Below the pieces are notes generated by a model. The model made no database searches and had not been told where the DNA came from. It worked only from the letters and a program-made list of their open reading frames with translations. Shown one piece after another: positions 1 to 64,000 of a DNA stretch of 64,000 nt. The stretch spans positions 51,987-115,986 of the forward strand of contig QHWT01000046.1 in assembly GCA_003222675.1 (NCBI GenBank), read 5' to 3'. Made by a program: the position numbers and the translations under genes. How positions within the stretch are numbered: the first letter of the stretch is position 1; each line of letters opens with the position of its first letter. This DNA is from Acidobacteriota bacterium. GTDB taxonomy: Bacteria; Acidobacteriota; Vicinamibacteria; Vicinamibacterales; 2-12-FULL-66-21.

Positions 1-295
1 GCACGGCCAGCACAACCGCACCTCGATCATCGGGCACGCCCAGCGTCAGGACTTCGGACATGAACGGTCCAATCTGACGCGGCGGAAAATTCACGACCGC
101 GAGCACGAGACGGCCGACGAGTTCGTGCGGCTGATATTGACGCGTCAACTGGGCGGATGATTGCCGCGTGCCGATCTCAAAGCCGAAATCGATCGTCAAT
201 TTGTAGGCAGATTTTCGCGCCTCGGGAAAGAGATCCGCGCGGATGACGCGCCCCACCCGGATATCTACGCGCTCGAAATCATCGAAAGTGATCAT
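1..295 (-). CDS. csaA: tRNA-binding domain protein, CsaA/YgjH-like (C-terminal end runs off the window)
   Basis: Reverse-strand translation from ATG at 295-293 reads MITFDDFERVDIRVGRVIRADLFPEARKSAYKLTIDFGFEIGTRQSSAQLTRQYQPHELVGRLVLAVVNFPPRQIGPFMSEVLTLGVPD. This is the CsaA/EMAP-type tRNA-binding OB-fold signature. It is absent from the ORF track because it has no stop inside the window. Confidence 0.8.
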   Translation of the reverse strand, partial: MITFDDFERVDIRVGRVIRADLFPEARKSAYKLTIDFGFEIGTRQSSAQLTRQYQPHELVGRLVLAVVNFPPRQIGPFMSEVLTLGVPDDRGAVVLAV

Positions 296-335
296 GAGCG
301 ACGGCCATTCTAGCAGGCACACTGATTGCCTACGA

Positions 336-1082
336 ATGGCCGGGATGAGCCGGGGACGCGCGCGCGTCGGCTGTTCCGGCTGGGAGTACAAGCACTGGCG
401 CGGTGATTTCTATCCAGCGGAGCTGCCCCGGACGCGGTGGTTCGAGCATTACGCGGCAACGTTCGACACCGTTGAAATCAACAACAGCTTCTACCGCCTG
501 CCCGAACGTGCCACGTTCGCCGCGTGGGGCCGTCGTGCGCCGATGAAATTCGTGTTCGCCGTCAAGGCGAGCCGCTTTCTCACGCACATGAAGAAGCTCA
601 AGGATCCGGAGGAGCCGCTCGACCGGCTCTTCTCACGTATGCAGGCACTCGAGCGGCATCTTGGACCCGTGCTCTATCAATTACCGCCGGGGTTCAAGGT
701 CAACGCCGAGCGGTTTCGTCATTTCATCGACGCTCTGCCGCGTGACGCGCGACACGTTGTCGAGTTTCGAGATCCGTCGTGGTACGACCCGGAGATCTGC
801 GGGATCTTGCGCGAGCGCGGTGTCGCGCTCTGCCTGCACGACCTGCCCGGGTCTGCAACCGGTCGCGAACGCGTCGGTTCGTTCGTTTACGTCAGGTTCC
901 ACGGGGCCGATGCGAAATATGGAGGCAGCTACTCAGAGGAGCGTCTACGCAGTTGGGCGGAATGGTTGAATGCGCAGCGAAAGGACGGCTGCGACGTCTA
1001 TGCGTACTTCAACAACGATATCGGAGGACACGCGCCGCGTGACGCTGCGACGCTGCGGCGTGTGCTGGAGGAACGATCATGA
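336..1082 (+). CDS. DUF72 (YecE-like) family protein
   Basis: From ORF 243..1082. Carries the DUF72 signature GCSGWEYKHWRGDFYP...FDTVEINNSFYRLP. Start moved to ATG 336 (345 also possible) because the upstream codons overlap the divergent csaA-like gene. The stop overlaps the next start (ATGA). Confidence 0.8.
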   Translation: MAGMSRGRARVGCSGWEYKHWRGDFYPAELPRTRWFEHYAATFDTVEINNSFYRLPERATFAAWGRRAPMKFVFAVKASRFLTHMKKLKDPEEPLDRLFSRMQALERHLGPVLYQLPPGFKVNAERFRHFIDALPRDARHVVEFRDPSWYDPEICGILRERGVALCLHDLPGSATGRERVGSFVYVRFHGADAKYGGSYSEERLRSWAEWLNAQRKDGCDVYAYFNNDIGGHAPRDAATLRRVLEERS

Positions 1083-2101
1083 GACATGAGCAGAAGTTCG
1101 TGCTGGGACTCGCGGCCGGGATCGGCACCGCGCTCGTTGCGAGGCGGCTGGCGCGCGCCCGGCATGCGATCAATTTCGATGGGCGCGTCGTGGTGATCAC
1201 CGGAGGATCGCGCGGGCTCGGCCTCGTGATGGCACGCATGTTCGTCGATGAGGGAGCGCGAGTCGTGCTGCTCGCGCGCGATCTTGGGGAGCTCGCGCGC
1301 GCCGGCGACGATCTCGAATCGCGCGGCGGCGAAGTGATGACGCTCAGGTGCGACGTGCGGCGGCGCGCTGACGTCCGCGCCGCGATCGATCAGGTAGTCG
1401 AGCGCTGGCACGCCGTCGATATCTTGATCAACAACGCGGGCGTCATCCAGGTCGGGCCGCTCGAGCACATGGAGCACGAGGACTTCGAGAACGCGATGGC
1501 CACGCACTTCTGGGGACCGCTGCATCTCATCCTCGAGGTCGCGCCGATCATGCGCCACCGCGGCTTCGGCCGCATCATCAACATTTCATCCATTGGCGGC
1601 AAGATGGCCGTGCCGCATCTCGCGCCCTACTGCGCCAGCAAGTTCGCGCTCGTCGGTTTGTCCGACGCCGTCCGCGCCGAACTCGATCAGTTCGGGATCC
1701 GTGTGACCACTGTGGCGCCCGGCCTGATGCGCACTGGGTCGCCGGTCAACGCACAGTTCAAAGGACAGCACGAGGTGGAGTACGCCTGGTTCAAGACGGC
1801 AAGCTCGATCCCGGGCCTGACCATTGCGGCCGAGCGGGCCGCACGCAAGATCCTTGACGCATGCCGTTACGGCGATAGCCAATTGACGATTACGCTGCAA
1901 GCCAGGGCAGCGGCGGTCGCAAACGTCGCCGCGCCGGCCAGCGTTTCGCGCGCGCTCGCCTTCGTCGCCCGCATGCTTCCGGGTCCCAACGGTTCGCTGG
2001 GAAACGCGATCAAGAAAGGTAAGGAGAGCGAGTCGGCGTGGACTCCCTCAATCGTCACGAAGCTCACAGACAGGGCGGCGGTCGCGAATAACCAGATGTG
2101 A
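1079..2101 (+). CDS. short-chain dehydrogenase/reductase (SDR) family oxidoreductase
   Basis: TGGSRGLG Rossmann motif, NNAG, and the YCASK (YxxxK) catalytic motif. N-terminal hydrophobic segment. Confidence 0.85.
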   Translation: MRHEQKFVLGLAAGIGTALVARRLARARHAINFDGRVVVITGGSRGLGLVMARMFVDEGARVVLLARDLGELARAGDDLESRGGEVMTLRCDVRRRADVRAAIDQVVERWHAVDILINNAGVIQVGPLEHMEHEDFENAMATHFWGPLHLILEVAPIMRHRGFGRIINISSIGGKMAVPHLAPYCASKFALVGLSDAVRAELDQFGIRVTTVAPGLMRTGSPVNAQFKGQHEVEYAWFKTASSIPGLTIAAERAARKILDACRYGDSQLTITLQARAAAVANVAAPASVSRALAFVARMLPGPNGSLGNAIKKGKESESAWTPSIVTKLTDRAAVANNQM

Positions 2102-2102
2102 C

Positions 2103-2232
2103 AGAACGGAGGACGGTTGTCGGAGGACGGTTGTCGGAAGGTTCTGGGAGTCAGTTGTTCGGAGGGACGTTCTCAGAGCCGTTTGTGGAGATCGAGTTCC
2201 GGTCTTCCTCAACCGTCCTCCGCCCTCCGATC
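2103..2232. repeat. inverted word-repeat hairpin in a convergent spacer (unit GGAGGACGGTTGTC), likely bidirectional terminator
   Basis: Left arm ACGGAGGACGGTTGTCGGAGGACGGTTGTCGG (2106-2137). Right arm CCTCAACCGTCCTCCGCCCTCC (2207-2228) contains the exact reverse complement of GGAGGACGGTTG. Lies between the SDR stop (2101) and the ADH stop (2236). Confidence 0.7.
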
Positions 2233-2235
2233 ACC

Positions 2236-3405
2236 TCAAGGCTTCATGACTACCTTGATGCACCCGTCTTCCTTGTCGCGAAAGGTTCGATACGCCGCCG
2301 GCGCCTGTGCCAGTGCTACGCGGTGCGTGATGACGAACGACGGATCGATTTCGCCGCGGACGATGCGATCGAGGAGCATGGGAAGATAGCGATGCACGTG
2401 GGTCTGGCCCATCTTGAGCGTCAATCCTTTTCCGAACGCTGCGCCCATCGGTACCTTGTCGATGAACCCGCCATACACGCCAGGCACCGAGACCGTGCCG
2501 CCCTTGCGGCACGCGTGAATCGCCTGGCGGAGCGCTGAGGCGCGATCGGTCGCAAGGAACGTCGCGGCCTTCACGCGATGGTACCTGTCGTCAACGGTCG
2601 TGCCGTGCGCTTCCATGCCGACGGCGTCGATGCACGCATCCGGTCCGCGGCCGCCGGTGGCATCCTTCAACGCTTCGAATACGTTCAGGACCGAGAGGTC
2701 GATGACTTCCGCCTTCCCTTTGTCGGCGGCCAGCATCAGCCGTTCTGGCACACGGTCGATGGCGATCACCCGTCCCGCGCCGAGCATCCACGCGGAGCGG
2801 ATGGCGAACTGGCCCACGGGTCCGCAGCCCCACACCGCGACCGTGTCGCCCGGCGTGATGTTGCAGTTCTCCGCCGCCATATAGCCGGTCGGAAAGATGT
2901 CCGAGAGAAACAACACCTGCTCGTCGCTCAGCCCGTCGGGCACTTTCATCGGGCCGACGTCCGCAAACGGCACGCGCACGTACTCTGCCTGCCCTCCGGC
3001 ATAGCCACCCATCATGTGGGAGTACCCAAACAATCCCGAGCCCGAGTATCCGTACGCTTCGTCCAGCATCCACGCGTTCGGGTTCGAGTTGTCGCATGCC
3101 GACCACAACTCGCGCTCGCAGAAGAAGCACCGGCCGCACGCAATCGTGAACGGCACCACGACCCGGTCGCCAATTTTCAGTTTCGTGATTTCAGGTCCGA
3201 CGGCGACGATTTCCCCCATGAATTCGTGGCCGAGGATGTCGCCGCGTTTCAACGTGGGGATGAACCCGTCGAGCAGATGCAGGTCTGAGCCGCAGATCGC
3301 CGTCAGCGTGACCTTGACGATCGCGTCGCGCGGGTTGAGGATCTTCGGATCCGGCACCCGCGCAATGCGGACTTCATTCGTGCCATACCAGCAGAGGGCT
3401 TTCAT
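2236..3405 (-). CDS. zinc-dependent alcohol dehydrogenase family protein (formaldehyde-dehydrogenase-like)
   Basis: CGSDLH and GHEFMGEIV zinc-ligand motifs, structural-zinc Cys cluster CGRCFFC, and NAD motif GCGPVG. Confidence 0.85.
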
Positions 3406-3521
3406 CGGTCAACGCCAGCAGTAAGCAGTTCACCGTACGCGGTTCGCAGTCCGCGGTTCGCAGTCGTGTCTGCAGCAGCTGCCCCGCACGCCTCGATCCG
3501 CCGACCGCAAATCGCAAACTG

Positions 3522-4271
3522 TCAGCCTCTGGGCTGCCCCGATGTCGTCGCCACCTCGCCAGCTTCCACGAGCTGCTTGAAACGGCGCAGGTCTTCGCGA
3601 ATTTCGGTCGCCGCGTCGCGCCCGAAGAGTCTCGCGACGGCGGCGCCGACTTTGCCGCCGGGCGGACTGTATTGCAGGTGCACCGTGACGCGCGTGCCGC
3701 GTCCCGCGCCTGCCGCGTCGAAGTTCACCGAACCGGCGCTGACGACGTCGGAGCCTTCGAGCGAGCGCCATCCGATCAGCTGATTGGGGACTTCGTGGTG
3801 AATCTCGCCGTCCCACTCGACGGTGGTTCCAGCCGGCCCTTTCGCGCGCCAGTGCGAGATCGTATCCGTCACGCGCTCCACGGATTCGAGATGGTGCATG
3901 AACCGCGGCAGGTTTTCGAGATTCCTCCAGAAGCGATAGAGCATCTCGATCGGCTGATTGATCGTGACGCTCTCGAGCACGTTGACGCCGCGCGGTCCTC
4001 TCAGCGCGGCCCGCGTGTCGCTGCCCGTTCCCGCGGTATTGAAGCCGATCGCTTCGTACACGTCGCAATGCGCCGTGACGCCGCGGCGCAGCAGCAGGCC
4101 TCCGATTGCGGCATACAGCCAGCCGCTCGAGCGCAGCCGCGACAGGCCGTAGATCGCCAGGCCGGTGCCGGCCGCCATCGATGCCCACCGCTCGAACTCG
4201 CTCAGGTTGCGATCCGATCTCGCGAGGGCTTCGCGCGTGTCCTCCGGAAATACCATCTCCATCGTCACCAT
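3522..4271 (-). CDS. membrane-anchored SRPBCC (cyclase/dehydrase-like) domain protein
   Basis: ORF 3522..4601 trimmed to ATG 4271 (MVTMEMVF...). Two hydrophobic helices are followed by an SRPBCC-like domain (INQPIEMLYRFWRNLENLPRFMHHLESV...HWRAKGPAGTTVEWDGEI). The upstream 110 codons are R/G-rich and overlap the next gene. Confidence 0.65.
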   Translation of the reverse strand: MVTMEMVFPEDTREALARSDRNLSEFERWASMAAGTGLAIYGLSRLRSSGWLYAAIGGLLLRRGVTAHCDVYEAIGFNTAGTGSDTRAALRGPRGVNVLESVTINQPIEMLYRFWRNLENLPRFMHHLESVERVTDTISHWRAKGPAGTTVEWDGEIHHEVPNQLIGWRSLEGSDVVSAGSVNFDAAGAGRGTRVTVHLQYSPPGGKVGAAVARLFGRDAATEIREDLRRFKQLVEAGEVATTSGQPRG

Positions 4272-4276
4272 CGCCG

Positions 4277-4651
4277 TTACTTTCTCCCTGTTGCGGTCGT
4301 CGCCGTCCAGGATGGTGGATCGCTTGCGGGGAACGACTCCGCCACGATGTCGTCGACGAGGTTCGGCGCGCGCCAGCCGCGCCTGCGCATGACTCGTTCG
4401 ACCCAGTCGCGCACGACCGTGTAATCGTGGCGTCCCGTCGCCGCGCGCACGGCGACGGTTCCACCGATCATCGCGAGCAGGCCGCCCATGAATCCGCCCC
4501 GCCGCGCCCCGATCATCGTGAGCGCGCTGCCCCAGGCTGCCGTCATCCAGCGTTCCTGGTCGTACGTGTTGATCGTCGAGGAGAGGCTCTGGCGATCCCA
4601 CACACTGGGCTGACTGCGGGCAATCGTCAAGTTCTTCGGAGCTTCAGGCAC
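4277..4651 (-). CDS. small conserved membrane protein with C-terminal ESFPASDPP motif
   Basis: GTG at 4651 lies 6 nt downstream of GGAGGAGG. Gly-rich TM segment GGFMGGLLAMIGGTVAV. C-terminal DDIVAESFPASDPPSW motif, which I recognise from small hypothetical proteins. Confidence 0.55.
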   Translation of the reverse strand: MPEAPKNLTIARSQPSVWDRQSLSSTINTYDQERWMTAAWGSALTMIGARRGGFMGGLLAMIGGTVAVRAATGRHDYTVVRDWVERVMRRRGWRAPNLVDDIVAESFPASDPPSWTATTATGRK

Positions 4652-5072
4652 AGGAATCCTCCTCCGGCGTGAGGCTGCACAAGGCATGCCCGGCTCATAC
4701 GCCGACGTTCCGCGCGGATCTTGCCATTCCGTGCGAAGACGGCGGACGCGGGGGCCGCGCGCGACTCAGCCGTTATCGTTAGCTGTTGTGATTTACAACG
4801 CTCGCGTCATGGATGACGGGCAGCGATATATCTTCATTAATCCAGCGCAACACGCAGTTGGATCGTTCCGCTTTGCGCCACTTTTCGTGACGTCCTTCCG
4901 TCTCGCCCGATGGTGTGGCTCGACAGGTGGAAGCCGCCGAGATCCGGGCAGTGAAGGTGAGGGAGTGAGCACGCAATTTCATGAGAATCCGGCGACACAC
5001 ACGGGCAGGTGCGTGCTTGACTTGTCGAGGTTTCCATGTAACGCTCTATCCGGATTTACGGATTGATATAGG

Positions 5073-6011
5073 ATGCGCGCGCCGCCGATCTTCGACGACC
5101 TCACCGCACTCGCCGACGAGACGCGCAGCCGCATGCTGCTCGTGCTGGAGCGCCACGAGTTGACCGTATCGGAGTTGTGCAGCGTGCTGCAGTTGCCGCA
5201 ATCGACAGTGAGTCGTCACTTGAAGACCTTGTCAGAGGCGAACTGGGTCACGTCGCGGCGCGACGGCACGAGCCGCTATTACACGCTCGCGCTCGACGAG
5301 CGCGACGTCTCGACGCGCCGCCTCTGGTCGCTGCTCCGCGATCAGGTCGCGACCACGTCCGGTGCGGATCAGGATGGACGGCGGCTCAAAGGTGTGCTCG
5401 CGCGCCGCCAGACGAAATCCGAAGAGTTCTTCGCGTCGGCGGCCGGCCAGTGGGATCGGCTCCGGCAGGACATGTTCGGCCGCGCGTCGGCGCTGCAGGT
5501 GCTGCCGGCGCTGCTGGACCCGAGTGTGACGATCGGCGATCTTGGATGCGGCACGGGGCAGACGAGCGCGGCGCTCGCGCCATTCGTGGCGCGCGCCATC
5601 GCCGTGGATCGCAGCGGCGAGATGCTCCAGGCTGCGCGCAGGCGGCTGCGCGATTTCAAGAACGTCGAGGTCAGACGCGGAGAGCTCGAGGCGCTGCCAA
5701 TTGAGGATGGCGAGCTCGATGCGGCGATCATGATGCTCGTCCTCCATCACGTACCGGATCCGGCGGCGGCGCTCGTCGAAGCCGCGCGCGTGCTGAAGGC
5801 GGGAGCGCGGCTGATCGTGTGCGACATGCTGCCGCACGATCGCGAGGAGTATAAGCAGCAGATGGGGCATGTCTGGCTGGGATTCGATGATGACCAGGTG
5901 CGGCGCCTGCTCGGCGCCGCAGGGTTCAACAGCTCGCGCATCGTCGCGCTGCCTACGGATCCGGCTGCGAAAGGACCGGCGCTGTTTGCGGCATCGGCGA
6001 CGAGAACCTGA
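5073..6011 (+). CDS. sahR: ArsR-type HTH fused to SAM-dependent methyltransferase-like domain (SahR-like regulator)
   Basis: N-terminal ArsR wHTH (LTVSELCSVLQLPQSTVSRHLKTLSEANWVTSRRDGTSRYYTL). C-terminal class I methyltransferase motif I (IGDLGCGTGQT). Sits directly upstream of ahcY. Confidence 0.65.
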   Translation: MRAPPIFDDLTALADETRSRMLLVLERHELTVSELCSVLQLPQSTVSRHLKTLSEANWVTSRRDGTSRYYTLALDERDVSTRRLWSLLRDQVATTSGADQDGRRLKGVLARRQTKSEEFFASAAGQWDRLRQDMFGRASALQVLPALLDPSVTIGDLGCGTGQTSAALAPFVARAIAVDRSGEMLQAARRRLRDFKNVEVRRGELEALPIEDGELDAAIMMLVLHHVPDPAAALVEAARVLKAGARLIVCDMLPHDREEYKQQMGHVWLGFDDDQVRRLLGAAGFNSSRIVALPTDPAAKGPALFAASATRT

Positions 6012-6065
6012 TTTGAACGTTGTGTGTAGGCCGGCTCTTCAGAGCCGGCATCGTGAGGAGAAGAA

Positions 6066-7562
6066 ATGAGTACTGCCGTTCGTGAAATTCATCCGTTCGA
6101 CGCTGCGACCAAAGCCGGTCGCGTTCCGTACAAGGTGAAAGACCTCGCGCTCGCCGAGCTCGGACGCAAGGAGATTCGGCTCGCGGAGCATGAGATGCCG
6201 GGACTGATGGCGCTCCGCGCGCGCTACAAGGGAAAGAGCCCGCTCGCCGGCGCCCGGATCATGGGGAGCCTGCACATGACAGTGCAGACGGCGGTTCTCA
6301 TCGAGACGCTGACAGAGCTCGGCGCCGATGTGCGCTGGGTGTCCTGCAACATCTTCTCGACCCAGGATCACGCGGCGTCCGCCGTCGTCGTCGGGTGCCC
6401 CGAAACTGGTGGCACGCCGCAGAACCCGAAGGGCACGCCGGTGTTCGCGTGGAAAGGGGAGACGCTCGAGGAGTACTGGTGGTGCACGAGCGAGGCACTA
6501 ATGTGGCCCGACGGCGGCGGCCCGACTCTTCTCGTGGACGATGGGGGAGATGCGACGCTGCTCGTGCACAAGGGAGTCGAGTTCGAGAAGGCTGGGAAGG
6601 TGCCGGCGTTCAAGGCGGACAGCGAGCCGGAAGAATGGGGCGTGATTCTCGAGCTGCTTCGCGGGGAGCTGAAGCAGAACCAGGGCCGCTGGACGAAAGT
6701 CGCGGCGGCGCTCCGTGGCGTCAGCGAGGAGACGACGACCGGCGTGCATCGCCTGTATCAAATGATGGAAGCGGGGACGCTGCTGTTTCCGGCGATCAAC
6801 GTCAACGATTCAGTGACAAAGAGCAAGTTCGACAACGTCTACGGGTGCCGTCATTCGTTGATCGATGGCCTGAATCGCGCGACCGACGTGATGATTGGCG
6901 GAAAGGTCGCCGTCGTGGCCGGGTACGGCGAAGTGGGCAAGGGCTGTGCGCAGGCGCTGCGTGGACAGGGCTGCCGCGTCATCATCGCGGAGATCGATCC
7001 GATCTGCGCGCTGCAGGCGGCAATGGAAGGCTACGAGGTCAAGCCGGTCGACGAGGTCGTCAAGGCCGCGGACATATTCGTGACGGCGACGGGCAACCTG
7101 AACATCATCACTGTCGATCACATGTCGCGAATGAAGCACAATGCGATTGTCGGCAACATCGGCCACTTCGATAACGAGATCGACATGGCGGGTCTCAAGA
7201 AGCGCGGCATCGAGCGCATCACGATCAAGCCGCAGTACGACGAGTTCCGCTTTCCGGACGGTCACAGCGTGCTGATCCTCGCCGAGGGGCGCCTGCTGAA
7301 CCTCGGATGCGCGACGGGGCACCCGAGCTTCGTGATGTCGGCGTCGTTCACGAACCAGGTGATCGCGCAGCTCGAGCTGCACCAGCACAACGCGAAGTAC
7401 GAGAAGAAGGTGTATATCCTGCCGAAGCACCTCGACGAGGAGGTCGCACGGCTGCACCTGGATCATCTCGGGGTCAAGCTGACGAAGCTCACACCGGAGC
7501 AGGCGCAGTACATCGGCGTGAAGGTCGAAGGGCCTTACAAGCCGGAGCACTATCGCTACTAG
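6066..7562 (+). CDS. ahcY: adenosylhomocysteinase
   Basis: 498 aa. RBS GAGGAG upstream. Motifs include [29 protein letters not shown] and the NAD site [14 protein letters not shown]-terminal [10 protein letters not shown] is typical of the family. Confidence 0.95.
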
Positions 7563-8337
7563 GCTGATGACTCAAGGATTGCGGCTCATGCTGGCTCATG
7601 GTACGAGCCGGCGTGAGCCAAGGCCCATGCCGTGAGTCGGCCTGAGCCATGAGCCGTGAGTCCTGAGCCCTTTCTGCCAGCGGTTGATTCAAGAACCTGA
7701 CGAGCGGCATCAGCGCCCGGAAGGTCGCGACGAGCGTCGGGTAAAACTCGCGGCTGTGCGCGAAGGGGGCCGGAAACTCGCGGCCCGCGATGAACTGGCG
7801 GTACTTCAGATAGGCGGCCGCGGGATGATCGGCGGCAAAGCCGCGTGGTGTGCGCGTGAGCCGATCCCCGCCGACCTGCCCCAGACATTTACGGAAGGCG
7901 GTGGCGCGCACGGTCCTGTCAATCTCCGGCCACGTATTGGCGATGTGCGTGCGCACGCGATGGAGATCCGGCGGCTCGGGGTGATACATGCCGCCGCCCA
8001 TCCAAACCCACCCTCCAGCGATCTCGAAATAGAGGCCGGCGCCTTCGTGCTTCGGGAGGCCGCGCCACGGAAAAATCGCCGCCGCGTGCGTCTTCAGCGG
8101 TTTCTTGTTCTCGCTGAACCGCGTGTCGCGATACACGCGGTAGAGCGAATAGCGTGGCGACGCCACGAGCTCCGGCGCAAAGCGGCGGAAGTCGGCCGCC
8201 AGCCGCTCGACTACCACCGTCATCGGCTCGCGCACGTGCCGGTCGTACTCGTCCCGCCGCGCCTTGAACCATTCGCGGTCGTTATGCCTCGTAAGTGAAC
8301 GAAGAAAAGACAGAGTCTTGGGAGTGAACGGGGACAT
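7489..8337 (-). CDS. DUF2461 (TIGR02453) family protein with a repeat-encoded C-terminal extension
   Basis: The N-terminal 220 aa match the family ([32 protein letters not shown]...FIAGREF...). The last ~62 codons (7492-7677) are translated from the GGCTCA word-repeat hairpin and then run antisense into ahcY. Confidence 0.75.
7581..7670. repeat. inverted word-repeat hairpin (GGCTCATG / CATGAGCC words)
   Basis: Left arm GCGGCTCATGCTGGCTCATGG. Right arm CCTGAGCCATGAGCCGTGAGTCCTGAGCCC. GGCTCATGG and CCATGAGCC are exact reverse complements. Confidence 0.7.
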
Positions 8338-8344
8338 GGCTTAA

Positions 8345-8402
8345 GGCTCAGGGCTCATCGGTCAAACTGGCCTAGGCCCAAGCCGGCATGAGCCATGAGT
8401 CA
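8345..8402. repeat. inverted word-repeat hairpin, same GGCTCA family
   Basis: GGCTCAGGGCTCATCGG ... CCGGCATGAGCCATGAGTC. Sits just upstream of the DUF2461 start, so that gene is bracketed by the same word family on both sides. Confidence 0.65.
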
Positions 8403-8682
8403 CCAGCCGTCAGCCGATCTTATCAGGCCCGATCTTCTCGCCCTTCGTGCGATGCACTTCGTGAGCGTCATCGGGCGGTTCAAGCCGTCTGCAACGTTCG
8501 AGCAGGCACGTAGCGATCTCGACAGCGTCGCCGTCGCCGCTCAGAAGAAATATCCCGAGACCAACGAGCAGCGGGGAACGACGATGGTGCCGCTGCAAGA
8601 GGCGATGGTGGGCGGCGTGCGCAAGCCGATGTACTTCCCCGGCGCAGCCGTCGGCCTGCTGACGGCGATCCGCGTCGAGTGA
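8395..8682 (+). pseudogene. relic of an ADOP/MacB-type (FtsX-family) permease, periplasmic-domain to TM2 fragment
   Basis: The 95-aa ORF reads ...HFVSVIGRFKPSATFEQARSDLDSVAVAAQKKYPETNEQRGTTMVPLQEAMVGGVRKPMYFPGAAVGLLTAIRVE*. This matches the (h)viGRLkpGvt.eqA...l..ia..l...yPetN...v.pl.e.lvg.vr...l.l.gAV stretch of MacB-like permeases. Both the N-terminal part and everything after TM2 are missing. Confidence 0.75.
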
Positions 8683-8706
8683 TCCCGGTTCGGCGATAAT
8701 CGTGGC

Positions 8707-10749
8707 GTGAAACGGGTCGCGGTTATCGCCTCCTTGGTGGTCATTGCGTGCACACGCACGCCGCCGCTAACCTCCGCCGCCCCACCCAACATTCTCCTCA
8801 TCACGATCGACACGCTGCGCGCGGATCGCGTCGGGCGCGGACTGACGCCGTCGATCGATAGACTCGCGGTACGCGGCACGCGGTTCACGAACGCACGCGC
8901 GACCGTCCCGCTGACGCTGCCGTCACACGTCTCGATCATGACGGGAGAGTTGCCGCCACAGAGTGGCGTTCGCGTGAACGGCGCCGGCGGCCTCGCAGCC
9001 GGTCATCCGACGATTGCGCGCGTGTTGAAAGATGGCGGGTATCGCACCGGCGCGTTCGTCGGGGCGTATGTGCTCGACAAGCGGTTCGGGCTGGCCGACG
9101 GATTCGATCTCTACGACGATCGCGTCGAGCGAGATCCGTCCGGCGCCGTAATCCTCGAAGCTGAGCGGCGCGGCGATGCGGTCGTGAACGCCGCGCTCGC
9201 ATGGCTTCCCTCGTCCGACCCACGCCCGTTCTTCGCCTGGGTCCATCTCTACGACCCGCACGCGCCGTACGATCCGCCGGCCAAGTATCTGGCACGGGCG
9301 AAGAACATTCCGTACGACGGCGAGGTCGCCTTCGCGGACGCGCAGGTCGGACGCGTGCTCGACTGGCTGACGTCATCGGGCCTGGAGAGTCGAACGGTGA
9401 TCGCGATCGCCGGCGATCATGGCGAGGGGCTCGGCGACCACGGCGAGCTGACACACGGCATGCTGGCGTACGATTCCACCCTCCGGGTGCCGTTGGTGAT
9501 CACGGTGCCAGGCGCCGTTGCCGCAACCGTAGGCGAAGCCGTCTCGCTCGTCGATCTGGCCGGCACGCTGGCAGAGCTCGCGCACCGTCCGCGGCCGGCC
9601 ACCATGCACGCGCAGTCGCTGATGCGCGCGCCCATCGGTGAGCGTGATGTCTACGCCGAGACGGACTATCCACGCGCTGCGGGGTGGCATTCGCTGCGCG
9701 TTCTCGTGGCGGATCGGTGGAAGCTGATCGCCTCGTCGGAGCCGGAGCTGTACGACCTCCGCGTCGATCCGGGCGAGACGCGCAACGTCGCGTCTGACAG
9801 AAGCCCTTGGCTCGCGGGCCTCAGTACGCGCCTTCGCGAAATCGAATCCGCGCCTGGCGCCCCGCCGTCATCGGCTGGCGCATCGGTTCCCACCGACGTT
9901 GCCGAACGGCTGCGCGCGCTCGGCTACGTCTCCGGTGGTTCTTCCACTGACGTGCGCGACGATCGGGCACCGAACCCGGCGCGTCATCTCGCCGCATGGA
10001 ATGCATTCGAGCGGGACCTGTCGCGTCTCGCGGCGGGCGATGCGCGGCGGGCGCTCCCGGGCCTCATCCGGCTGGCGCGTGCATTCCCAGACTCGCCGCT
10101 GTTTCAATCGACATACGCGCGTGCCCTTAAGGACACCGGGCGCGTGACCGAAGCGTTCGACATCTACAAGCGGCTGGTCGCGCGTTGGCCGCGGAATGCC
10201 GATCTCTACCACGATCTCGCCGTGGTGGCCGCCGCCGCGGGGCTTCCAAAAGAGGCCGCGCGCGCCGAGCAGGCCGCGCTCGCGCTCGAGCCGTCGAATG
10301 CCGCGGCTGCGAACGGACTCGGCCTGTTGCACATCGAGAGCGGTCGCACGTCCGACGCGGCAGCGGCGTTCGAGCAGGCGGTGAAGCTCGATCCCTCCAA
10401 CGCGACGTTCTGGACGAACCTGGGCAACGCGCGGCGGGCCGAAGGGAACGCGGCGGCCGCTGAGCAGGCGTATCGCAAGGCGCTCGAGCTCAATCCGCGC
10501 CACGCCGATGCAGCCAACGGCATCGGCGTCCTGCTGGTGCAGGCACATCGCGCCGGTGAAGCGATTCCGTTCTTCGAACGGGCGCTCGCCGGATCGCCGC
10601 GCTTCGCCGAAGCGCGTCTCAATCTCGGGATTGCTTACCAGGAGAGTGGGAACAGCGACAGGGCCGCCGAACAGTACCGGCGCGTGCTGGAAGTCGCGCC
10701 GCCCCGCTCACGCGAGTATCAGGCGGCGTCGGCGTTGTTGAATAAATAG
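8707..10749 (+). CDS. sulfatase-like (alkaline phosphatase superfamily) lipoprotein with C-terminal TPR repeats
   Basis: Lipobox [22 protein letters not shown] metal-site motif, [13 protein letters not shown]-terminal TPR units ([15 protein letters not shown]..., [16 protein letters not shown]...). The nucleophile position reads TLPSH (Thr), not the C/S-x-P-x-R formylglycine motif. Confidence 0.8.
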
Positions 10750-10751
10750 AA

Positions 10752-10924
10752 GCTGGGAGCTGGGAGCTGGGAGCTGGGAGCTGGGAGCTGGGAGCTGGGA
10801 GCTGGGAGCTGGGAGCTGGGAGCTGGGAGCTGGGAGCTGAGCTGGGAGCTGGGAGCTGGGAGCTGGGAGCTGGGAGCTGGGAGCTGGGAGCTGGGAGCTG
10901 GGAGCTGGAAGCTGGAAGCTGGAA
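10752..10924. repeat. perfect heptanucleotide microsatellite (GCTGGGA)12 - GCTGA - (GCTGGGA)9 - (GCTGGAA)3
   Basis: Counted directly. Starts 3 nt after the stop codon at 10749. Confidence 0.95.
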
Positions 10925-10934
10925 GCTAAGAAAA

Positions 10935-10962
10935 CGGCTGGCCCCCCGAAGTGAGCCAGCCG
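10935..10962. terminator. bidirectional intrinsic-terminator-like hairpin
   Basis: CGGCTGGC-12 nt loop-GCCAGCCG (8-bp stem). On the minus strand it is followed by TTTTCTT, downstream of the TonB-dependent receptor. Confidence 0.65.
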
Positions 10963-10965
10963 GCC

Positions 10966-11006
10966 TTCTGTCTTCTGTCTTCTGTCTACTGCCTACTGTC
11001 TACTGC
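10966..11006. repeat. heptanucleotide tandem repeat (TTCTGTC)3(TACTGYC)3
   Basis: Counted directly. Abuts the stop of the minus-strand receptor gene (11009). Confidence 0.9.
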
Positions 11007-11008
11007 TT

Positions 11009-13966
11009 TTAGAACGAGAACCTGAATCCGATCTGGCCGACGCGCTGCTCGGGCTGCTGGAAGTCGCCCGCGAAGTTCGTCGGCTTCAGGAAGTCAGGAT
11101 TCGCGTCCCCTGTGCGCAACAGGCGCGTGGTGATGAACCCGGCCGGGTTCCTGGCGTTCAGCAGGTTGAAGAACTCGCCGATCGCTTCGATCCGGGTGGT
11201 GCCAAACAGCGGGAAGCTGCGCGAGACGCGCAGGTTCATCTGCGTCCGCCACGCCCCGCGCCCGCAGTTCCACGTCTTGCAATCGCCGATTTCCTTGACC
11301 CTGGCGCTGCCGTCCGCGTTGAGGCCATCGAATGCATATGCCTTCGCGGGGCTGTCGTTCCGCTCGCTGTTCTGATTCGTGTCCAGCCCCTCGATGATCG
11401 ACACGGGCAGCGGCGAACGGAACAGGAAGATCGGCGACACGGTGAAGCCCTTCATCTGGAAGATGCCCGCGAGCGTCCCCTGGTGCCGCGCGTCGGTACG
11501 CGAGGTCGGACCCATCACGCGCGGATCGTCGTAGAGCAGGGTCGCATCCTGCAGGTTGTTCGAGTTGAGCTCGTCGGACGCCGTGCCGATATCGCTCCTC
11601 GCCTTGGCCAGTGTGTAGGTCGCGGTGAAGTCGATCCCGCGACTCATACGGCGCTTCACGCCAAAGATGCCAGCGGTGTATTCGCTCTCTCCCTGGCTGA
11701 TCGCCGGCCGTGTGCTCAGCGCGTTCGGTGTCAGGCCGGTGAACGCAAGGACGCGGGGCGCGGACGGCTGTCCGACCGGACGTACGTTGAGGCGCGGACG
11801 CGAGTTCAAGTTGCGGCCGTCCGCACGCACGAAGTCGACGCCGAAGACTGTGCTCGCGTTCAGCTGATGCGACCAGCCGAGCGCAGTCTGACGCGTGTAG
11901 GGCAGCTGCAGCCGCGGATCGACCCACTGACCGAACAGCGGGATCGAGCTCGTGTCCGCCTGGTTCTGCGAAATGATGTTCGAGATTGGCTGGCCGATCT
12001 GGTAGAAGCTGCCGTCCGGATTCCGGATGCCGCTCTGATTGTCGACGTTCAGCACCGTCCCGAAGCCTTTGCCCGTCGCGTCGCTCGCCGCGAACAGACC
12101 GTTCGAGTTGGTGTACGCCATATCCATGTAGATGCCCCAGCCGGCGCGGACGACGTCCATGCCGTTGCCTCGCACGTCCCACGCGACGCCAAGTCGGGGC
12201 TGCCAGTTGTTCCCGTCCTCCTTGGGATCCTTACCGAAGTTCTCCAACCCTTTGATGCCGGCGAACAGCCCCGCCTTGCCTGCGTTCTGGAATCGGATGA
12301 AATTCGGGTTCTTCGACTGATCGAACTGATAGCCGGTGATGTAGTCGTAGCGGAGCCCCAGATTCACCGTGACGCGCGCCGACGCACGCCAGTCGTCCTG
12401 GATGTAGCCGGCGTACTGCCTCAGCGGAATATTCGCCGATGCGTCGCCATCGTTCAGCGTGACGTTCGACAGGGGCCCGCTCAGGCTGTTATCGAGGTGC
12501 GTGTACTGCAGCACGCCCTTGCCCGAGTTGAACGTGATGAACAGGCGCGGCTCGTTGATGAAGTTGAATCCGGTCTTCAAGTCGTGCCCGAGGCCGCCCA
12601 TTCCCGACATGTGCCAGGAGAAATCGTCTCGGAACTGGAACTTGTGCTGCTCGGTCGTCTGCGGCGTGTTGACGCTCTGGCCGACGAACACGTTGTTGTT
12701 CGGGAACGCCTGGTAAGGATCCGTGCTGGCAGCCCCGATGTGGTTACGGAAGTCGGCGTATTGAAAGATGAACTCGTTCAGCTTCGCGCCACCGAGGACC
12801 CAGTTGTGGTTCAGGTTGACCGAGTTGAACGTGTTCACGCTGTCGCCCCACCCGTTCGGCGCGGTGTGCGAATTTGCGCCGTACGGCTGGCTGTTCGTGT
12901 TGCGGCCGTACCGAACCGAGAGGTACTGCTGCGCGTTCATCTGCGACGTGAGCTTCGTGGTCAGCAGGTTCTCCCGGTACGGCGTGTTGTAGACGCCATC
13001 CAGATTGGGGAATAGCCCCTGCGTGCTGACCGCCTGCTTCGTGTCCTGCTGTGTCCGCTCCGCGGCGATGAAGTAGTGAGCCTTGTCCTTGATGACCGGG
13101 CCGCCGAAGCTGCCGCCGAACTGGTTCCGGCGGTAATCCTGCTTGTCGATGCCGCTCGTCTTTTCAACGTAGGTCGCGGCATTCATCGACTTGTCGCGGA
13201 ACAGCTCGAAGAAGCTGCCGTGCAGATCGTTCGTGCCGCTCTTGGTGACGATGTTCATGACGCCGCCGTTGCTGCGGCCGTTCTCCGCCTTGGAGCGCGA
13301 GGTGACGAAGTTGAACTCCTGGATCGCTTCGAGGGGGAAGAGCTGCAGCAAACCGCCGACCGTGTCGTCGTTGTTGTCGCCGCCATCGATCTGGTAGTTG
13401 ATGTTGCGGCCGTTGCCGCCGTTGATTTGCGGTGAGTACTGCGTGCTCTTCGTCGGGTCGCTGTGGAACCCGAGGCCGACGCCCGGGATCGTGACCGCGA
13501 GGTTTGCGAACTGCCGTCCGTTCAGCGGCAGGTTCTCGATGCGCTTGACGTCGACGACCCCGCCGACCGAGGAGCTGCTCGTCTGGATCAGCGGTGACTC
13601 CGCCGTGACGCTGACGTTCTCCGACAGACCGGCCAGCTTGAGATCGACGTTCACGTCAATCGTCTGGCCTACGTTGACGACGAGCCCTTTGCGATCGTAA
13701 GGGGCGAAGCCGGTAATGTCGGCATGCAGGTCGTAGGTGCCGATGGTTAGCGAGTTGAGACGGTAAACGCCTTCCGCGTCAGTCACCTCGGACCGGGTGA
13801 ACCCCGTTTCGGCGTTCTTCGCCGTGACCGTGACACCCGGCACCGCGGCCTTCTGCGCGTCGACGATCCGCCCCTGGATGTTGCCGGTGGTCTGTTGCGC
13901 CGTCGCAGACGCTGTCGCGAGCGTGAACGCGCAGAGCGCGATCATCGCAACGATAATCTTCTTCAT
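11009..13966 (-). CDS. TonB-dependent receptor with CarboxypepD_reg-like N-terminal domain
   Basis: Signal peptide, then [44 protein letters not shown] (carboxypeptidase-regulatory-like fold). Plug-like region. Long beta-barrel ending in the aromatic terminus ...IGFRFSF. Confidence 0.9.
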
Positions 13967-14234
13967 GCCTGTCTGGCCTCCGTTTAAAGAAAGAAACCCC
14001 TCTGGCGAGGAGCTGTGACGAATGACAATAGCAAGGCACGCTCCAGCACGACAGTGACGAGCTGCCCTCGGAAACTGATGAAATAACAGTAGTTAGGGAC
14101 TGATAGTTGAGGCACGGTGCCAACCGTGTATAGGCGGAATCCAAACCATTGGTTTCGAGTGGGGCCGCGATACGGAAATACCGTGGCGAAGTGCCATTCG
14201 GCACCACGAAGCGCCTTCTGGTCCGCACCGAATC

Positions 14235-16124
14235 CTAGTCTGACGGCGGACGGACGGCTGCCAGAAGTCGTTCAACTTCCGGCCGCTGCGGCGCTGATTC
14301 GGGCAAACGCCGTAAAAGCTCCGCCGCCTCGCGAGCGGCATCGTCGCGGCGACCCAGGCGGCCATACGCGACCGCGAGCGAGAAGCGCGCCTGGTGCAAA
14401 TCGGGATCGAACGACAGGGCATGCTGCAGAAACGGGAGCCCGTCAGCGGGACGCCCGCCGTCCGAGATGGCTATCCCCAGGTTTGCCAGGACGACGGGGT
14501 TATTCGGTTCGATTTGTTCGGCAAGGCGCAGCGTGCGTTCCGCCACATCGCGCTGACCGTCAGACATCGCGCACCCCGCAAGCCCGAGGTGCGCGTCGAC
14601 GCTCGGCAGATGTTCGGCGATCGCTGCGCGAAATTGCGTAACGGCGTCCCGGCACCTGCCCTTCGCGACGAGCACGTATCCGAGTCGCACGTGCGCCTGG
14701 GGATTGCTTGGATCTTGTTTGAGGATCTCGCGGAGGGCCCGTTCGAGCTCAGGACCCCGTAGTTCCCCTGACGTGACCTCCGCCAGATGGGCCGCGAGCT
14801 CGCGCCGGTCCTTCGGATCCGCGCGATCCGTGCCGCCAGTCGACGTCGCGACATATCCGAGGGCCTGCAGCCGCGCGAGCGCTTCGCGATCGGGCGCGGC
14901 GGCGTGAGGCGCAAGCGTCGCGCTCGACACGCCATCGGTCCGCCGGGCCAACTCGGACGCGCGCGTCGTTTCCGTCGCGACGAGGTTGTCGGTCTCAGCC
15001 GGATCGTGCTGCAGATCGTAGAGCTCGGGCTTGGGGGCCGCAATGTACTTCCAGCGCTCGTCGCGCAGGGTCCTGAGCGGGCTCCAGCCGAAATCGAGCA
15101 ACGGCGCAAATGACTCCGCATATAGAGTGCGCGCGGGCAACGTCCCGCCGGTCAGCGCCGGTGACAGATTGATCCCGTCTGCATCGAAGCGCGGGAGGCC
15201 GGTGCGCGCCGCGATCGTCGGCGCGATGTCGACGAGTGACGCGATCTGCTCGACCGTCTGGCCCGCTGGCACTCCGGGTCCTGCGACGAGAAGTGGAACA
15301 CGCAGCGTCGTGTCGTATGTGAACACGCTGTGGCTGATTTCGCCGTGCTCGCCGAATGCTTCGCCATGATCCGCCGCCGCCACGATCAGCGTGTCGTGAC
15401 GCGAGTCGCCAAGCGCATCGATCAGGCGTCCCATCTGTCGATCCGCCTCGGCAATCTCATCGTCGTAGCGAACTGCGACGGGACGCCGCGCCTCGCTAGG
15501 ATCCGCCGGGTTGCCGTACGGCGCATGCGGTTCGAAGAGGTGGACCCAGACAAAGAAGCGCTGATGAAGGTGACCACCGATCCAGTCCATCGCTTCATCG
15601 ACGACCATGCGCCCGGGACGTTCGTTTGCCGGACGTCCATCCTCGCCGCGCGGCATGCGGTCGCTGTAGATCTGGAACCCTTTGCTCAGTCCGAACCGGC
15701 GGTCGAGTGGAAACGCGGCGATGAATGCCGCCGTCGCAAAGCCTTGCTGCGCGAGCACGTCGGCAATCGTCGGGATGCGCGAATCCACGCGCATGCCGTT
15801 GTGGCGTGCGCCATGACCGGGCGGGTAGCGTCCCGTCATCAGGCTCGCGTGCGAGGTCAGCGTAATGGGGGCCGCGGCATAGGCCGCATCGAAGCGAACG
15901 CCGCTGCGCGCGAGCGCATCGAGCGCGGGCGTGCGCGCGGCAGAGTAGCCATACGCACCCACTCGATCGGCGCGCAGCGTGTCGATCGTGATGAGGAGGA
16001 CGTTGCGCGCGACCCGCGAATTGTCCGCAGGCGGAGCCGCCGCGTCGCGCGAACACGCGGCTGCCAGGGTGAGGGTTACGACGCCGATGAATGCGCGCAC
16101 GAGAACATGACCAGCACTCGACAA
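14235..16124 (-). CDS. sulfatase-like lipoprotein with C-terminal TPR repeats (paralog of 8707..10749)
   Basis: Lipobox [34 protein letters not shown]-terminal TPR. Nucleophile position ITLTSH (Thr). The track start is TTG 16124; GTG 16100 is an alternative. Confidence 0.8.
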   Translation of the reverse strand: MSSAGHVLVRAFIGVVTLTLAAACSRDAAAPPADNSRVARNVLLITIDTLRADRVGAYGYSAARTPALDALARSGVRFDAAYAAAPITLTSHASLMTGRYPPGHGARHNGMRVDSRIPTIADVLAQQGFATAAFIAAFPLDRRFGLSKGFQIYSDRMPRGEDGRPANERPGRMVVDEAMDWIGGHLHQRFFVWVHLFEPHAPYGNPADPSEARRPVAVRYDDEIAEADRQMGRLIDALGDSRHDTLIVAAADHGEAFGEHGEISHSVFTYDTTLRVPLLVAGPGVPAGQTVEQIASLVDIAPTIAARTGLPRFDADGINLSPALTGGTLPARTLYAESFAPLLDFGWSPLRTLRDERWKYIAAPKPELYDLQHDPAETDNLVATETTRASELARRTDGVSSATLAPHAAAPDREALARLQALGYVATSTGGTDRADPKDRRELAAHLAEVTSGELRGPELERALREILKQDPSNPQAHVRLGYVLVAKGRCRDAVTQFRAAIAEHLPSVDAHLGLAGCAMSDGQRDVAERTLRLAEQIEPNNPVVLANLGIAISDGGRPADGLPFLQHALSFDPDLHQARFSLAVAYGRLGRRDDAAREAAELLRRLPESAPQRPEVERLLAAVRPPSD

Positions 16125-16186
16125 TGTTCAATGCTGAATGCCCAACAGACCTCCTTGAACATTGAGCACTGGACATTGAGCATTGA

Positions 16187-16339
16187 TCAGCGCGAGCCCT
16201 TGGGCGAGCGCGCAGCCGCAGCTCCCGCTTCGCCCGCCGGCCTGCGTTCGGCGAGCATCTGCCGAATTTTTGCGCGGCGAACGACGCCGCGCTTGCGATT
16301 GATCTGGTGCCGGGACTTGTCGCCGTTTCTTGCGGACAT
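16187..16339 (-). CDS. candidate small basic protein (50 aa), below the ORF-track size cutoff
   Basis: ATG 16339 lies 4 nt downstream of GAGG. Translation: MSARNGDKSRHQINRKRGVVRRAKIRQMLAERRPAGEAGAAAARSPKGSR*. Third codon positions are mostly G/C, as in the neighbouring genes. Confidence 0.3.
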   Translation of the reverse strand: MSARNGDKSRHQINRKRGVVRRAKIRQMLAERRPAGEAGAAAARSPKGSR

Positions 16340-16349
16340 AACGCCTCAA

Positions 16350-16457
16350 TTTGGTGATTCCGTGATCTGGTGATTTGGTGAATTGCATCGCACCAGCGCG
16401 GGCGGTAGCCCGCGCAAGGCTGAATCACTAAATCACTGAATCACCAAATCACCAAAT
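16350..16457. repeat. inverted word-repeat hairpin (GGTGATT / AATCACY words) enclosing a GC stem-loop
   Basis: Left arm TTTGGTGATTCCGTGATCTGGTGATTTGGTGAATT. Inner stem GCGCGGG-CGGTAG-CCCGCGC. Right arm GAATCACTAAATCACTGAATCACCAAATCACCAAATCC. Confidence 0.75.
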
Positions 16458-16461
16458 CCGC

Positions 16462-16760
16462 TCAGTCTGCGCGAAGCGCGACCATCGGATCGACGCCGAA
16501 GCGACGGATCCACAGCTCATAGCTGATCACCGCAACAGAAGTCCGCCGGTCCGGTCGTCGTTATCGTTGAGGAGTCTGCCTCTGACGAGGGCCCTGCCGA
16601 GCGTGCGCAACTAACTGCCGCTCACGGGGGCGCCGTAAATGCGCTCCGCCTCGCGTCCGTCACCAAGGCTGATGGGCTGAGGCTCGACTGGGTAGGCATA
16701 CATGTCGGACAACGTAGGAGCAGGGTTCCGGACATTACGAATCGCTTCGTATGTGACGGA
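16462..16760 (-). pseudogene. relic of an ADOP/MacB-type permease, N-terminal periplasmic-domain fragment with in-frame stop and frameshift
   Basis: Minus-strand reading gives ...SVTYEAIRNVRNPAPTLSDMYAYPVEPQPISLGDGREAERIYGAPVSGS*LRTLGRALVRGRLLNDNDDR. After a frameshift it continues VAVISYELWIRRFGVDPMVALRAD*. This matches the order ...ERV.G..VS..fF..LGv.p.lGR.f...Dd....vaViS..lWqrrFggdp.vvGr of that family. Confidence 0.7.
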
Positions 16761-16792
16761 TTGCGGCGCCGCATCGTTCCGCCGCGCCTCCG

Positions 16793-16970
16793 GACGCGGG
16801 GCGCGGGGCGCGGGGCGCGGGATCCCGCGTTCTTCATTTTTCAACCCGTACCCCACATTCCGCACCCCGCACCCCGCACCCCGCACCCCGCACCCCGCAT
16901 CCCGCACCCCGCCCCGCATCCCGCACCCCGCACCCCCCCGGACCTCTGTACCCCGCACCCCGCGCCCCGC
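16793..16970. repeat. G/C-rich heptad arrays in inverted orientation: (GCGGGGC)~4, loop, (CCGCAYC)~12
   Basis: Left arm GACGCGGGGCGCGGGGCGCGGGGCGCGGGA. Right arm CCGCACCCCGCACCCCGCACCCCGCACCCCGCATCCCGCACC... The arms are complementary apart from one transition per heptad. Confidence 0.85.
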
Positions 16971-17000
16971 AGCCCGACTTGGGCATGCGTGTTGCCACTC

Positions 17001-17642
17001 TCAGCACCGGAGGTATCGCAATGCCAAGAGGCGACAAGTCGTCATACACGGACAAGCAAAAACGTCAAGCGGAACACATCGAGGAGGGCTACGAGGATCG
17101 AGGCGTGACGGAAGGTGAAGCGGAGCGGCGCGCGTGGGCGACGGTGAACAAGGAGACCGGCGGAGGGAAGAAGAGCGGGTCAGGGCGCGGCAAGCGCGTG
17201 AACAAGGCGCCGTCGCGCAAAGGCGGACGCAAGGGTGGCCGCGCGGCCGCAGCCTCACGGCGCACGGCCGCCCGGAAATCGGCGTCGCCCTCCTCCTCGA
17301 CGCGGCGGTCGTCGGCGCGCAAGCGCGGTTCGAGCGGCTTACGGAAGAAGCGCTGATCGCGCCTTTTCGATGTGCGGATTTGCGCACGATCCGGGCGAGC
17401 GCCGGGTCGCCCGCGAATCGTTCATCGAGCCATCGTTGTTGTCCGGCGTCCATGATGAAGATGATGTCCGCCCACTCGAGCATCCGGGCGTTCACGTTGA
17501 CCAGCGCGTCTGGACTCGTGCCGGCCGAGCGTACGTCGAGCCCAGGATCCTTGCAGAAAACACGTTCGGCGGTCGCGCTGCGGCTTCGGTTGTACTGACA
17601 CACGAAGAGCACCCGCACGGGCCGCGTCTCCGGGGAACTCAT
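17001..17642 (-). CDS. low-molecular-weight phosphotyrosine phosphatase-like protein, 3' part probably degenerate
   Basis: N-terminus VRVLFVCQYNRSRSATAE carries the CX5R(S/T) P-loop, followed by VRSAGTS and WADIIFIMD. After about residue 86 (about position 17384) similarity stops. The open frame then runs as low-complexity sequence across the whole convergent gene 17021..17356. Confidence 0.55.
   Translation of the reverse strand: MSSPETRPVRVLFVCQYNRSRSATAERVFCKDPGLDVRSAGTSPDALVNVNARMLEWADIIFIMDAGQQRWLDERFAGDPALARIVRKSAHRKGAISASSVSRSNRACAPTTAASRRRATPISGRPCAVRLRPRGHPCVRLCATAPCSRACRALTRSSSLRRSPCSPSPTRAAPLHLPSRLDPRSPPRCVPLDVFACPCMTTCRLLALRYLRC
17021..17356 (+). CDS. small conserved protein (MPRGDKSSYTDKQKRQAEHIEEGYE... 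family) with basic Lys/Arg/Ser-rich tail
   Basis: ATG 17021 lies 6 nt downstream of GGAGGT. The N-terminal 45 aa resemble a widespread small hypothetical protein family. C-terminal tail: GKKSGSGRGKRVNKAPSRKGGRKGGRAAAASRRTAARK... Confidence 0.7.
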   Translation: MPRGDKSSYTDKQKRQAEHIEEGYEDRGVTEGEAERRAWATVNKETGGGKKSGSGRGKRVNKAPSRKGGRKGGRAAAASRRTAARKSASPSSSTRRSSARKRGSSGLRKKR

Positions 17643-17663
17643 CTCTTCGGCTAATCTTAGCTG

Positions 17664-18695
17664 ATGAAGATCGCTTTGATCGCCTCACTGGGCGTGTGCG
17701 CGGGGCTTACTGTTGCGTCCCGCTCGCCGGCCCCCTTCTCAGCTGAGCATCACCTTCGCAACATTCGACAGCTCACCTTCGGCGGAGAGAACGCCGAGGC
17801 GTACTTCTCGCCCGATGGCACGCGCCTCATCTTCCAGTCCACACGCGACGGCTACCCGTGCGACCAGATCTACACCATGAAGATGGACGGCACCGACGTG
17901 CGTCGAGTCAGCACGGGGAAGGGGCGCACGACGTGCGGTTATTACTATCCTGGTGCGAACGAGATTCTCTTCGCGTCGACGCACCGCGCCGGAGATGCGT
18001 GTCCGCCGAAGCCGAGCTACGAGCGCGGCTACGTCTGGCCGATTTACGAGGGCTACGACATTTACCGCTCTGATCCCGACGGCGCGAACGTGAAGCCGCT
18101 CACGACAACGCCTGGCTACGATGCGGAAGCGACGATCGCGCCGGACGGGCTCATCGCCTTCACCAGCGTGCGCGACGGCGACTTGGAGATCTACACGATG
18201 AAGCATGACGGCGCCGACGTGCGCCGATTGACTCATCGTCTGGGTCCCGACGGCGGCCCGTTCTTTTCATGGGATGGACGGCGTATTGCGTATCGCGGAC
18301 GTCCGCTGAAGCCGGGACGCGAGCTCGACGACTACCTGGCGCTGTTGAAGGAACACTTGTGGCGGCCGACTCAGCTCGAGCTCTACGTGATGGATCGCGA
18401 CGGCGGGAACAATCGGCAGCTGACAACGCTCGGCGCCGCCAGCTTTGCGCCGTCGTGGCACCCTGACGGCAAGCGGCTCGTATTCGCGTCGAATAAGAAT
18501 GATCCGAAGCAGCGCAACTTCGACGTGTACTTGATCAATCTGGACGGCTCTGGCCTCGAGCAAGTCACGTTCAACGAAACATTCGATGGCTTCCCGATGT
18601 TTTCCCCCGACGCGAAGCACCTGGTCTTCTCGTCGAATCGCAATGCGAAAGTCGTAGGGGAGACGAACATCTTCACGGCCGATTGGGTCGATTGA
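17664..18695 (+). CDS. periplasmic PD40/TolB-like beta-propeller repeat protein
   Basis: Signal peptide. Repeated FSPDG..I.F.S.RDG / Y.M..DG...R.LT units. Confidence 0.8.
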   Translation: MKIALIASLGVCAGLTVASRSPAPFSAEHHLRNIRQLTFGGENAEAYFSPDGTRLIFQSTRDGYPCDQIYTMKMDGTDVRRVSTGKGRTTCGYYYPGANEILFASTHRAGDACPPKPSYERGYVWPIYEGYDIYRSDPDGANVKPLTTTPGYDAEATIAPDGLIAFTSVRDGDLEIYTMKHDGADVRRLTHRLGPDGGPFFSWDGRRIAYRGRPLKPGRELDDYLALLKEHLWRPTQLELYVMDRDGGNNRQLTTLGAASFAPSWHPDGKRLVFASNKNDPKQRNFDVYLINLDGSGLEQVTFNETFDGFPMFSPDAKHLVFSSNRNAKVVGETNIFTADWVD

Positions 18696-18711
18696 GGCCG
18701 ATCGATTACAA

Positions 18712-19281
18712 TTGCGGTCCTTCATGGCCAGTTCGTGGAAGGGTGGCCTGCCGACGCTCCGGCAAGGGCGCGTATCGCTGCGCGAGATCCAGCCGGAAGA
18801 CGAGGATCCGATTGTCGCGCTGTTCCGCGATCCGCGGGTCAGCAGACACCTCGCCGATCCGCCGCGAAGCCGAAAAGCTTTTCGCCAGTTCGTCAAGTGG
18901 TCTGCCGGCACGCGCCTCGCGGGGAGGTACACCGGCTTTGCCGTGCGCCAGGGCGCTCGAACGGTCGGCATGATGTACGTCTGGGTCGTCGCGCCGGGCA
19001 CCGCGGAGATCGGATTCGCGCTGAGCCCGCCCATGTGGGGCACGGGGCTGTTCCGCGCTGCGGGCGGCCTGCTCTGCCGCTTCGCCTTCGACGTGATGAA
19101 GCTGCATCGCCTCGAGATGCGCATCGCGGCCGAGAACACGCGAGCGCAGGTGGCGGTCTACAAGCTTGGCGCGACGCCCGAGGGCCTGCTGCGCGATTCC
19201 TTTCTCAAGGACGGCCGCTATCACGACTCCGTCATGTTCCGCCTGCTTCGCCCCGAATTCATGGCGACGCTGCGGTCCTGA
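18712..19281 (+). CDS. GNAT family N-acetyltransferase (RimJ/RimL-like)
   Basis: LRQGRVSLREIQPEDEDPIVALFRDPRVSRHL..., HRLEMRIAAENTRAQVAVYKLGATPEGLLRDSF. Confidence 0.75.
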   Translation: MRSFMASSWKGGLPTLRQGRVSLREIQPEDEDPIVALFRDPRVSRHLADPPRSRKAFRQFVKWSAGTRLAGRYTGFAVRQGARTVGMMYVWVVAPGTAEIGFALSPPMWGTGLFRAAGGLLCRFAFDVMKLHRLEMRIAAENTRAQVAVYKLGATPEGLLRDSFLKDGRYHDSVMFRLLRPEFMATLRS

Positions 19282-19366
19282 ATCCCGAGTCCGGTTCTTT
19301 GGAAATCCCGTGGCTTCCGCCTTCAGGCGGAAGAAACAGGTTCTGTCATGGGATAATCAATCGAGT

Positions 19367-19443
<77 letters not shown>

Positions 19444-19549
19444 ATTTTGGCGCTCCCGCCGGCGCTGCGCGCCGGTGCCCTCCGGCCGCTCGCTTAGGCT
19501 CGCTCCACTCGCTCCCGCTTCGCCGGGTCACTCCGTTCCGCTCGCAGTT

Positions 19550-20764
19550 TTACGAGATTTTTCGAAAGCTCGCGCCCCTCGCTTCTGGACCTGCCGCAAT
19601 CACCGCCACAGCGACGATGAACACGACCGTCATCAACAGGCCCATCGACTGCCGATACGTGAAGAGCTCGCCCAACGCCGATTCGATGTAGGGGATGCTC
19701 GACGCGCAGAGCACGCCCAGCTGGTAGGCGAAGCCTGGGAAGAACCCGCGAATCGCACCGGGCGAGAGCTCGTTGATGTGCGCCGGAATCACGCCCCACG
19801 CGCCTTGCACGAAGAACTGCATCATGAACACGCCCGCGATCGTGGTCAGCGCGCCGACTCCGGCAATCCAGAACGGCAGCACGAAAACGGCGCATGTGCA
19901 TGCCGTGATCATCGCGCGCCGGCGTCCGCGCCGATCGGAGTAGTAGCCAAAGACCAGTCCGCCGAGCATGGCGCCGACCATGGAGATCATCGTGAGGTCG
20001 GCAATCCGCGCCTTCGAGTAGCCGATCGTGGCGAGCAGCGTCGGGTACATGTCCTGCGTGCCGTGCGAGACGAAGTTCATCATTGCCATGAGCAGCACGA
20101 GATACAGGAAGCGTCGGAGATGCTGCACGAGGACGCGGCGATAGGTCACCCAATCGGTACGATGCTCGTGCCACGCCGGCGATTCCTTGACGCGCGCGCG
20201 AATGAACAGCGACAGCAGCGCGGGCAGGCCGCCGATGAAGAACATGATGCGCCAGCCGTTTCCCGGGTAGTGCGCGTTGGCGACGGGATAGATCGTGCGG
20301 AACGCGAGCGCCGCGAGCAGATTGCCGATCGCGTAGCCCTCCTGAAGGAACCCGGAGAGCACGCCGCGCAGGCGCGGCGGCGCGAATTCGAGCGCCAGCG
20401 ACGCGCCGACGCCCCATTCGCCGCCCATGCCGACGCCGAAGAGCATGCGGAGCAGCAGGAACACGCCATAGCTCGGCGCCAGGCCGCACAATACGGAGAT
20501 CACCGCATAGAAGATGACGTTGAGCATGAGCGGCAGACGCCGGCCGTAGCGGTCGGCCATGAGGCCGAAGACAATCGCGCCGAGGGGGCGCATCGCCAGC
20601 GTCAGCGTGATCGCGAGCGCGACCTGTGGCCGCGTCTTGCCGAATGCCGCCGCGATGTCGTCTAGAACGAGCGTCAGGATGAAGAAGTCGAAGGCATCGA
20701 GCGTCCACCCGAGAAATCCGGCAACGACGGCGTTTCGCTGATCGCGCCGCTCAGCAGTGAACAT
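19550..20764 (-). CDS. MFS transporter
   Basis: 404 aa with about 12 hydrophobic segments. MFS loop motif GLMADRYGRRLPLM. Confidence 0.85.
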   Translation of the reverse strand: MFTAERRDQRNAVVAGFLGWTLDAFDFFILTLVLDDIAAAFGKTRPQVALAITLTLAMRPLGAIVFGLMADRYGRRLPLMLNVIFYAVISVLCGLAPSYGVFLLLRMLFGVGMGGEWGVGASLALEFAPPRLRGVLSGFLQEGYAIGNLLAALAFRTIYPVANAHYPGNGWRIMFFIGGLPALLSLFIRARVKESPAWHEHRTDWVTYRRVLVQHLRRFLYLVLLMAMMNFVSHGTQDMYPTLLATIGYSKARIADLTMISMVGAMLGGLVFGYYSDRRGRRRAMITACTCAVFVLPFWIAGVGALTTIAGVFMMQFFVQGAWGVIPAHINELSPGAIRGFFPGFAYQLGVLCASSIPYIESALGELFTYRQSMGLLMTVVFIVAVAVIAAGPEARGASFRKIS

Positions 20765-20787
20765 GCAGCATTGAGCAGTGACAGGCG

Positions 20788-22047
20788 TTAGAAAGTAAAG
20801 CCTGTGCCGAAATGGAGCCGAGTGCTGTGGCCGTCGAGCGAACGCGCGACGTCGAGGTTGAGGCGGACGAGCGGCGCAACGATGAAGAGACCGCCGCCGG
20901 CGCTGCGGTGACGTTCGGCGTCGGAGAGAGGCTGACCGTACGGCGCGTCGATGCCGGCGTCCATGAACACGTTGAATCCCACGCGGCCCGTGCTCAGCGG
21001 CGACGAGAACGGCACGCGTAATTCAACGCCGCCGAACAGCCGTTTGTCCCCGGCGAGGGTCCCGGCGCGGGTCCCGCGCAGCGAGTCTCCACCGAGCAGC
21101 CATTGCTCGTACCCGGGGAGCGGCGCGCTCGCGGTGTCGTACTGCGCGTGCAGCGCCACGACCGCTTGTCGATAAATCCGTTTGTAGCCGCGGCCATCGA
21201 GCGTGGACCGATCGATGGCCTGACCTGCCGACTGGTGCAGGCGATTCCATCCCGCGCCGAACAGCACGGCATCGCTCGGAAACGCGGGGTCGCTGCGTGT
21301 GTCGAGCGTCACATCCGCGCCCGACGTCCAGAAGTCGCCGTCAGTGCCCGCGAACGTGATGTTGGTGCGACGCGCGTCGGCTCCCAGCGTCAGCAGGCCG
21401 AACAGTCGACGTTCCACGCGGCCCGTGACCTCCGTGCGGCGATCGTCCGCGTGATAGAACGGGTTCTCGCGCTGCGAGATGCCGAACGATCCCAGCACGC
21501 GCGTGAAGGGGCCCGACTTGAACGTCCGCTCCGATTCGAGCGCCGCGCGCCGTGTAGCGCCCCACGATAGCGGAACCGACAACCGTTCTCCCATGCCAAG
21601 CAGATCCACGGCGCTCGTGCGCGCGCCGTACGTCCAGCCATATCCGTCGTCGTAATGCAGGATCGGCAGGAACATCAGGCGGCTCGTCACGCGCTTGAGA
21701 GCAGGCGGCCGCTTGCCCTCGGGGGTGACGCCCGGCCGCTCGTGCACCAGCAAGACGACCGCGACTTCGTCCATCGCAAGCGTGCGATAGCGCTTCCGCA
21801 CCTGCACCTCGTCGAACCGTCCGCTGTCGCGCAGGCGCCGTTCGATCTCCGGCAGCGCGCCGGCCGCGAGCGGGGCGCCAAGCGTGAGTCCCGCCAGCTT
21901 GATCACCTCCTCGTCCTTGATCGTGGCATTGCCGTGCACGCGGATTTCCGCAATCGTGTCGGTCTGCGGCTCCCTCCACGCCTGAAGGGCCGCGCTCCAA
22001 GCGCACAGGCAGGCCGCGAGCGCGACGAACGACAGCGCGTGGCGCAT
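20788..22047 (-). CDS. small Omp85-family outer membrane protein (one POTRA plus surface-antigen barrel)
   Basis: Signal peptide. POTRA-like IAEIRVHGNATIKDEEVIKLAGLTLGAPL. Barrel motifs LLGGDSLRGTRAG...ELRVPF...FMDAG. Ends ...HFGTGFTF. Confidence 0.8.
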   Translation of the reverse strand: MRHALSFVALAACLCAWSAALQAWREPQTDTIAEIRVHGNATIKDEEVIKLAGLTLGAPLAAGALPEIERRLRDSGRFDEVQVRKRYRTLAMDEVAVVLLVHERPGVTPEGKRPPALKRVTSRLMFLPILHYDDGYGWTYGARTSAVDLLGMGERLSVPLSWGATRRAALESERTFKSGPFTRVLGSFGISQRENPFYHADDRRTEVTGRVERRLFGLLTLGADARRTNITFAGTDGDFWTSGADVTLDTRSDPAFPSDAVLFGAGWNRLHQSAGQAIDRSTLDGRGYKRIYRQAVVALHAQYDTASAPLPGYEQWLLGGDSLRGTRAGTLAGDKRLFGGVELRVPFSSPLSTGRVGFNVFMDAGIDAPYGQPLSDAERHRSAGGGLFIVAPLVRLNLDVARSLDGHSTRLHFGTGFTF

Positions 22048-23063
22048 CAGCGCGCCTCCTGCTTCGGGATGCTGACGCGCGAGGAGACGTCCGCCTTGCG
22101 ATAGCGCGAGAAGTCACGGCGATACGCGGCCTCGAACGATCCGTTCGCGAGCGTGATGCCCGCGTGAATCGAGATGTTCCGCGGGAGCCACACGCGCTGG
22201 AATGGCTGGCCCATTTCCATGGACGCGTGCAGATCGTCGATGCGCACGAGCCACGCGGCGGGGAGGAAATCCATCCAGACATTCGCGAACGTGTACTTCA
22301 CGATCTGATGGTTGGTGGGATCCACCCACAGCGTGATCTGCGCGGTCTTGTTCATCTTGCGCTCGAAATCCTGCTCGGTGCGCTGCTCGCGTTGCTCGCG
22401 CTTCGATGCGCGCTCTTCCTTTTTCGTCGACTCCCCCTTCTTCTCCTTTGAACGCTCGGCATCCCTTTCGGCGCGGCCTTCATCGTTGTCATCATCGAAG
22501 AGATGCGTCGGCAGGTAGTCAATGCGGAGGACTTCCTGCGCATCGAGCTTTTCTCGTCCGGCGAGATAGTAGTTGCCCGGCTCGAACTTGAAATCGAGGA
22601 AATACGATTCGGAGACGAATCTCGGCTCGTTGACGGGACGCAGAGCGAAGTCCGGCGCCTTGCCTTCCTTCGCCCGCTCGGCCTCGCGCTCGGTGCGGTG
22701 CTTCCGCCGCTCGTTCTCGCTGTTGATCCAACGCTCCTCGTACGCCCTGCGGTCGGACTCTGAGATCGGCACGCCGTCGTACTTGAGCGGGCTGCGCACG
22801 TGAATGCCGTCGCGTACGTACCACGTGTACTCGCGCTTGAAGCGGTTGATGGGGGCGCGTCCCGGGCCGAGGATTTCGAACGTCTCGACTTCATCGAGCA
22901 CGTAGTCGCCAAGCGTCTTCCGATCCACGTCGCGGCGCTGCAGCGCCCGCGCCATGAACGCGTCGAGGTCTGTTGATGTCGACGCCGGCGCCTGCGCCAG
23001 GCCCCCGGCCGATACGACGACGAACAGCGCGAGCGCGCTCAGGAATGGAGCGGGACGAGGCAC
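22047..23063 (-). CDS. secreted hypothetical protein with a highly charged K/E/R insert (possible LolA-like fold), translationally coupled to the Omp85 gene
   Basis: ORF 22047..23432 trimmed to GTG 23063, downstream of GGGAGGA. This gives the signal peptide (M)PRPAPFLSALALFVVVSAGGLAQA. The stop overlaps the Omp85 start by 1 nt. The fold assignment is a guess. Confidence 0.5.
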   Translation of the reverse strand: MPRPAPFLSALALFVVVSAGGLAQAPASTSTDLDAFMARALQRRDVDRKTLGDYVLDEVETFEILGPGRAPINRFKREYTWYVRDGIHVRSPLKYDGVPISESDRRAYEERWINSENERRKHRTEREAERAKEGKAPDFALRPVNEPRFVSESYFLDFKFEPGNYYLAGREKLDAQEVLRIDYLPTHLFDDDNDEGRAERDAERSKEKKGESTKKEERASKREQREQRTEQDFERKMNKTAQITLWVDPTNHQIVKYTFANVWMDFLPAAWLVRIDDLHASMEMGQPFQRVWLPRNISIHAGITLANGSFEAAYRRDFSRYRKADVSSRVSIPKQEAR

Positions 23064-23189
23064 GGATCCTCCCGGGGCAGTATCGGCAGGCAGCAGCAGC
23101 GTTCTGGTGAGACGGAGCTCAACGGTCCTTTGTTCCATCGGTACGTGCGTTGCAGCCGGCAGACACTGGCCCGGTTCTGGAGGCAACGC

Positions 23190-26100
23190 ATGAAACGAAT
23201 CGTTTCGGCCGTCGTTCTGGCTCTCGGCATTTTGTTCACCGCGCCGGGACTGGTCGACGCGCAGGTTGGCTACTTCGGACAGAACAAGGTGCAGTATCGC
23301 ACCTTCAAGTTCCAGGTAATGAAGACCGCTCATTTCGACGTGTATTACTACCCGGAAGAAGAGAACGCCGCGCGGATGGCGGGACGCATGGCCGAGCGAT
23401 GGTACGCGCGGTTCTCGACACTGTTGAAGCATGAGCTGAAGAACCGCCAGTCGCTCATCCTTTATGGCAGCGGTTCACAGTTCCGCCAGACCAACGTCGT
23501 CGAAGGCGATCTCGGGGAAGGCACCGGCGGCGTCACGGAAGCCTACAAGCGACGTATCGTCCTGCCGTTCGCGGGACCGATTCGATCCACCGATCACGTG
23601 CTGGGCCACGAGATCGTCCACGCATTTCAGTACGACATCACGAACACGAGCGCCAGCGGAGCTGCGAACGGTTCGGCGGGCGCCTTGTCACTGCCGCTGT
23701 GGTTCATCGAGGGGATGGCGGAATACCTCTCGCTCGGTCCGGATGATCCACATACCGCAATGTGGATGCGCGAATCCGTCCGCCGTGAAAAACTTCCCGA
23801 TATCGATCACCTCGACAATCCGCGGTACTTTCCTTATCGCTACGGTGAAGCGTTGTGGGCGTACATCGGCGGCCGGTACGGCGACGACATGGTGGGGCCC
23901 CTCCTCCGTGCCGCGATAGGTAGGGAAGGGTACAAAGGCGCGTTTCAGCGCGTGCTCGGCGTCACCTCGAAGGATCTTTCCACCGAGTGGCACGACGCTA
24001 CTTACGCCGCATACCGACCGATCGCGGAAGCGACGCGGATGCCGGAGGCGTTCGCGCGGCCGCTCGTCACTGACGAGACCCACAAGGGGGGCATGAACGT
24101 CAGCCCCGAGCTGAGCCCTGACGGAACGAGGATCGTGTTCTTCTCCTCGCGCGATCTGTTCTCCATCGATCTCTACGTCGCTGACGCATCGACGGGCAAA
24201 GTGATCCGGAAGATCACCGACACCGCGACGAACGCGCACCTCGACAGCATCGAGTTCATCGAATCGGCCGGTGCCTGGTCGCACGACGGACGTCGATTCG
24301 CATTTCCGGGATTGGGCGGTGGCAATGCGATCGTCACGATTGTGGACATCGAGCGCGGCCGCAAGGAGCGCGAGATCGCGTTGAAGGACCTCGACGAGGT
24401 GCTGAATCCAACGTGGGCGCCGGATGGCCGGCAGCTGGCATTTTCCGCGCTCCTGGGCGGCTACAACGATTTGTTTACTTACGATCTCGAGACCAACCAG
24501 TTGCGCCGTCTGACGAACGACGCGTTCGCGGAGATCCAGCCGTCATGGTCCCCCGACGGACGTTCGATCGCGTTCAGCACGGACCGCTTCAGCACGAACG
24601 TGCGCGATCTTCGCGCGGGCAACCTCCGTCTCGCGACGATCGATCTGGAAAGCGGCCAGGTGCGCGCGCTCGACGGGTTCAACGACGGCAAGAACATCGA
24701 TCCGCAGTGGACGCCGGACGGGCGCGGGCTCTACTTCGTGTCTGACCGCCGCGGCATTTCGAACATCTACCGCCTGGATATCGACACCGGGGCGACCACG
24801 CAGGTGACGAATCTTCTCACGGGTGCGAGCGGGATCACGGAGCTCAGTCCTGCCATCTCGGTCAGTGGGTCACGGCTCGCGTTCAGCGTGTACGAGGACG
24901 AGGGCTACAACATCTACGCGCTGGATACGCCTCAGCAGCTCGCGGGCGTGCCGCTCACGTCCGGCAGTGGCCGCGATGCCGGCGTCTTACCGCCGCGCAC
25001 AACGGGGGAGGGATTCGTCTACTCGTCGCTCAACAACACCGCCGCGGGCCTGCCCGTCACCAATGCGTTTCCTTCCGAAGCCTACCAGCCGAAGCTTACG
25101 GTCGACTTCATCGGCCAGTCCGTTGTCGGCGTTGGCGTCGACAGCTTTGGCGCGTTTGCGGGAGGCGGCATCTCCGCGATGTTCAGCGACATCCTCGGCA
25201 ATCACGTCGTCGCGGGCAGCATTCAATCGACCAACCGCTTCGACGAGACGGGCGGCAGCGTCATCTACTTGAATCGCACGCATCGGTGGAACTGGGGAAC
25301 CTCGATCGACCAGACGCCTTACGTGCTCCGCGGCTTCCAACAATCGCTCGTACCGACATCCGGCGGGCAAGTCGTGGTCCAGGAGGACGAGTTCCGCAGC
25401 ATCCAGACGGATCGCGGCTTCTCGGGCCTCGTCGCGTATCCCTTCAGTCGCGCACAGCGGATCGAGTTCTCCGGCGGGTTACGGCAAATCAGCGGCAAGC
25501 AGGACGTCACGACGCGTCTTTTCGACCCGAACACCGGACAGCAGTTGACCGAGGACACGCAGCGCCTCAGCACGTTCCCCACACTGAACCTCGGAATTGC
25601 CTCGTCGGCGCTCGTCTACGACACGTCGATCTTCGGTGTGACGAGCCCGATCCGCGGCGCGCGCTATCGCTTTCAGATCGACCAGACAACCGGCAGCGTC
25701 ACGTACGGATCGGCGTTGGCCGATGCGCGCACGTATCTGATGCCCGTCCGTCCCGTCACGATCGCGCTGCGGGGGCTGTACTACGGCCGGTACGGCCGGA
25801 GTGCTGAAGACCCGTTGCTGACGCCGGTATTCATCGGCTACCCGGACCTCGTACGCGGCTATGACTACGGGTCATTTGAGGCGCAGGAATGCGGCGTCAC
25901 GGTTGACGGATCGTGCCCGGTGATCGATCGCCTCATCGGGTCGCGCATGATCGTCGCGAACCTGGAGCTGCGCGTGCCGCTCTGGAGCCTCTTTGGCGGC
26001 GGGAATTTCTATGGGCCCCTGCCGATCGAGATGGCGGTGTTCGGCGATGCGGGCGCGGCGTGGGACCGCAGCCGCACGCTGCATCTGACGGGCGTCGATC

Positions 26101-26240
26101 GCAGCCTGGTGCGCAGCGTCGGGGCGGCCGCGCGGATCAACCTGCTCGGCTTCGCGGTCGCGGAGATCGACTACGTGCGTCCGCTCGATCGTCCGCTGCG
26201 CGGCTGGTTGTGGCAGTTCAATCTGAGGCCGGGCTTCTGA
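23190..26240 (+). CDS. outer-membrane fusion protein: N-terminal HExxH (gluzincin-like) domain, PD40 beta-propeller repeats, C-terminal Omp85-type barrel
   Basis: Start at MKRIVSAVVLALGILFTAPGLVDAQ. VLGHEIVHAF plus WFIEGMAEY. Multiple SPDG..(I/L)AF repeats. C-terminal DLVRGYDYGSF...ANLELRVPL...AVFGDAGAAW...VAEIDYVRPL, ending ...FNLRPGF. Confidence 0.8.
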   Translation: MKRIVSAVVLALGILFTAPGLVDAQVGYFGQNKVQYRTFKFQVMKTAHFDVYYYPEEENAARMAGRMAERWYARFSTLLKHELKNRQSLILYGSGSQFRQTNVVEGDLGEGTGGVTEAYKRRIVLPFAGPIRSTDHVLGHEIVHAFQYDITNTSASGAANGSAGALSLPLWFIEGMAEYLSLGPDDPHTAMWMRESVRREKLPDIDHLDNPRYFPYRYGEALWAYIGGRYGDDMVGPLLRAAIGREGYKGAFQRVLGVTSKDLSTEWHDATYAAYRPIAEATRMPEAFARPLVTDETHKGGMNVSPELSPDGTRIVFFSSRDLFSIDLYVADASTGKVIRKITDTATNAHLDSIEFIESAGAWSHDGRRFAFPGLGGGNAIVTIVDIERGRKEREIALKDLDEVLNPTWAPDGRQLAFSALLGGYNDLFTYDLETNQLRRLTNDAFAEIQPSWSPDGRSIAFSTDRFSTNVRDLRAGNLRLATIDLESGQVRALDGFNDGKNIDPQWTPDGRGLYFVSDRRGISNIYRLDIDTGATTQVTNLLTGASGITELSPAISVSGSRLAFSVYEDEGYNIYALDTPQQLAGVPLTSGSGRDAGVLPPRTTGEGFVYSSLNNTAAGLPVTNAFPSEAYQPKLTVDFIGQSVVGVGVDSFGAFAGGGISAMFSDILGNHVVAGSIQSTNRFDETGGSVIYLNRTHRWNWGTSIDQTPYVLRGFQQSLVPTSGGQVVVQEDEFRSIQTDRGFSGLVAYPFSRAQRIEFSGGLRQISGKQDVTTRLFDPNTGQQLTEDTQRLSTFPTLNLGIASSALVYDTSIFGVTSPIRGARYRFQIDQTTGSVTYGSALADARTYLMPVRPVTIALRGLYYGRYGRSAEDPLLTPVFIGYPDLVRGYDYGSFEAQECGVTVDGSCPVIDRLIGSRMIVANLELRVPLWSLFGGGNFYGPLPIEMAVFGDAGAAWDRSRTLHLTGVDRSLVRSVGAAARINLLGFAVAEIDYVRPLDRPLRGWLWQFNLRPGF

Positions 26241-26290
26241 TTGCCGATTGAAGCGTTGAGGGTCGCGGGGACTGTGTTACCGTCAGCGCC

Positions 26291-26770
26291 ATGCACCAGA
26301 ATCCATACGCCGAAGATCTCGGATCGGCCGATCCGCTGACGGCGCTTGCGGAAACCCCCGACCGCATTCGCGCGCTGGTCGAGGGCTGGTCACTCACGCA
26401 GTGGGAACAGCGCTACGCGCCGGGGAAATGGACCGCGCGGCAGGTGATCATCCATCTCGCGCAGACCGAGCTCGCTCTGACGGCGCGCGTGCGATTTGCC
26501 GCCAGCCAGGACGGCTACATCGCGCAGGCGGTCTCTCAGGACGACTGGCTCCCGCTCGACGATCACGCGGACGGCCGCACCGCGTTGGACGCCTACACGG
26601 CGCTGCGGAAGCTGAACGTCCTGATGTTTCAGAACCTGGCGCCGGCGCAGCGAACGCGCTCGTTCACGCATCCGGAATACGGGCAGCTCACACCCGAGTG
26701 GGTCGCTGCGCAGATGGCCGGCCACGACATTCACCACTTGAAGCAGTTAGAAGCAATCAAATCGGCCTAG
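26291..26770 (+). CDS. DinB-family (DinB_2) metal-dependent protein
   Basis: WTARQVIIHLAQTEL...MAGHDIHHLKQLE: His triad spacing typical of the DinB superfamily. Confidence 0.75.
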   Translation: MHQNPYAEDLGSADPLTALAETPDRIRALVEGWSLTQWEQRYAPGKWTARQVIIHLAQTELALTARVRFAASQDGYIAQAVSQDDWLPLDDHADGRTALDAYTALRKLNVLMFQNLAPAQRTRSFTHPEYGQLTPEWVAAQMAGHDIHHLKQLEAIKSA

Positions 26771-26815
26771 GGCTCACGGCTCAGGGCTCATGCTGGCTCA
26801 GGGTTCATGGGCTCG
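26771..26815. repeat. direct heptad array of the GGCTCAN family
   Basis: GGCTCAC GGCTCAG GGCTCAT GCT GGCTCAG GGTTCAT GGGCTCG, starting immediately after the DinB stop. Confidence 0.85.
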
Positions 26816-27025
26816 ACATCGAATCACGAGGCGGCAGTGCAGGTTGTCTTGCAGACGACGTTCGCCATTCTCTGGATCGCGGGATTGATTGGGCTCGTCA
26901 TCGGTATCTATTATGGCGTCTCGCTGCTGGTGCTTGCCGCCGTCTCGAAACTGCTGCCGCTGACCGGGCGGCGCAGCCGTTCGCGCGATCGCGAGGCGTC
27001 TCGCGATCACAGTTGTGATGGGTAG
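26807..27025 (+). CDS. possible small two-TM membrane protein
   Basis: 72-aa ORF with two hydrophobic helices (TTFAILWIAGLIGLVIGIYYGVSLLVLAAV) and a basic tail. The start codon lies inside the heptad array and I see no recognisable family. Confidence 0.35.
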   Translation: MGSTSNHEAAVQVVLQTTFAILWIAGLIGLVIGIYYGVSLLVLAAVSKLLPLTGRRSRSRDREASRDHSCDG

Positions 27026-27118
27026 GCTGTCTCTCCTGTAGACCGGTCTTCAGACCGGCGGTTGCGCGTGCACCCGCACACAAAAAATCTCCTCCCACGC
27101 GTCTATATCCCTGACGAG

Positions 27119-27604
27119 ATGAGCGCGCCCGCGGACGATGCGGACCGCGGGACGATGGTCGCGCGGTGGTACGCGGAGTGCGGCCCGCGGTTATACCGCT
27201 ACGCCGTCATGTTGCTGGCCAATGGCACCGATGCGGAAGACGTGCTGCAACAGGTCTTTGCGACGGCGATGGCCGATCCTCGCGTAGCGCCGGCGCAGCC
27301 CGAGGCTTATCTCCGGACGGCTGTCCGCAACGCCGCGTATTCGCTGCTGCGGCAGCGGCGGACGACGCGTGCGGCTGCGGCGCGGATCCTGCAACCTGTC
27401 GCGTCCGGGTGTTCACCAGCCGAGCAGGCGGCGCTCGAACAGGCGCTCCGACTGCTGCCGCCGGAACAACGCGAGGTGATTCACCTGCACGTCTATGAAG
27501 GGATGACGTTCCAGGAAGTGGCCCGCGCGACGGGCGAGTCGATCAACACCGTCGCAGGACGTTATCGGTATGCGCTCGCGAGGCTCCGCCGCACGCTCTC
27601 ATGA
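27119..27604 (+). CDS. RNA polymerase ECF-type sigma-70 factor
   Basis: Region 2 (DAEDVLQQVFATAM...YLRTAVRNAAYSLLRQRR). Region 4 (LPPEQREVIHLHVYEGMTFQEVARATGESINTVAGRYRYALARLR). Start set at MSAPADD. Confidence 0.85.
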   Translation: MSAPADDADRGTMVARWYAECGPRLYRYAVMLLANGTDAEDVLQQVFATAMADPRVAPAQPEAYLRTAVRNAAYSLLRQRRTTRAAAARILQPVASGCSPAEQAALEQALRLLPPEQREVIHLHVYEGMTFQEVARATGESINTVAGRYRYALARLRRTLS

Positions 27605-27633
27605 GGAACGAATTGGATTGGATCTGGTGATTT

Positions 27634-27972
27634 GTGAACGATCAGGACCTCGAACAGCTGCTGAATCGGTATCGGCCGGCGGGCCCGGCGGACGATCTGC
27701 TCCCGCGAATCATCACCTCACCAGATCGCCAACTCAGGAAATCTCCTCGGGCGTGGCCGTGGGCGGTAGCGGCCGCCGCGTTGCTGGCGGTGACGATGGC
27801 GTTGCACGTGTCGGCGTTCGTTCCAAGTCCTGAACGGACGTCGACGGCGCAGGCAGATTTGGCGCAACAACTTGGCGGCGATCCGCTTGCGGATCGAACC
27901 GCGCAATTCATTCTTGCTTCACAGGTGGCGCGTGACGCGAGCGAGGACCAAACGCCATGGGACACCAGGTGA
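27634..27972 (+). CDS. putative single-pass anti-sigma factor
   Basis: Immediately downstream of the ECF sigma gene. Short cytoplasmic N-terminus, one TM helix (WPWAVAAAALLAVTMALHV), GTG start. Call is by context only. Confidence 0.5.
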   Translation: MNDQDLEQLLNRYRPAGPADDLLPRIITSPDRQLRKSPRAWPWAVAAAALLAVTMALHVSAFVPSPERTSTAQADLAQQLGGDPLADRTAQFILASQVARDASEDQTPWDTR

Positions 27973-29417
27973 CCGACCCGCGGGTAGCGCGACGCAGTTC
28001 GTTTCGTACGCTTGCGATTGTGGCGTTCGTCGTGCTTCTGCCGCTTGCCGCGCATGCGGTCTGGGACCAGATCGAGGCCACTCGATTGGCGCGCGTCGTG
28101 AAACAGTTGCGAGCGCGTGGTGAGATCGTCGATCGTTCTGACGAACGTCGGCCACTGGCGACCGACGAAGAGCGCCAGGCCTCGCGGCTCTATTACGCGG
28201 CTGCGATGCTCGCCGCTGACGGCATTCCAAAGGCGAAGACATCACCGTCAGGGGCGATGTCGAATCCACGGCTGGAGTTGGCAGCCGCCCTCCAGGAACT
28301 CGCGCGTGTTCCTGGCCTTGTGCATCAGGATGATCCGCGACTTCGACCGTTGAAGGCGGTGGTGCAGAACGCCGATGCGGCGTTCATCCTGCTCGATCGC
28401 GCGACACCGCTCCCTTTCGAGCGGTTCAGTCCCGAACGCGGCACCTACTCGTATCAGACGAGCGACCTGATGCAGCTGGCAAGCCTCAATGCGCTGCGCA
28501 CTGACCTTTACTCGCTACAAGGGGACGTCGGGAAAGCCGCGGCCGCGCAGTTCGCATCGGTGCGCCTGCAGCGTACCCTGAAGGGTCTCCGCTGGATGCT
28601 CTACCCGGGCACTTTCGGCAGCCTGCAGCTGCTCCTGCGGCGCACGATGCCCGATCCTCAGTCGCTTGCCCGACTGCAGGACGCATACGAGCACCTTGCC
28701 AATGATGATGGCCTCGCTGACGATCTGACCGACCGTCGCGCGCAGATGATCGAAAGCGTCTGGCCCACCACAGCGCGTCCGTTTTTTGCGCAGCGTCTCG
28801 GTACGCCCTGGCAACGCCAATGGAGCAACGAGAGCCTGACGTTCGTTGCTCTGCGACCGTGGATCACGCACCAATTCATCGCGCGTTTGAAAGAGCTCGA
28901 TCGAGCGATTGCGATTGCGCGAGAAGGATGGCCCGACAAGCTCAGTCACGAACTGTTGAATAGCGGTTCTTCACCCGCCGTGCACCAGGCCATGACGCCC
29001 ATGCCTGGGTGGGTTTCCCGGGTGATGTCGCGCAGCGGCGTCGGGCTGCTGGTGCCGCCAGCCGGCGAAATGATCTCGGGCGGCACGATTTCGCGAGCGG
29101 GACGGACGCTTGCCCAGAATCGCACCTCGGTTGCGGCGCTGGCGATTGAACGGTGGCGCCGCGCTCACGGGGGTGCCGCCCCGCCGTCGCTCGAAGCGCT
29201 CGTGCCTGAATATGCGCGAGAGCTGCCTCGCGACCCGTTTACCGGCGTTGCGCTCAAATTCGTACGCGCAGGCGACAGTTACACCGTCTACAGCGTGGGG
29301 ATCGACCGCGTGGACAACGGAGGAGACATCGACGAGTGGCGACCCGACGTGCGCAGTTACTCGCGCGCGACTGAACGTGACATCGGCATTCGGGTGCCGC
29401 TCAGGCTGCTTCAATGA
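27957..29417 (+). CDS. membrane-anchored hypothetical protein with pseudopilin-like C-terminal motif
   Basis: N-terminal TM (FRTLAIVAFVVLLPLAAHAV). The C-terminus LPRDPFTGVALKFVRAGDSYTVYSVGIDRVDNGGDIDEW resembles the DP(w/f)G...Y...y.l.S.G.D...G.DDI ending of GspG-like proteins. Overlaps both neighbours, giving an operon-like arrangement. Confidence 0.55.
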   Translation: MGHQVTDPRVARRSSFRTLAIVAFVVLLPLAAHAVWDQIEATRLARVVKQLRARGEIVDRSDERRPLATDEERQASRLYYAAAMLAADGIPKAKTSPSGAMSNPRLELAAALQELARVPGLVHQDDPRLRPLKAVVQNADAAFILLDRATPLPFERFSPERGTYSYQTSDLMQLASLNALRTDLYSLQGDVGKAAAAQFASVRLQRTLKGLRWMLYPGTFGSLQLLLRRTMPDPQSLARLQDAYEHLANDDGLADDLTDRRAQMIESVWPTTARPFFAQRLGTPWQRQWSNESLTFVALRPWITHQFIARLKELDRAIAIAREGWPDKLSHELLNSGSSPAVHQAMTPMPGWVSRVMSRSGVGLLVPPAGEMISGGTISRAGRTLAQNRTSVAALAIERWRRAHGGAAPPSLEALVPEYARELPRDPFTGVALKFVRAGDSYTVYSVGIDRVDNGGDIDEWRPDVRSYSRATERDIGIRVPLRLLQ

Positions 29418-29863
29418 AGAGAAAGGACACGACTATGTCGGCATCTGTCTTGGCGATAATGGCGCTCGTCATGACGAATGGTGCGAAGGCGACCACTTAC
29501 GCGATGACCGTCGAACTGCAGAACGCTCCAGCGTGCTTGCACGACGAGAAGACGGAATCCGCGGAGCAGGCGGCGCGTAAGCGGAGCGCTCTCGGCGCCA
29601 CGCGCGCGATCAACACGGCGGAATCGCGGTACGCGGCCGCGAACAAGCGCTACGGCGCGCAGGGCGATCTCGCGGGCCTCCTCGATCCGCGCTACAACCT
29701 TGGGGCTGATCCGGGCACCGAGATCGTGCCAGGGTTCACCCTCACGCTGGACGTGTCGGAGAAGGGCTACTGGTTCGAGGTTAAAGACACGACGGATCCG
29801 TGCGGCTTCAGGTTCATCAGTAACCAGCAGGGATTGATCTTCACGGCCCGGCCGATCCAGTGA
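29414..29863 (+). CDS. small secreted hypothetical protein
   Basis: 149 aa with a signal-like N-terminus and two Cys residues. Start overlaps the upstream stop (ATGA). No family recognised. Confidence 0.5.
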   Translation: MKRKDTTMSASVLAIMALVMTNGAKATTYAMTVELQNAPACLHDEKTESAEQAARKRSALGATRAINTAESRYAAANKRYGAQGDLAGLLDPRYNLGADPGTEIVPGFTLTLDVSEKGYWFEVKDTTDPCGFRFISNQQGLIFTARPIQ

Positions 29864-29904
29864 ACACGAGAGGTGTCAGTCAGGAGTGCTGCGTCTGAAC
29901 ATCC

Positions 29905-31011
29905 CTACACCCTCCTGAGCCAGCGTCGGCCGTGGATGCTGAAGTCCACGAGATCCTCTTCGCTCATGTTCGTGAAGCCGCGCGCCTTCAGGTCGCGCAC
30001 GAGCTCCGCATCGACGTCGTGAATGCGGAACTCGACGAGGCGATCGATCTTCACGCTGCCATACCCGACCTCGCGCATCTGCCGGATGAACTCCGGCGTG
30101 ACGTTGTGGATCCGCATCTTGACGAGATCATCGACATCGACATTCTTGTAGCCGAGATCGTTCAGCGCCTTGACGAACTCCGGCGTCACCCCGTGGATGC
30201 GCATGGCGACCAGATCGCTCGCACCGAGGCTCTTGTAACCGAGATCCGCGAATGCCTTGATGAACTCCGGCGAGACGCCGTGAATGCGGAACTGCACGAG
30301 TTGATCGAGATCCGCGTTCTTGAATCCGAGCTCCGCCATGCGCTTCACGAAATCCGACGACACACCGTGAATGCGGAGCTGAACGAGCTTGTCGATCGAC
30401 AGATCGCGATAACCGAGATCGCGCATCTCCTTGATGAATTCCGGGCTGACGCCGTGAATGCGCATCTTGACGAGATCGTCGATGCTCGCCTGCCCGAGAC
30501 CCTGCCGCTTTACTTCCTGCGCGAAGGCGGGCGTCGCGCCGTGGATGCGCGTCTTGATCAATTCGTCGCGATTGGGGTGGTAGCCGGCGTCGCGATAGCT
30601 CGTGACGTACTCACGACTGACGTCGTGGACCGCGAATCGCCAGATGTCGTCCATCGAGAGCGGTGTGTAGCCGAGGCGCGCCATGCCGGTGACGAAATCC
30701 TCGCTTCGCACGAACCGGAACTCGCCCGATCCACGGCCGTTCCTCATGCGGCCATCGAAATCGAACGTCCCTGCGTCGCGCTGCAGCGTGAAATGGACGG
30801 GGCCGTCAGCCTGTCGATCGGAGAGAGCTGAAACGCCGAAGCCGGCATTGCTGTCGTCGCGCTCGAGCTGTAGGTTGATGAGCCGCTCGTTGTTGCGCGT
30901 CCAGTAATTGGCCGTGTCAGAGTGCCAGGTCCCCGTAATGGGAGCACCAGTCGTGGGCTGGTCGCCGACGGCGACTGCGGTCAGGCATGCGGCAAGAAAA
31001 AGATGCTTCAT
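29905..31011 (-). CDS. secreted protein made of ~9 tandem 29-aa repeats (RIHGV[ST]PEF...LGY....D.LV)
   Basis: Signal peptide [16 protein letters not shown]. Repeat units include [58 protein letters not shown] and [29 protein letters not shown], with an 87-bp DNA period. Confidence 0.75.
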
Positions 31012-31055
31012 GCCTGCTTAGATGGTTGGGTCGGTCCCAGGGTTGGAACTGGCAT

Positions 31056-31661
31056 TCAGCGGTCGAGCAACCGCGGATCGGCCATCATCCGCGCGCGGAG
31101 CTGGCGGAATGCCTGACCCCGATGGCTCACGGCCGCCTTGCGCGCCCCATCGACCTCGCCGAGTGTGCAGCCGTACGGCGGGTAATAGAAGATGGGGTCG
31201 TACCCGAATCCATGCGTGCCGCGCGGTTCCCGCGCAATCTCGCCCGCAACGATGCCAATCGCTTCCGCGAGGATCGCGCCGCGATCCGCAAGCGTCGCGT
31301 GCGCAACGAATCGTGCGGGGCTCGTCGGCAATCCGCGCGCCTGCAGCTCGCGATAGATGGCGGCGAACTTCGTCGGATAGTGTGTGCCGTGCCACCGCGC
31401 GGAGTGGACCCCGGGTCCGTTGTCGAGTGCATCGATTTCGATCCCGGAGTCGTCGGCAACCGAGGGCAGGCCCGAATGCTCCGCGTAGTACAGCGCCTTC
31501 AATCGCGCGTTTGCGGCGAACGTGCTGCCGGTCTCCTCCGGCTCCGCGATCCCCGGGAACTCCGACAGCGTCCGCAGCTCGAACGGGATGCCGTGGAGAA
31601 TCTCCAGGATTTCACGCTGCTTGCCGCGATTGGTTGTCGCGATCAGGATCGGAGTGCTCAT
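31056..31661 (-). CDS. rdgB: non-canonical purine NTP pyrophosphatase (RdgB/HAM1 family)
   Basis: ORF 31056..31853 trimmed to MSTPILIATTNRGKQREI.... Motifs ADDSGIEIDALDNGPGVHSARW, GFGYDPIF and SHRGQA. The upstream part of the ORF is a translation of the decamer array. Confidence 0.9.
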   Translation of the reverse strand: MSTPILIATTNRGKQREILEILHGIPFELRTLSEFPGIAEPEETGSTFAANARLKALYYAEHSGLPSVADDSGIEIDALDNGPGVHSARWHGTHYPTKFAAIYRELQARGLPTSPARFVAHATLADRGAILAEAIGIVAGEIAREPRGTHGFGYDPIFYYPPYGCTLGEVDGARKAAVSHRGQAFRQLRARMMADPRLLDR

Positions 31662-31678
31662 TGTGCGGCGACTGCGGA

Positions 31679-31738
31679 GGCTGACGAAGGCTGACGAAGG
31701 CTGACGAAGGCTGACGAAGGCTGACGAAGGCTGACGAA
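31679..31738. repeat. perfect decamer tandem repeat (GGCTGACGAA)6
   Basis: Counted directly. Starts 18 nt upstream of the rdgB start codon on the transcribed (minus) strand. Confidence 0.95.
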
Positions 31739-32072
31739 GGAAACGGATTCTCCAAACGGAGCAACGGAGATAACGAAGACGAACGGAGGGTGCCCCTGCA
31801 ATACGGCCGCAGAGACAGGCAGACGACGCGTCCGCCACGGCCGGCCTAAGCAACGTGTGCCGGCCCCACGGAGGTCACGCGAGATCCGGATACGAGCAAC
31901 CCCGAATACCACGTTGTTCGTATCCGGACTCTCGCGTGACCTCCTGCCGCGCGAAGCGCGGCGCGGCGGACGCGTCGTCTCAGTGTCTCCGCGCCTGGCG
32001 CGTCTCAGCGTGACGCGGTGTTCTTCGTTTAACTCCGTTTTCTCCGTTGCTTCGTTTTTGAGATCCGTTTCC
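31739..32072. other. 334-bp nested inverted-repeat element (MITE-like or structured RNA) between rph and rdgB
   Basis: Terminal imperfect ~50-bp inverted repeats (GGAAACGGATTCTCCAAACGGAGCAACGGAGA... / ...TCTCCGTTGCTTCGTTTTTGAGATCCGTTTCC). Inner pair CAGACGACGCGTCCGCC (31820-31836) / GGCGGACGCGTCGTCT (31965-31980). Central 26-bp pair GGAGGTCACGCGAGATCCGGATACGA (31870-31895) / TCGTATCCGGACTCTCGCGTGACCTCC (31918-31944). Three additional local hairpins. Confidence 0.8.
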
Positions 32073-32092
32073 TCCGGCCCGCTCCGTCGTCT

Positions 32093-32824
32093 TCATTTCT
32101 TCACGAACTCTCCGACGACGCTCTTCTGCATCGCGATCAGCTCCTTGATGCCGTTGTCCGCCAGGTCCATCAGCGCATCGAGCGCGCGCTTGTCGAACGG
32201 CTGCCCTTCGGCGGTTCCCTGCAGCTCGATGAACCGTCCGTCGCCGGTCTTGACGAAATTCATGTCGACCTCGGCCTTCGAGTCTTCGTCGTACGCCAGG
32301 TCGAGCAGCGCCGCGCCGTCGACGATCCCGACGCTCGTGGCCGCGACATAATCGACGACCGGCACGTCGCGTATGAGCGCGAGCTCGCGCATGCGCTGCA
32401 GCGCGAGCACGAGCGCGACGAAGCCGCCGGTGATCGACGCGGTCCGCGTGCCGCCGTCCGCCTGGATGACGTCGCAATCGATCCAGATCGTGCGCTCGCC
32501 CAGATCCGTCATCTTCGTCACCGACCGCAAGGAGCGGCCGATCAGCCGCTGGATCTCCTGCGTCCGCCCGCCGACCTTGCCGGCGCTCGCCTCGCGCTGC
32601 GTGCGCGTGGAAGTCGCTCGCGGCAGCATGCCGTATTCCGCCGTCACCCAGCCCTTGCCGGTGTTGCGCAGGAACGGGGGCACCCGGTCCTCAACGCTGG
32701 CCGTGCAGATGACGCGCGTCCGGCCCACCTCGATCAAGACCGATCCTTCGGCATGCGCGAGAAATCCAGGAGTGAGTTTCGTGGGGCGAAGCTCCGAGGC
32801 AGAGCGTCCGTCACTGCGTGTCAT
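32093..32824 (-). CDS. rph: ribonuclease PH
   Basis: [44 protein letters not shown]...[13 protein letters not shown]...[15 protein letters not shown]...[18 protein letters not shown]. Confidence 0.95.
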
Positions 32825-33407
32825 GAGCAACCCATTCGAGGCTCTTGGCGAGCGGATGCCGCAGGTCCACATGACCCGCGAGGGTGTCGGCTTCCTTGCC
32901 GTCAATCAGGATCTGCACGCGTGTGATCGCGGGCAGGTTGACGGTCAGGGCATTGACGATCGTGTAGACCGTGAAGATTTCGTCGAGCGATCCGCCGGTG
33001 TGCTTCGTGCTCACCTCGGCCGAGAGATCCACGAACGCGTCGCCGCGCTCGGTCACAAACACGTCGCGGATCTTGGTCTCCGCCGGGATCGCCGAGACCA
33101 GCGGTGCGGAAGACTCGATCTGCGCTGCGACGATGGCGCGCGCCTGCTCGGGCACCGTCGCGGCGAACGGCACTTCGCGCTGCGTCCCTATGAGCTGCAT
33201 GCCGTCGTCGCTCACGTAAAACAACGTCGCCGTGATCTTTCGCGCGGCCGCCGGAGGCTGCTGCGCGGCGGGAGTGGCCAGAGCAGACGCCGCCGCCGAC
33301 GCCTCCGGTTTCGGCCCGTACCAGCGCGGAAGCCCTACGAAGAGCACGAGGCCGCCGGTCAGCGCCACCAGCAGGATGCCGGCGATTGCCGCGGCCCGCG
33401 CGTTCAT
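32811..33407 (-). CDS. GerMN domain-containing membrane-anchored protein
   Basis: N-terminal [23 protein letters not shown]...RGDAFVDLS...[26 protein letters not shown], typical of GerM-like domains. Confidence 0.75.
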
Positions 33408-34969
33408 CGCGTACCTGCCGCGGATGCGCCGCGGAAGCGCACAATGCCGTCGACGAGCGCCTGGACGATGCCACTCTGGTACTCGTCGGTAACCAGCTGC
33501 TGTTCCTGCTGCGGGTTGGTGAGGAAGCCCATCTCGACGAGGATCGCCGGCATGTTGGCACCGCCGAGCACGCGGAACGGCGCCTGCTGGATCGCGCGCC
33601 GGCTCATTGGAATCCGCTCGCGCAGCGCCGCTTCAACGGTTCGCGCGAAGGCCGCGGACTGATCGATGTAGCGCGCCTGCGCCATCTCCCAGAGGATCAC
33701 TTCGATCTCGCGGCTGCCGCCGCCGAGCACCGGTAGCGACTCGGCGCCGCCGTGCGCGACGCGCTGCGCTTCGTCGCCGTACTCGGCGAGGTTCAGGTAA
33801 AAGACCTCCGCGCCGCTCAGCCCGGAACGGACCGACGCGTTCGCGTGCAGGCTGATGAAGAGATCCGCCTTGTTGTTGTTCGCCACGGCGGCGCGCTGGT
33901 CGAGCGGTAACGTCTGATCGCCGTCGCGCGTGAGCAGCACGCGCACGCCGAGCCGTCCCTCGAGCGTCCCTTTCAGCCGACGTGCCACCGACAGCGTGAC
34001 GTTCTTTTCAAGCGTGCCTTTCTCTCCGCGCGCACCGTTCTCGTCGCCCCCGTGCCCGGGATCGATCACGATCGTGCGCAGCCCGCCGGGGGGCGGAAGC
34101 TCGAGAAGCGGTGGGGTCTCCGTCGCCGGAGGAAGCGCGGGTGCGGCAGTGCCGGGCGTCGCCGCGGTGTCCGTCTGCGCGACGAGATCGATCACGATAC
34201 GCGTGACGCCGCCAGGCGCGGGTTGATCGGCGGTACGGAACGATCCGAAGCGCGGGCCGAGATCGAACACGATCGTCGTCGGCTGATCGCCCGGACGGAT
34301 CGCCTGCACCACATCTGCACCTGTCGGGGGTGCCGGCGGCGTGGGCAATTGCGCGTCGAGCGCGTCCGCCTCGAATCGCACCAGCAGCCGTGCGCCTTCT
34401 TGCGTGACGGCATGCGGCGTGGCGGGAGCCACATCGAGCGTGACGCGCGTGAGATTGCCAAGCACTTCGACGCGACCGGCAATCCGCGGCATGCGGACAT
34501 CACCGACCAGGATCAGGCGCGACGGCTTCCGCAGCTCGAGCGGCGAGCCGAGAATCGGCGCGAGCGCGCGGCTGACGAAATCCACCGGCACGAGCCACGT
34601 GTGGCTTTCGTACACCGGCGCCGCCGGCAGCGAGATCATCCGTCCCGCCACCGACGCGAGCGGTTGCTGCGCCGTCAGCACGATCGTCTGGTTGTTGACG
34701 CTGATGGTGAGGCCGCCGGCCAGCGCGTCTTCGCGCACGGTGAGCGTGAACAGCCGTGCCAGATCATCGAGCGCGAACATCTCCTGTCCGGACACCGTGC
34801 GGACGGCAAGCGGCTGACGAGCGCTGCGCGAGAAGACGGTGTACGGAGCCGCCGGAGCCGGCGCCTGAGCCGCGAACGTTGCGATGGTGAGCACGATCGC
34901 CGCGGCCGCAACTGCCGCGGACAAGACTCTCGCATGCAAGGTAAGCAATGATCGCATGAATTTCGTCAT
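33404..34969 (-). CDS. N-acetylmuramoyl-L-alanine amidase (AmiC-like, with AMIN-type N-terminal domains)
   Basis: IVIDPGHGGDENGARG...EKNVTLSVARRL...DQRAAVANNNKADLFISLHANAS...EMGFLTN. Start set at MTKFMRSLL (34969); 34957 is also possible. Confidence 0.85.
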   Translation of the reverse strand: MTKFMRSLLTLHARVLSAAVAAAAIVLTIATFAAQAPAPAAPYTVFSRSARQPLAVRTVSGQEMFALDDLARLFTLTVREDALAGGLTISVNNQTIVLTAQQPLASVAGRMISLPAAPVYESHTWLVPVDFVSRALAPILGSPLELRKPSRLILVGDVRMPRIAGRVEVLGNLTRVTLDVAPATPHAVTQEGARLLVRFEADALDAQLPTPPAPPTGADVVQAIRPGDQPTTIVFDLGPRFGSFRTADQPAPGGVTRIVIDLVAQTDTAATPGTAAPALPPATETPPLLELPPPGGLRTIVIDPGHGGDENGARGEKGTLEKNVTLSVARRLKGTLEGRLGVRVLLTRDGDQTLPLDQRAAVANNNKADLFISLHANASVRSGLSGAEVFYLNLAEYGDEAQRVAHGGAESLPVLGGGSREIEVILWEMAQARYIDQSAAFARTVEAALRERIPMSRRAIQQAPFRVLGGANMPAILVEMGFLTNPQQEQQLVTDEYQSGIVQALVDGIVRFRGASAAGTR

Positions 34970-35012
34970 ATGATGACGCGGCCGATCATTGTGCTCACGT
35001 CGAGGTGCGTTC

Positions 35013-35978
35013 ATGCGATCGAGGTTCAGTCTTGCGGCGGCAGCCGCAGCACTTCTTATTAGCGTCGGCGCTCGTCTCACCGCGCAAGGTCCCCCGGCAC
35101 AACCACCGACTCCCGCGCCAGCAGGGCAAGCGCCCGCGACGGCTCAGCCACCCGGCGGCGGCCGCGGCCGTGGACAGGCAACGTTTCCTGCACAGCAGCG
35201 TGCGCCGGGTGATCCTGCTGTCATTCAGCGCGGCAAGACGCTGTACGAGATCAATTGCCGTCTATGCCACGGCGCCGATCTTCGCGGCGGCGACATGGGC
35301 GGCGTCAACCTGCTGCGGTCGCCGTTGGTATTGAACGACGAGGACGGCGAACTGATCCTGCCCGTCGTGCAGACCGGACGGCAGAATCCCGGCATGCCGG
35401 TGATGCCGCCATTCCCGTTGCCTCCCGACGACGTGAAGGCGATTGCCGAGTACATTCATAGCGTGGTCGCGACGGCGCGGCCACAGGGCGCACCCCCTGC
35501 CGGCGCCGAAGTCGCGCTGAATATCGTCGTGGGCGACGCGAAGGCTGGCGCGGCGTACTTCGCGTCGAAGTGCGCGTCGTGTCACTCCGCAACCGGCGAT
35601 CTGCAGGGCATTGCGTCGCGCGTATCCGAGCCGATGCAGCTGCAGAATCTCTGGGTCGCGGGCATCGGCGGTGGCGGCGGACGCGGAGGCCGCGGCACTG
35701 CGGCAGGCGCTGCGCCAACAGAGGCGTCGAGTCGGCGTCCGGTCACCGTCGCGGTCACGACCGCCGATGGTCAGCGCGTGCAGGGACGCCTCGATCGCAT
35801 CGATGACTTCATCGTCACGCTGACGTCTGCCGATGGCCTGCAGCGTACGTTCCGACGAGTGGGGGACGTGCCGAAGGTTGAGATCACCGATCCGCTCGAC
35901 GGGCACAAGAAGCTGTTCGTGCAATACACCGATAAAGACATCCACGACGTGACCGCCTATCTGGTGACTTTGAAATGA
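35013..35978 (+). CDS. di-haem c-type cytochrome
   Basis: Signal peptide. Two CxxCH sites (CRLCHG, CASCHS). Stop overlaps the start of the PQQ dehydrogenase gene. Confidence 0.8.
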   Translation: MRSRFSLAAAAAALLISVGARLTAQGPPAQPPTPAPAGQAPATAQPPGGGRGRGQATFPAQQRAPGDPAVIQRGKTLYEINCRLCHGADLRGGDMGGVNLLRSPLVLNDEDGELILPVVQTGRQNPGMPVMPPFPLPPDDVKAIAEYIHSVVATARPQGAPPAGAEVALNIVVGDAKAGAAYFASKCASCHSATGDLQGIASRVSEPMQLQNLWVAGIGGGGGRGGRGTAAGAAPTEASSRRPVTVAVTTADGQRVQGRLDRIDDFIVTLTSADGLQRTFRRVGDVPKVEITDPLDGHKKLFVQYTDKDIHDVTAYLVTLK

Positions 35979-37780
35979 CGCGCACTGATCGCTTTCTCTT
36001 AACGGCCGCACTGGCGATTGCGCCGGTCTTCCTGTGGGCGCAGGGGCAGGCGCAACCGCAACCGCAACCGCAAACCCAAACACAGGGACAGGGCCAGGGC
36101 GGAACGCAGGTCCAGGGCGGCGCCGCCATCACCGCCCCGGGCAACGCGGCGCAGGGCGGTCTCGATCCCGCATCGCTGCTCAAGCCGCTCGGCGATTCCT
36201 GGCCGAGCTATTCGGGAGACTACACGGGACGGCGCTACAGCTCGCTCTCGCAGATCAACCAGAGCACCGTCAAGAACGTCACGCTCGCGTGGACGGCGCA
36301 CCTGTCGACTGCGACCGGACCGACCGGCTTCGGCGGGTTCGGCGGGGGCCGCGGCGGCGGTTCGGCGCCTGTGATCATCGGCGGAGAAGGGACGGGCGAG
36401 TTCGCGTCGCCCGGAGGCGCGAACGTGAAGGGCGCGGTCCTGCAGATCGACGGAATCCTCTACGTCACGGCACCCGATCACGTGTGGGCGCTCGACGCGC
36501 GCGACGGCCACGAACTGTGGCATTACTTCTGGAAGACCCGCGGCGGCACCCACATCGGCAACCGCGGCGCGGCGTTGTGGCACAACTATCTGTTCTTCGA
36601 GACCCCCGACAACTACCTCGTCTCGCTCGATGCCCGCAGCGGCAGGGAGCGCTGGCACGTCGAAATCGCGAGCTTCGCCGAGCAGTATTTCTCGACGATG
36701 GCGCCGCTCATCGTCGGCGATCATTTGCTCGTCGGTACCGGCAATGACCTCGATGCGCCGGGCTTTCTCCAATCGTTCGATCCCGAGACGGGCAAGGTGA
36801 AGTGGAAGCTCTATACCGTGCCGATGAAGCCGGGCGATCCCGGACTCGACACGTGGCCGAACCTCGACGCGGCGCGACACGGCGGCGGGCAGGTCTGGAT
36901 TACCGGCGTCTACGATCCCGAGACGAAGCTCTATATCTTTGGCACCGGCAATCCAACACCGGGCTACACGGGCGCGAGTCGCAAGGGGGACAACCTCTAC
37001 ACGTGCTCTCTCGTAGCTGTCAACGTGGATACCGGCAAGATGGCGTGGTACTACCAGACGTCGCCGCACGATACGCACGACTGGGACTCGGCGCAGACGC
37101 CGATCCTGATCGATGCGACCATCAGCGGCCGCGCGCGCAAGCTCGTCTCGACCGCGGCACGCAACGGCTTCTTCTTCACCGTCGATCGTGTCACGGGCGA
37201 GCCAGTCGCGACCGCGCAGTACGGGACGACAACGAACTGGTCGCTGGGACTCAGGAAGAACGGCGCGCCCGACCCGAATCCTGAGAAGGAAGCGACGGTC
37301 GCAGGATCCTTCGTCTCACCGGTCGAAGGCGGCGTGACCAACTGGCCGCCGCCGGCCTATTCACCCGACACGGGTCTGTTCTACGTCCACGAGCGCAACG
37401 GCTTCAACCTGGTTTACCTGACCGAACCGGATCCTCGCGGGTCCATGGGGCTCGGCGGAAAAGTCGTGGCACCGGTCGGGTCGTATCCGAGCTCTCTGAC
37501 AGCGATCGATCCCAAGACCGCGAAGATCGCGTGGCGGCACCAGTTCCCCGGCGTCAACGGCGCGGCAGGCCAGGGCGGGCTGCTCGCAACGGCCGGTAAG
37601 CTCGTATTTGGAGGGGACGGCGGCGGCAACTTCGTTGCGTTCGATGCAACCAATGGCAAGCCGCTGTGGCACTCGCGCATCGGGACGATCAGCAATGCGC
37701 CCCAGACCTACGCGGTCGACGGCCAGCAGCACCTGCTCGTCGCGGTGGGTGATACGTTGTACGCCTTTGCACTGTATTGA
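35975..37780 (+). CDS. PQQ-dependent dehydrogenase (quinoprotein alcohol/glucose dehydrogenase family)
   Basis: WPSYSGDYTGRRYSSLSQIN, repeated W-motif propeller blades (LWHYFW, RWHVEI, KWKLYT, AWYYQT, AWRHQF, LWHSRI), ending ...GDTLYAFAL. Confidence 0.85.
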   Translation: MTRTDRFLLTAALAIAPVFLWAQGQAQPQPQPQTQTQGQGQGGTQVQGGAAITAPGNAAQGGLDPASLLKPLGDSWPSYSGDYTGRRYSSLSQINQSTVKNVTLAWTAHLSTATGPTGFGGFGGGRGGGSAPVIIGGEGTGEFASPGGANVKGAVLQIDGILYVTAPDHVWALDARDGHELWHYFWKTRGGTHIGNRGAALWHNYLFFETPDNYLVSLDARSGRERWHVEIASFAEQYFSTMAPLIVGDHLLVGTGNDLDAPGFLQSFDPETGKVKWKLYTVPMKPGDPGLDTWPNLDAARHGGGQVWITGVYDPETKLYIFGTGNPTPGYTGASRKGDNLYTCSLVAVNVDTGKMAWYYQTSPHDTHDWDSAQTPILIDATISGRARKLVSTAARNGFFFTVDRVTGEPVATAQYGTTTNWSLGLRKNGAPDPNPEKEATVAGSFVSPVEGGVTNWPPPAYSPDTGLFYVHERNGFNLVYLTEPDPRGSMGLGGKVVAPVGSYPSSLTAIDPKTAKIAWRHQFPGVNGAAGQGGLLATAGKLVFGGDGGGNFVAFDATNGKPLWHSRIGTISNAPQTYAVDGQQHLLVAVGDTLYAFALY

Positions 37781-37895
37781 CGGAGGAGGTGGACCGGAGG
37801 ATGGCAGCATTCGGGTGACTCCGACAGCCGGCAACCGCCGTCTGACCACCGTCTTAATGCCCCGCTTGCGGCCTGTCGTACAATAGAGGAGAAAA

Positions 37896-38247
37896 GGGGG
37901 CGAACCAGATTCGACGGGAGTACGGTTCCGTAGGATGCGTGCCGAGGACCATCAACCTCGTTAAAAGATGGAAACAACCTAACTGCGGATACGCAGCTCG
38001 CTCTCGCAGCGTAAAAACCTGTGAGCGTCCGTCCTCATCAGCCTGTGGGTGGGGAACGGATGTCATTTCAGCAGGCTGGCTGACCTCGGCCGTCCCGGAC
38101 GAGAGCAGTGAGATTTTCCGGGGTTGGTTTCCGGCGGCTCTGGCCGTTTCTTTACGCCGGGAGCGACACTTCAGAAGCGGATACGCATCGTAGATTCCTG
38201 CGGGGATGTATTTTCGGACCCGGGTGCAACTCCCGGCGCCTCCACCA
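37896..38247 (+). ncRNA. ssrA: tmRNA (SsrA)
   Basis: The 5' end GGGGGCGAACCAGATTCGACGGG pairs with the 3' end GCGCCTCC-A-CCA, including the G3-U pair. T-arm-like GGACCCGGGTGCAACTCCCGG. Tag reading frame 37970-38014 ends ...ADTQLALAA-TAA. Confidence 0.93.
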
Positions 38248-38348
38248 ACCTTCGCTCGCCGGGCTATCGCAGGCGCGCGGCGAGTCGAAGGCTCACCCAA
38301 CCCCTATTTGGCCTGCTGTCGTCCTGACTGCTTCCATTCGCACCGCAC

Positions 38349-38390
38349 CTCTCATCTCGGACCTCGGACCTCGGACCTCGCGCCTCGGCA
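38349..38390. repeat. heptad array (CTCGGAC)n, reverse complement of the GAGGTCC family
   Basis: CTCGGAC x3 perfect (38356-38376) with degenerate flanking units. Lies downstream of ssrA. Confidence 0.85.
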
Positions 38391-38432
38391 GTTTTGTCAA
38401 ACTACTGTCACAGTTAAGTTTGCAGTCTTGAC

Positions 38433-40049
38433 TTGGCTGATCCGGACCTCGATAATGCGAGGTGGATGTCCCCCGAGCAGTCCGAAAGTCCGATCGACGC
38501 GTTGCAGGCGCAGCTGCGGCAGACGCTCGACGCTCATCTAGCGTCGCTGGCCCAGCAGTACGAGCAGGCGATTGCCGATGCACGTCGCGCCGCGTCGCAG
38601 CAGGCTGAGCAGGCGGTCACCACACGGCTCGAGGCGGTCGAGGTCGAGTGGGCGAGCCGACTCGAATCGGAGGTCGCATCTGCGCGCGCCGAAGCACAGC
38701 GGCATCTCGTCACGGAGGTGACCAAGGTCCGCGTCGAAGCGGAGCAGCTGTCGGCCGAATCTGCGGCGCGTCTCCGTGAGGAACTCGAGGCCGCGCTCGC
38801 CGCCGAACGCCAGCGCGCGGAATCGCTGGTCCAGGCGGAAAGGCGCCGCGCGGAGCAGGAACTTGACGCCGCGCGTCGGGAAGCGCGTGAGGCGGCCGAT
38901 CGTCTGGAGCAGGCGACGCGAGCGCGGACGCAGGCGGAGGAACAGGCACGCATGCAGGCCGAAGCCCATTTCGCGGCGCAGGCACAGCTCACGCGTGAAG
39001 CGCGCGAGGCGGCCGATCGTCTGGAGCAGGCGACGCGAGCGCGGACGCAGGCCGAGGAACAGGCACGCACGCACGCCGAGGCGCATTCCGGCGCGCAGGC
39101 ACAGCTCGCGCGTGAAGCGCGCGAGGCGGCCGATCGCCTCGAGCAGGCGACACGAGCGCGGACGCAGGCGGAGGAACAGGCACGCACGCACGCCGAGGCG
39201 CATTCCGCCGCGCAGGCACAGCTCGCGCGTCACGCGGAGGAGCTGAAGCGGCAGCCGAAAACGACCGCTGGAACCGGCATCAACGTGGTCGAAGGTCTGC
39301 GTGCGATCGACGGGTCACGCACGCTGAGCGAAGCGCTCGGCACGGTGCTGCGGCACGCCTCGTCGATTGCACCGCGCGGCGCGGTATTTCTCATCAACGG
39401 CGCACGGCTGAAATCCTGGAGGACCGTCGGGTTTCCCGAGTTCGATGCGCAGCCGTTCGAGTCCGCGATCACCGGCACGGGTCTGCTCGCGCACGCGATT
39501 CAGACGGGCGAGGCTGTCGCCTCAGGCCCATCGCAGCCGCCGCCGACGTTCGCGTCGCTTCCAGGCGATCTCTCCGCGCTCGTCGTCCCCGTTGTCGTCG
39601 GCGGACGCGCGGTCGCTCTGGTGTATGCGGACAACGGCGGCAACAGCGAAATCGCGGCAGCGTGGGGCGACGCCGTCGAGAGCCTGGTGCGGCACGCGTC
39701 GACGCACCTGGCGCTGCTGACCGCGATGCGGACGGTCCAGGCCGTTGGCGCAGGTGCGCCTGTGGGCACCGGCGGCGCCGTCGCGCCCGAAGGCGACAGC
39801 CACGATCAGAGCGCGCGCCGATACGCGCGGCTCCTCGTCTCGGAAATCAAGTTGTACAACGAGGCGGCCGTCCGCGCGGGACGACAAGAGCGCGACCTGC
39901 TTCGCCGGCTGCGGCCCGAGATCGATCGCGCGCGCCGGCTTTACGAAGAACGGATCTCCGCCGCGGTCGGTGCGCGCGGCGCGTACTTCCAGCAGGAACT
40001 CGTGCAGACCCTCGCGGATGGCGACCCCGCGCTTCTCGGCAATTCCTGA
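38433..40049 (+). CDS. coiled-coil protein with GAF-like middle domain and conserved helical C-terminal domain
   Basis: The N-terminal ~270 aa are A/E/Q/R-rich coiled coil with three 39-aa repeats. Middle domain: LSEALGTVLRHASSIAPRGAVFLINGARLKSWRTVGF...VVPVVVGGRAVALVYADN. C-terminus: ARRYARLLVSEIKLYNEAAVRAGR...EIDRARRLYEERI. The TTG start is uncertain. The stop overlaps the next start (TGATG). Confidence 0.6.
   Translation: MADPDLDNARWMSPEQSESPIDALQAQLRQTLDAHLASLAQQYEQAIADARRAASQQAEQAVTTRLEAVEVEWASRLESEVASARAEAQRHLVTEVTKVRVEAEQLSAESAARLREELEAALAAERQRAESLVQAERRRAEQELDAARREAREAADRLEQATRARTQAEEQARMQAEAHFAAQAQLTREAREAADRLEQATRARTQAEEQARTHAEAHSGAQAQLAREAREAADRLEQATRARTQAEEQARTHAEAHSAAQAQLARHAEELKRQPKTTAGTGINVVEGLRAIDGSRTLSEALGTVLRHASSIAPRGAVFLINGARLKSWRTVGFPEFDAQPFESAITGTGLLAHAIQTGEAVASGPSQPPPTFASLPGDLSALVVPVVVGGRAVALVYADNGGNSEIAAAWGDAVESLVRHASTHLALLTAMRTVQAVGAGAPVGTGGAVAPEGDSHDQSARRYARLLVSEIKLYNEAAVRAGRQERDLLRRLRPEIDRARRLYEERISAAVGARGAYFQQELVQTLADGDPALLGNS
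38880..39230 (+). repeat. 3 x 117-bp near-identical tandem repeat inside the coiled-coil gene
   Basis: Copies begin at 38880, 38997 and 39114 (GAAGCGCG[TC]GAGGCGGCCGATCG...). They encode REAREAADRLEQATRARTQAEEQAR[MT][QH]AEAH[FS][AG]AQAQL[TA]. Confidence 0.9.
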
Positions 40050-42367
40050 TGTTCTCTGCACTGCGCGCACGCAGCATCTTCATCGTGTGCTGCGCGATCG
40101 GTCTCCAGTTGCCGGTTGCCGGTTTCCAGTTGCCGGTTGGCAGTTCGCAGTTGCCGGTTGCGGGTTCCCAATCGGCAGCCGACCAGCAACCTGTCCCCAC
40201 CGCTCATGCGGCGCTGCCGCAGGACGTCGACGATTACTGGCTCGTTCCGTCGGCGCGTGAACGGAAGGCAGGAGCGACCACCGCGCTCGCTGTCGCTCAG
40301 ACAGCCTATGCCGGCGGCAATTACGCCGCGGCGCTGGCGTCCGCGCAGCACGCCGCGACCGGCCAGAGCGCACTCGGCGATTACGCGCTGTATTACCAAG
40401 GGCTCGGCGAACTCCGTCTTGCGCGTCCGGCCGACGCGGAGAAATCGTTCGACACGTTGATCGAGCACAAGCCAGGCGGCTATCTTGCGGTCGCCGCTGT
40501 TCTCGGCAAGGGAGAAGCGGCGGAAAGCCGTGGCGATCACGCCGCGGCGGCCGCCCTCTACGAGACGCTCACGTCGGTGAAGACGATCGCGCCTGAAGAC
40601 GTGCTGGCGCGTCTGGGGCGCGCGGCGCTGGCGGCCGGCGACAAATCGCGCGCCGCGCAGGCCTACCTGCGCATCTATTACGAATTCCCCCTGAGCGAGG
40701 CCGCGGGCGGGGCCGCGACGGCGCTGAGCGGGTTGCAGGATCAAATCGTCCGCACGAGTTACAAGGCCGATCTCTCGCGCGCGCTGTTGCTCTTCGGCGC
40801 GAAACGCTATCAGGAGGCGCGGACGGCGTTCCAGGACCTGCAGAAGCAGGTCTCGGGTGATGATCGTGAAGTCGCGGAGCTTCGCATCGCCGAATGCGAG
40901 TACTTCCTGAAGCGCTACGCGGCGGCGCGCGATGGGCTGCAGCCGTATCTCGAAAACGCCTCGCGCCGCGCCGAGGCGCGGTTCTTTTATCTCAGCGCGA
41001 TGCGCGAGCTCGGCGCATCGGATCAGTTCGGGTTGCTCACGCGCCAGCTCGTCGCCGATTTTCCCGACAGCTCGTGGGCGGAGGAAGCGCTCAATAATCT
41101 CGGCACGCATTACATTCTCGCCAACGAGGACGAACTCGCCGCGCAGGCGTTCCGAGAGGCGTACGAAAAATTTCCGAACGGCCAGCATGCCGAGCGCGCC
41201 GCATGGAAGTACGGCTGGTACGCGTACAAGACCGGCCACTACGACGAGACCGAGCGGATCTTCAGCGCCGCGGCGACGAGCTTCCCGCGGTCCGACTATC
41301 GGCCGTCCTGGCTCTATTGGTCCGCGCGGGCACGCGCGCGCACCGGCGATCGCGCGATGGCCGACGCGCGCATGCGTCTCGTGTTCACTGACTACATGAA
41401 CTCGTACTATGGCCGCCTCGCGCGGCGGCAACTGGCGGGGCAGCAGGCCGCGCGTCTCGGGACGAATGCGTCGGACGACACGCTGGCTGTGCCGGCCGCC
41501 GCGCGCGCACCCGGTCGGCCTGCGTCGGAGCCTCCGCCGAACGCGGTCCTCATCCGGCAACTGCTCGCGGCCGGACTGCTCGAAGATGCATTGAACGAGC
41601 TGCGATATGCCCAGCGGATTTCGGGCTCCTCGCCCATCATCGACGCCACCACCGCATGGGTCTATCACGAACGAGGTGAGTTCCGCCGTGCCGTCGTACT
41701 GATGCGCCGCGCATATCCGCAGCATCTCGCGGTCGGCGGAGAAGGACTGCCTGCCGAGATCCTTCAGATCATTTTCCCGCTGACCTATTGGAGCGCGATC
41801 CAGCGCAATGCGAGGCTGCGCGGCCTCGATCCGTACGTGGTGACGGCATTGATCGCGCAGGAGTCGACCTTCGATCCCGAAGCGCACTCGTCGGCGAACG
41901 CATGGGGCCTCATGCAGATCGTTCCCGCCACCGGCCGGCGGCTGGCGCGGAGCATCGGCATCCGCCGCTTCAACACCACGATGTTGACCAATCCCGACAT
42001 CAACATCCGCATGGGCACGCTGTTCTTCTCGGGACTCGTCAAGCAATTCGGCGGCGCGTACTATGCGCTGGCGAGCTACAACGCCGGCGAGAGCCGGGTT
42101 GTCCGCTGGAAGATGGAGCGCCCGGGGCTGGACGAAGACGAGTTCATCGACGACATCCCGTTCCCGGAGACGCAGAACTACGTCAAACGGATCCTCGGCA
42201 CCGCGGAGGATTACCGGCGGCTTTATCGCGAGGGCGCGAGCGGGCCGGGTGCCGTCAAGGCGTCTGCAACAGCGAAGGCGGCCGTCGCGTCGAATCCCGC
42301 CGCGACGAAGAAGAAGGTCACGCCGGCGAAGAAGGCCGCGCCGAAAACGAAGAAACGCCGCCGCTGA
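40049..42367 (+). CDS. soluble lytic murein transglycosylase (Slt70-like: superhelical/TPR-like N-domain plus SLT domain) with Lys-rich tail
   Basis: ORF 39662..42367 trimmed to the ATG at 40049 (MFSALRARSIFIVCC...). SLT catalytic region ALIAQESTFDPEAHSSANAWGLMQIVPATG...YNAG. C-terminal tail KKKVTPAKKAAPKTKKRRR. Confidence 0.85.
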   Translation: MFSALRARSIFIVCCAIGLQLPVAGFQLPVGSSQLPVAGSQSAADQQPVPTAHAALPQDVDDYWLVPSARERKAGATTALAVAQTAYAGGNYAAALASAQHAATGQSALGDYALYYQGLGELRLARPADAEKSFDTLIEHKPGGYLAVAAVLGKGEAAESRGDHAAAAALYETLTSVKTIAPEDVLARLGRAALAAGDKSRAAQAYLRIYYEFPLSEAAGGAATALSGLQDQIVRTSYKADLSRALLLFGAKRYQEARTAFQDLQKQVSGDDREVAELRIAECEYFLKRYAAARDGLQPYLENASRRAEARFFYLSAMRELGASDQFGLLTRQLVADFPDSSWAEEALNNLGTHYILANEDELAAQAFREAYEKFPNGQHAERAAWKYGWYAYKTGHYDETERIFSAAATSFPRSDYRPSWLYWSARARARTGDRAMADARMRLVFTDYMNSYYGRLARRQLAGQQAARLGTNASDDTLAVPAAARAPGRPASEPPPNAVLIRQLLAAGLLEDALNELRYAQRISGSSPIIDATTAWVYHERGEFRRAVVLMRRAYPQHLAVGGEGLPAEILQIIFPLTYWSAIQRNARLRGLDPYVVTALIAQESTFDPEAHSSANAWGLMQIVPATGRRLARSIGIRRFNTTMLTNPDINIRMGTLFFSGLVKQFGGAYYALASYNAGESRVVRWKMERPGLDEDEFIDDIPFPETQNYVKRILGTAEDYRRLYREGASGPGAVKASATAKAAVASNPAATKKKVTPAKKAAPKTKKRRR
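40105..40167 (+). repeat. nine heptad units (CCAGTTG/CCGGTTG family) inside the slt coding sequence
   Basis: CCAGTTG CCGGTTG CCGGTTT CCAGTTG CCGGTTG GCAGTTC GCAGTTG CCGGTTG CGGGTTC. Translated as QLPVAGF QLPVGSS QLPVAGS just after the signal peptide. Confidence 0.9.
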
Positions 42368-42369
42368 TC

Positions 42370-42440
42370 AGGCTCAAGACTGAGGGCTCATGACTGATGC
42401 TGGCTTAAGGCTGGGCCCTGGGCCGCCCTGAGCCCTGCGT
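42370..42440. repeat. GGCTCA/TGAGCC word-rich convergent spacer
   Basis: CAGGCTCAAGACTGAGGGCTCATGACTGATGCTGGCTTAAGGCTGGGCCCTGGGCCGCCCTGAGCCCTG. Confidence 0.6.
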
Positions 42441-42456
42441 CGTAACGCCGTGGGCC

Positions 42457-44124
42457 CTACGGAAACGAGATCACTTCATAAAGCGTCATCTGCGGATCGC
42501 TCGCCAGCACGCGCAGATGCCGCGCGAACGGCTCGAGCCGCGCTCGGATCTCTGCCTGCCGCGGCCCCCACATGTCCCAATGGATTGTGAGGTAACGCAC
42601 ATGCCGTCGCGCGAGCGCCGCGAACGCGTCTGTCGAAGGAAACGAGCTGAGCATCGGCGCCGCCTGACGGAAATCCGCCGGGATTACATCGCTGTAGCCG
42701 TTGACGAGCGGCATCCAATGTGCGGTCGAGAAGAGCATGTACTGCGCGTGGAGCGGAAAGGTGGCCCGCTCGCCGTAGAACGGGAACTCCGCGACAGGAC
42801 CGCGCGGCAGCTTCGCGAGTACCGCGTACGCGGCGGGCGTTTGGGGGGCGCGTTCCCACGGAAACGGCAGCACGTTCAATTCCGCGATGGCGGCAATCGG
42901 CAGTATCGCCGCAACGAGCGACCGCCAGCGTGTCGGGGTGACGCCAAGCAGCCCCTCAATCGCGATGGCTGCGAACACCGCGAGTGAAAGCACCACCACG
43001 ACTCCAAGTCGCGCTGGCGCTCTCAGGAACGCGAACAGCGGAAAGTAAAAGAGGAGGCGGTAAAGCCCCGCGTTCGGCCCGAACGACGCCCAGAACGCGA
43101 GCACCCCGATCGATCCATACAGCATCGCCGTCTCACGTGACGCCCGATCGCCGGAAGCGGCGCGCCGCATCGCGATTGCGATGCCGGCGATGCCGAAGGC
43201 GAGGACGAGCATCCCGGGGAACAGCGGCTCGGTGAATCGTTCGAAGTGCGCCGCGATGTCGAGCAGCCATCGATGCGCGTGCGCCGGCGACGCGAGGTAA
43301 CTTTGCGGGTTCGCCGCCCAGCGCGCCGCATCCTGCAGCGTCCGATGGAACCCGGTCTCCTGCTGGACCCTCAGGTAGGGCAGAAAGAACGGCAGAAGGC
43401 AGACGATCGACATCAGCGCGGCCGTCACGATTGCCGTCCAGTACTCGCGCGATGCCCAGAGCCGTCGCGATCCGGCAAGGACCAGTACGCCGATTCCCGC
43501 CATCAATGCGGCGAAGATGCCGTAGTAGGCGCACGACAGCGCCTGCGCCACCAGCGCCACGCCGAGCCAGCCACCTCTCGGGATCGACGGCGCATCCGCG
43601 AGACGGTGCAGCAGCAACATCGCGAGCGGCAGGCCGCCCGTCATCAGCAATTGAATGTGAGACGAATGCGTCGTGACGTACGGACAGCACGCGTACAGGA
43701 CCGCGGCGATCGCGGAGGCCCTGTTGTCCTGCGTGAGGTAGTGCATCAACAGGTACGCGCACACGAACGCGGACGCGATTGAAAACAACACGACGCTGTT
43801 GTGCGCCGCGTACGGGTTGCGCGTGACCCAGTACACGGGAGCCGCGAGCACGCCTGCAGCCAGATTTGCTTCCGAGTACGCGAGCGTCGTGCGATGCGGG
43901 TAGAAGATGTTCGCGTTGAACATGTCGCCTGGATCGACGACGAGCGTGCGCGCGACCCACGCGACATTCCAGATGCTGTACTGACCGTCGCCGCCGATCG
44001 TGCGGCCAAGATGGCCCAGGCCGGCCGTCAACGGCCAAGTCATGAGGACCGACAGGGCAGCGCCCGCGACCGAGACCAGGAACAATTCGCGCGGCCGCGC
44101 GATGGTGCCGGCGGGAACGTCCAT
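42457..44124 (-). CDS. polytopic membrane protein, putative GT-C-like glycosyltransferase (uncharacterised family)
   Basis: 555 aa with about 12 hydrophobic segments and a C-terminal soluble domain. Overall architecture resembles ArnT/PMT/YfhO-like enzymes. I could not pin down a catalytic motif. Confidence 0.45.
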   Translation of the reverse strand: MDVPAGTIARPRELFLVSVAGAALSVLMTWPLTAGLGHLGRTIGGDGQYSIWNVAWVARTLVVDPGDMFNANIFYPHRTTLAYSEANLAAGVLAAPVYWVTRNPYAAHNSVVLFSIASAFVCAYLLMHYLTQDNRASAIAAVLYACCPYVTTHSSHIQLLMTGGLPLAMLLLHRLADAPSIPRGGWLGVALVAQALSCAYYGIFAALMAGIGVLVLAGSRRLWASREYWTAIVTAALMSIVCLLPFFLPYLRVQQETGFHRTLQDAARWAANPQSYLASPAHAHRWLLDIAAHFERFTEPLFPGMLVLAFGIAGIAIAMRRAASGDRASRETAMLYGSIGVLAFWASFGPNAGLYRLLFYFPLFAFLRAPARLGVVVVLSLAVFAAIAIEGLLGVTPTRWRSLVAAILPIAAIAELNVLPFPWERAPQTPAAYAVLAKLPRGPVAEFPFYGERATFPLHAQYMLFSTAHWMPLVNGYSDVIPADFRQAAPMLSSFPSTDAFAALARRHVRYLTIHWDMWGPRQAEIRARLEPFARHLRVLASDPQMTLYEVISFP

Positions 44125-44165
44125 GTAGAATTGCAGTCATTCTATCCGCAAACCTTGTTGCCGCC

Positions 44166-46844
44166 GTGCTCGCCGCGCTCGTCGCGGCGGCCGCCGCGTG
44201 GCTGTCGTCCGGCACGATTGCGCTGGATGCGACGGCCGCTGTGCGCATCGGCCTCCTCCCGCGAGATCCGATGCATCTGGCTGTCGCGGCGCTCATCGGT
44301 TTCGTCGTGCTCGCGATCGGTCTTCGCGGTGAGCGCGGACGCGGCGTCACCATTGCCGTATCGCCCCTGGTGCTGCTGTTCCTGCCGTGGCTGCCGTTGC
44401 GCGTGCCGGCTGCACTCCTCATCTGGTCTGGCGGGTTAGAATCGCTCGTCTGGATTGCGGCGGTGATCGCGCTCGCGGCCGTCGCGGTCGGGGATTTGCC
44501 CTACGTCGCGATCTCCGTGCCGCCGCGAACACAAGCCTGCATTGCCGCCGCGTTGTCTTTCACCGTATTCTCGCTGGCAGCCTGGTGCGCCTCGCCGGTG
44601 ATTCCCGCTGGGGACGAGCCGCATTACCTCATCATCACGCAAAGCCTCCTACGCGACGGCGACATCCAGATCGAGAACAATCATCGCCGCGGCGATTACC
44701 GCGAATACTCCGCCGTCGATCTGAGGCCGGACTTCATTCGACCCGGACGTAATGGCGCGATCTATTCCATTCACGCGCCGGGGCTGCCCGCGCTCATTCT
44801 TCCGGCGTTTGCGATCGCCGGGTATCGCGGCGTTGTCGTCTTCCTGATTATGGTCGCGTCGGCAGTGTCGGGCCTCGCGTGGTGGCTCGCGTGGAGGGTG
44901 ACGCACAGTAGGTCTGGGGCCTGGTTCGGGTGGGCCGCGGTCGCGCTCTCCGGTCCGTACCTCCTCGAGACGTTCACCGTGTATCCGGACGGCGCCGGCG
45001 CAGCCGTCGTGTTGACCGGTTTCTGGGCGCTGCTGCGGGCAGACTGGGACCGCGCGACGCAAGGCGTGGCGTGGCGGCCCTGGCTGCTGCACGGCGCTGC
45101 GCTGGCGACGCTCCCGTGGATCCACACGAGGTTCTCGGTGCTGGCGGCAACGCTTGGCGGCCTCGCGCTCATTCGGCTCACACGGACGCCGAACGCCGTC
45201 GCGAAAGCGATCGCTTTGCTGGCCGCCCCCGGGCTGAGCGCGATCGCGTGGTTGTGGTTCTTCCTCTATGTGTACGGCACGCCCGATCCTTCGGCGCCTT
45301 ACGCCGGACAGATGCAGAACTCGTTTGCCTTCTTTCCGGACGGCTTTGGCGGCCTGCTGTTCGATCAGGGCTTCGGCCTGGTTGCGAGCGCGCCCGTCCT
45401 GATCCTTGCGTTCGGCGGTTTTTTCCGAGAGCGGCGCTTCGCTGCCGCGTGGTTCATCGTCGCGACGCCATACCTGCTCACGGTGACGACGTTCGCAATG
45501 TGGTGGGCGGGCTGGAGCGCACCGGCGCGGTTCTTCGTGCCGGTGCTGCTGCCGCTGGCCGTTCCCACCGCGTCCGCGTGGCTGATGATTCGCTCGCGCG
45601 GGCTGCGCGCTTACGCGCTCGCGCTGCTCGTCATCAGCGCGTGGATGGCGCTGGTGCTCGCCGCCGGAGGGGGCGGACACCTGGGCTACCACGCCCGCAA
45701 TGAGGCGGGGATGACGCCAGCTCCCTGGCTCAAATGGGCAGCGCACGTCGTCGATCTCACGGCGGCGGTTCCGGCCTTCGTGCCGCTCCCTGTTGGAAGC
45801 GGGCTCGCCGCGCGCCAGGCGGCGGCGCGCTCCGGACTCATCATCGTCCTGCCATGGATCGTTTGCGGCGGTGCAGCGGCATTCGCGCTGCACGCCTTCG
45901 CCCGGCGGCGGCTGCGACATCACGTCGGCCTCGTTGCGACGACGACGATCATCTTCGCTGTGGCGGCGACCGTGGCCGTGTCGGCGGGATGGCGACTGCA
46001 GCGTGACGATTCCGTCGCGACCGAGCGAGGGCAAATCGAAGCACTCGCCGCCGCGGCCAGGACCGAGATCCTCGCCGTCGATCTCACCGGACGCCGGCGT
46101 CTCACGATCGACGAGCTCGTCTCGCGCATGCGGATCGAGGTTCACGTTGTCCCGACGAGCCGTCCGGGATCTCGCGTCAATCGCCCGCTCGTGACACTGT
46201 CGGGGATCCCTGCGGGTGATTATCGCCTCACGGTTCATCAGCATGGCGCCGACGGCTGGATCATGGCGTGTGTGGGCGCCGATCGCGATCCATTCGCGCT
46301 GCTGACCGAGCCCATCGCGAACATGACGGAAGCAAGCGTGCTGCGCTTTCCAGTAGACGTGCGGTCGCTCCTGGTGCGGGGCGACGAGGATGCAGCCCGT
46401 CACGTCGATGCCGTCGTGCTGCAACCGCTGCGCATCCTGCAGAGTGACAGCAAGCCGGCGGCCGGATTCGCGCGACGCGCGGTCCGCTACACGGGCATGA
46501 CGGCGTTCTTCATGGACGACCGCGCGTTCCCCGAACCGAATGCGTTCTGGATTGGCGGCGCCAGGGAATCGGACGTCGTGCTGCTCCCCGACCATCCGCG
46601 CTCGTCGCAGCCGCTGCTGCTGCGCAACGCGCCCGTCGACAACGTGGTCACGCTCTCGTCGGGATCATGGCGGGAGGAATTGAGGATGACGGCCGAGGAA
46701 GAACGCCGCGTTGAGGTTCCCATCGACCCTGCTCATGAGGGAGTGCTGCTCCGCATGCGCTCCGCGGGGGGCTTCCGTCCGTCGGCTGCGGATCCAGGCA
46801 GCCGCGATACGCGGTTTCTCGGTGTTTATGTGAGAGTGCCCTGA
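44166..46844 (+). CDS. large polytopic membrane protein, putative GT-C-like glycosyltransferase with C-terminal soluble domain
   Basis: 892 aa. First extracytoplasmic loop carries GDEPHYLIITQSLLRDGD, comparable to the DE/DxD loop-1 motif of GT-C enzymes. More than 12 hydrophobic segments. GTG start. Confidence 0.5.
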   Translation: MLAALVAAAAAWLSSGTIALDATAAVRIGLLPRDPMHLAVAALIGFVVLAIGLRGERGRGVTIAVSPLVLLFLPWLPLRVPAALLIWSGGLESLVWIAAVIALAAVAVGDLPYVAISVPPRTQACIAAALSFTVFSLAAWCASPVIPAGDEPHYLIITQSLLRDGDIQIENNHRRGDYREYSAVDLRPDFIRPGRNGAIYSIHAPGLPALILPAFAIAGYRGVVVFLIMVASAVSGLAWWLAWRVTHSRSGAWFGWAAVALSGPYLLETFTVYPDGAGAAVVLTGFWALLRADWDRATQGVAWRPWLLHGAALATLPWIHTRFSVLAATLGGLALIRLTRTPNAVAKAIALLAAPGLSAIAWLWFFLYVYGTPDPSAPYAGQMQNSFAFFPDGFGGLLFDQGFGLVASAPVLILAFGGFFRERRFAAAWFIVATPYLLTVTTFAMWWAGWSAPARFFVPVLLPLAVPTASAWLMIRSRGLRAYALALLVISAWMALVLAAGGGGHLGYHARNEAGMTPAPWLKWAAHVVDLTAAVPAFVPLPVGSGLAARQAAARSGLIIVLPWIVCGGAAAFALHAFARRRLRHHVGLVATTTIIFAVAATVAVSAGWRLQRDDSVATERGQIEALAAAARTEILAVDLTGRRRLTIDELVSRMRIEVHVVPTSRPGSRVNRPLVTLSGIPAGDYRLTVHQHGADGWIMACVGADRDPFALLTEPIANMTEASVLRFPVDVRSLLVRGDEDAARHVDAVVLQPLRILQSDSKPAAGFARRAVRYTGMTAFFMDDRAFPEPNAFWIGGARESDVVLLPDHPRSSQPLLLRNAPVDNVVTLSSGSWREELRMTAEEERRVEVPIDPAHEGVLLRMRSAGGFRPSAADPGSRDTRFLGVYVRVP

Positions 46845-46849
46845 GATGC

Positions 46850-46945
46850 GAGGTCCGAGGTCCGAGGTCCGAGGTCCGCGAAGCGGCGAACGCGGGCCAA
46901 CCGACAACCGCTAACCGACAACCGTTAACCGTTAACCGTTAACCG
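46850..46945. repeat. two adjacent heptad arrays: (GAGGTCC)4 and (AACCGNN)7
   Basis: GAGGTCC x4 at 46850-46877. Then AACCGAC AACCGCT AACCGAC AACCGTT AACCGTT AACCGTT AACCGTC at about 46899-46947. Confidence 0.9.
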
Positions 46946-47200
46946 TCAGTACCGGTAGACCCGCACCCGCGATCCCGTGTCTCCGGATGAAAACGTGGCG
47001 ATTGCATCCGCTCCAGCGGCGATCGAGGTTGGCCGCGGAAACGACGTGACGCGGACGGCATCCCGCGTTGCGACACGGAACGCGGCGGGGTTGAATCGAG
47101 CCAGCCAGTCAACCATCCCGCGGACCGGCTGCCCGACGCTATTCAGCGCGTCCAGCGCAGAGGCGCAGCAAAACGGCACACGAATTACACTTCCGCTAGA

Positions 47201-49225
47201 ATGCGCCGAATGAAGAAGTCGATTCTCATCCTGATGCTCGCGGCTGTGATGCCGTATTCGTATGCCGCTCAAGACACTGCGATCCTGCAGCGCACTGAGG
47301 CGCCGGAGCACGGCGTCTGGGTCGACGCGCTCGATTTGAGCAAGGCGCCGATCCGCCGGCCGCGCGGACAGCGCGGCTCAACGACTCCGCCGCCGCCGCT
47401 CACCTTCGTGCTCGGCGGTGTCACGTACCCGCACGCGCTGCCGCTCGCATCCGATGGCGACATCGCGATCGATCTCGGCGGTGCCGCCACGCGGTTCGCG
47501 TCGATGGTCGGCATCGACGACAGCATGAAGACCGGCGGCAGCGTCGTCTTCGGCATCTGGGTCGACGGAAAGAAGGTGGTGGAGACCGGCGTCATGCACG
47601 GCGGTGATGCGCCGAAGATGATCTCCGCCGATCTCACCGGCGCGAAGCGGTTGGTGCTCGCGACAATCGACGCGAACGATGGACCGGCGGGCGATACCGC
47701 GGAGTGGGGCGGCGCGCTCATCACGATGGCGACGGGTCGTCAGGAACAGCCGCGCATCGTCGCGGCAGTCGACGAACCCGCGCCGTCGATCGCCTCGAGC
47801 CGATCCGCCGTGCCGATGATCAATTATCCGCGTGTCACCGGCGCCACGCCCGGCCGTCCATTCCTGTTCAGAATTCCCGCGTCAGGTGACGGGCCGCTGA
47901 CGTTCTCCGCGAGGAACCTGCCTGCGGGCCTTACCCTTGACGCGAACACGGGCATCATCGCGGGCGCACTGAAGCAGCCGGGTCGGACGGAGGTCGCCGT
48001 AACAGTGAAGGGACCCAAAGGAGAGAGCAGCAGCACCGTCATCACCATCGTTGGCGGACCCGACGCCCTCGCGCTGACGCCTCCGCTCGGCTGGAATTCC
48101 TGGAACGTGTGGGCCGCGCAGGTGGACGATGCGAAGGTGCGCGCGGCTGCGGACGCGATGGTGAACACCGGGCTCGCCGCGCAGGGCTATACCTACATCA
48201 ACATCGATGATGCATGGGAAGGAAAGCGCAACGCGGCCGGAGAGATCACGTCGAACGAAAAATTCCCGGACATGAAGGCACTCACCGACTACGTCCACGG
48301 CAAGGGCCTCAAGATCGGGCTCTACTCGTCGCCGGGGCCGCGCACGTGCCAGCGGGTTTTCGAGGGCAGCTACCAGCACGAAGAACAGGATGCGCGCACG
48401 TGGGCGAAATGGGGATTCGATTACATCAAGTACGACTGGTGCTCGTATTCCGAGATCGAGACCGCGCGTGAGCAGACGCCGCTGCCCGGGTTGAAAATGC
48501 CGTATCAGGTGATGCGCGCCGCGCTCGACAAGCTCGATCGCGACTTTGTGTACTCGCTGTGTCAGTACGGCTGGGGAAACGTGTGGGAGTGGGGCGACGA
48601 GGTCGGCGGCAACCTGTGGCGCGTCACGGGCGACATCACGGATACGTGGCCGTCGATGTCGGGCATTGGATTTCAACAGACCGGGCACGAGAACTACGCG
48701 GGGCCGGGACACTGGAACGACACCGACATGCTCGTCGTGGGGCAGGTGGGCTGGGGACGCGCACCAACTCCGCGTCCGACGAATCTCACGCCGAACGAAC
48801 AGCTCACGCACATTTCACTATGGGCGCTGCAGGCAGCGCCGCTGCTCATCGGCGCCGATCTCTCGCGCGCCGACGACTTCACGATCGACCTGCTCGGCAA
48901 CCACGAAGTCCTCGCGGTCAATCAGGATCCCTTGGGGAAGGCGGCCGCGCGGATTGCGACCAACGCGTGGACGCAAGTCTGGGCGCGTCCGCTTTCAGAT
49001 GGGACGATGGCAGTGGGGTTGTTCAACCGTGCGCCGGAGGCGATGCAGATGAACGTCAAATTCGCCGACATCGGCCTCGCGGACAATCAGCCGGTGCGAT
49101 TCCTCTGGACGCAGAAAGATCTAGCGGCCGACACCAACAACGTGTACGAGACGACCGTGCCGCGGCACGGCGTGGTGTTCGTAAGGATCGGCCGCCCTCA
49201 GAATCGGACGACCCCCCCGAAGTAG
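47201..49225 (+). CDS. alpha-galactosidase (GH27) with N-terminal NPCBM-like and Ig-like domains
   Basis: NPCBM-like region (LGGVTYPHALPLASDGDIAIDLGG...VFGIWVDGKKV...TAEWGGA). He_PIG-like LTFSARNLPAGLTLDANTGIIAG. GH27 motifs LGWNSWN, YINIDDAW, IKYDWCS, WRVTGDITDTW, WNDTDMLVVG. Confidence 0.85.
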   Translation: MRRMKKSILILMLAAVMPYSYAAQDTAILQRTEAPEHGVWVDALDLSKAPIRRPRGQRGSTTPPPPLTFVLGGVTYPHALPLASDGDIAIDLGGAATRFASMVGIDDSMKTGGSVVFGIWVDGKKVVETGVMHGGDAPKMISADLTGAKRLVLATIDANDGPAGDTAEWGGALITMATGRQEQPRIVAAVDEPAPSIASSRSAVPMINYPRVTGATPGRPFLFRIPASGDGPLTFSARNLPAGLTLDANTGIIAGALKQPGRTEVAVTVKGPKGESSSTVITIVGGPDALALTPPLGWNSWNVWAAQVDDAKVRAAADAMVNTGLAAQGYTYINIDDAWEGKRNAAGEITSNEKFPDMKALTDYVHGKGLKIGLYSSPGPRTCQRVFEGSYQHEEQDARTWAKWGFDYIKYDWCSYSEIETAREQTPLPGLKMPYQVMRAALDKLDRDFVYSLCQYGWGNVWEWGDEVGGNLWRVTGDITDTWPSMSGIGFQQTGHENYAGPGHWNDTDMLVVGQVGWGRAPTPRPTNLTPNEQLTHISLWALQAAPLLIGADLSRADDFTIDLLGNHEVLAVNQDPLGKAAARIATNAWTQVWARPLSDGTMAVGLFNRAPEAMQMNVKFADIGLADNQPVRFLWTQKDLAADTNNVYETTVPRHGVVFVRIGRPQNRTTPPK

Positions 49226-50028
49226 GGGCCTTTGAGCGTCATCGTGCCCTGATCGAGTTTCACCTTGTAGAAGACGTCGAGCGAGCGGTAGCCCACCTGC
49301 GCGCCGAGGTGATCGTTGAAGTTGACGGTGCCGTACAAATCGAAGTCGTAGTACTTGCCGCCGTACTTTTTGGGATCGGCGGTCGCGTCAGGCAGCTTGA
49401 AGAAGCTGAACTCGCCGGTGATGGAGATGTTGGGCACCACGTAGCCGCGGCCGATGACACCAATCGCGGGGATCGGCGCTTTCGCTTCGGTGAACTCGCT
49501 GCCGATGAGCGGCGCGGACAGCGTGGCATTGATGTTCGTGTACTTTGCTTCGAGCAGCATGCCGACGAAGCCGCGGTCGACGTAGACGAAATCCCATTCG
49601 TACCCGAAGCGATACGCCTTCCACTGCAGGTCCGTCGTGACGGGCACGCCAAGCGTAAACCGCTGACCATTGAACACGAAGGTGCGCGTCACGGTGCTCT
49701 GCGCCGTGTACTCGATCGGCGTGTACTCGAAGCGGAATTTGTGTTTCGTGGCCGCACGCAGCACGATTTTCAGCTGCTTGAAGTTCGTCTTCTCGATTCC
49801 GAGATCGTTGACGAAGTCGATCGTGTCGCCTGCGATTCCGAGCGATTCGCTCGAGATGGAAATCGCGGGCGACGGATTCCAGATCGATCCCCCGAGTTCC
49901 ACGTGATAAGTCTCGCCCGTCGCGCGATCGGACCCGACCGGGCGCGCGCCGTACTGCGCGGCGGCGGGTGATGCGGCGCAAAGGCCGGCAAGCAAGCAGA
50001 CAAGAGTCGCAATCGGACGGATGCGCAT
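49198..50028 (-). CDS. outer-membrane beta-barrel protein (porin-like)
   Basis: ORF trimmed to MRIRPIATLVCLLAGLCAASPAAAQ. Alternating amphipathic strands. Terminal ...YFGGVVRF. The 3' end overlaps the alpha-galactosidase 3' end by 28 nt. Confidence 0.7.
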   Translation of the reverse strand: MRIRPIATLVCLLAGLCAASPAAAQYGARPVGSDRATGETYHVELGGSIWNPSPAISISSESLGIAGDTIDFVNDLGIEKTNFKQLKIVLRAATKHKFRFEYTPIEYTAQSTVTRTFVFNGQRFTLGVPVTTDLQWKAYRFGYEWDFVYVDRGFVGMLLEAKYTNINATLSAPLIGSEFTEAKAPIPAIGVIGRGYVVPNISITGEFSFFKLPDATADPKKYGGKYYDFDLYGTVNFNDHLGAQVGYRSLDVFYKVKLDQGTMTLKGPYFGGVVRF

Positions 50029-50116
50029 GAGTCGTTCTCGCCCCGGGTAGTGTTCTGGAACGGTTTCGCAGGAGCCTGCTGGGAGAGGCTTGTCGAGGAT
50101 AGCACAAGACGGGACG

Positions 50117-50232
50117 ACGGAGGACGGTTGTCGGAGGACGGACCGAGGTCCGAGGTCCGAGATCCGACGTCCGAGATCCGACGTCCGAGACCGACGCGCG
50201 CACTTGAAGCCTGAAGCCTGAAGCCTGAAGCC
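50117..50232. repeat. three word families in tandem in a divergent promoter region
   Basis: ACGGAGGACGGTTGTCGGAGGACGG at 50117-50141. (GAGGTCC/GAGATCC/GACGTCC)7 at 50145-50193. (TGAAGCC)4 at 50205-50232. Confidence 0.9.
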
Positions 50233-50285
50233 CGACGGATCCATGCGGTATACTGCGCGGGCAGCATGAGTGCGGAGGAACGGTC

Positions 50286-50975
50286 ATGGGAAAGGCCCGC
50301 TCTCGTCACGCGCGTCTGTCGCTCGACGGCCCACACGTTGAACGCGCGTACCGCAATCTGAAGGCGGGGATCGTCGAAGGGCGCTACCGTCCGGGGGCGC
50401 CGTTGTCTGAAGTGTCGCTCGCGAGCGAGCACGGCATGAGCCGCACGCCCATCCGCGAAGGGCTCGCGCGCCTTTGGCAGGAGGGCTTTCTCGAGCGCGT
50501 GCTCGGCCATGGCTATTTCGTTTCACGAGTAACAGTTCAGCAAATCCACGACACGTTCGACGTGCGGCGCCTGCTCGAAGGGGCCGCTGCGGCCCGGGCG
50601 GCTGAACTGGTGACCGACGGTGAGGTCGGGCGGCTCCGTCACCTCGCCGCCGTGCCGATCGCCTCCGATCAGGATTACCGCCTCGCCGAGTCTGCGAACG
50701 TCCAGTTTCACGTCGCCATCGCAAAGTGCGCGCGTAACGGTCTCGCGCTCGAGTTGATCGAGCGATGCCTGGCGCAGATCGATCGCTTCATGTTGCTCGG
50801 TGTCAGCTTCGGTCCCTTCCAGGAAGCGGCGGCGAATGCGCACCTGGAAATTGTCGAAGCGATTGCGCGTCACGACCCAGACTCGGCGCGCGCGCGCATG
50901 GAAGAGCATCTCGATTGCGGCAGCAGGCTGATGAAAGAGGCGCTCATGCGCGGCCATCTCGCCGTGTCGATGTAG
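50286..50975 (+). CDS. GntR family transcriptional regulator (FadR/FCD subfamily)
   Basis: wHTH PLSEVSLASEHGMSRTPIREGLARLWQEGFL. C-terminal all-helical FCD-like domain with conserved His residues. Confidence 0.85.
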   Translation: MGKARSRHARLSLDGPHVERAYRNLKAGIVEGRYRPGAPLSEVSLASEHGMSRTPIREGLARLWQEGFLERVLGHGYFVSRVTVQQIHDTFDVRRLLEGAAAARAAELVTDGEVGRLRHLAAVPIASDQDYRLAESANVQFHVAIAKCARNGLALELIERCLAQIDRFMLLGVSFGPFQEAAANAHLEIVEAIARHDPDSARARMEEHLDCGSRLMKEALMRGHLAVSM

Positions 50976-51208
50976 CGCTCGTCCCGGCAGGCTCCTGCGA
51001 CCCGGCCTCCCCGCGGTACCACCACTCAGCACCCGACACCTCACATCTCATCCCGGCACCACGCTTGCTGTATACACCCTGTATATCGGGCTGGCCGTGT
51101 CGAAGCGCTGGTACATCATCAACATACGCTCGACCATGACGGCTGGAATCCATGAAATGGAATGACGGGTTCCAAAAGATCGAATCGTTCGTCGGGAGGA
51201 GTTTTCAT

Positions 51209-54151
51209 ATGAAGCGCGTCTTGATTGGGATGCTGCTGGCGGGCTTCGTAGCCGCGAGCGCGTCCGCCCAGCAGGGCACCACCGAGCTGCGTGGCCGGGT
51301 TCAGGATCCGCAGGGAGCGGTCCTGCCAGGTGTCACTGTGGTCGTTCGCAACCAGGCGACCGGAATGTTTCGCGAAACGGTCAGTGGTTCGGACGGCACG
51401 TTCATCGCCAGCGCGCTCGTTCCGGGCACGTACGAAGTGACCGCCGAGCTGCCGGGATTCAAGAAGTTCAACCGCAAAGATCTCTTGCTCGAAGTCGGGA
51501 AGACCGCCTCGATCGACGTGAAGCTGGAGGTCGGATCGCACGAGGAGACGGTGAACGTCACTGCGGAATCACCGCTCGTCGACGTCACGTCGAAGGAGAT
51601 CGGCGGCAACATCACGAATGAAACGCTGGTGCAGCTCCCCAGCGTCAACGGCAACTTCATTGGATTCGTCGGCCTGCTGCCCGGCATCGTCCCGTCGATC
51701 AGCACGGAGTCGTTCGGCAGCGATTCGATCAGCGTCAACGGTCAGGACCCGCGCAACAACAATTACACCGTCGACGGCGGCAACAACAATGACGACGTGA
51801 TCGGGCAGCGCGCCGGCATGCAGGCGCGGACGCCGATCGAGGCGATCCAGGAATTCCAGGTCATCACGAACCAGTTCGACGCGGAGTTCGGCCGGACATC
51901 GGGCGCCGTGATCAATGCCGTCACCAAGCAGGGGACCAACGCCGTGCGCGGCAGCGCGTTCGGCTTCTTCCAGGACGGCAGCCTGACGGAGAAGGACTTC
52001 TTCGCGAAGCAGCAGAACCTGCCGAAGGCAGATACCAGCTACCAGCGCTGGGGCGGCACGGTCGGGGGCCCGCTCGTGCGCGACAAGATGCACTACTTCT
52101 TCAGCCTCGAGCGCTTCTCAATCGATCGTCCGAATACGATCGTGATTCCGGCGCGCCCCGATCTGAACGACCAGCAGACGACCAGGGATCGCGTATGGAA
52201 CACGATCATCCGCGGCGATCACCAGATCAATCGGAACAACACATACAGCATCCGATGGCTGCGAGAATCGTCGCCGCAGACGAACCAGATCATCGGCGCG
52301 GTCACGGCGCGGGCCGCACGTGAGGAGTCGGACGTCGACCAGACGCTGGCGACGAACGTGAACTCGGTCCTGTCGAATACCAGGGTCAACACGCTGCGCC
52401 TGACGTGGACGCGCGAGAACGTCGCCTTCGCGAACCACTGCTTCAACACGAACGGGCGTGACCTGTCGAAGTGCGAGCCGACGCTCGCGTTCCAGGACTT
52501 CACCGATCAACAGGACAACACGGCGCAGGCGCGCATCAACGACGCGATTCAGCTGGATGAAACGCTGGCGTGGTTCGTGCCGAACAGGCACGGCGACCAC
52601 GACATCAAGTTCGGCGCGCAGTACGAGTACTCGGGCGCCGCGAACCAGAACCAGGGCAACTTGAACGGCACCTTCACGTTCGGCCGCAGCGACGCGGTGT
52701 TCAACTCGGCGGATCCCCGGACGTATCCGGATCGCTTTACCGCCCGCGTCGGCGGGCCGAGCATCTTTTACGAGAAGGCGCACTATGTCTCGACGTTCGT
52801 GCAGGACAAGTGGCGCTTCACGCCGCGGCTCACGCTGAGCCTCGGCATGCGTTACGACCTCGAGCTCATCCCGCTCGCCGAGACCGACGATCCGCTGGTG
52901 GACGGCTATCCGGTCGACAAGAACAATTTCCAGCCGCGCATCGGTGTCACCTATGACCTGGGTGGCGGCAAGAGCATCGTCCGCGGCGGGTACGGACGGT
53001 TCTACGACAAGACCCATTTCGAGTTGATTGGCGGGCTCTACACCGGAACGCCCTTCACCTCGTCGTTCACGGTGAATTTCCCGACAGCGGCGGCTGATTC
53101 CGGCCCGCGCAACGGCGCGTTCCCGACGGATCCGTTCCTCGTGAACGGCCCGGTGATTAATCGCACCGTGCTGGAGCAGCAGTTCCCGGCCGGACGGCTC
53201 CTTCGCAACACCGGCGCGAGCTGGGACGACCCGAATCGCACCGTGCCGTACACCGATCAGGTGACGGCCGGCTACGAGCGGCAGCTCGCGGGCAACATGG
53301 CGGTCAGCGCCGACTACGTGCGCGCGTTCAGCCGCGACCTGCTCATGTCGCGGGATCTGAACCCGGGCCTGCGCGCAACCACGGCGGTCACCTCGCCGCT
53401 GGTGCGCCAGGGCAGCGCCGTGCTGAGCAGCGCGCTCGCGGTGCTGCAGGCGAATCATCCAGGGTTTGCACCGTTCACCACTGGGGTGACGCAGCCGCTG
53501 AATGTCGGCAAGGTCGACTACGACGCGCTGATGCTCAGTCTCAGCAAGCGCTTCAGCCACAACTATTCGGCGCAGGTATCGTACACGCTGGCGTACTCGC
53601 GCGGGAACACGTCGGCCAGTTTTATCCCGGCCAGCGGTTTCCAGCTGCTCGACGACATGCACCTCGAGCTGAACGAAGGACCGACCAACTTCGACACGCG
53701 GCATAACCTGGTCGTCAGCGGACGCGCGCTCGTGCCGCACACCGGCGGCTTGAATCTGAGCTGGGTCGCGCGCGCGTTGAGCGGATCGCCGTTCAGCCTG
53801 ACGAATGCGAACATCGATCCGGATCGCAACGGCACGCAGGCCGAGCCGTTGGCCGACGCGAGCTACGCGGGCAACGGACAAAACGCGTTCACGGTGAAGG
53901 ACTACAAGGCGCAGCGCAATGGCGCGTACGGGCCCGGGTTCTTCGAGCTGGACGCGCGGGTTGGCTACAGCGTGCGCGTGATGAACCAGCGTCGCGTGGA
54001 GCTGTTCGCCGACATCTTCAACGTCACCAATCGCGCCAACTTCCTCAATCCATCCGGCAACCAGGCATCGACGCAGTTCCTGCTGCTCACCGCGTACAGC
54101 ACGAGCTACACGCCACGGAAGCTGCAGGTCGGCGCAAGGATCGAGTTCTGA
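51209..54151 (+). CDS. TonB-dependent receptor with CarboxypepD_reg-like N-terminal domain
   Basis: ATG 51209 lies 7 nt downstream of GGGAGGAG. Signal peptide, TTELRGRVQDPQGAVLPGVTVVVRNQATGMFRETVSGSDGTF, plug, and a barrel ending ...QVGARIEF. Paralog of 11009..13966. Confidence 0.9.
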   Translation: MKRVLIGMLLAGFVAASASAQQGTTELRGRVQDPQGAVLPGVTVVVRNQATGMFRETVSGSDGTFIASALVPGTYEVTAELPGFKKFNRKDLLLEVGKTASIDVKLEVGSHEETVNVTAESPLVDVTSKEIGGNITNETLVQLPSVNGNFIGFVGLLPGIVPSISTESFGSDSISVNGQDPRNNNYTVDGGNNNDDVIGQRAGMQARTPIEAIQEFQVITNQFDAEFGRTSGAVINAVTKQGTNAVRGSAFGFFQDGSLTEKDFFAKQQNLPKADTSYQRWGGTVGGPLVRDKMHYFFSLERFSIDRPNTIVIPARPDLNDQQTTRDRVWNTIIRGDHQINRNNTYSIRWLRESSPQTNQIIGAVTARAAREESDVDQTLATNVNSVLSNTRVNTLRLTWTRENVAFANHCFNTNGRDLSKCEPTLAFQDFTDQQDNTAQARINDAIQLDETLAWFVPNRHGDHDIKFGAQYEYSGAANQNQGNLNGTFTFGRSDAVFNSADPRTYPDRFTARVGGPSIFYEKAHYVSTFVQDKWRFTPRLTLSLGMRYDLELIPLAETDDPLVDGYPVDKNNFQPRIGVTYDLGGGKSIVRGGYGRFYDKTHFELIGGLYTGTPFTSSFTVNFPTAAADSGPRNGAFPTDPFLVNGPVINRTVLEQQFPAGRLLRNTGASWDDPNRTVPYTDQVTAGYERQLAGNMAVSADYVRAFSRDLLMSRDLNPGLRATTAVTSPLVRQGSAVLSSALAVLQANHPGFAPFTTGVTQPLNVGKVDYDALMLSLSKRFSHNYSAQVSYTLAYSRGNTSASFIPASGFQLLDDMHLELNEGPTNFDTRHNLVVSGRALVPHTGGLNLSWVARALSGSPFSLTNANIDPDRNGTQAEPLADASYAGNGQNAFTVKDYKAQRNGAYGPGFFELDARVGYSVRVMNQRRVELFADIFNVTNRANFLNPSGNQASTQFLLLTAYSTSYTPRKLQVGARIEF

Positions 54152-54201
54152 ATAGCGAAGGAACGAAGGAATCGAAGGCTTATTTCGCGTCGGGAGGGGA
54201 A

Positions 54202-54236
54202 GGGGCGCTCGGGTTTCTGCCGGGCGCCCTTTTTTA
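54202..54236 (+). terminator. Rho-independent terminator
   Basis: GGGCGCTCGG-GTTTCTG-CCGGGCGCCC followed by TTTTTT, 50 nt after the receptor stop. Confidence 0.8.
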
Positions 54237-54238
54237 CC

Positions 54239-54316
54239 GGCTTCAGGCTTGAGACTTCAGGCTTCCGGGCTCGGGCTGCACGTCAGACATCCTTCTGCTT
54301 TCTGTCTCCTGTATCC
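54239..54316. repeat. heptad words GGCTTCA family and TTCTGYC family upstream of the ABC operon
   Basis: GGCTTCA GGCTTGA GACTTCA GGCTTCC GGGCTCG GGCTGCA at 54239-54280. CCTTCTGCTTTCTGTCTCCTGTATCC at 54291-54316. Confidence 0.75.
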
Positions 54317-54325
54317 TTTTCATCA

Positions 54326-56107
54326 ATGAGTCCTGCCGTTCGACGTCTGCTGCCTTACGTCAACCGTTACCGCCGCGCGTTCGCAGTCGGATTGATGTGC
54401 GTGCTGGCGACAACGTCGTTCCAGTTGCTCTCGCCGTGGATTCTGAAATACGCGATTGATGATTTGAAGCTCGGCGTGACGCAGCAGAAGCTCGCGATGT
54501 ATGCGGGACTGCTGCTCGGCGTGACGCTGCTCCGCGGTGTGTTCCTGTTCCTGATGCGCCGCATCATCATCGGCGCGTCGCGCGACATCGAGTTCGACAT
54601 CCGCAACGACTTCTTCGCGCGGCTCGAGCAGCTGCCCCTCGGCTACTACCACGGGCGGCGCACGGGCGACCTGATGTCACGCGCCACCAACGACCTGAAC
54701 GCCGTGCGCATGATGATCGGACCGGCGATCATGTACTCGGCGAACACAATCCTCGTGTTCTTCGTCGCGATCATGCTCATGGCGACGATCGATACCAAGT
54801 TGACGCTGCTCGCACTAATCCCGCTGCCGTTCGTGTCGGTGTCGGTCCGTTATTTCGGCAGCGCCATTCACAGGCGGTTCGAAGCGATCCAGGCGCAGCT
54901 CTCCGAGATCAGCGCCGTCGTCCAGGAAGCGCTCGCCGGCGTCCGCGTCGTTCGCGCGTACCGCCAGGAGACGCACGAGATCGCGCGTTTCCGTACGGCG
55001 AACGAAGAATACCTGCGCCGCAACCGCGTGCTGATCCGGCTGCAGGGGGCGTTCTTTCCAAGCATGACGCTGTTCCTGGGACTCGGCTCGCTGCTCGTGC
55101 TCTGGCTTGGCGGACGCGATGTCATTCGCGGGCAGATCACCCTCGGAGAGTTCGTCGCGTTCAACGGGTATCTGGTGATGCTCAGCTGGCCGATGATCGC
55201 GTTTGGCTGGGTGACGAACATCCTGCAGCGCGGCTTCGCGTCGTGGCGGCGTATGCTCGAAGTCCTCGATCAGCAGCCCGCGATCAACGACGCTCGTGTT
55301 ACGCCGGCGGGGCGCGCGGCCGATCTCCAGGGAACGATCGAAATGCGGGACCTGGTGTTTGCCTATCCGGGCACCGACCGCATCGTGCTCGATCACGTGT
55401 CACTGAGGATCGATCCCGGACACACCGTGGCGTTTGTCGGCGGGACAGGTTCCGGAAAATCGACGCTGATCAATCTTCTGCCGCGGCTGCACGAGCCACC
55501 CGCCGGCACCATCTTCATCGGCGGCGTCGACATCCGCGAAATCCCGCTCGAACGATTGCGCGGGGCCATCGGCTTCGTGCCACAGGAGCCGTTCCTGTTT
55601 TCAGATACGATCGCGGAAAACGTAGCCTTCTCTGACCACGGCCACGGAACAACACAGAAAAATACAGAATACGAGCGCGGTGCGCGCATCGCGGCCGCTG
55701 CGGCCGTCGCACGGCTCGACAAAGACGTCCAGGATTTCCCGCGCGGGTACGAGACGACGGTCGGGGAGCGAGGGATCACGTTGTCCGGAGGGCAGAAGCA
55801 GCGGACCGCGCTCGCACGCGCCGTGATGGCGGATCCTGAAATCCTGATTCTGGACGACGCGCTGTCGGCGGTCGACACGTACACGGAAGAGGAGATCCTG
55901 TCGAGGCTGCGCGGCGTCATGCGGCAGCGGACGTCGATCATCGTGTCGCATCGGATTTCGACGGTGCGCGAGGCGGACCAGATCTTCGTGCTCGACAACG
56001 GTCGCGTGGCCGAGCGCGGGTCGCACGACCAGCTCGTTGCGCGCGGCGGACTCTACGCGGCGCTGTACCGCAAACAACTGCTCGAGGAAGAGCTGCAGGC
56101 AAGCTGA
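54326..56107 (+). CDS. ABC exporter, fused permease/ATPase (type I exporter, MsbA/MdlA-like)
   Basis: Six-TM domain. Walker A GGTGSGKST, signature LSGGQKQR, Walker B ILILDDALS. Confidence 0.9.
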   Translation: MSPAVRRLLPYVNRYRRAFAVGLMCVLATTSFQLLSPWILKYAIDDLKLGVTQQKLAMYAGLLLGVTLLRGVFLFLMRRIIIGASRDIEFDIRNDFFARLEQLPLGYYHGRRTGDLMSRATNDLNAVRMMIGPAIMYSANTILVFFVAIMLMATIDTKLTLLALIPLPFVSVSVRYFGSAIHRRFEAIQAQLSEISAVVQEALAGVRVVRAYRQETHEIARFRTANEEYLRRNRVLIRLQGAFFPSMTLFLGLGSLLVLWLGGRDVIRGQITLGEFVAFNGYLVMLSWPMIAFGWVTNILQRGFASWRRMLEVLDQQPAINDARVTPAGRAADLQGTIEMRDLVFAYPGTDRIVLDHVSLRIDPGHTVAFVGGTGSGKSTLINLLPRLHEPPAGTIFIGGVDIREIPLERLRGAIGFVPQEPFLFSDTIAENVAFSDHGHGTTQKNTEYERGARIAAAAAVARLDKDVQDFPRGYETTVGERGITLSGGQKQRTALARAVMADPEILILDDALSAVDTYTEEEILSRLRGVMRQRTSIIVSHRISTVREADQIFVLDNGRVAERGSHDQLVARGGLYAALYRKQLLEEELQAS

Positions 56108-56116
56108 CACACGGTG

Positions 56117-56200
56117 ACCAGTTACCAGTTACCAGTTCCACTGGCAACCGGGAAACGGCTACCGGCAACTGGCAACTGGCAACTGGCGACCGGCTACTGA
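56117..56200. repeat. intercistronic inverted heptad arrays (ACCAGTT)3 ... (GGCAACT)3
   Basis: Left arm ACCAGTTACCAGTTACCAGTTCC. Right arm GGCAACTGGCAACTGGCAACTGGC. The arms are complementary apart from one A/G transition per heptad. Lies between the two ABC genes. Confidence 0.85.
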
Positions 56201-56207
56201 CAGGTTC

Positions 56208-58031
56208 ATGTCCCTTCACGAAGAAGAAATCCTCGGCAAGGCGTACGACGCGCGGCTGATGCGTCGGCTGCTGGCGTACCTGCGCCCATATCGGTTGCAG
56301 GCGGCGCTGGCGCTCGCGGCGATCATTGCGGCATCCGTGCTGCAGCTCGCGCAGCCGTACCTGATGAAGCTCGTCATCGACCGCTACATTCCGGCGGGCG
56401 ATCTCGCGGGAATCAACCGGATTGCCGTCCTGTATCTCGCCATCCTCGGGGCATCGTTCAGCCTCGAGTTCACGCAGACATGGCTGCTGCAGCTCACCGG
56501 CCAGCGGATCATGTTCGACATGCGCATGCAGATCTACCATCACCTGCAGCGCATCGATCTCGCATTCTACGATCGCAACCCCGTCGGCCGCCTCATGACG
56601 CGCGTGACCACGGATGTCGACGTCCTGAACGATCTGTTCACGTCGGGCGTGGTCTCGGTGTTTGGCGACGTGTTCACGCTCGTCGGGATCATGATCGTCC
56701 TGCTGACGATGAACTGGCGGCTGGCGGTGGTGTCGTTCGCGGTGCTGCCGCTCATCGTCCTGGTGACGCAATGGTTCCGGCGGAACGTGCGCGAGTCGTA
56801 CCGGACCGTGCGCACCTGGATCGCGCGCATCAATGCGTACCTGCAGGAGCACATCACCGGTATGGGCACGGTGCAGTTGTTCCGCCGGGAGGCCCGCGCG
56901 TTCGAGAAGTTCCAGGACATCAACGAGCGCCACCGCACCGCCAACGTCGAGTCGATCTTTTATTATGCCGTCTTCTACCCGGCGATCGAAGTCGTCGGCG
57001 CGCTGGCCTCCGCGCTGACGATCTGGTACGGCGGCCGGTGGGTGCTCTCCGGCACGCTCACGCTCGGGTCGCTCGTCGCGTTCCTGCTGTATTCGCAGCG
57101 TTTCTTCCGTCCGATCTCCGACATGTCGGAGAAGTTCAATATCCTGCAGGCGGCCATGGCTTCGTCGGAGCGAATCTTCACGCTGCTCGACGAGCCGGTC
57201 ACGATCGAAACGGCCGCAGCTGCACCGCGAACCGCCCTTGGCGCCGGCCACATCGTCTTCGACCACGTGTGGTTCGGGTACGGCCCGAATGAATCCGGCG
57301 AGCCGGATTTCGTGCTGCGCGATGTCTCGTTCGAAGTCAAGCCCGGTGAGCGCGTCGGCGTCGTAGGCGCCACCGGCGCAGGAAAGTCGACGCTGATCAA
57401 CCTGCTGCTGCGCTTCTACGAGGTGTCGCGCGGGCGAATTCTCGTTGACGGCGTCGACGTGCGCGAGATGGATCTGCAGGAGCTGAGGAGCCTCTTCAGC
57501 CTCGTCCTGCAGGACGTGCACCTCTTCACCGGATCGATCGCGGAGAACATCCGGCTCGGCGCAACCGGAATCCCTGACGAAGCGGTGCAGCGCGCGGCCG
57601 CGGCCGTGCACGCCGATCCATTCATCCGTCGGCTGCCTGCGGCTTATGCGTCGCCCGTCGCCGAACGCGGCGCGACGTTATCAGTTGGCCAGAAGCAGCT
57701 CCTGTCGTTCGCACGCGCGCTGGCCTTCGAACCCCGGATCCTGATCCTGGACGAGGCCACATCGAGCGTCGATACCGAAACCGAGATTCTGATTCGCGAC
57801 GCACTGCACGTCCTCATGGCGGGCCGCACGACGATCGCGATCGCGCACCGCCTCTCGACGATCCAGGACATGGACAAGATCCTCGTCTTGCACAAAGGAC
57901 ATCTACGGGAGGCGGGCACGCACCAGGAGCTGCTCGCGCACCGCGGCATCTATTTCAAGCTGTATCAGCTGCAATACACCGATCAGGAGACGCGGGGTGA
58001 GATGGCATCAATGCCGAACGCCAAATGCTGA
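56208..58031 (+). CDS. ABC exporter, fused permease/ATPase (partner of 54326..56107)
   Basis: Six-TM domain. Walker A GATGAGKST, signature LSVGQKQL, Walker B ILILDEATS. Confidence 0.9.
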   Translation: MSLHEEEILGKAYDARLMRRLLAYLRPYRLQAALALAAIIAASVLQLAQPYLMKLVIDRYIPAGDLAGINRIAVLYLAILGASFSLEFTQTWLLQLTGQRIMFDMRMQIYHHLQRIDLAFYDRNPVGRLMTRVTTDVDVLNDLFTSGVVSVFGDVFTLVGIMIVLLTMNWRLAVVSFAVLPLIVLVTQWFRRNVRESYRTVRTWIARINAYLQEHITGMGTVQLFRREARAFEKFQDINERHRTANVESIFYYAVFYPAIEVVGALASALTIWYGGRWVLSGTLTLGSLVAFLLYSQRFFRPISDMSEKFNILQAAMASSERIFTLLDEPVTIETAAAAPRTALGAGHIVFDHVWFGYGPNESGEPDFVLRDVSFEVKPGERVGVVGATGAGKSTLINLLLRFYEVSRGRILVDGVDVREMDLQELRSLFSLVLQDVHLFTGSIAENIRLGATGIPDEAVQRAAAAVHADPFIRRLPAAYASPVAERGATLSVGQKQLLSFARALAFEPRILILDEATSSVDTETEILIRDALHVLMAGRTTIAIAHRLSTIQDMDKILVLHKGHLREAGTHQELLAHRGIYFKLYQLQYTDQETRGEMASMPNAKC

Positions 58032-58049
58032 ATGCCGGACGTGAATCAG

Positions 58050-58604
58050 CTACTGGGGAAGGCGGAGCGGCGCGGCCTGGGCCGCTTCGCGCGCGCGGAA
58101 CAAGCGGTCGATCAGACCGGGCGTCGAGGCCTTCGGATTCCACCCGAGGCGCAGCACGTTGATGACCGCCGTGCGCCGGCCGAGCGTCAGCGCTTCGTTG
58201 CAGTTCCAGATGTAGATGTCGATGTGGCGCCCCTGGACCGCGGGCCCGGTGTCCATCACGGTGTAGATGCCGTTGTAGCGGTCCGGCAGCTTGTCGACCT
58301 GGATGACCGAGCCGACGGGCAGCAGGTCCGGGTCCGCCGCCGCTATGCCCGTGCGGACGTTGACCCCTGAGGCCGTCGTGGTCCCCTTGCAGTAGGCGGT
58401 GGCCGCGAACCGCAGCCGGGCCCCAGCCGATGGCGCCGCGGTATCCTCCCGTTCCGCCGCCTGCCGAAGGGCGAAGCGAGAGTCCATGACCGTCACTTCG
58501 TACAGCAGGACGAACGCCGTCGCCGCGGTTGCGGTTGCGACGACCTTCCGACCGATCGAGCGAGAAATGAGCATCGACATAAAGGCCGGGCTGGGGACCT
58601 TCAC
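58050..58604 (-). CDS. 3D (Asp-Asp-Asp) domain protein, MltA/RlpA-like cell-wall binding
   Basis: N-terminal TM. ATAYCKGTTTASGVNVRTGIAAADPDLLPVGSVIQVD...YTVMDTGPAVQGRHIDIYIWNCNEA. Confidence 0.7.
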   Translation of the reverse strand: MKVPSPAFMSMLISRSIGRKVVATATAATAFVLLYEVTVMDSRFALRQAAEREDTAAPSAGARLRFAATAYCKGTTTASGVNVRTGIAAADPDLLPVGSVIQVDKLPDRYNGIYTVMDTGPAVQGRHIDIYIWNCNEALTLGRRTAVINVLRLGWNPKASTPGLIDRLFRAREAAQAAPLRLPQ

Positions 58605-58673
58605 TATAGGGTGCGGGACCCCCTTCAGTCAAAGTCCCCAGGGTCGGCAGCTCGACGGCCTATAAGGCCTAAG

Positions 58674-59174
58674 CTATTTGTTTTCTGTCTGTTGGTGGCT
58701 GTGGGCCAGGTGCCGTCGATGCGCCTCAATCATGGTCAAGGAGGCGCGATAGGCGATGAGCGCGAGCGTGATGGCGCCCAGCGTCGAGCCGAGCACGTAG
58801 GCCCACGCCAAGGGGGTCAAGGCATGGGCAAGTCGCCGAAAGTCGGCCCATGACGCTTCGGCCAGGGTAGCGGTCAGCTCCTTCAGCAGCCCCGGAGGAA
58901 TCTGTACCCCGAGCAGCGCCGCGCCCGCGACGGTCGCAAGCGAGTAGTACGCCGGCAGGATCCACGGCAGATTGGAATAGATGCCGAGCAGGACTGCGAC
59001 GCGATTGAGGTTCAGGGCGAACGCGAAGACCAGGCCGAGGATCGTGTGCAGGCCGAGTAGCGGCGAGAAGCCGAAAAACACGCCAAGCGCATAAGCCGCC
59101 GCCGTCCGCTGCGGCGTGTCGTGCGTGTGCAGCAGTTGCTCGAGCCACCGGCGAAGACCAGGCGAGGGTGGCAT
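58674..59174 (-). CDS. DUF2062 family membrane protein
   Basis: TPQRTAAAYALGVFFGFSPLLGLHTILGLVFAFALNLNRVAVLLGIYSNLPW. Confidence 0.7.
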   Translation of the reverse strand: MPPSPGLRRWLEQLLHTHDTPQRTAAAYALGVFFGFSPLLGLHTILGLVFAFALNLNRVAVLLGIYSNLPWILPAYYSLATVAGAALLGVQIPPGLLKELTATLAEASWADFRRLAHALTPLAWAYVLGSTLGAITLALIAYRASLTMIEAHRRHLAHSHQQTENK

Positions 59175-60207
59175 TGGTCAGAAATGGACGAACCCGGCCG
59201 GGAGGGGTTCCACGTTCCCGTCGCGCAACAGCCGCGTCCCCGGCCCGAGGGTCAGCTCGCCAATACGCGTCAACGGGATGCCGCGCGTCTGCCGCTGGAC
59301 GGTGGCGAAGCGGCCGCGCGCGCGCTTGGGGACGGCTATCAGCAACTCGTAATCGTCGCCGCCCATGACGGCCGCCGCGATCGAGTCGCGGCCCATGTCT
59401 TCGAACAACCGCCGGGCCGCGGCGGGAATCGGCAGCGTCTGGGCGTCAATCGCCGCGCCGGTTCCGCTGGCGTCCGCCATCTGGTCGACCGCATCCGCGA
59501 GCCCGTCGCTCAAATCCATGCAGGCGTTCGCCGCGCGATTACGCCCCAGCAGGGCGCCGAGCCGCGACCGGGGAGTGGGCCGGCGGTACCTCCGCACGCA
59601 TTCCGCGAGGCCGGCGTCTTCGGGCAGTCGGGTGTTCGACGCCGCGACTTCCGGTGATCGATCAGACCGGCGGAGCCATTCGAGGCCGGCGAGCGCCGCT
59701 CCGACTGCGCCGCTCACGTATAGGGCATCTCCCGGACGTCCGCCGCCGCGCGTCAGCACGCGGCGCGGCCGCGCCGTGCCCGTGACCGTCACGTCGATCA
59801 TCAACGGTCCCGGCGAACGCGCGATGTTTCCGCCCGCGAGCGTCACGCGTGCCTCGCGCGCCATGTCGATGAACCCGTCGAGCAGCGCGTCGAGGTCGGC
59901 AACGGGAAAGTCGGCAGGCAGCGCGAGCGACAGCAGGGCGAGCCGCGGCGCCCCCCCCATCGCGGCCACGTCCGAGACATTGACCGCGAGGGCCTTCCAC
60001 CCGATGTCACACGGAGCGCTGAAGCGGCGATTGAAATGCACGCCTTCGATCGACGCGTCGGTCGTCAGGATCTCGAGGGCGCCGCGCTCCGGCTGGACGA
60101 CAGCCGCATCATCCCCGATGCCCACGGCGAGCCACGCGGGAGCGGCGGGCAGGCGTCGGCGAATAGCCGCGATGATGGCGCGCTCACCCGCGTCGGCAAC
60201 CGTCTGG

Positions 60208-61782
<1,575 letters not shown>

Positions 61783-61861
61783 CGCGGTATCCTTTATCAC
61801 GACGGCCCCGGCCGCCGCCGTGCGCGACAGGTCGAGCCGGCTGACGATTGAAGGAGAGAAA

Positions 61862-62040
61862 AAGGCCCCGCTTTGCCGTGTGGGGAGCTCGTTTGAACCT
61901 GCGCTAAGCAGGTGGAACCACTGGTCAAGCCGCGCGTCAGGCTTCCTCTTGCAGAGGCATGCACACGGCGCGGCGTCGCGATTCACTTAGATGGAACATT
62001 GGCTCAAAGCGAGCCTCCGAAACCATCACGCGCAAAGCAG
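61862..62040 (-). ncRNA. ssrS: candidate 6S RNA (long irregular hairpin downstream of zapA)
   Basis: Minus-strand RNA CUGCUUUGCGCGUG...CACACGGCAAAGCGG forms a ~13-bp closing stem. Successive helices follow: GGAGGCUCG/CGAGCUCC, UUUGAGCC/GGUUCAAA, CUAAG/CUUAG, GCCGCGC/GCGCGGC. There is a large asymmetric internal loop and an apical CCUC-UGCAA-GAGG hairpin. The 3' end is followed by CCUUUUUC. Folded by eye only. Confidence 0.45.
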
Positions 62041-62074
62041 GGAACTCGAAAGATCGTCTACTCTACTACGGATC

Positions 62075-62410
62075 TTAGAATGATCCGGCGGTCCGGGCAA
62101 GGGGAGAGTCGGATTTGTCGTCGGGCGCGAGCGCCAGGTCCAGCATGCGCTCGAGTTCCCTGGCGCGGTGAATCACGCTGGCGCGGCAGGCGGCGTCCTC
62201 GTCGCGCGCCCGGAAGCACTCGTCGGCGATGTTGAGCGCGGCGAGCACGGCGACCTTCAGCGAGTCGCCCTGAGGACACTCGCGCTGCGCGAGCGCCATC
62301 TTCTGCTCCACATAGGCCGCGAGCTCGGCGACGTAGGCCGCGTCGAGATGGCTGCGGATCGGATACCGCTGCCCGTTGATGTTCACCGTGACGACACGGC
62401 TCTGTTCCAT
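62075..62410 (-). CDS. zapA: cell division protein ZapA
   Basis: VTVNINGQRYPIRSHLDAAYVAELAAYVEQKM...LKVAVLAALNIADE. Confidence 0.85.
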   Translation of the reverse strand: MEQSRVVTVNINGQRYPIRSHLDAAYVAELAAYVEQKMALAQRECPQGDSLKVAVLAALNIADECFRARDEDAACRASVIHRARELERMLDLALAPDDKSDSPLARTAGSF

Positions 62411-62423
62411 AGAGATCCTTGTC

Positions 62424-62494
62424 GGCTCCAGGCTCCAGGCTCCAGGTTCCAGGCTTCAGGATTTTCTGGAGCCTGAAGCCTGAAGTCCGAAGCC
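62424..62494. repeat. intercistronic inverted heptad arrays (GGCTCCA)3 GGTTCCA GGCTTCA ... TGGAGCC (TGAAGCC)2-3
   Basis: GGCTCCAG and CTGGAGCC are exact complements. Outer units differ by C/T transitions, which become G-U pairs in the minus-strand (sense) transcript. Confidence 0.85.
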
Positions 62495-62904
62495 TATAAG
62501 TTCAGCGCTTCTATCTGCTGGAGCATGTCGGCGACGCGACCGCGAATGTGCGCGCGTTCGTCGCGCAGCGCCGTGAGCTCCGCGCCGGTGCCCTCGGCGT
62601 CCGTCAGGCGGCCGCGCATGTTGTCCAGCTCGGCCCGGAGACGCGTGTTCTCTTCCGCCGCGCGCGCACCCTCGGTGCGCAGCCGGGCGCTCTCCTCCTT
62701 TGCCTGCGTGCTTTCGGCGCGCAGGCGGACGTTCTCTTGCTTCTCCTGCGCGCCTTCGGCGCGCAGCCGAGCATTTTCTTCTTTCTCCTGCGCGCTTTCA
62801 GCGCGCAGTCGGTCAACGACCCCGACCAGGAGCTTCACCTTCTCCTCGAGTCGATCGATTGGCTCGAGATCAACCCCGCGCGTTGCTACCGCTGCTTTTG
62901 CCAT
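62494..62904 (-). CDS. coiled-coil protein upstream of zapA (ZapB-like by position)
   Basis: Start set at MAKAAVATRG. Carries 14-aa repeats: ENARLRAEGAQEKQ ENVRLRAESTQAKE ESARLRTEGARAAE ENTRLRAELDN. The function is inferred from context only. Confidence 0.55.
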   Translation of the reverse strand: MAKAAVATRGVDLEPIDRLEEKVKLLVGVVDRLRAESAQEKEENARLRAEGAQEKQENVRLRAESTQAKEESARLRTEGARAAEENTRLRAELDNMRGRLTDAEGTGAELTALRDERAHIRGRVADMLQQIEALNL

Positions 62905-62951
62905 TGTTCCTCGCGCCGGATCTTCGACCCGGCTTCCGTGCATTAAATTCT

Positions 62952-64000
62952 CTAGCGTCGGATCGCGCCGTGGGCCGACACGAGTGCGGCGACGATCCTG
63001 TCCATCGCCTGGTCCACTTCGGCATCCGTCAACGTGCGGTCCGGAGATCGGAACGTGAGACGGAGTGAAAGGCTGACGCGATCATCGGGCACGCCCTTGC
63101 CAAGGTACCGATCGAATTCGGTGACGTCGACGAGCGTGTCGGGTGCTGACGAACGGATAGTGCCACGAACGGAGGCCGCAGGCAAGATCGCCGCGACGAG
63201 AATCGACACGTCGCGGACGATCGACGGGAAGCGCGGCAGCGATTCCGCGCGCAGATCGCCGGTCGGCTGGAGCGCGGCGATGGCGTCCACGTCGAGCTCG
63301 AACGCGAAGAGCTCCTCGTTCGGCGGAAATCCGCGCGCGGCCAGGATTGCCGGCGCGATCTGGCCGATCTCACCAAGGATCCGGCTGCCCGACTCCGCTC
63401 TTCGAGCTTCGTCGCGGTCGCCCCGGAGCGCTTCGCGCGAAGGCGGAGAGCCGGACGCCACGAGATGGTTTTGGCCCCGCGCGGCAGAATCGTGGCCTCC
63501 TGCTGTGGCTTCCGTGTTCAGGCGAACGTGCACGTCTCCTGCGCGCCCCTCGACGAAATAGGGGCGCATCGCGGCTGACACCGTGACCTCGATGCCGAGC
63601 GTACGGCAGAGCGCTTCGACTGCGCCTTTTACATCGAAGAAGTCAGCGGCGCGCGCGGCGCCTGACCAGTGCGACGATCCGCCCGCGCCGGTCCACACGC
63701 CGGCGACGGCGCGGTTCTCGCCGTCGCGCGTGAACCGGGCGCCGGTTTCGAACAGCCGGATGTCGCGCCGTTCGCGCCGCCGATTGTAGGCGGCGGCGTC
63801 GATGAGGCCGGGCAGCAGCGAAGGCCGCAGCACGGCGTACTTCTCGGAGAGCGGATTCTTCAAGGCCGGCGGCTCGACGCTGCCGGCAAACGGAGCGGCG
63901 GCCTCGCGCTCCACGAATGCGAACGTCATCGCTTCCGACATTCCGCAGGCGATCAGCACCTGCTTGATGGTGCGATCCCGCAACATGCGCGGATCCGGTG
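62952..64000 (-). CDS. pheT: phenylalanine--tRNA ligase beta subunit, C-terminal part (N-terminus outside the window)
   Basis: B5-to-core region (NPLSEKYAVLRPSLLPGLIDAAAYNRRR). C-terminal FDX-ACB domain (PRFPSIVRDVSILV...EFDRYLGKGVPDDRVSLSLRLTFRSPDRTLTDAEV). The frame stays open to the window edge. Confidence 0.9.
   Translation of the reverse strand, partial: PDPRMLRDRTIKQVLIACGMSEAMTFAFVEREAAAPFAGSVEPPALKNPLSEKYAVLRPSLLPGLIDAAAYNRRRERRDIRLFETGARFTRDGENRAVAGVWTGAGGSSHWSGAARAADFFDVKGAVEALCRTLGIEVTVSAAMRPYFVEGRAGDVHVRLNTEATAGGHDSAARGQNHLVASGSPPSREALRGDRDEARRAESGSRILGEIGQIAPAILAARGFPPNEELFAFELDVDAIAALQPTGDLRAESLPRFPSIVRDVSILVAAILPAASVRGTIRSSAPDTLVDVTEFDRYLGKGVPDDRVSLSLRLTFRSPDRTLTDAEVDQAMDRIVAALVSAHGAIRR

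Follow-up and report, generated by a model that had tools for sequence, protein, structure and literature searches.

The window analysed here is a 64,000-nt fragment of a soil acidobacterial genome (Vicinamibacterales), of which 6343 nt (9.9%) are non-coding. TRF and direct reading of the sequence found tandem arrays of short words wherever a preliminary description, which had correctly taken the host to be acidobacterial, had reported them. The features are as follows (source TRF unless another is given).

2107..2138: 14-mer CGGAGGACGGTTGT x2.3, 5 nt past the SDR gene stop, convergent spacer
7581..7670: GGCTCAT x2 facing TGAGCCN x5-6, inverted array pair, AdoHcyase/DUF2461 convergent region (TRF, direct reading)
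8345..8436: GGCTCAG/GGCTCAT facing TGAGCCA/TGAGTCA, plus 14-15-mer TCAGCCGATCTTA x1.9; 81% of its divergent spacer (TRF, direct reading)
10751..10927: AGCTGGG about x25 (final three units AGCTGGA), 1 nt past the sulfatase stop; copy number unreliable
10935..10962 (minus strand): canonical terminator, GC hairpin core CGGCTGGC..GCCAGCCG, then TTTTCTT (sequence)
10963..11006: CTTCTGT/CTACTGY x6, 2 nt from the stop of the minus-strand gene 11009-13966 (TRF, direct reading)
16155..16186: TTGAACA/TTGAGCA x4.6, degenerate
16349..16460: 8-mer arms (TGGTGATT)n and (AAATCACY)n, lengthening a GC-rich core hairpin GCGCGGGC-GGTA-GCCCGCGC (TRF, direct reading)
16795..16821: CGCGGGG x3.9, left arm
16845..16976: CCCGCAC x18.6 with higher-order variants, right arm; each unit departs from the left arm by a single C/T transition
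26771..26815: GGCTCAN x5-6, directly 3' of the DinB_2 stop and into the next start codon (26807) (TRF, direct reading)
31678..31740: 10-mer AGGCTGACGA x6.3, 17 nt upstream of an rdgB-like start (minus strand); length differs between samples
38347..38388: GGACCTC-family array x4.7, 100 nt downstream of tmRNA
40105..40170 (plus strand): CCAGTTG/CCGGTTG x9, inside the SLT-TPR gene (TRF, period 21 x3.1)
42370..42440: degenerate GGCTCAA/GACTGAG units opposite CTGAGCC; convergent spacer, 80% filled (TRF, direct reading)
46849..46878: CGAGGTC x4.3, perfect, 4 nt past a stop codon
46898..46948: AACCGAC/AACCGTT x7
50112..50142: GGAGGAC(GGTTGTC) units, divergent promoter spacer
50143..50196: CCGAGGT / CCGAGATCCGACGT (7 and 14 nt) x7
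50205..50232: TGAAGCC x4, perfect
54156..54178: CGAAGGAA x2.7, between stop codon and terminator
54196..54236 (plus strand): canonical intrinsic terminator GGGGCGCTCGG...CCGGGCGCCCC + T6, not an array
54239..54275: GGCTTCA family x4-5
54291..54316: CTTCTGC/TTTCTGT x3, just 5' of an ABC gene (direct reading)
56117..56199: ACCAGTT x3 facing ACTGGCA/ACCGGCA x8.6, a hairpin filling the spacer of two co-directional ABC genes
62424..62495: GGCTCCA x3-5 facing TGGAGCC/TGAAGCC x4, a hairpin filling the zapB-like/zapA spacer

Altogether, 24 arrays (about 1.4 kb) occupy about 22% of the non-coding DNA of the window. The period scan returned 13 strong tandem segments at period 7 against none across 20 dinucleotide shuffles, and the remaining periods gave 0-2 segments each (one at 6, one at 10, two at 19) with the multiples 14, 20 and 21 set apart. 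TRF also called higher-order units of 14 and 21 nt, and variant units are grouped at array ends, as with the three AGCTGGA units. The claims that the repeats are mostly 7 bp long and intergenic are thereby confirmed, 17 of the 18 strict period-7 segments being intergenic. The estimate of roughly 18 spacers consisting largely of array held only in part: arrays are present in 15 spacers, with two further arrays, one within the SLT gene and another where AdoHcyase and DUF2461 overlap, and roughly half of the array-bearing spacers are mostly array. The arrays occupy sites under no other constraint: the stretch from stop to terminator or from terminator to promoter, convergent spacers (the highest occupancy, 48% of bases), and protein linkers or tails. 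In about 10 cases a hairpin starts 0-18 nt past a stop codon, and the majority of arrays belong to 3' ends or convergent spacers. Their position relative to genes is inconsistent; some occur in divergent promoter spacers or directly 5' of start codons within operons, without a T-run.

Arrays do run into coding sequence, as had been reported. Within the SLT gene, the array at 40105-40170 follows the signal peptide and encodes LQLPVAG-type 7-residue repeats in in-frame 21-nt units, and the DUF2461 ORF tail reads through 7581-7670, its Pfam domain ending at residue 215 of 282. Canonical terminators are flanked, not replaced, by arrays, both in the window (10935-10962, which serves the minus-strand outer-membrane protein gene and has arrays on either side, and 54196-54236) and in L089, L090, L092 and L093.

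The same words recur at unlinked loci. Word pairs of identical class between different spacers number 10 against 0.5 expected, a value reached in none of 2000 simulations. The families are GGCTCAN (7581-7670, 8345-8402, 26771-26815 and 42370-42440), GAGGTCC/GGACCTC (38356-38388, 46849-46878 and 50143-50196; at least six loci in about 82 kb of the host genome), TGAAGCC/GGCTTCA (50205-50232, 54239-54265 and 62466-62495), CCAGTTR (40105-40170 and 56117-56199), TTCTGYC (10963-11006 and 54291-54316), CGAAGG units (31678-31740 and 54156-54178) and the 14-mer (2107-2138 and 50117-50141, identical at 25 of 25 nt). Even an irregular unit, GGCTCATGCTGGCTCA, is common to the 26771-26815 array and to 7583-7598, and the 38347-38388 array matches the reverse complement of 46848-46873 at 26 of 26 positions. 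The dispersed similarity is restricted to the repeat units, with element length, ends and flanks not conserved, and target-site duplications around the arrays showed no excess over controls; both results agree with the earlier statement that these are not CRISPR, IS or MITE copies.

An inverted partner array accompanies 48 of 116 arrays (41%) but only 4 of 116 controls (3%), and these inverted copies produce long stems capable of forming a hairpin or cruciform. In the window, paired arms were recovered at 7.6, 16.4, 16.8, 56.1 and 62.4 kb, whereas a pair at 8.3 kb, although seen by eye, folds no better than shuffles (z -1.4). The array hairpins have folding z values of -4 to -10: 7581..7670 reaches -54.6 kcal as RNA (z -5.3), 16349..16460 -58/-61 kcal on the two strands as RNA (z about -8) and -34.9 kcal as DNA (z -8.0), and 62424..62495 a z of -7.4 on the minus strand. 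Direct-only arrays nevertheless make up more than half of the total, and their folding does not exceed that of shuffles (e.g., 38340-38395, 46845-46950 and 54236-54320). Arm-to-arm differences are indeed mostly transitions (13 versus 2 transversions), so that G-U pairs on one strand face A-C mismatches on the other, and it had been hinted that this asymmetry marks a functional RNA strand. The hint was not supported. Among 20 array hairpins between co-directional genes, for which the gene calls at related loci were crude, the sense strand folded better in 10 and the antisense strand in 10, and the two differed by -0.3 kcal on average. The terminator at 54196-54236, a positive control, showed the expected sense-strand bias (plus -31.4 versus minus -18.9 kcal). 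At 16.8 kb (arm 16845..16976) the values are minus -113 versus plus -74 kcal, and at 56117..56199 it is the untranscribed strand that folds better, by about 15-16 kcal (plus -42.6, minus -58.0 kcal).

The longest arrays aside, copy numbers agree across ENA, JGI and Logan assemblies that were made independently, with different samples and pipelines, and arrays of this type also occur in relatives on contigs spanning hundreds of kb (L008). The suspicion of assembly artefacts has some basis at the two longest arrays: 10751-10927 has an odd 5-nt unit at its centre, corresponds to a 100-N gap in the ENA scaffold, interrupts the L176 contig and counts 10.6 copies in L175, while ENA scaffold_32 stops 6 nt past the right arm 16845..16976, and other assemblies differ in the region that includes the right edge of the 16.1-17.0 kb spacer. 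Artefact is nevertheless refuted everywhere except in the exact number of copies at 10751-10927, possibly also at 16845-16976, and as an account of the arrays in general its probability is negligible. Copy-number polymorphism, which the preliminary description had proposed to look for, was found at the 10-mer array 31678..31740, which is 3 units shorter in L167, a sequence otherwise differing by 3 SNPs and one 15-nt indel over 14.6 kb; the AGCTGGG array 10751-10927 may be polymorphic too. Short arrays (3-9 units) showed no indels among strains 99.8-100% identical and are therefore not hypermutable.

Relatives carry period-7 arrays too: 63 were counted in 800 kb and 24 in 196 kb, and relatives with a GC below 0.69 have 8-12 in every 100 kb. 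None was found in 910 kb of other lineages, of which 177 kb had a GC of at least 0.60. The words are highly diverse across relatives, with dozens of unrelated words and no shared motif; GGCTCA was seen only in the window, L008 and L046. From one related species to the next, arrays appear, disappear or change their word, which makes the term "system", as previously applied, too strong. For example, the ABC1-ABC2 spacer measures 0-31 nt in L010, L012, L024, L046 and L090 but is a 100-136-nt hairpin in the window, L093, L008 and L089, built from three different words, with the CCAGTT hairpin common to the window and L093. The zapB-zapA hairpin (62424..62495) is missing from L007 (the closest relative), L089 and L012, and the arrays at 50112-50232 form an insertion, absent from the closest relatives, between conserved promoter/operator blocks. 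On the other hand, CGAAGG-type arrays at the position of 54156..54178 are also present in L092, L154 and L158, directly past the stop of the same gene in relatives only 55-75% identical in protein.

The arrays are a real, lineage-wide feature and fall into a repeat class known in bacteria from earlier work on cyanobacteria and Xanthomonas. Mrazek et al. 2007 reported long SSRs (LSSRs) dominated by heptanucleotides, the commonest LSSR class, in many phyla, and a slippage/polymerase-contact hypothesis has been proposed for them (PMC4692102, PMC4679880). Those genomes, with 5-11-nt units, show the same class as the window, and the GGGAATC arrays of Xanthomonas are likewise intergenic, stop-proximal and frequently in inverted pairs (PMC4692102, PMC4679880). 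The cyanobacterial STRR, previously named as the closest analogue, are of the same class, yet neither the only nor the closest one. No earlier description of such arrays for Acidobacteria was found in the searchable library. Of three outcomes named beforehand as fatal to the preliminary description (shuffle-level density, assembly artefact, one known mobile family with defined ends), none was found.

We favour, at a probability of about 55%, the explanation that the arrays are heptanucleotide-dominated long SSRs which slippage and inverted copying have made where DNA is unconstrained, and that they characterise the moderate-GC Vicinamibacteria as a lineage. Slipped-strand mispairing at replication would gain or lose units, intrinsically favouring a 7-nt register, and would even out each arm separately, so that a single transition could spread along an arm; the opposite arm may be built or repaired by inverted copying, through template switching at a hairpin or quasi-palindrome correction. 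The variant units grouped at array ends, the higher-order 14- and 21-nt units, the 3-unit difference in the 10-mer and the length differences and breaks in AGCTGGG are slippage signatures. Pure slippage, however, does not explain the sharing of words at unlinked spacers, the 25-nt identity or the irregular GGCTCATGCTGGCTCA, for which we assume occasional ectopic copying; the stability of the short arrays also counts against the favoured explanation, and whole hairpins where relatives' spacers are 0-40 nt look more like insertion than gradual growth. The arrays are best read as tolerated and not individually selected, with hairpins that probably have side effects on mRNA 3' ends, intercistronic stability and DNA structure, although the CGAAGG-type arrays after the same stop and the CCAGTT hairpin in L093 suggest some persistence or constraint.

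Alternatively, the inverted arrays might be functional RNA structures modelled on the REP/BIME of enterobacteria, serving 3'-exonuclease protection, differential operon stability, or termination and insulation, with tandem words being simply how stems get built and lengthened. This is consistent with the very stable hairpins, the stop-proximal and convergent locations, the mostly transcribed state of Xanthomonas arrays (PMC4692102, PMC4679880), the 22-bp perfect stem retained in L093 despite diverged units, and an array hairpin directly past the outer-membrane protein gene stop in L090, L099, L106, L111 (ending there in a T-rich run) and L154. We consider it unlikely, since the sense strand is not favoured (the antisense strand is, in 4 of 4 lineages, at ABC1-ABC2), direct-only arrays predominate, canonical terminators coexist with arrays, arrays without T-runs occupy promoter spacers and sites upstream of starts, and presence differs among close relatives. 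Recurring words, even irregular units, lineage-specific families, frequent inverted pairs and complete hairpins in spacers nearly empty in relatives could instead reflect small non-autonomous mobile hairpins (REPIN- or PATE-like) copied by an enzyme encoded elsewhere, slippage then altering their length. Similarity that ends at the repeat units, control-level target-site duplications, the diversity of words, the direct-only majority, and the lack of transposase or RAYT matches among the called genes of the window and flanks (about 82 kb) make this quite doubtful.

The strict 7-nt period whatever the word, together with the reported binding of CspB at one protein per heptamer (PMC4679880), raises the idea of multivalent platforms for a protein reading a 7-nt register with weak specificity, such as an RNA-bound cold-shock/OB-fold protein or a DNA-bound nucleoid protein. 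This is very unlikely: the many word classes, which share no motif, argue against a single specific binding protein, positions are inconsistent, turnover is rapid, and a candidate protein is absent. Still less probable are contingency loci, in which copy-number changes would switch or tune neighbouring genes as do the SSRs of host-adapted pathogens. The variable 10-mer upstream of the rdgB-like start and the variable AGCTGGG would fit, and each single unit gained or lost in the heptamer array of the SLT gene would cause a frameshift; but that array is degenerate (78% matches), 3' ends and convergent spacers account for most arrays, 3-9-unit arrays are invariant in near-identical strains, and the organism is a free-living soil bacterium. 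Point changes do fall within arrays, as 2 of the 9 SNPs of L005 and 2 of the 6 of L006 lie within 42370..42440. The AGCTGGG array 10751..10927 also has G-quadruplex potential, and a pyrimidine-rich stretch resembling 54291..54316 is present in L093.

Tandem Repeats Finder (TRF) returned rows at each of the array loci in the preliminary description, with scores of up to 319, and the sequences read as described there. When positions i and i+p were compared along the window (+1 for a match, −3 for a mismatch), period 7 yielded 13 strong segments covering 509 nt, and no period-7 segment was obtained in 20 dinucleotide-preserving shuffles of the window; the arrays are thus denser than composition alone would give. 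Signals at periods 14 and 21 are the expected echoes of 7, and one 10-mer array, one 6-mer array and two period-19 segments were also found. Counted strictly, the window holds 18 period-7 arrays, against 0-5 at other periods. On a gene map made of calls from near-identical public contigs, with start and stop codons checked, non-coding DNA amounts to 6343 of 64000 nt and holds 17 of the 18 strict segments, which bears out the earlier view that the unit is mostly 7 bp and its location intergenic. With degenerate arrays included, the count rises to 24 arrays totalling about 1.4 kb, which is about 22% of all non-coding sequence in the window. They are located in 15 of 43 spacers, at one site inside a gene and in one convergent gene overlap, and they take up 48% of the bases of convergent spacers, 21% of divergent ones and 15% of co-directional ones. 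Arrays begin 0-18 nt 3′ of stop codons in about ten cases, and they extend to within 8-16 nt of start codons. Abutting stops and approaching starts in this manner, the arrays fill whatever room a spacer offers.

As had been claimed, arrays also run into coding sequence. In the SLT gene, a CCAGTTG/CCGGTTG array lies in frame with a 21-nt period and encodes LQLPVAG-type 7-residue repeats behind a signal peptide, while the DUF2461 ORF continues for 67 codons beyond its Pfam domain, across a GGCTCA array and into the neighbouring gene. Two further ORFs, 16611-16958 (−) and 16702-17118 (+), of 115-138 aa, are largely translated CCCGCAC/CGCGGGG array and gave no Pfam match; one of the two is called as a gene in a public assembly and is probably spurious. 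Arrays can also lengthen ORFs falsely, examples being the DUF2461 tail and ORF 16611-16958.

Contigs from a number of independent samples and assemblers (ENA, JGI, Logan) match the window at 99.8-100% identity, and the arrays at 26.8, 40.1, 42.4, 46.9, 50.1, 54.2, 56.1 and 62.4 kb have the same copy number in all of them. The arrays are therefore not assembly artefacts, a possibility raised when they were first described, with a caveat for the two longest. The AGCTGGG array (10751-10927) contains a 100-N gap in one scaffold, coincides with a contig end in the JGI assembly and has 10.6 copies in a third assembly; a 5-nt unit, AGCTG, at 10835-10840 in the middle of the otherwise perfect array, where the other scaffold has its 100-N gap, is probably a gap-closure seam. 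The copy number of this array is thus unreliable or polymorphic. ENA scaffold_32 stops at 16982, 6 nt past the CCCGCAC array. Short-read assemblies of genomes of this lineage are interrupted by the arrays, as the N-gaps and contig ends at 10.8 and 16.9 kb show. A real polymorphism is that of the 10-mer array at 31678-31740, which has three units fewer in one sample that otherwise differs by 3 SNPs and one 15-nt indel over 14.6 kb; apart from it and AGCTGGG, the arrays show no copy-number change among the 99.8-100% identical contigs.

Some strain-level differences lie outside the arrays. Two are indels inside genes: at 30827, contigs of other strains (L167 and L168) are longer by 15 nt, in frame, and in another contig (L170) a 17-nt deletion at 28979 splits a 486-aa ORF into two called genes. 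Three independent assemblies (L167-L169) have a different sequence leftwards of 17386, completing an LMW-phosphatase-like ORF. The segment with a small basic ORF at 17021-17356 (within 16983-17386) is joined in this way only in the window, reflecting either a strain rearrangement or a chimeric join.

Homologue loci of the RNase Y gene (60208-61782) place the window in the Acidobacteriota, Vicinamibacterales, with the best species representatives 81-91% identical. Period-7 arrays were counted in these and other sets of sequences.

Period-7 arrays in relatives, other lineages and soil metagenomes (set; DNA searched; arrays)
Vicinamibacteria relatives, GC below 0.69; 196 kb; 24 (12.2 per 100 kb)
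Vicinamibacterales, GC of at least 0.69; 96 kb; 1
Other lineages; 910 kb; 0
Other lineages, subset with GC of at least 0.60; 177 kb; 0
Loci from soil metagenomes that surround homologues of outer-membrane protein gene 51152-54151; 800 kb; 63

High GC alone does not produce arrays. In the metagenome set, periods 8 and 9 gave 14-15 arrays each and the remaining periods (5, 6 and 10) 0-7. As arrays are present in relatives, one carrier being a 423-kb contig (L008), the trait belongs to the clade and not to the window alone.

Orthologous sites in relatives show how the arrays change. The ABC1-ABC2 spacer measures 0-31 nt in L010, L012, L024, L046 and L090 and is a 100-136-nt hairpin in the window (CCAGTTR), in L093 (the same word family, degenerate), in L008 (GGCTCAA) and in L089 (GGCTTCA-like). 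The zapB-zapA hairpin (62424-62495) is absent from three relatives with a spacer of 41-42 nt, namely L007 (RNase Y 91% identical), L089 and L012. In the divergent hyp276/GntR spacer, 121 nt of arrays (50112-50232) stand between conserved sequence blocks, and these blocks are kept in six relatives (L087, L144, L090, L092, L093, L094), all of them without arrays. In the window, L092, L154 and L158, the stop codon of the outer-membrane protein gene is followed at once by a CGAAGG-type array, which may point to persistence at this gene end. Overall, arrays are stable among strains and are gained, lost and re-worded between species.

The recurrence of the same words at unlinked loci is well beyond chance: identical-class word pairs between different spacers numbered 10 where 0.5 would be expected, a number that was never attained in 2000 simulations. 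Positions 2106-2130 and 50117-50141 are identical at 25 of 25 nt, and 38356-38381 matches the reverse complement of 46848-46873 at 26 of 26. Some families are limited to close relatives, GGCTCA for instance to the window, L008 and L046. In the same genome just outside the window, the GAGGTCC family fills a convergent spacer with 11 copies (L174, 8807-8882), forms an array in the rpmI-rplT spacer (L178, 5981-6013) and occurs as a 24-nt in-frame array inside pheT (L178, 8735-8758).

Inverted arrangement is common as well. An inverted partner, defined as the reverse-complement word in two tandem copies no more than 160 nt away with 2 mismatches or fewer in 14, was found for 48 of 116 arrays in the window and relatives, against 4 in a reversed-not-complemented control. 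The window pairs at 7.6, 16.4, 16.8, 56.1 and 62.4 kb fold strongly as RNA (z −4 to −10), as do those at 7.6, 16.4, 56.1 and 62.4 kb with DNA parameters (z −3.4 to −8); at 16.4 kb the arrays lengthen a GC-rich core hairpin. The arms differ by 13 transitions and 2 transversions, in agreement with what had been noticed from inspection, and at 16.8 and 56.1 kb the differences recur from unit to unit, a pattern that separate homogenisation of the arms would produce. When we asked if variant units are mirrored between arms, as inverted duplication would leave them (ungapped comparison, of low power), 3 of 32 hairpins gave a nominal p < 0.05 and a further two were borderline. The one clear mirrored example is the ABC1-ABC2 hairpin of L093, which has a 22-bp perfect stem running through heterogeneous units (z −7.1).

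Transition differences leave G-U pairs on one strand and A-C mismatches on the other, and this asymmetry had hinted at a functional RNA strand. The hint did not hold. For 20 array hairpins between co-directional genes, the gene calls on related loci being crude, either strand folded better in half of the cases (sense 10, antisense 10), and the mean difference was −0.3 kcal/mol; selection on the RNA strand was therefore rejected, and the asymmetry is no evidence for a functional RNA strand. Orthologous hairpins of close relatives even flip sign (+9.6 in L134, −24.1 in L143). At 56.1 kb (56112-56203, between the ABC genes) the untranscribed strand is better by about 15-16 kcal, and the antisense strand folds 10-16 kcal better in the window, L093, L008 and L089 despite their differing words, four cases being too few for an interpretation. 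The canonical terminator at 54196-54236, used as a positive control, showed the expected bias (sense −31.4 vs −18.9 kcal). Arrays adjoin such terminators rather than replace them: the order at 54152-54325 is stop codon, array, terminator, array, start codon, and the same relation is seen at 10935-10962 and in L089, L090, L092 and L093. No T-run follows the array hairpins at 56.1 and 62.4 kb, both of which are inside operons; in a few relatives (L111 and L089) T-runs do follow array hairpins. A simple terminator scan gave no excess over shuffles (13 vs 12.7 and 14 vs 11.0), so that this DNA shows no strong overall signal of canonical terminators. Searches of the window with Rfam (gathering thresholds) and ARAGORN gave nothing beyond three known RNAs:

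37896-38247, + strand, tmRNA with tag ADTQLALAA
61861-62046, − strand, 6S RNA between the RNase Y and zapA genes
19367-19443, + strand, tRNA-Pro(TGG)

Two other ideas were discarded. A G-quadruplex explanation fits only 2-3 words; G3 runs occur only in AGCTGGG and CGCGGGG/CCCGCAC and in none of GGCTCAN, GAGGTCC, TGAAGCC or CCAGTTG. Shine-Dalgarno-like cores (GAGGT, GGAGGA, AAGGA) are present in several words, but their orientation and distance to starts are inconsistent.

Among known systems, the long simple-sequence repeats (LSSR) of Mrazek et al. 2007 are the closest in kind. As these are represented in later reports, heptanucleotides are the commonest unit in LSSR-rich genomes of several phyla (PMC4679880, PMC4692102). 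Like LSSR, the window arrays are head-to-tail copies of 5-11-nt units, longer than chance would give and mostly intergenic, with 7 nt by far the commonest unit in the window and in relatives, the window's own genome being sampled over about 82 kb; genic LSSR come as multiples of three bases, as does the 21-nt period of the SLT array. In what is relayed of that study, LSSR are also a patchy, lineage-wide trait of free-living bacteria for which slippage was proposed as the origin. Acidobacteria or Vicinamibacteria are not reported in it, as far as PMC4679880 and PMC4692102 show, and compared with LSSR as portrayed there, the window arrays stand out by making up about 22% of non-coding DNA and by having about 40% in inverted pairs.

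In Xanthomonas, Rehm et al. 2015 described about 185 intergenic GGGAATC arrays of 2-26 units, located nearer to the upstream stop than to the next start, with 70-75 inverted (convergent) pairs capable of forming stem-loops; they vary in length between species but often stay in place, transcripts come from both strands, and no function is established (PMC4692102). The high-GC genome, the intergenic and stop-proximal location and the inverted pairs are shared with the window. However, Xanthomonas has one dominant G-rich, quadruplex-forming word, whereas the window lineage has dozens of words, few of them with G3 runs. The TAACTGA direct repeats of marine Beggiatoaceae (MacGregor 2015, PMC4679880) are likewise short heptamer tandem sets that are abundant between genes and near gene ends, but they consist of a single word in 2-6 copies, mostly directly 5′ of start codons, with one indirect repeat against 169 direct sets.

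The preliminary description named the STRR class of cyanobacteria as the closest analogue, but STRR proved neither the closest analogue nor the only one. STRR and the Nostoc GGGGAYT repeats do share with the window several heptamer families in tandem at many intergenic loci, and STRRs and the Microcystis heptamers are a precedent for many words. The host differs in phylum (Vicinamibacterales rather than heterocystous cyanobacteria) and in GC content, the words are different from STRR1-3 and far more numerous, and inverted array pairs, common in the window lineage, are reported to be rare in Nostoc. STRR repeats were reportedly described by Mazel and colleagues in 1990. One relative carries (GGGACTG)n (L012, 4414-4435), which we take to be the same circular word as STRR1 CCCCAGT; the match is probably a coincidence. 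Given the Xanthomonas, STRR, Microcystis and LSSR parallels, each feature of the window arrays has a precedent. No description of such arrays in Acidobacteria was found in the searchable literature; novelty lies in the host lineage, in how dense the arrays are, in many word families occurring together with a large proportion of hairpin pairs, and in the data on turnover at orthologous sites.

The observation itself is thus confirmed and its original interpretation partly supported. The best-supported reading is that the arrays are heptanucleotide-dominated long simple-sequence repeats. Replication slippage would generate and remodel them, as suggested by the period specificity, the variant units at array ends, the 14- and 21-nt higher-order units and the unit-number polymorphism. 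Inverted arms would arise most simply by inverted copying at the DNA level, through hairpin template switching or quasi-palindrome correction, each arm then being homogenised separately, and arrays build up where the DNA is under no other constraint. Polymerase-contact length is the only published idea for the 7-nt unit (PMC4679880, PMC4692102). This reading leaves unaccounted for the words and irregular units shared between unlinked loci and the seemingly one-step arrival of whole hairpins in short spacers; we infer that it must be supplemented by ectopic copying of some form or by a process resembling a mobile element.

REP, BIME and REPIN sequences are also dispersed families of intergenic hairpin repeats lying after stops or within operons. 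REPs have 20-40-nt palindromic units with a fixed consensus and a motif recognised by a RAYT, whereas the window stems consist of tandem 7-mers with differing lengths and loops, similarity is limited to the units, and no RAYT (Y1 transposase) gene is found among the called genes of the window and flanks (about 82 kb). A larger mobile element was rejected as well: blastn self-comparison shows no similarity past the units, matches resembling target-site duplications (TSDs) are no commoner at arrays than at control positions, and none of the genes in the roughly 82 kb covered is assigned to a transposase family. MITEs have terminal inverted repeats, a fixed length and TSDs, whereas the arrays have no shared flanks, conserved ends or fixed length and no excess of TSDs, and their 7-14-nt units run head to tail without the 23-50-nt repeats and unique spacers of CRISPR, so that the exclusion of both classes stands. 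REPIN-like mobility of the word families, for which the shared words might speak, is quite improbable. A REP-like function of the array hairpins as RNA, for which their position after stops and inside operons might speak and the even strand test does not, is unlikely. The words are very diverse across the clade, and that the arrays form a lattice for protein binding is very unlikely; that the arrays are contingency loci, with the 10-mer varying between samples, AGCTGGG between assemblies and the other arrays constant, is highly improbable.

It is also quite improbable that the period-7 hairpins are actively propagated, lineage-specific elements, installed by an enzyme with a 7-nt register or by hairpin copying and used as modular structures at mRNA 3′ ends and between cistrons. 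If this were true, complete array hairpins would be placed in empty spacers and word families distributed over the genome, and Vicinamibacteria would be a many-word natural experiment that could explain heptamer dominance in several unrelated phyla. As far as present evidence goes, the simple-sequence arrays are no new type of system; they are a solid further case of a long-known phenomenon, of use in comparative studies and to anyone assembling such genomes. Knowledge of tandem heptamers dates back to 1990 (STRR), and, going by later accounts, they were recognised in 2007 as the most frequent kind of long simple repeat in bacteria; the window adds an abundant, mostly uncultured soil lineage in which they form about a fifth of non-coding DNA, and an independent, word-rich data set for comparing carriers of the trait with near array-free close relatives (Vicinamibacterales with GC of 0.69 or above).

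Long in-frame tandem repeats unrelated to the heptamers were seen in coding sequence: 3.1 copies of 117 nt in a GAF-domain protein (38872-39230), an 87-nt repeat at 30085-30483 (two overlapping TRF rows, 2.3 and 2.9 copies) in the hypothetical gene 29905-31011 (−), and a 42/84-nt repeat in a ZapB-like coiled-coil gene (62647-62812). In addition, a −10-like TATACT or TATCCT box lies 6-12 nt before the starts of orthologous genes, both in the window (54296-54325 and 50255-50275) and in L088, L089, L099, L108, L115 and L121, and its recurrence suggests that leaderless mRNAs or mRNAs with very short leaders may be used in the lineage.

Follow-up and report, generated by a model that had tools for sequence, protein, structure and literature searches.

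A nested quasi-palindrome of short tandem repeats in the rph-rdgB spacer of an uncultured Acidobacteriota lineage

REP sequences stabilize upstream mRNA against 3' exonucleases, as in the malE-malF case, and the hairpins of Correia/NEMIS elements are cut by RNase III. Mycobacterial MIRU are intercistronic operon repeats whose copy number is polymorphic among strains; their units are 40-100 bp long, are arranged in direct orientation only and occur at about 40 loci. Convergent pairs of heptamer arrays (GGGAATC) were described in the intergenic DNA of Xanthomonas (Rehm et al., 2015; PMC4692102), and an excess of intergenic repeats of 5-11 nt, especially of 7 nt, was attributed to some bacteria by Mrazek et al. 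(2007), as that work is cited in PMC4692102 and PMC4679880. Template switching homogenizes and expands the arms of inverted repeats and inverts the spacers between them (PMC5941160, PMC8604942, PMC13100816). A literature search found no report of such arrays for the uncultured Acidobacteriota lineage considered here.

The spacer between rph and rdgB in the window, by which we mean the whole 64,000-nucleotide stretch of DNA analyzed, was compared with these systems. Like the Xanthomonas pairs, it belongs to a set of short-unit, almost wholly intergenic arrays that are often opposed in orientation, can form a stem-loop and are probably mostly transcribed, and it differs strongly in length and sequence from one close relative to another at a locus that is retained. 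Unlike those pairs, its units are 9-10 nt long and specific to the locus rather than one genome-wide heptamer, its arms enclose a 230-nt, GC-rich nested palindrome, and its host is an uncultured member of the Acidobacteriota. The heptamers of cyanobacterial STRR and the TAACTGA repeats of Beggiatoaceae (PMC4679880) share a limited heptamer vocabulary spread over many intergenic loci, but they have other units in another phylum, and inverted pairs are not the rule there. The spacer shares with the REP/BIME of enterobacteria and pseudomonads (PMC2817692, PMC8266576) the character of a presumably transcribed extragenic palindrome inside an operon, mosaic and of alternating orientation; REPs, however, have one conserved consensus of 20-40 nt, hundreds of copies and a RAYT transposase, whereas the element here is single-copy in the sequence searched. 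Tandem repeats of polymorphic copy number between operon genes recall MIRU, although the unit is 10 nt and is attached to a palindrome. Terminal inverted repeats and a probable co-transcription with the neighboring genes are shared with Correia/NEMIS of Neisseria and similar MITEs (PMC2229807), which by analogy may be the closest guide to how the rph-rdgB element works; the 100-155-bp length, hundreds of copies and TA duplication of Correia elements were not found for it.

Where both genes were detected in the fetched genomes, rph and rdgB mostly lie less than 70 nt apart, in agreement with the initial annotation, which had described the pair as usually adjacent and had placed the two genes 431 bp apart in the window; that distance was confirmed (Table 1). 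The spacer is not an assembly artifact, because it is identical, array copy number aside, in six independent metagenome assemblies. Pfam RNase_PH and Ham1p_like calls were present on contigs encoding an identical RdgB, and Rph was 79% identical to Acidobacteriota Rph. The start of Rph differs in public gene calls. The true start of rdgB is the ATG at 31661 (MSTPILIATTNRGKQ), at which all of the 201-aa homologues begin, and the open frame that reaches upstream to 31853 through the decamer array is the spurious N-terminal extension it had been taken for. No Shine-Dalgarno sequence precedes rdgB in any lineage, and a CCTCCG motif about 15-20 nt before its ATG is also present in five related loci (L171, L172, L177, L178 and L088). 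Coupling of an upstream ORF to rdgB through a conserved ATGA overlap was considered and rejected: the frame differs between lineages and often has no start codon.

Table 1. Coordinates of the genes and spacer features at the rph-rdgB locus (positions in the window).
Feature	Coordinates	Strand	Description
rph (RNase PH), upstream gene of the pair	32093-32824	minus	ORF and translation; Pfam RNase_PH and RNase_PH_C on same-species contigs
rdgB (Ham1-type non-canonical NTP pyrophosphatase), downstream gene	31056-31661	minus	homologues; contigs with Pfam Ham1p_like
Whole intercistronic spacer	31662-32092, 431 nt	minus	read-through in amidase-germane-rph-rdgB operon (inferred)
Leader adjoining the rdgB start	31662-31678, 17 nt	minus	mRNA CCUCCGCAGUCGCCGCACA-AUG; without Shine-Dalgarno sequence
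Perfect (GGCTGACGAA)6 array	31679-31738		mRNA UUCGUCAGCC x6; predicted mostly unpaired
rdgB-proximal arm (3' arm in mRNA)	31735-31785		degenerate array of 9-10-nt units, core CTCCGTT/CTTCGTT
Second-tier stem, left half	31805-31838		GCAGAGACA ... CAGACGACGCGTCCGCC; helices of 12 and 18 bp with 31963-31995
Side hairpin	31839-31865		GGCCGGC / GCCGGCC, 13-nt loop; fold; common to L177 and L088
Central hairpin	31870-31944		26 Watson-Crick pairs, one bulged G, 4-5 further pairs
Side hairpin	31946-31962		GCCGCGC-GAA-GCGCGGC; fold
Second-tier stem, right half	31963-31995		GGCGGACGCGTCGTCT ... TGTCTCCGC; inverted-repeat search and fold
Small hairpin	31999-32017		CGCGTC-TCAGCGT-GACGCG; fold; terminator-like only on antisense (plus) strand
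rph-proximal arm (5' arm in mRNA)	32026-32076		purine-rich array of AACGGAG/AACGAAG units

All of the features listed in the initial annotation were recovered at the positions given there, and folding of both strands bore out the nested, rod-like, multi-branch structure that had been proposed, with the pairings confirmed. On the mRNA strand the spacer folded at a minimum free energy of -247.4 kcal/mol (z = -11.6), and on the opposite strand at -256.9 kcal/mol (z = -13.1), where z-scores were taken against 100 dinucleotide-preserving shuffles, none of which did as well. The central hairpin, first seen as a 26-bp near-perfect stem, is slightly longer, with arms at 31870-31900 and 31913-31944 that form a 32-bp helix in the fold, and the symmetry of the palindrome falls outward from it. 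Its two inverted-repeat segments are 100% (I3, 15 nt) and 94% (I4, 16 nt) complementary; the second-tier inverted repeat (I2, 31808-31839 and 31962-31993, 32 nt), inside which both the GCAGAGACA/TGTCTCCGC pair and the previously noticed 16/17 pair were found, is 84% complementary; and the outer arms, which had been described as imperfect terminal inverted repeats of about 50 bp, are 73% complementary over 66 nt (31723-31788 and 32023-32088). In the predicted fold the rdgB-proximal and rph-proximal arms pair in three helices (17, 23 and 4 bp), and at the rod's base the leader forms short helices with 32082-32091. The so-called terminal inverted repeats consist of degenerate tandem units of 9-10 nt and are alike in kind to the perfect decamer array. 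TRF placed the latter at 31678-31740 (period 10, 6.3 copies, 100% matches) and also reported a period of 9 at 32021-32048, within the rph-proximal arm region.

A scan of the window at Rfam gathering thresholds returned only tmRNA, 6S RNA and one tRNA, all of them outside the spacer, and a permissive scan of 31500-32250 brought up nothing but microRNA-precursor hairpin models, whose 22-37 bits fall far short of the thresholds of 70-268. The best of these sub-threshold matches were eukaryotic microRNA hairpins. The earlier suggestion of an unclassified structured RNA is thus right only insofar as the spacer fits no model in Rfam. A separately promoted gene for a small or structured RNA, or an rdgB leader resembling a riboswitch, would suit the very stable fold and the -10-like segment (GAGAAT/AAGGAT/GAGGAT) that five lineages have conserved ahead of rdgB. 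We nevertheless regard such a gene or leader as extremely improbable, given that no Rfam match rose above noise, that neither a sigma-70-type promoter nor a sense-strand terminator was found in the spacer, that the core is not conserved among relatives, and that covariation is absent (2 double-sided changes in 29 arm pairs, from three usable homologues only). A promoter internal to the spacer and serving rdgB was also rejected, as there was no consensus match and the GAGAAT-like hexamer had, on inspection, no convincing -35 partner. The only intrinsic terminator match in the spacer was a weak one on the plus strand, at the small hairpin (31999-32017). Because the mRNA (minus) strand of the spacer has no terminator and no promoter consensus was found, read-through of the operon is likely, and we are fairly confident that the spacer is co-transcribed within the rph-rdgB mRNA.

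The same junction was examined in relatives, with gain and loss read on a rough UPGMA tree of RdgB. Relatives whose RdgB is 82-87% identical have element-free spacers of 1, 36-40 and 49 nt. The 76-nt spacer of L171 holds only a remnant of the 3' arm, 82% identical to the rdgB-proximal arm of the window, and homologous elements occupy spacers of 197/206, 244 and at least 284 nt, in addition to the 431 nt of the window. The spacer of P0002 (173 nt) is known by length alone. L088 and L089 encode the same RdgB, and their spacers differ by one 9-nt unit, which we take as a slippage step. The cores turn over and may be inverted: that of L088 is collinear with the antisense strand of the window (score 50 vs. 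31), that of L177 is collinear with the sense strand (92 vs. 42), and that of L178 differs from the window core. In L177, the orthologue of the 3' half of the central hairpin carries 6 substitutions and 1 indel in 31 columns, yet the hairpin of the window stays perfectly Watson-Crick despite this divergence of about 23%. The array site holds a 10-mer six times in the window, a 21-mer four times in L177 and one or two copies of a proto-repeat (TCCGTCNACC) in relatives. More distantly, L002 (Rph 79%) has at the same junction a 249-nt rod of unrelated inverted decamers (z = -14.35), a case of convergence in which the stop codon of rph is paired with the bases that overlap the start of rdgB. Growth of the rod inside an ancestral intercistronic hairpin was considered and set aside, since the short spacers of the element-free relatives were not significantly structured and folded no better than shuffles (z from -1.8 to +1.0).

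Among members of the same species, six decamer copies are present in the window, L082, L083, L085 and L086, and three in L081 and L084. The array is thus a VNTR, with 6- and 3-copy alleles in otherwise identical spacers from independent metagenomes. The same-species contigs differ by 3-8 scattered SNPs per 3-6 kb, too few for testing a 431-nt element. In L085, a cluster of differences lies inside rph.

The initial annotation had also raised the possibility of a MITE-like insertion, that is, a non-autonomous transposon that had entered the rph-rdgB junction. In favor of it are the long, imperfect inverted repeats at the ends of the element, its patchy presence and absence among close relatives on the RdgB tree, and a conservation of the termini above that of neutral sites. 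Neither blastn nor a motif search, however, found a second copy of the spacer in the window, which represents about 1% of the source genome. Blastn against 179 related loci (1.34 Mb) gave matches only inside the rph-rdgB spacers of L088, L089, L177 and L178, and no copy was found by BLAST against plasmid and phage sequences or by two pattern scans of viral contigs. When metagenome contigs were scanned with RdgB, no relative exceeded 70% identity and no useful spacer was obtained. No hairpin of the spacer recurs in the window or the related loci, in contrast to the high-copy palindromes of the REP/BIME type. When both flanks were aligned with the empty site in L087, no target-site duplication was seen, only a 3-nt GCC microhomology. 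Every homologue sits at one and the same junction, the sizes are graded, the cores are unrelated or flipped instead of forming a single all-or-none unit, and the terminal repeats are tandem arrays such as are seen genome-wide with other units. A mobile origin was therefore not supported, and we consider a MITE very unlikely; a few dispersed copies beyond the searched 1% or so of the source genome would still be compatible with the data.

The graded sizes and shifting cores are consistent with an origin in place. Quasi-palindrome template-switch mutagenesis (see also PMC7202029) predicts that arms are homogenized, that inverted repeats grow and that the segment between them is inverted, and all three are seen in comparison with L088, L177 and L178. 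That process was described for repeats of tens of bases, whereas the element here comprises about 350 nt together with expansion of a tandem array, and would have arisen by the same mechanism. The mismatches of the palindrome show no strand bias (six G.T vs. five A.C) and both strands fold equally well, with no sign of a preference for the RNA strand; the lack of bias points to an origin at the DNA level. On these comparisons, we are fairly confident that the element arose in place rather than by transposition.

Whether the element is more than a product of mutation bears on its arms. The rdgB-proximal arm shares 81-86% identity with the arms in L088, L177 and L178, and the rph-proximal arm shares 81-91% with those in L178 and L088. 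A neutral by-product of slippage and template switching, with no effect visible to selection, would account for the patchy presence of the element and for close relatives that do well with spacers of 1-49 nt, for the free turnover of the core, for the lack of strand asymmetry and informative covariation, and for the occurrence of arrays in every intergenic orientation class. It accounts less well for arms that are 81-91% identical across lineages when four-fold degenerate sites are only 56-68% identical, for the retention of arm sequence where it is unpaired (the L171 remnant, whose partner is missing, and the distal 3' arm of L088), and for a rod of equal size that a distant relative has at this junction. 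The conservation of the arms is tempered as a special signal because the ordinary 44-nt spacer downstream of rdgB is equally conserved (76-86%). Overall, a purely neutral element appears rather unlikely to us, and a selected function of any kind is a possibility that we place somewhat below an even chance. Selection, if judged from the alignments, seems to act mainly on keeping the arms, and their conservation without pairing hints at a sequence-specific role that would fall outside the in-place account.

The rph-rdgB spacer is one case of a genome-wide habit of short intergenic arrays, often in inverted pairs, which the initial annotation had missed. The window contains 20 heptamer arrays, nearly all of them intergenic and several arranged as inverted pairs; of 27 short-unit arrays, about 21 lie between genes, in the roughly 12% of the window that is intergenic. 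The arrays sit in convergent, co-directional and divergent spacers alike, and the inverted pairs at 16345-16465, 56108-56207 and 62411-62500 have significant folds. Sixteen different canonical heptamers were found among the 20 arrays, and two units occur at three loci each, a recurrence of identical units at separate loci that purely local slippage does not predict. The rph-rdgB locus forms an intergenic inverted SSR pair, with AACGRAG-type units toward rph and CTYCGTT toward rdgB, but its 9-10-nt units are found nowhere else in the window and are not a shared heptamer. Units of the CGRAGGA type recur at 2107, 50112 and 54156.

Two further explanations were weighed. The first places the function in the DNA: the spacer would be a phased array of ACGRAG/CTYCGT sites, about 10 bp apart, for a nucleoid protein, a regulator or, as in BIMEs, a gyrase-type enzyme, or else a cruciform affecting replication or supercoiling. 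About 11-12 ACGRAG cores recur every 9-10 bp on one strand and 5-6 lie inverted in the other arm, which would fit such sites, as would the equivalence of the two strands, the conservation of arm sequence even where it is unpaired and the CGRAGGA-type units elsewhere in the window. There is no known binding protein, the exact two-unit arm motif occurs nowhere else in the window, and element-free relatives keep the same operon; we judge a DNA-level element to be quite unlikely. The second takes the rod as an overgrown example of a system shared by Vicinamibacteria-like Acidobacteriota, in which a dedicated or lineage-specific mechanism would install inverted pairs of arrays, drawn from a small repertoire of 7-10-nt units, between genes, where they would be kept as gene punctuation, serving processing, stability or the hand-over of ribosomes from a stop codon to the next start. 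This proposal fits because L002 pairs the stop with the start, rdgB has no Shine-Dalgarno sequence and the arms are conserved well above neutral sites, and it is put forward as an unlikely extension.

The best reading of the evidence is that the spacer is neither an inserted mobile element nor a member of a described RNA family. We favor, at slightly better than an even chance, a locally generated, fast-evolving quasi-palindrome of short tandem repeats that lies inside an operon and is a likely target of RNase III. Judging from comparative anatomy, replication slippage would repeatedly expand units of 9-10 nt (7 nt elsewhere), and template switching between inverted copies would duplicate, symmetrize and sometimes flip material around the hairpin; growth would thus proceed from the center and leave outer arms that are old and degenerate, and deletions would remove the element again in some lineages. 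As predicted from established RNA biology, about 350 nt of paired arms and core would collapse into one rod in the mRNA, and the insertion would be largely self-contained because its arms pair with each other. The near-perfect duplexes of the rod, the 26-32-bp central and the 18-bp second-tier helix, reach the length of about 20 bp or more expected of an RNase III hairpin in a presumably transcribed region, and the 26-32-bp perfect duplex would offer an RNase III-type substrate. A cut there could leave a protective 3' stem on the rph mRNA and uncouple the expression of rdgB from that of rph. The mostly unpaired, pyrimidine-rich decamer array may hold the rdgB start, which is without a Shine-Dalgarno sequence, clear of the rod, and the polymorphism of six vs. 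three copies could shift the spacing between the two. An element for processing or stability of the operon mRNA, as the initial annotation had suggested among its options, is plausible.

The relatives provide what amounts to a time series of hairpin growth, from no element through a remnant to spacers of 200, 244 and 431 nt, and suggest that no transposon is needed for a long and nearly perfect hairpin to emerge and be tolerated within a housekeeping operon. Spacers of this kind also matter in annotation: they interrupt metagenome assemblies (L177 stops within the palindrome), generate false N-terminal extensions of ORFs and could be confused with MITEs or new RNAs. On a cautious reading of present evidence, the element is a lineage-specific curiosity of a known general type; if the conserved arms are functional, it would represent an undescribed layer of intercistronic control in abundant soil bacteria.

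The rph and rdgB genes are separated by a gap of 431 nt (31662-32092), whereas the distance was mostly 10-70 nt in fetched genomes where both genes were detected; the initial annotation was therefore right that the two are usually adjacent. Contigs encoding an identical RdgB carried Pfam RNase_PH and Ham1p_like calls on both genes and a co-directional row of genes for an amidase, a germane-domain protein, Rph, RdgB and a 373-aa protein, in which the remaining junctions were tiny or overlapping. The closest Rph matches in the species-representative genome set were from uncultured Acidobacteriota and Vicinamibacterales, at no more than 79%. The rdgB start was ATGA in the window (31658-31661) and in the related loci L087, L088, L090, L171-L173, L177 and L178, despite a second RdgB residue that varied (S, K or N). 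No Shine-Dalgarno sequence was found upstream of rdgB in any lineage compared; a CCTCCG motif was present about 15-20 nt before the start in most loci bearing an element or a remnant. The gene after rdgB (29905-31011, minus strand, about 369 aa) has no Pfam hit on record and consists of tandem repeats, 87 nt (29 aa) each, whose motif is RIHGV(S/T)PEF(I/V)K (TRF 30085-30483).

The structure proposed for the spacer was confirmed: the array, the nested inverted repeats and the hairpins were all found, and both strands folded far more stably than their shuffled versions (-247.4 kcal/mol, z -11.6 for the mRNA strand; -256.9 kcal/mol, z -13.1 for the opposite strand; 0 of 100 shuffles came close in either case). 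An assembly artefact was ruled out, as six independent metagenome assemblies had the same spacer, base for base apart from decamer copy number. Short-unit arrays are common in the window, several of them as inverted pairs, and relatives resemble it in this; what had been described as terminal inverted repeats therefore consists of two degenerate arrays of 9-10-nt units, one of which has the perfect decamer array as its youngest extension.

Features of the rph-rdgB spacer, its counterparts in relatives (contigs that encode an RdgB 82-87% identical to that of the window; percentages taken from an RdgB alignment) and other features of the window
Feature	Window position or spacer length	Strand	Remarks
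rph	32093-32824	minus	upstream gene of the pair
rdgB	31056-31661	minus	ATG at 31661
(GGCTGACGAA)6 array	31679-31738		exact; TRF 6.3 copies, 100% matches
Outer arms	31723-31788 / 32023-32088		66 nt, 73% complementary
Second tier	31808-31839 / 31962-31993		84% complementary
Central hairpin	31870-31900 / 31913-31944		100% and 94% complementary
Side hairpins (three)			complete the spacer structure
L179	1 nt		RdgB 82%; empty
L173-L176	36-37 nt		RdgB 82%; empty
L090	38 nt		RdgB 82%; empty
L087	40 nt		RdgB 86%; empty
L172	49 nt		RdgB 82%; empty
L171	76 nt		RdgB 85%; rdgB-proximal arm segment TTCGTTTTGAGAATCCGTTGCCTCCG only
P0002	173 nt		RdgB 86%; spacer length only
L089 / L088	197 / 206 nt		RdgB 83%; homologous element
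L178	244 nt		RdgB 85%; homologous element
L177	at least 284 nt		RdgB 82%; homologous element; contig begins within palindrome
Window	431 nt		element under study
Inverted array pair	16345-16465		fold z -8.0
Inverted array pair	56108-56207		fold z -3.5
Inverted array pair	62411-62500		fold z -3.5
CGAGGTC-class heptamer arrays	38356-38388, 46849-46878, 50143-50189		rotations and reverse complement counted
TGAAGCC-class heptamer arrays	50205-50232, 54239-54265, 62466-62495		rotations and reverse complement counted
tmRNA	37896-38247	plus	above Rfam gathering score
6S RNA	61861-62046	minus	above Rfam gathering score
tRNA	19367-19440	plus	above Rfam gathering score

The spacers of relatives, which the initial annotation had proposed to compare, formed a graded series from empty junctions through a remnant to homologous elements. 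Multiple alignment showed that both arms were common to all element-bearing loci and that the cores were not. Empty, remnant and full states neighbor one another within the window's own clade in a rough RdgB tree; the distribution is most simply explained by reduction or loss on repeated occasions, crude as the tree is. The contig of L177 starts inside the palindrome (L177 1-284), an indication that short-read assemblies break at hairpins of this kind, which would be under-represented in metagenome bins.

The initial annotation had also considered a MITE-like insertion. The empty site of L087 aligns with the sequence on either side of the window element (left, GACGGAGCGGGCC; right, GTCGCC...CAATG) and revealed no target-site duplication, only GCC microhomology. 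No second copy was found in the window (about 1% of the source genome), in plasmids and phages or in viral contigs, and matches in 1.34 Mb of fetched loci fell only within homologous rph-rdgB spacers. Taken with the graded sizes and variable cores, these sequence comparisons do not support a MITE.

The spacer is best seen as having arisen in situ out of repeats and palindromes. Slippage would alter unit number: the sole spacer difference within the species is six vs. three decamers, and L088 and L089, which encode the same RdgB, differ by one 9-nt arm unit. At the position of the decamer array, L178 and L088 carry a proto-repeat, TCCGTCNACC, once or twice, and L177 has a 21-mer expanded four times. 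Inverted duplication and flipping may have reshaped the core around the hairpin. The L088 core (module GACGCGTCCGCC, a GGCCGGC hairpin and GGAGGTCRCGC) is collinear with the window antisense strand (score 50) over the sense strand (31), while the L177 core matches the sense strand (92 vs. 42 for antisense), and the window carries an L088-type module plus its inverted partner flanking the central hairpin. Complementarity rises from the outside to the center (73%, 84%, 94-100%). Although the 3' half of the central hairpin differs from its L177 orthologue by six substitutions and one indel in 31 columns, the window's halves are still Watson-Crick paired, without G.U pairs. Mismatches in the palindrome (six G.T and five A.C) showed no strand preference, and of the two strands the antisense one has the slightly more stable fold. 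Arm homogenization, expansion and spacer inversion are described outcomes of template switching between inverted repeats (PMC5941160, PMC8604942, PMC13100816); the features of the spacer match them, and we infer that this mechanism acted at the locus.

The spacer could also be an RNA element, a reading that is plausible but unproven. At gathering thresholds the Rfam scan of the window detected only tmRNA, 6S RNA and tRNA, none of them in the spacer, and thus no Rfam family fits; a (CTCGGAC)x4.7 array (38356-38388) follows the tmRNA gene. A permissive scan of the region around the spacer matched only microRNA-precursor models of plants and animals, with scores far short of threshold, a result that signifies no more than a long hairpin. 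Neither a sigma-70-like promoter nor, on the sense strand, an intrinsic terminator was found in the spacer; since there is no terminator, an operon transcript would be expected to include it. From general knowledge, arms and core would collapse into one rod in the mRNA, the 26-32-bp central duplex and 18-bp second tier would be RNase III-type substrates, and cutting would leave the upstream product with a stable terminal stem that blocks 3' exonucleases. The decamer array, predicted to be largely unpaired, would sit between the rod and the rdgB start, which lacks a Shine-Dalgarno sequence. The spacer would then act much as REP and Correia hairpins do within operon mRNAs, although the element tested as a member of neither family.

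The arms were 81-91% identical between lineages, compared with 56-68% at four-fold degenerate sites of rdgB, rph and the germane-domain gene (random expectation about 37%), and were closer to their orthologues than to their own partners (73%). In L171 and in the distal arm of L088, the rdgB-proximal segment persists even though its partner is missing. Conservation is just as high in the ordinary 44-nt spacer that follows rdgB, so arm conservation should not be over-read. Three homologues gave no useful covariation in the arms, and same-species SNPs were too few to gauge constraint. A coupled upstream open reading frame was excluded by frame changes between lineages. Between L085, a same-species contig, and the window, 33 of 40 differences cluster in 190 nt of rph (window 32432-32618) at the contig end, which looks like a recombination tract or chimeric assembly.

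The same rod architecture appears to have arisen independently at the rph-rdgB junction of L002, a relative whose Rph is 79% identical. Decamers of the (AGGTTCTACA) type and, on the opposite side, their complements make up almost all of its 253-nt gap, which shows no sequence relationship to the window element and forms a 249-nt rod (L002 4724-4972; -138 kcal/mol, z -14.35). The rph stop UAG pairs with a CUA overlapping the rdgB AUG, which makes the rod an exact bridge between the two codons.

The window contains 20 heptamer arrays, and about 21 of the 27 arrays with at least three copies lie in the intergenic 12% or so, between convergent, co-directional and divergent genes; relatives show a similar habit. 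Several inverted pairs of 7-8-nt units surround a short GC hairpin or loop; of the three tabulated, which fold significantly better than shuffles, one separates divergent genes and the other two separate co-directional genes. Six identical-unit pairs occurred among the 20 arrays vs. about 0.16 expected, with as much as 24 kb between loci; the arrays therefore did not arise as unconnected local events, and the repeat vocabulary of the genome is limited. The 14-mer CGGAGGACGGTTGT is tandemly repeated at 2107-2138 and 50112-50142, 48 kb apart; its core CGGAGGA is similar both to the ACGGAG units in the arms of the rph-rdgB spacer and to the CGAAGGAA units found at 54156-54178. Between convergent genes, an (AGCTGGG)x25.6 array (10751-10927) lies immediately behind a stop codon and is followed by a GGCTGGC/GCCAGCC hairpin and (CTTCTGT/CTACTGT)x6 (10963-11006); the two arrays are non-complementary (fold z -0.4). 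In a 1.56-kb stretch without a gene by a crude gene caller, (CGCGGGG)x4 (16795-16821) faces (CCCGCAC)x18.6 (16845-16976), whose minus strand, (GTGCGGG)n, is G-quadruplex-capable like repeats studied previously (PMC4692102). Another 832 nt without a called gene (7563-8394), between co-directional genes, has fairly strong fold density (-0.48 kcal/mol per nt) and (TGAGCCA)x3.9 at 7643-7669. A 117-nt tandem repeat (38872-39230; 3.1 copies, 92% identity) inside the called gene 38433-40049 is partly collapsed in L088.

Repeats of 5-11 nt are in general excess in some bacteria (PMC4679880, PMC4060949), and we found no report of such repeats in Acidobacteria. The nearest described feature is the 70-75 pairs of convergent, intergenic GGGAATC heptamer arrays of Xanthomonas, whose length differs among close relatives and to which no function has been assigned (PMC4692102). 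Unlike these, the rph-rdgB element is built from 9-10-nt units specific to the locus, has a large GC-rich nested core and comes with a series of evolutionary intermediates. The spacer is best seen as belonging to a known but poorly understood kind. Its wider importance would depend on the conserved arms and genome-wide inverted arrays proving functional; it offers a natural series for studying hairpin growth and a warning for annotation.
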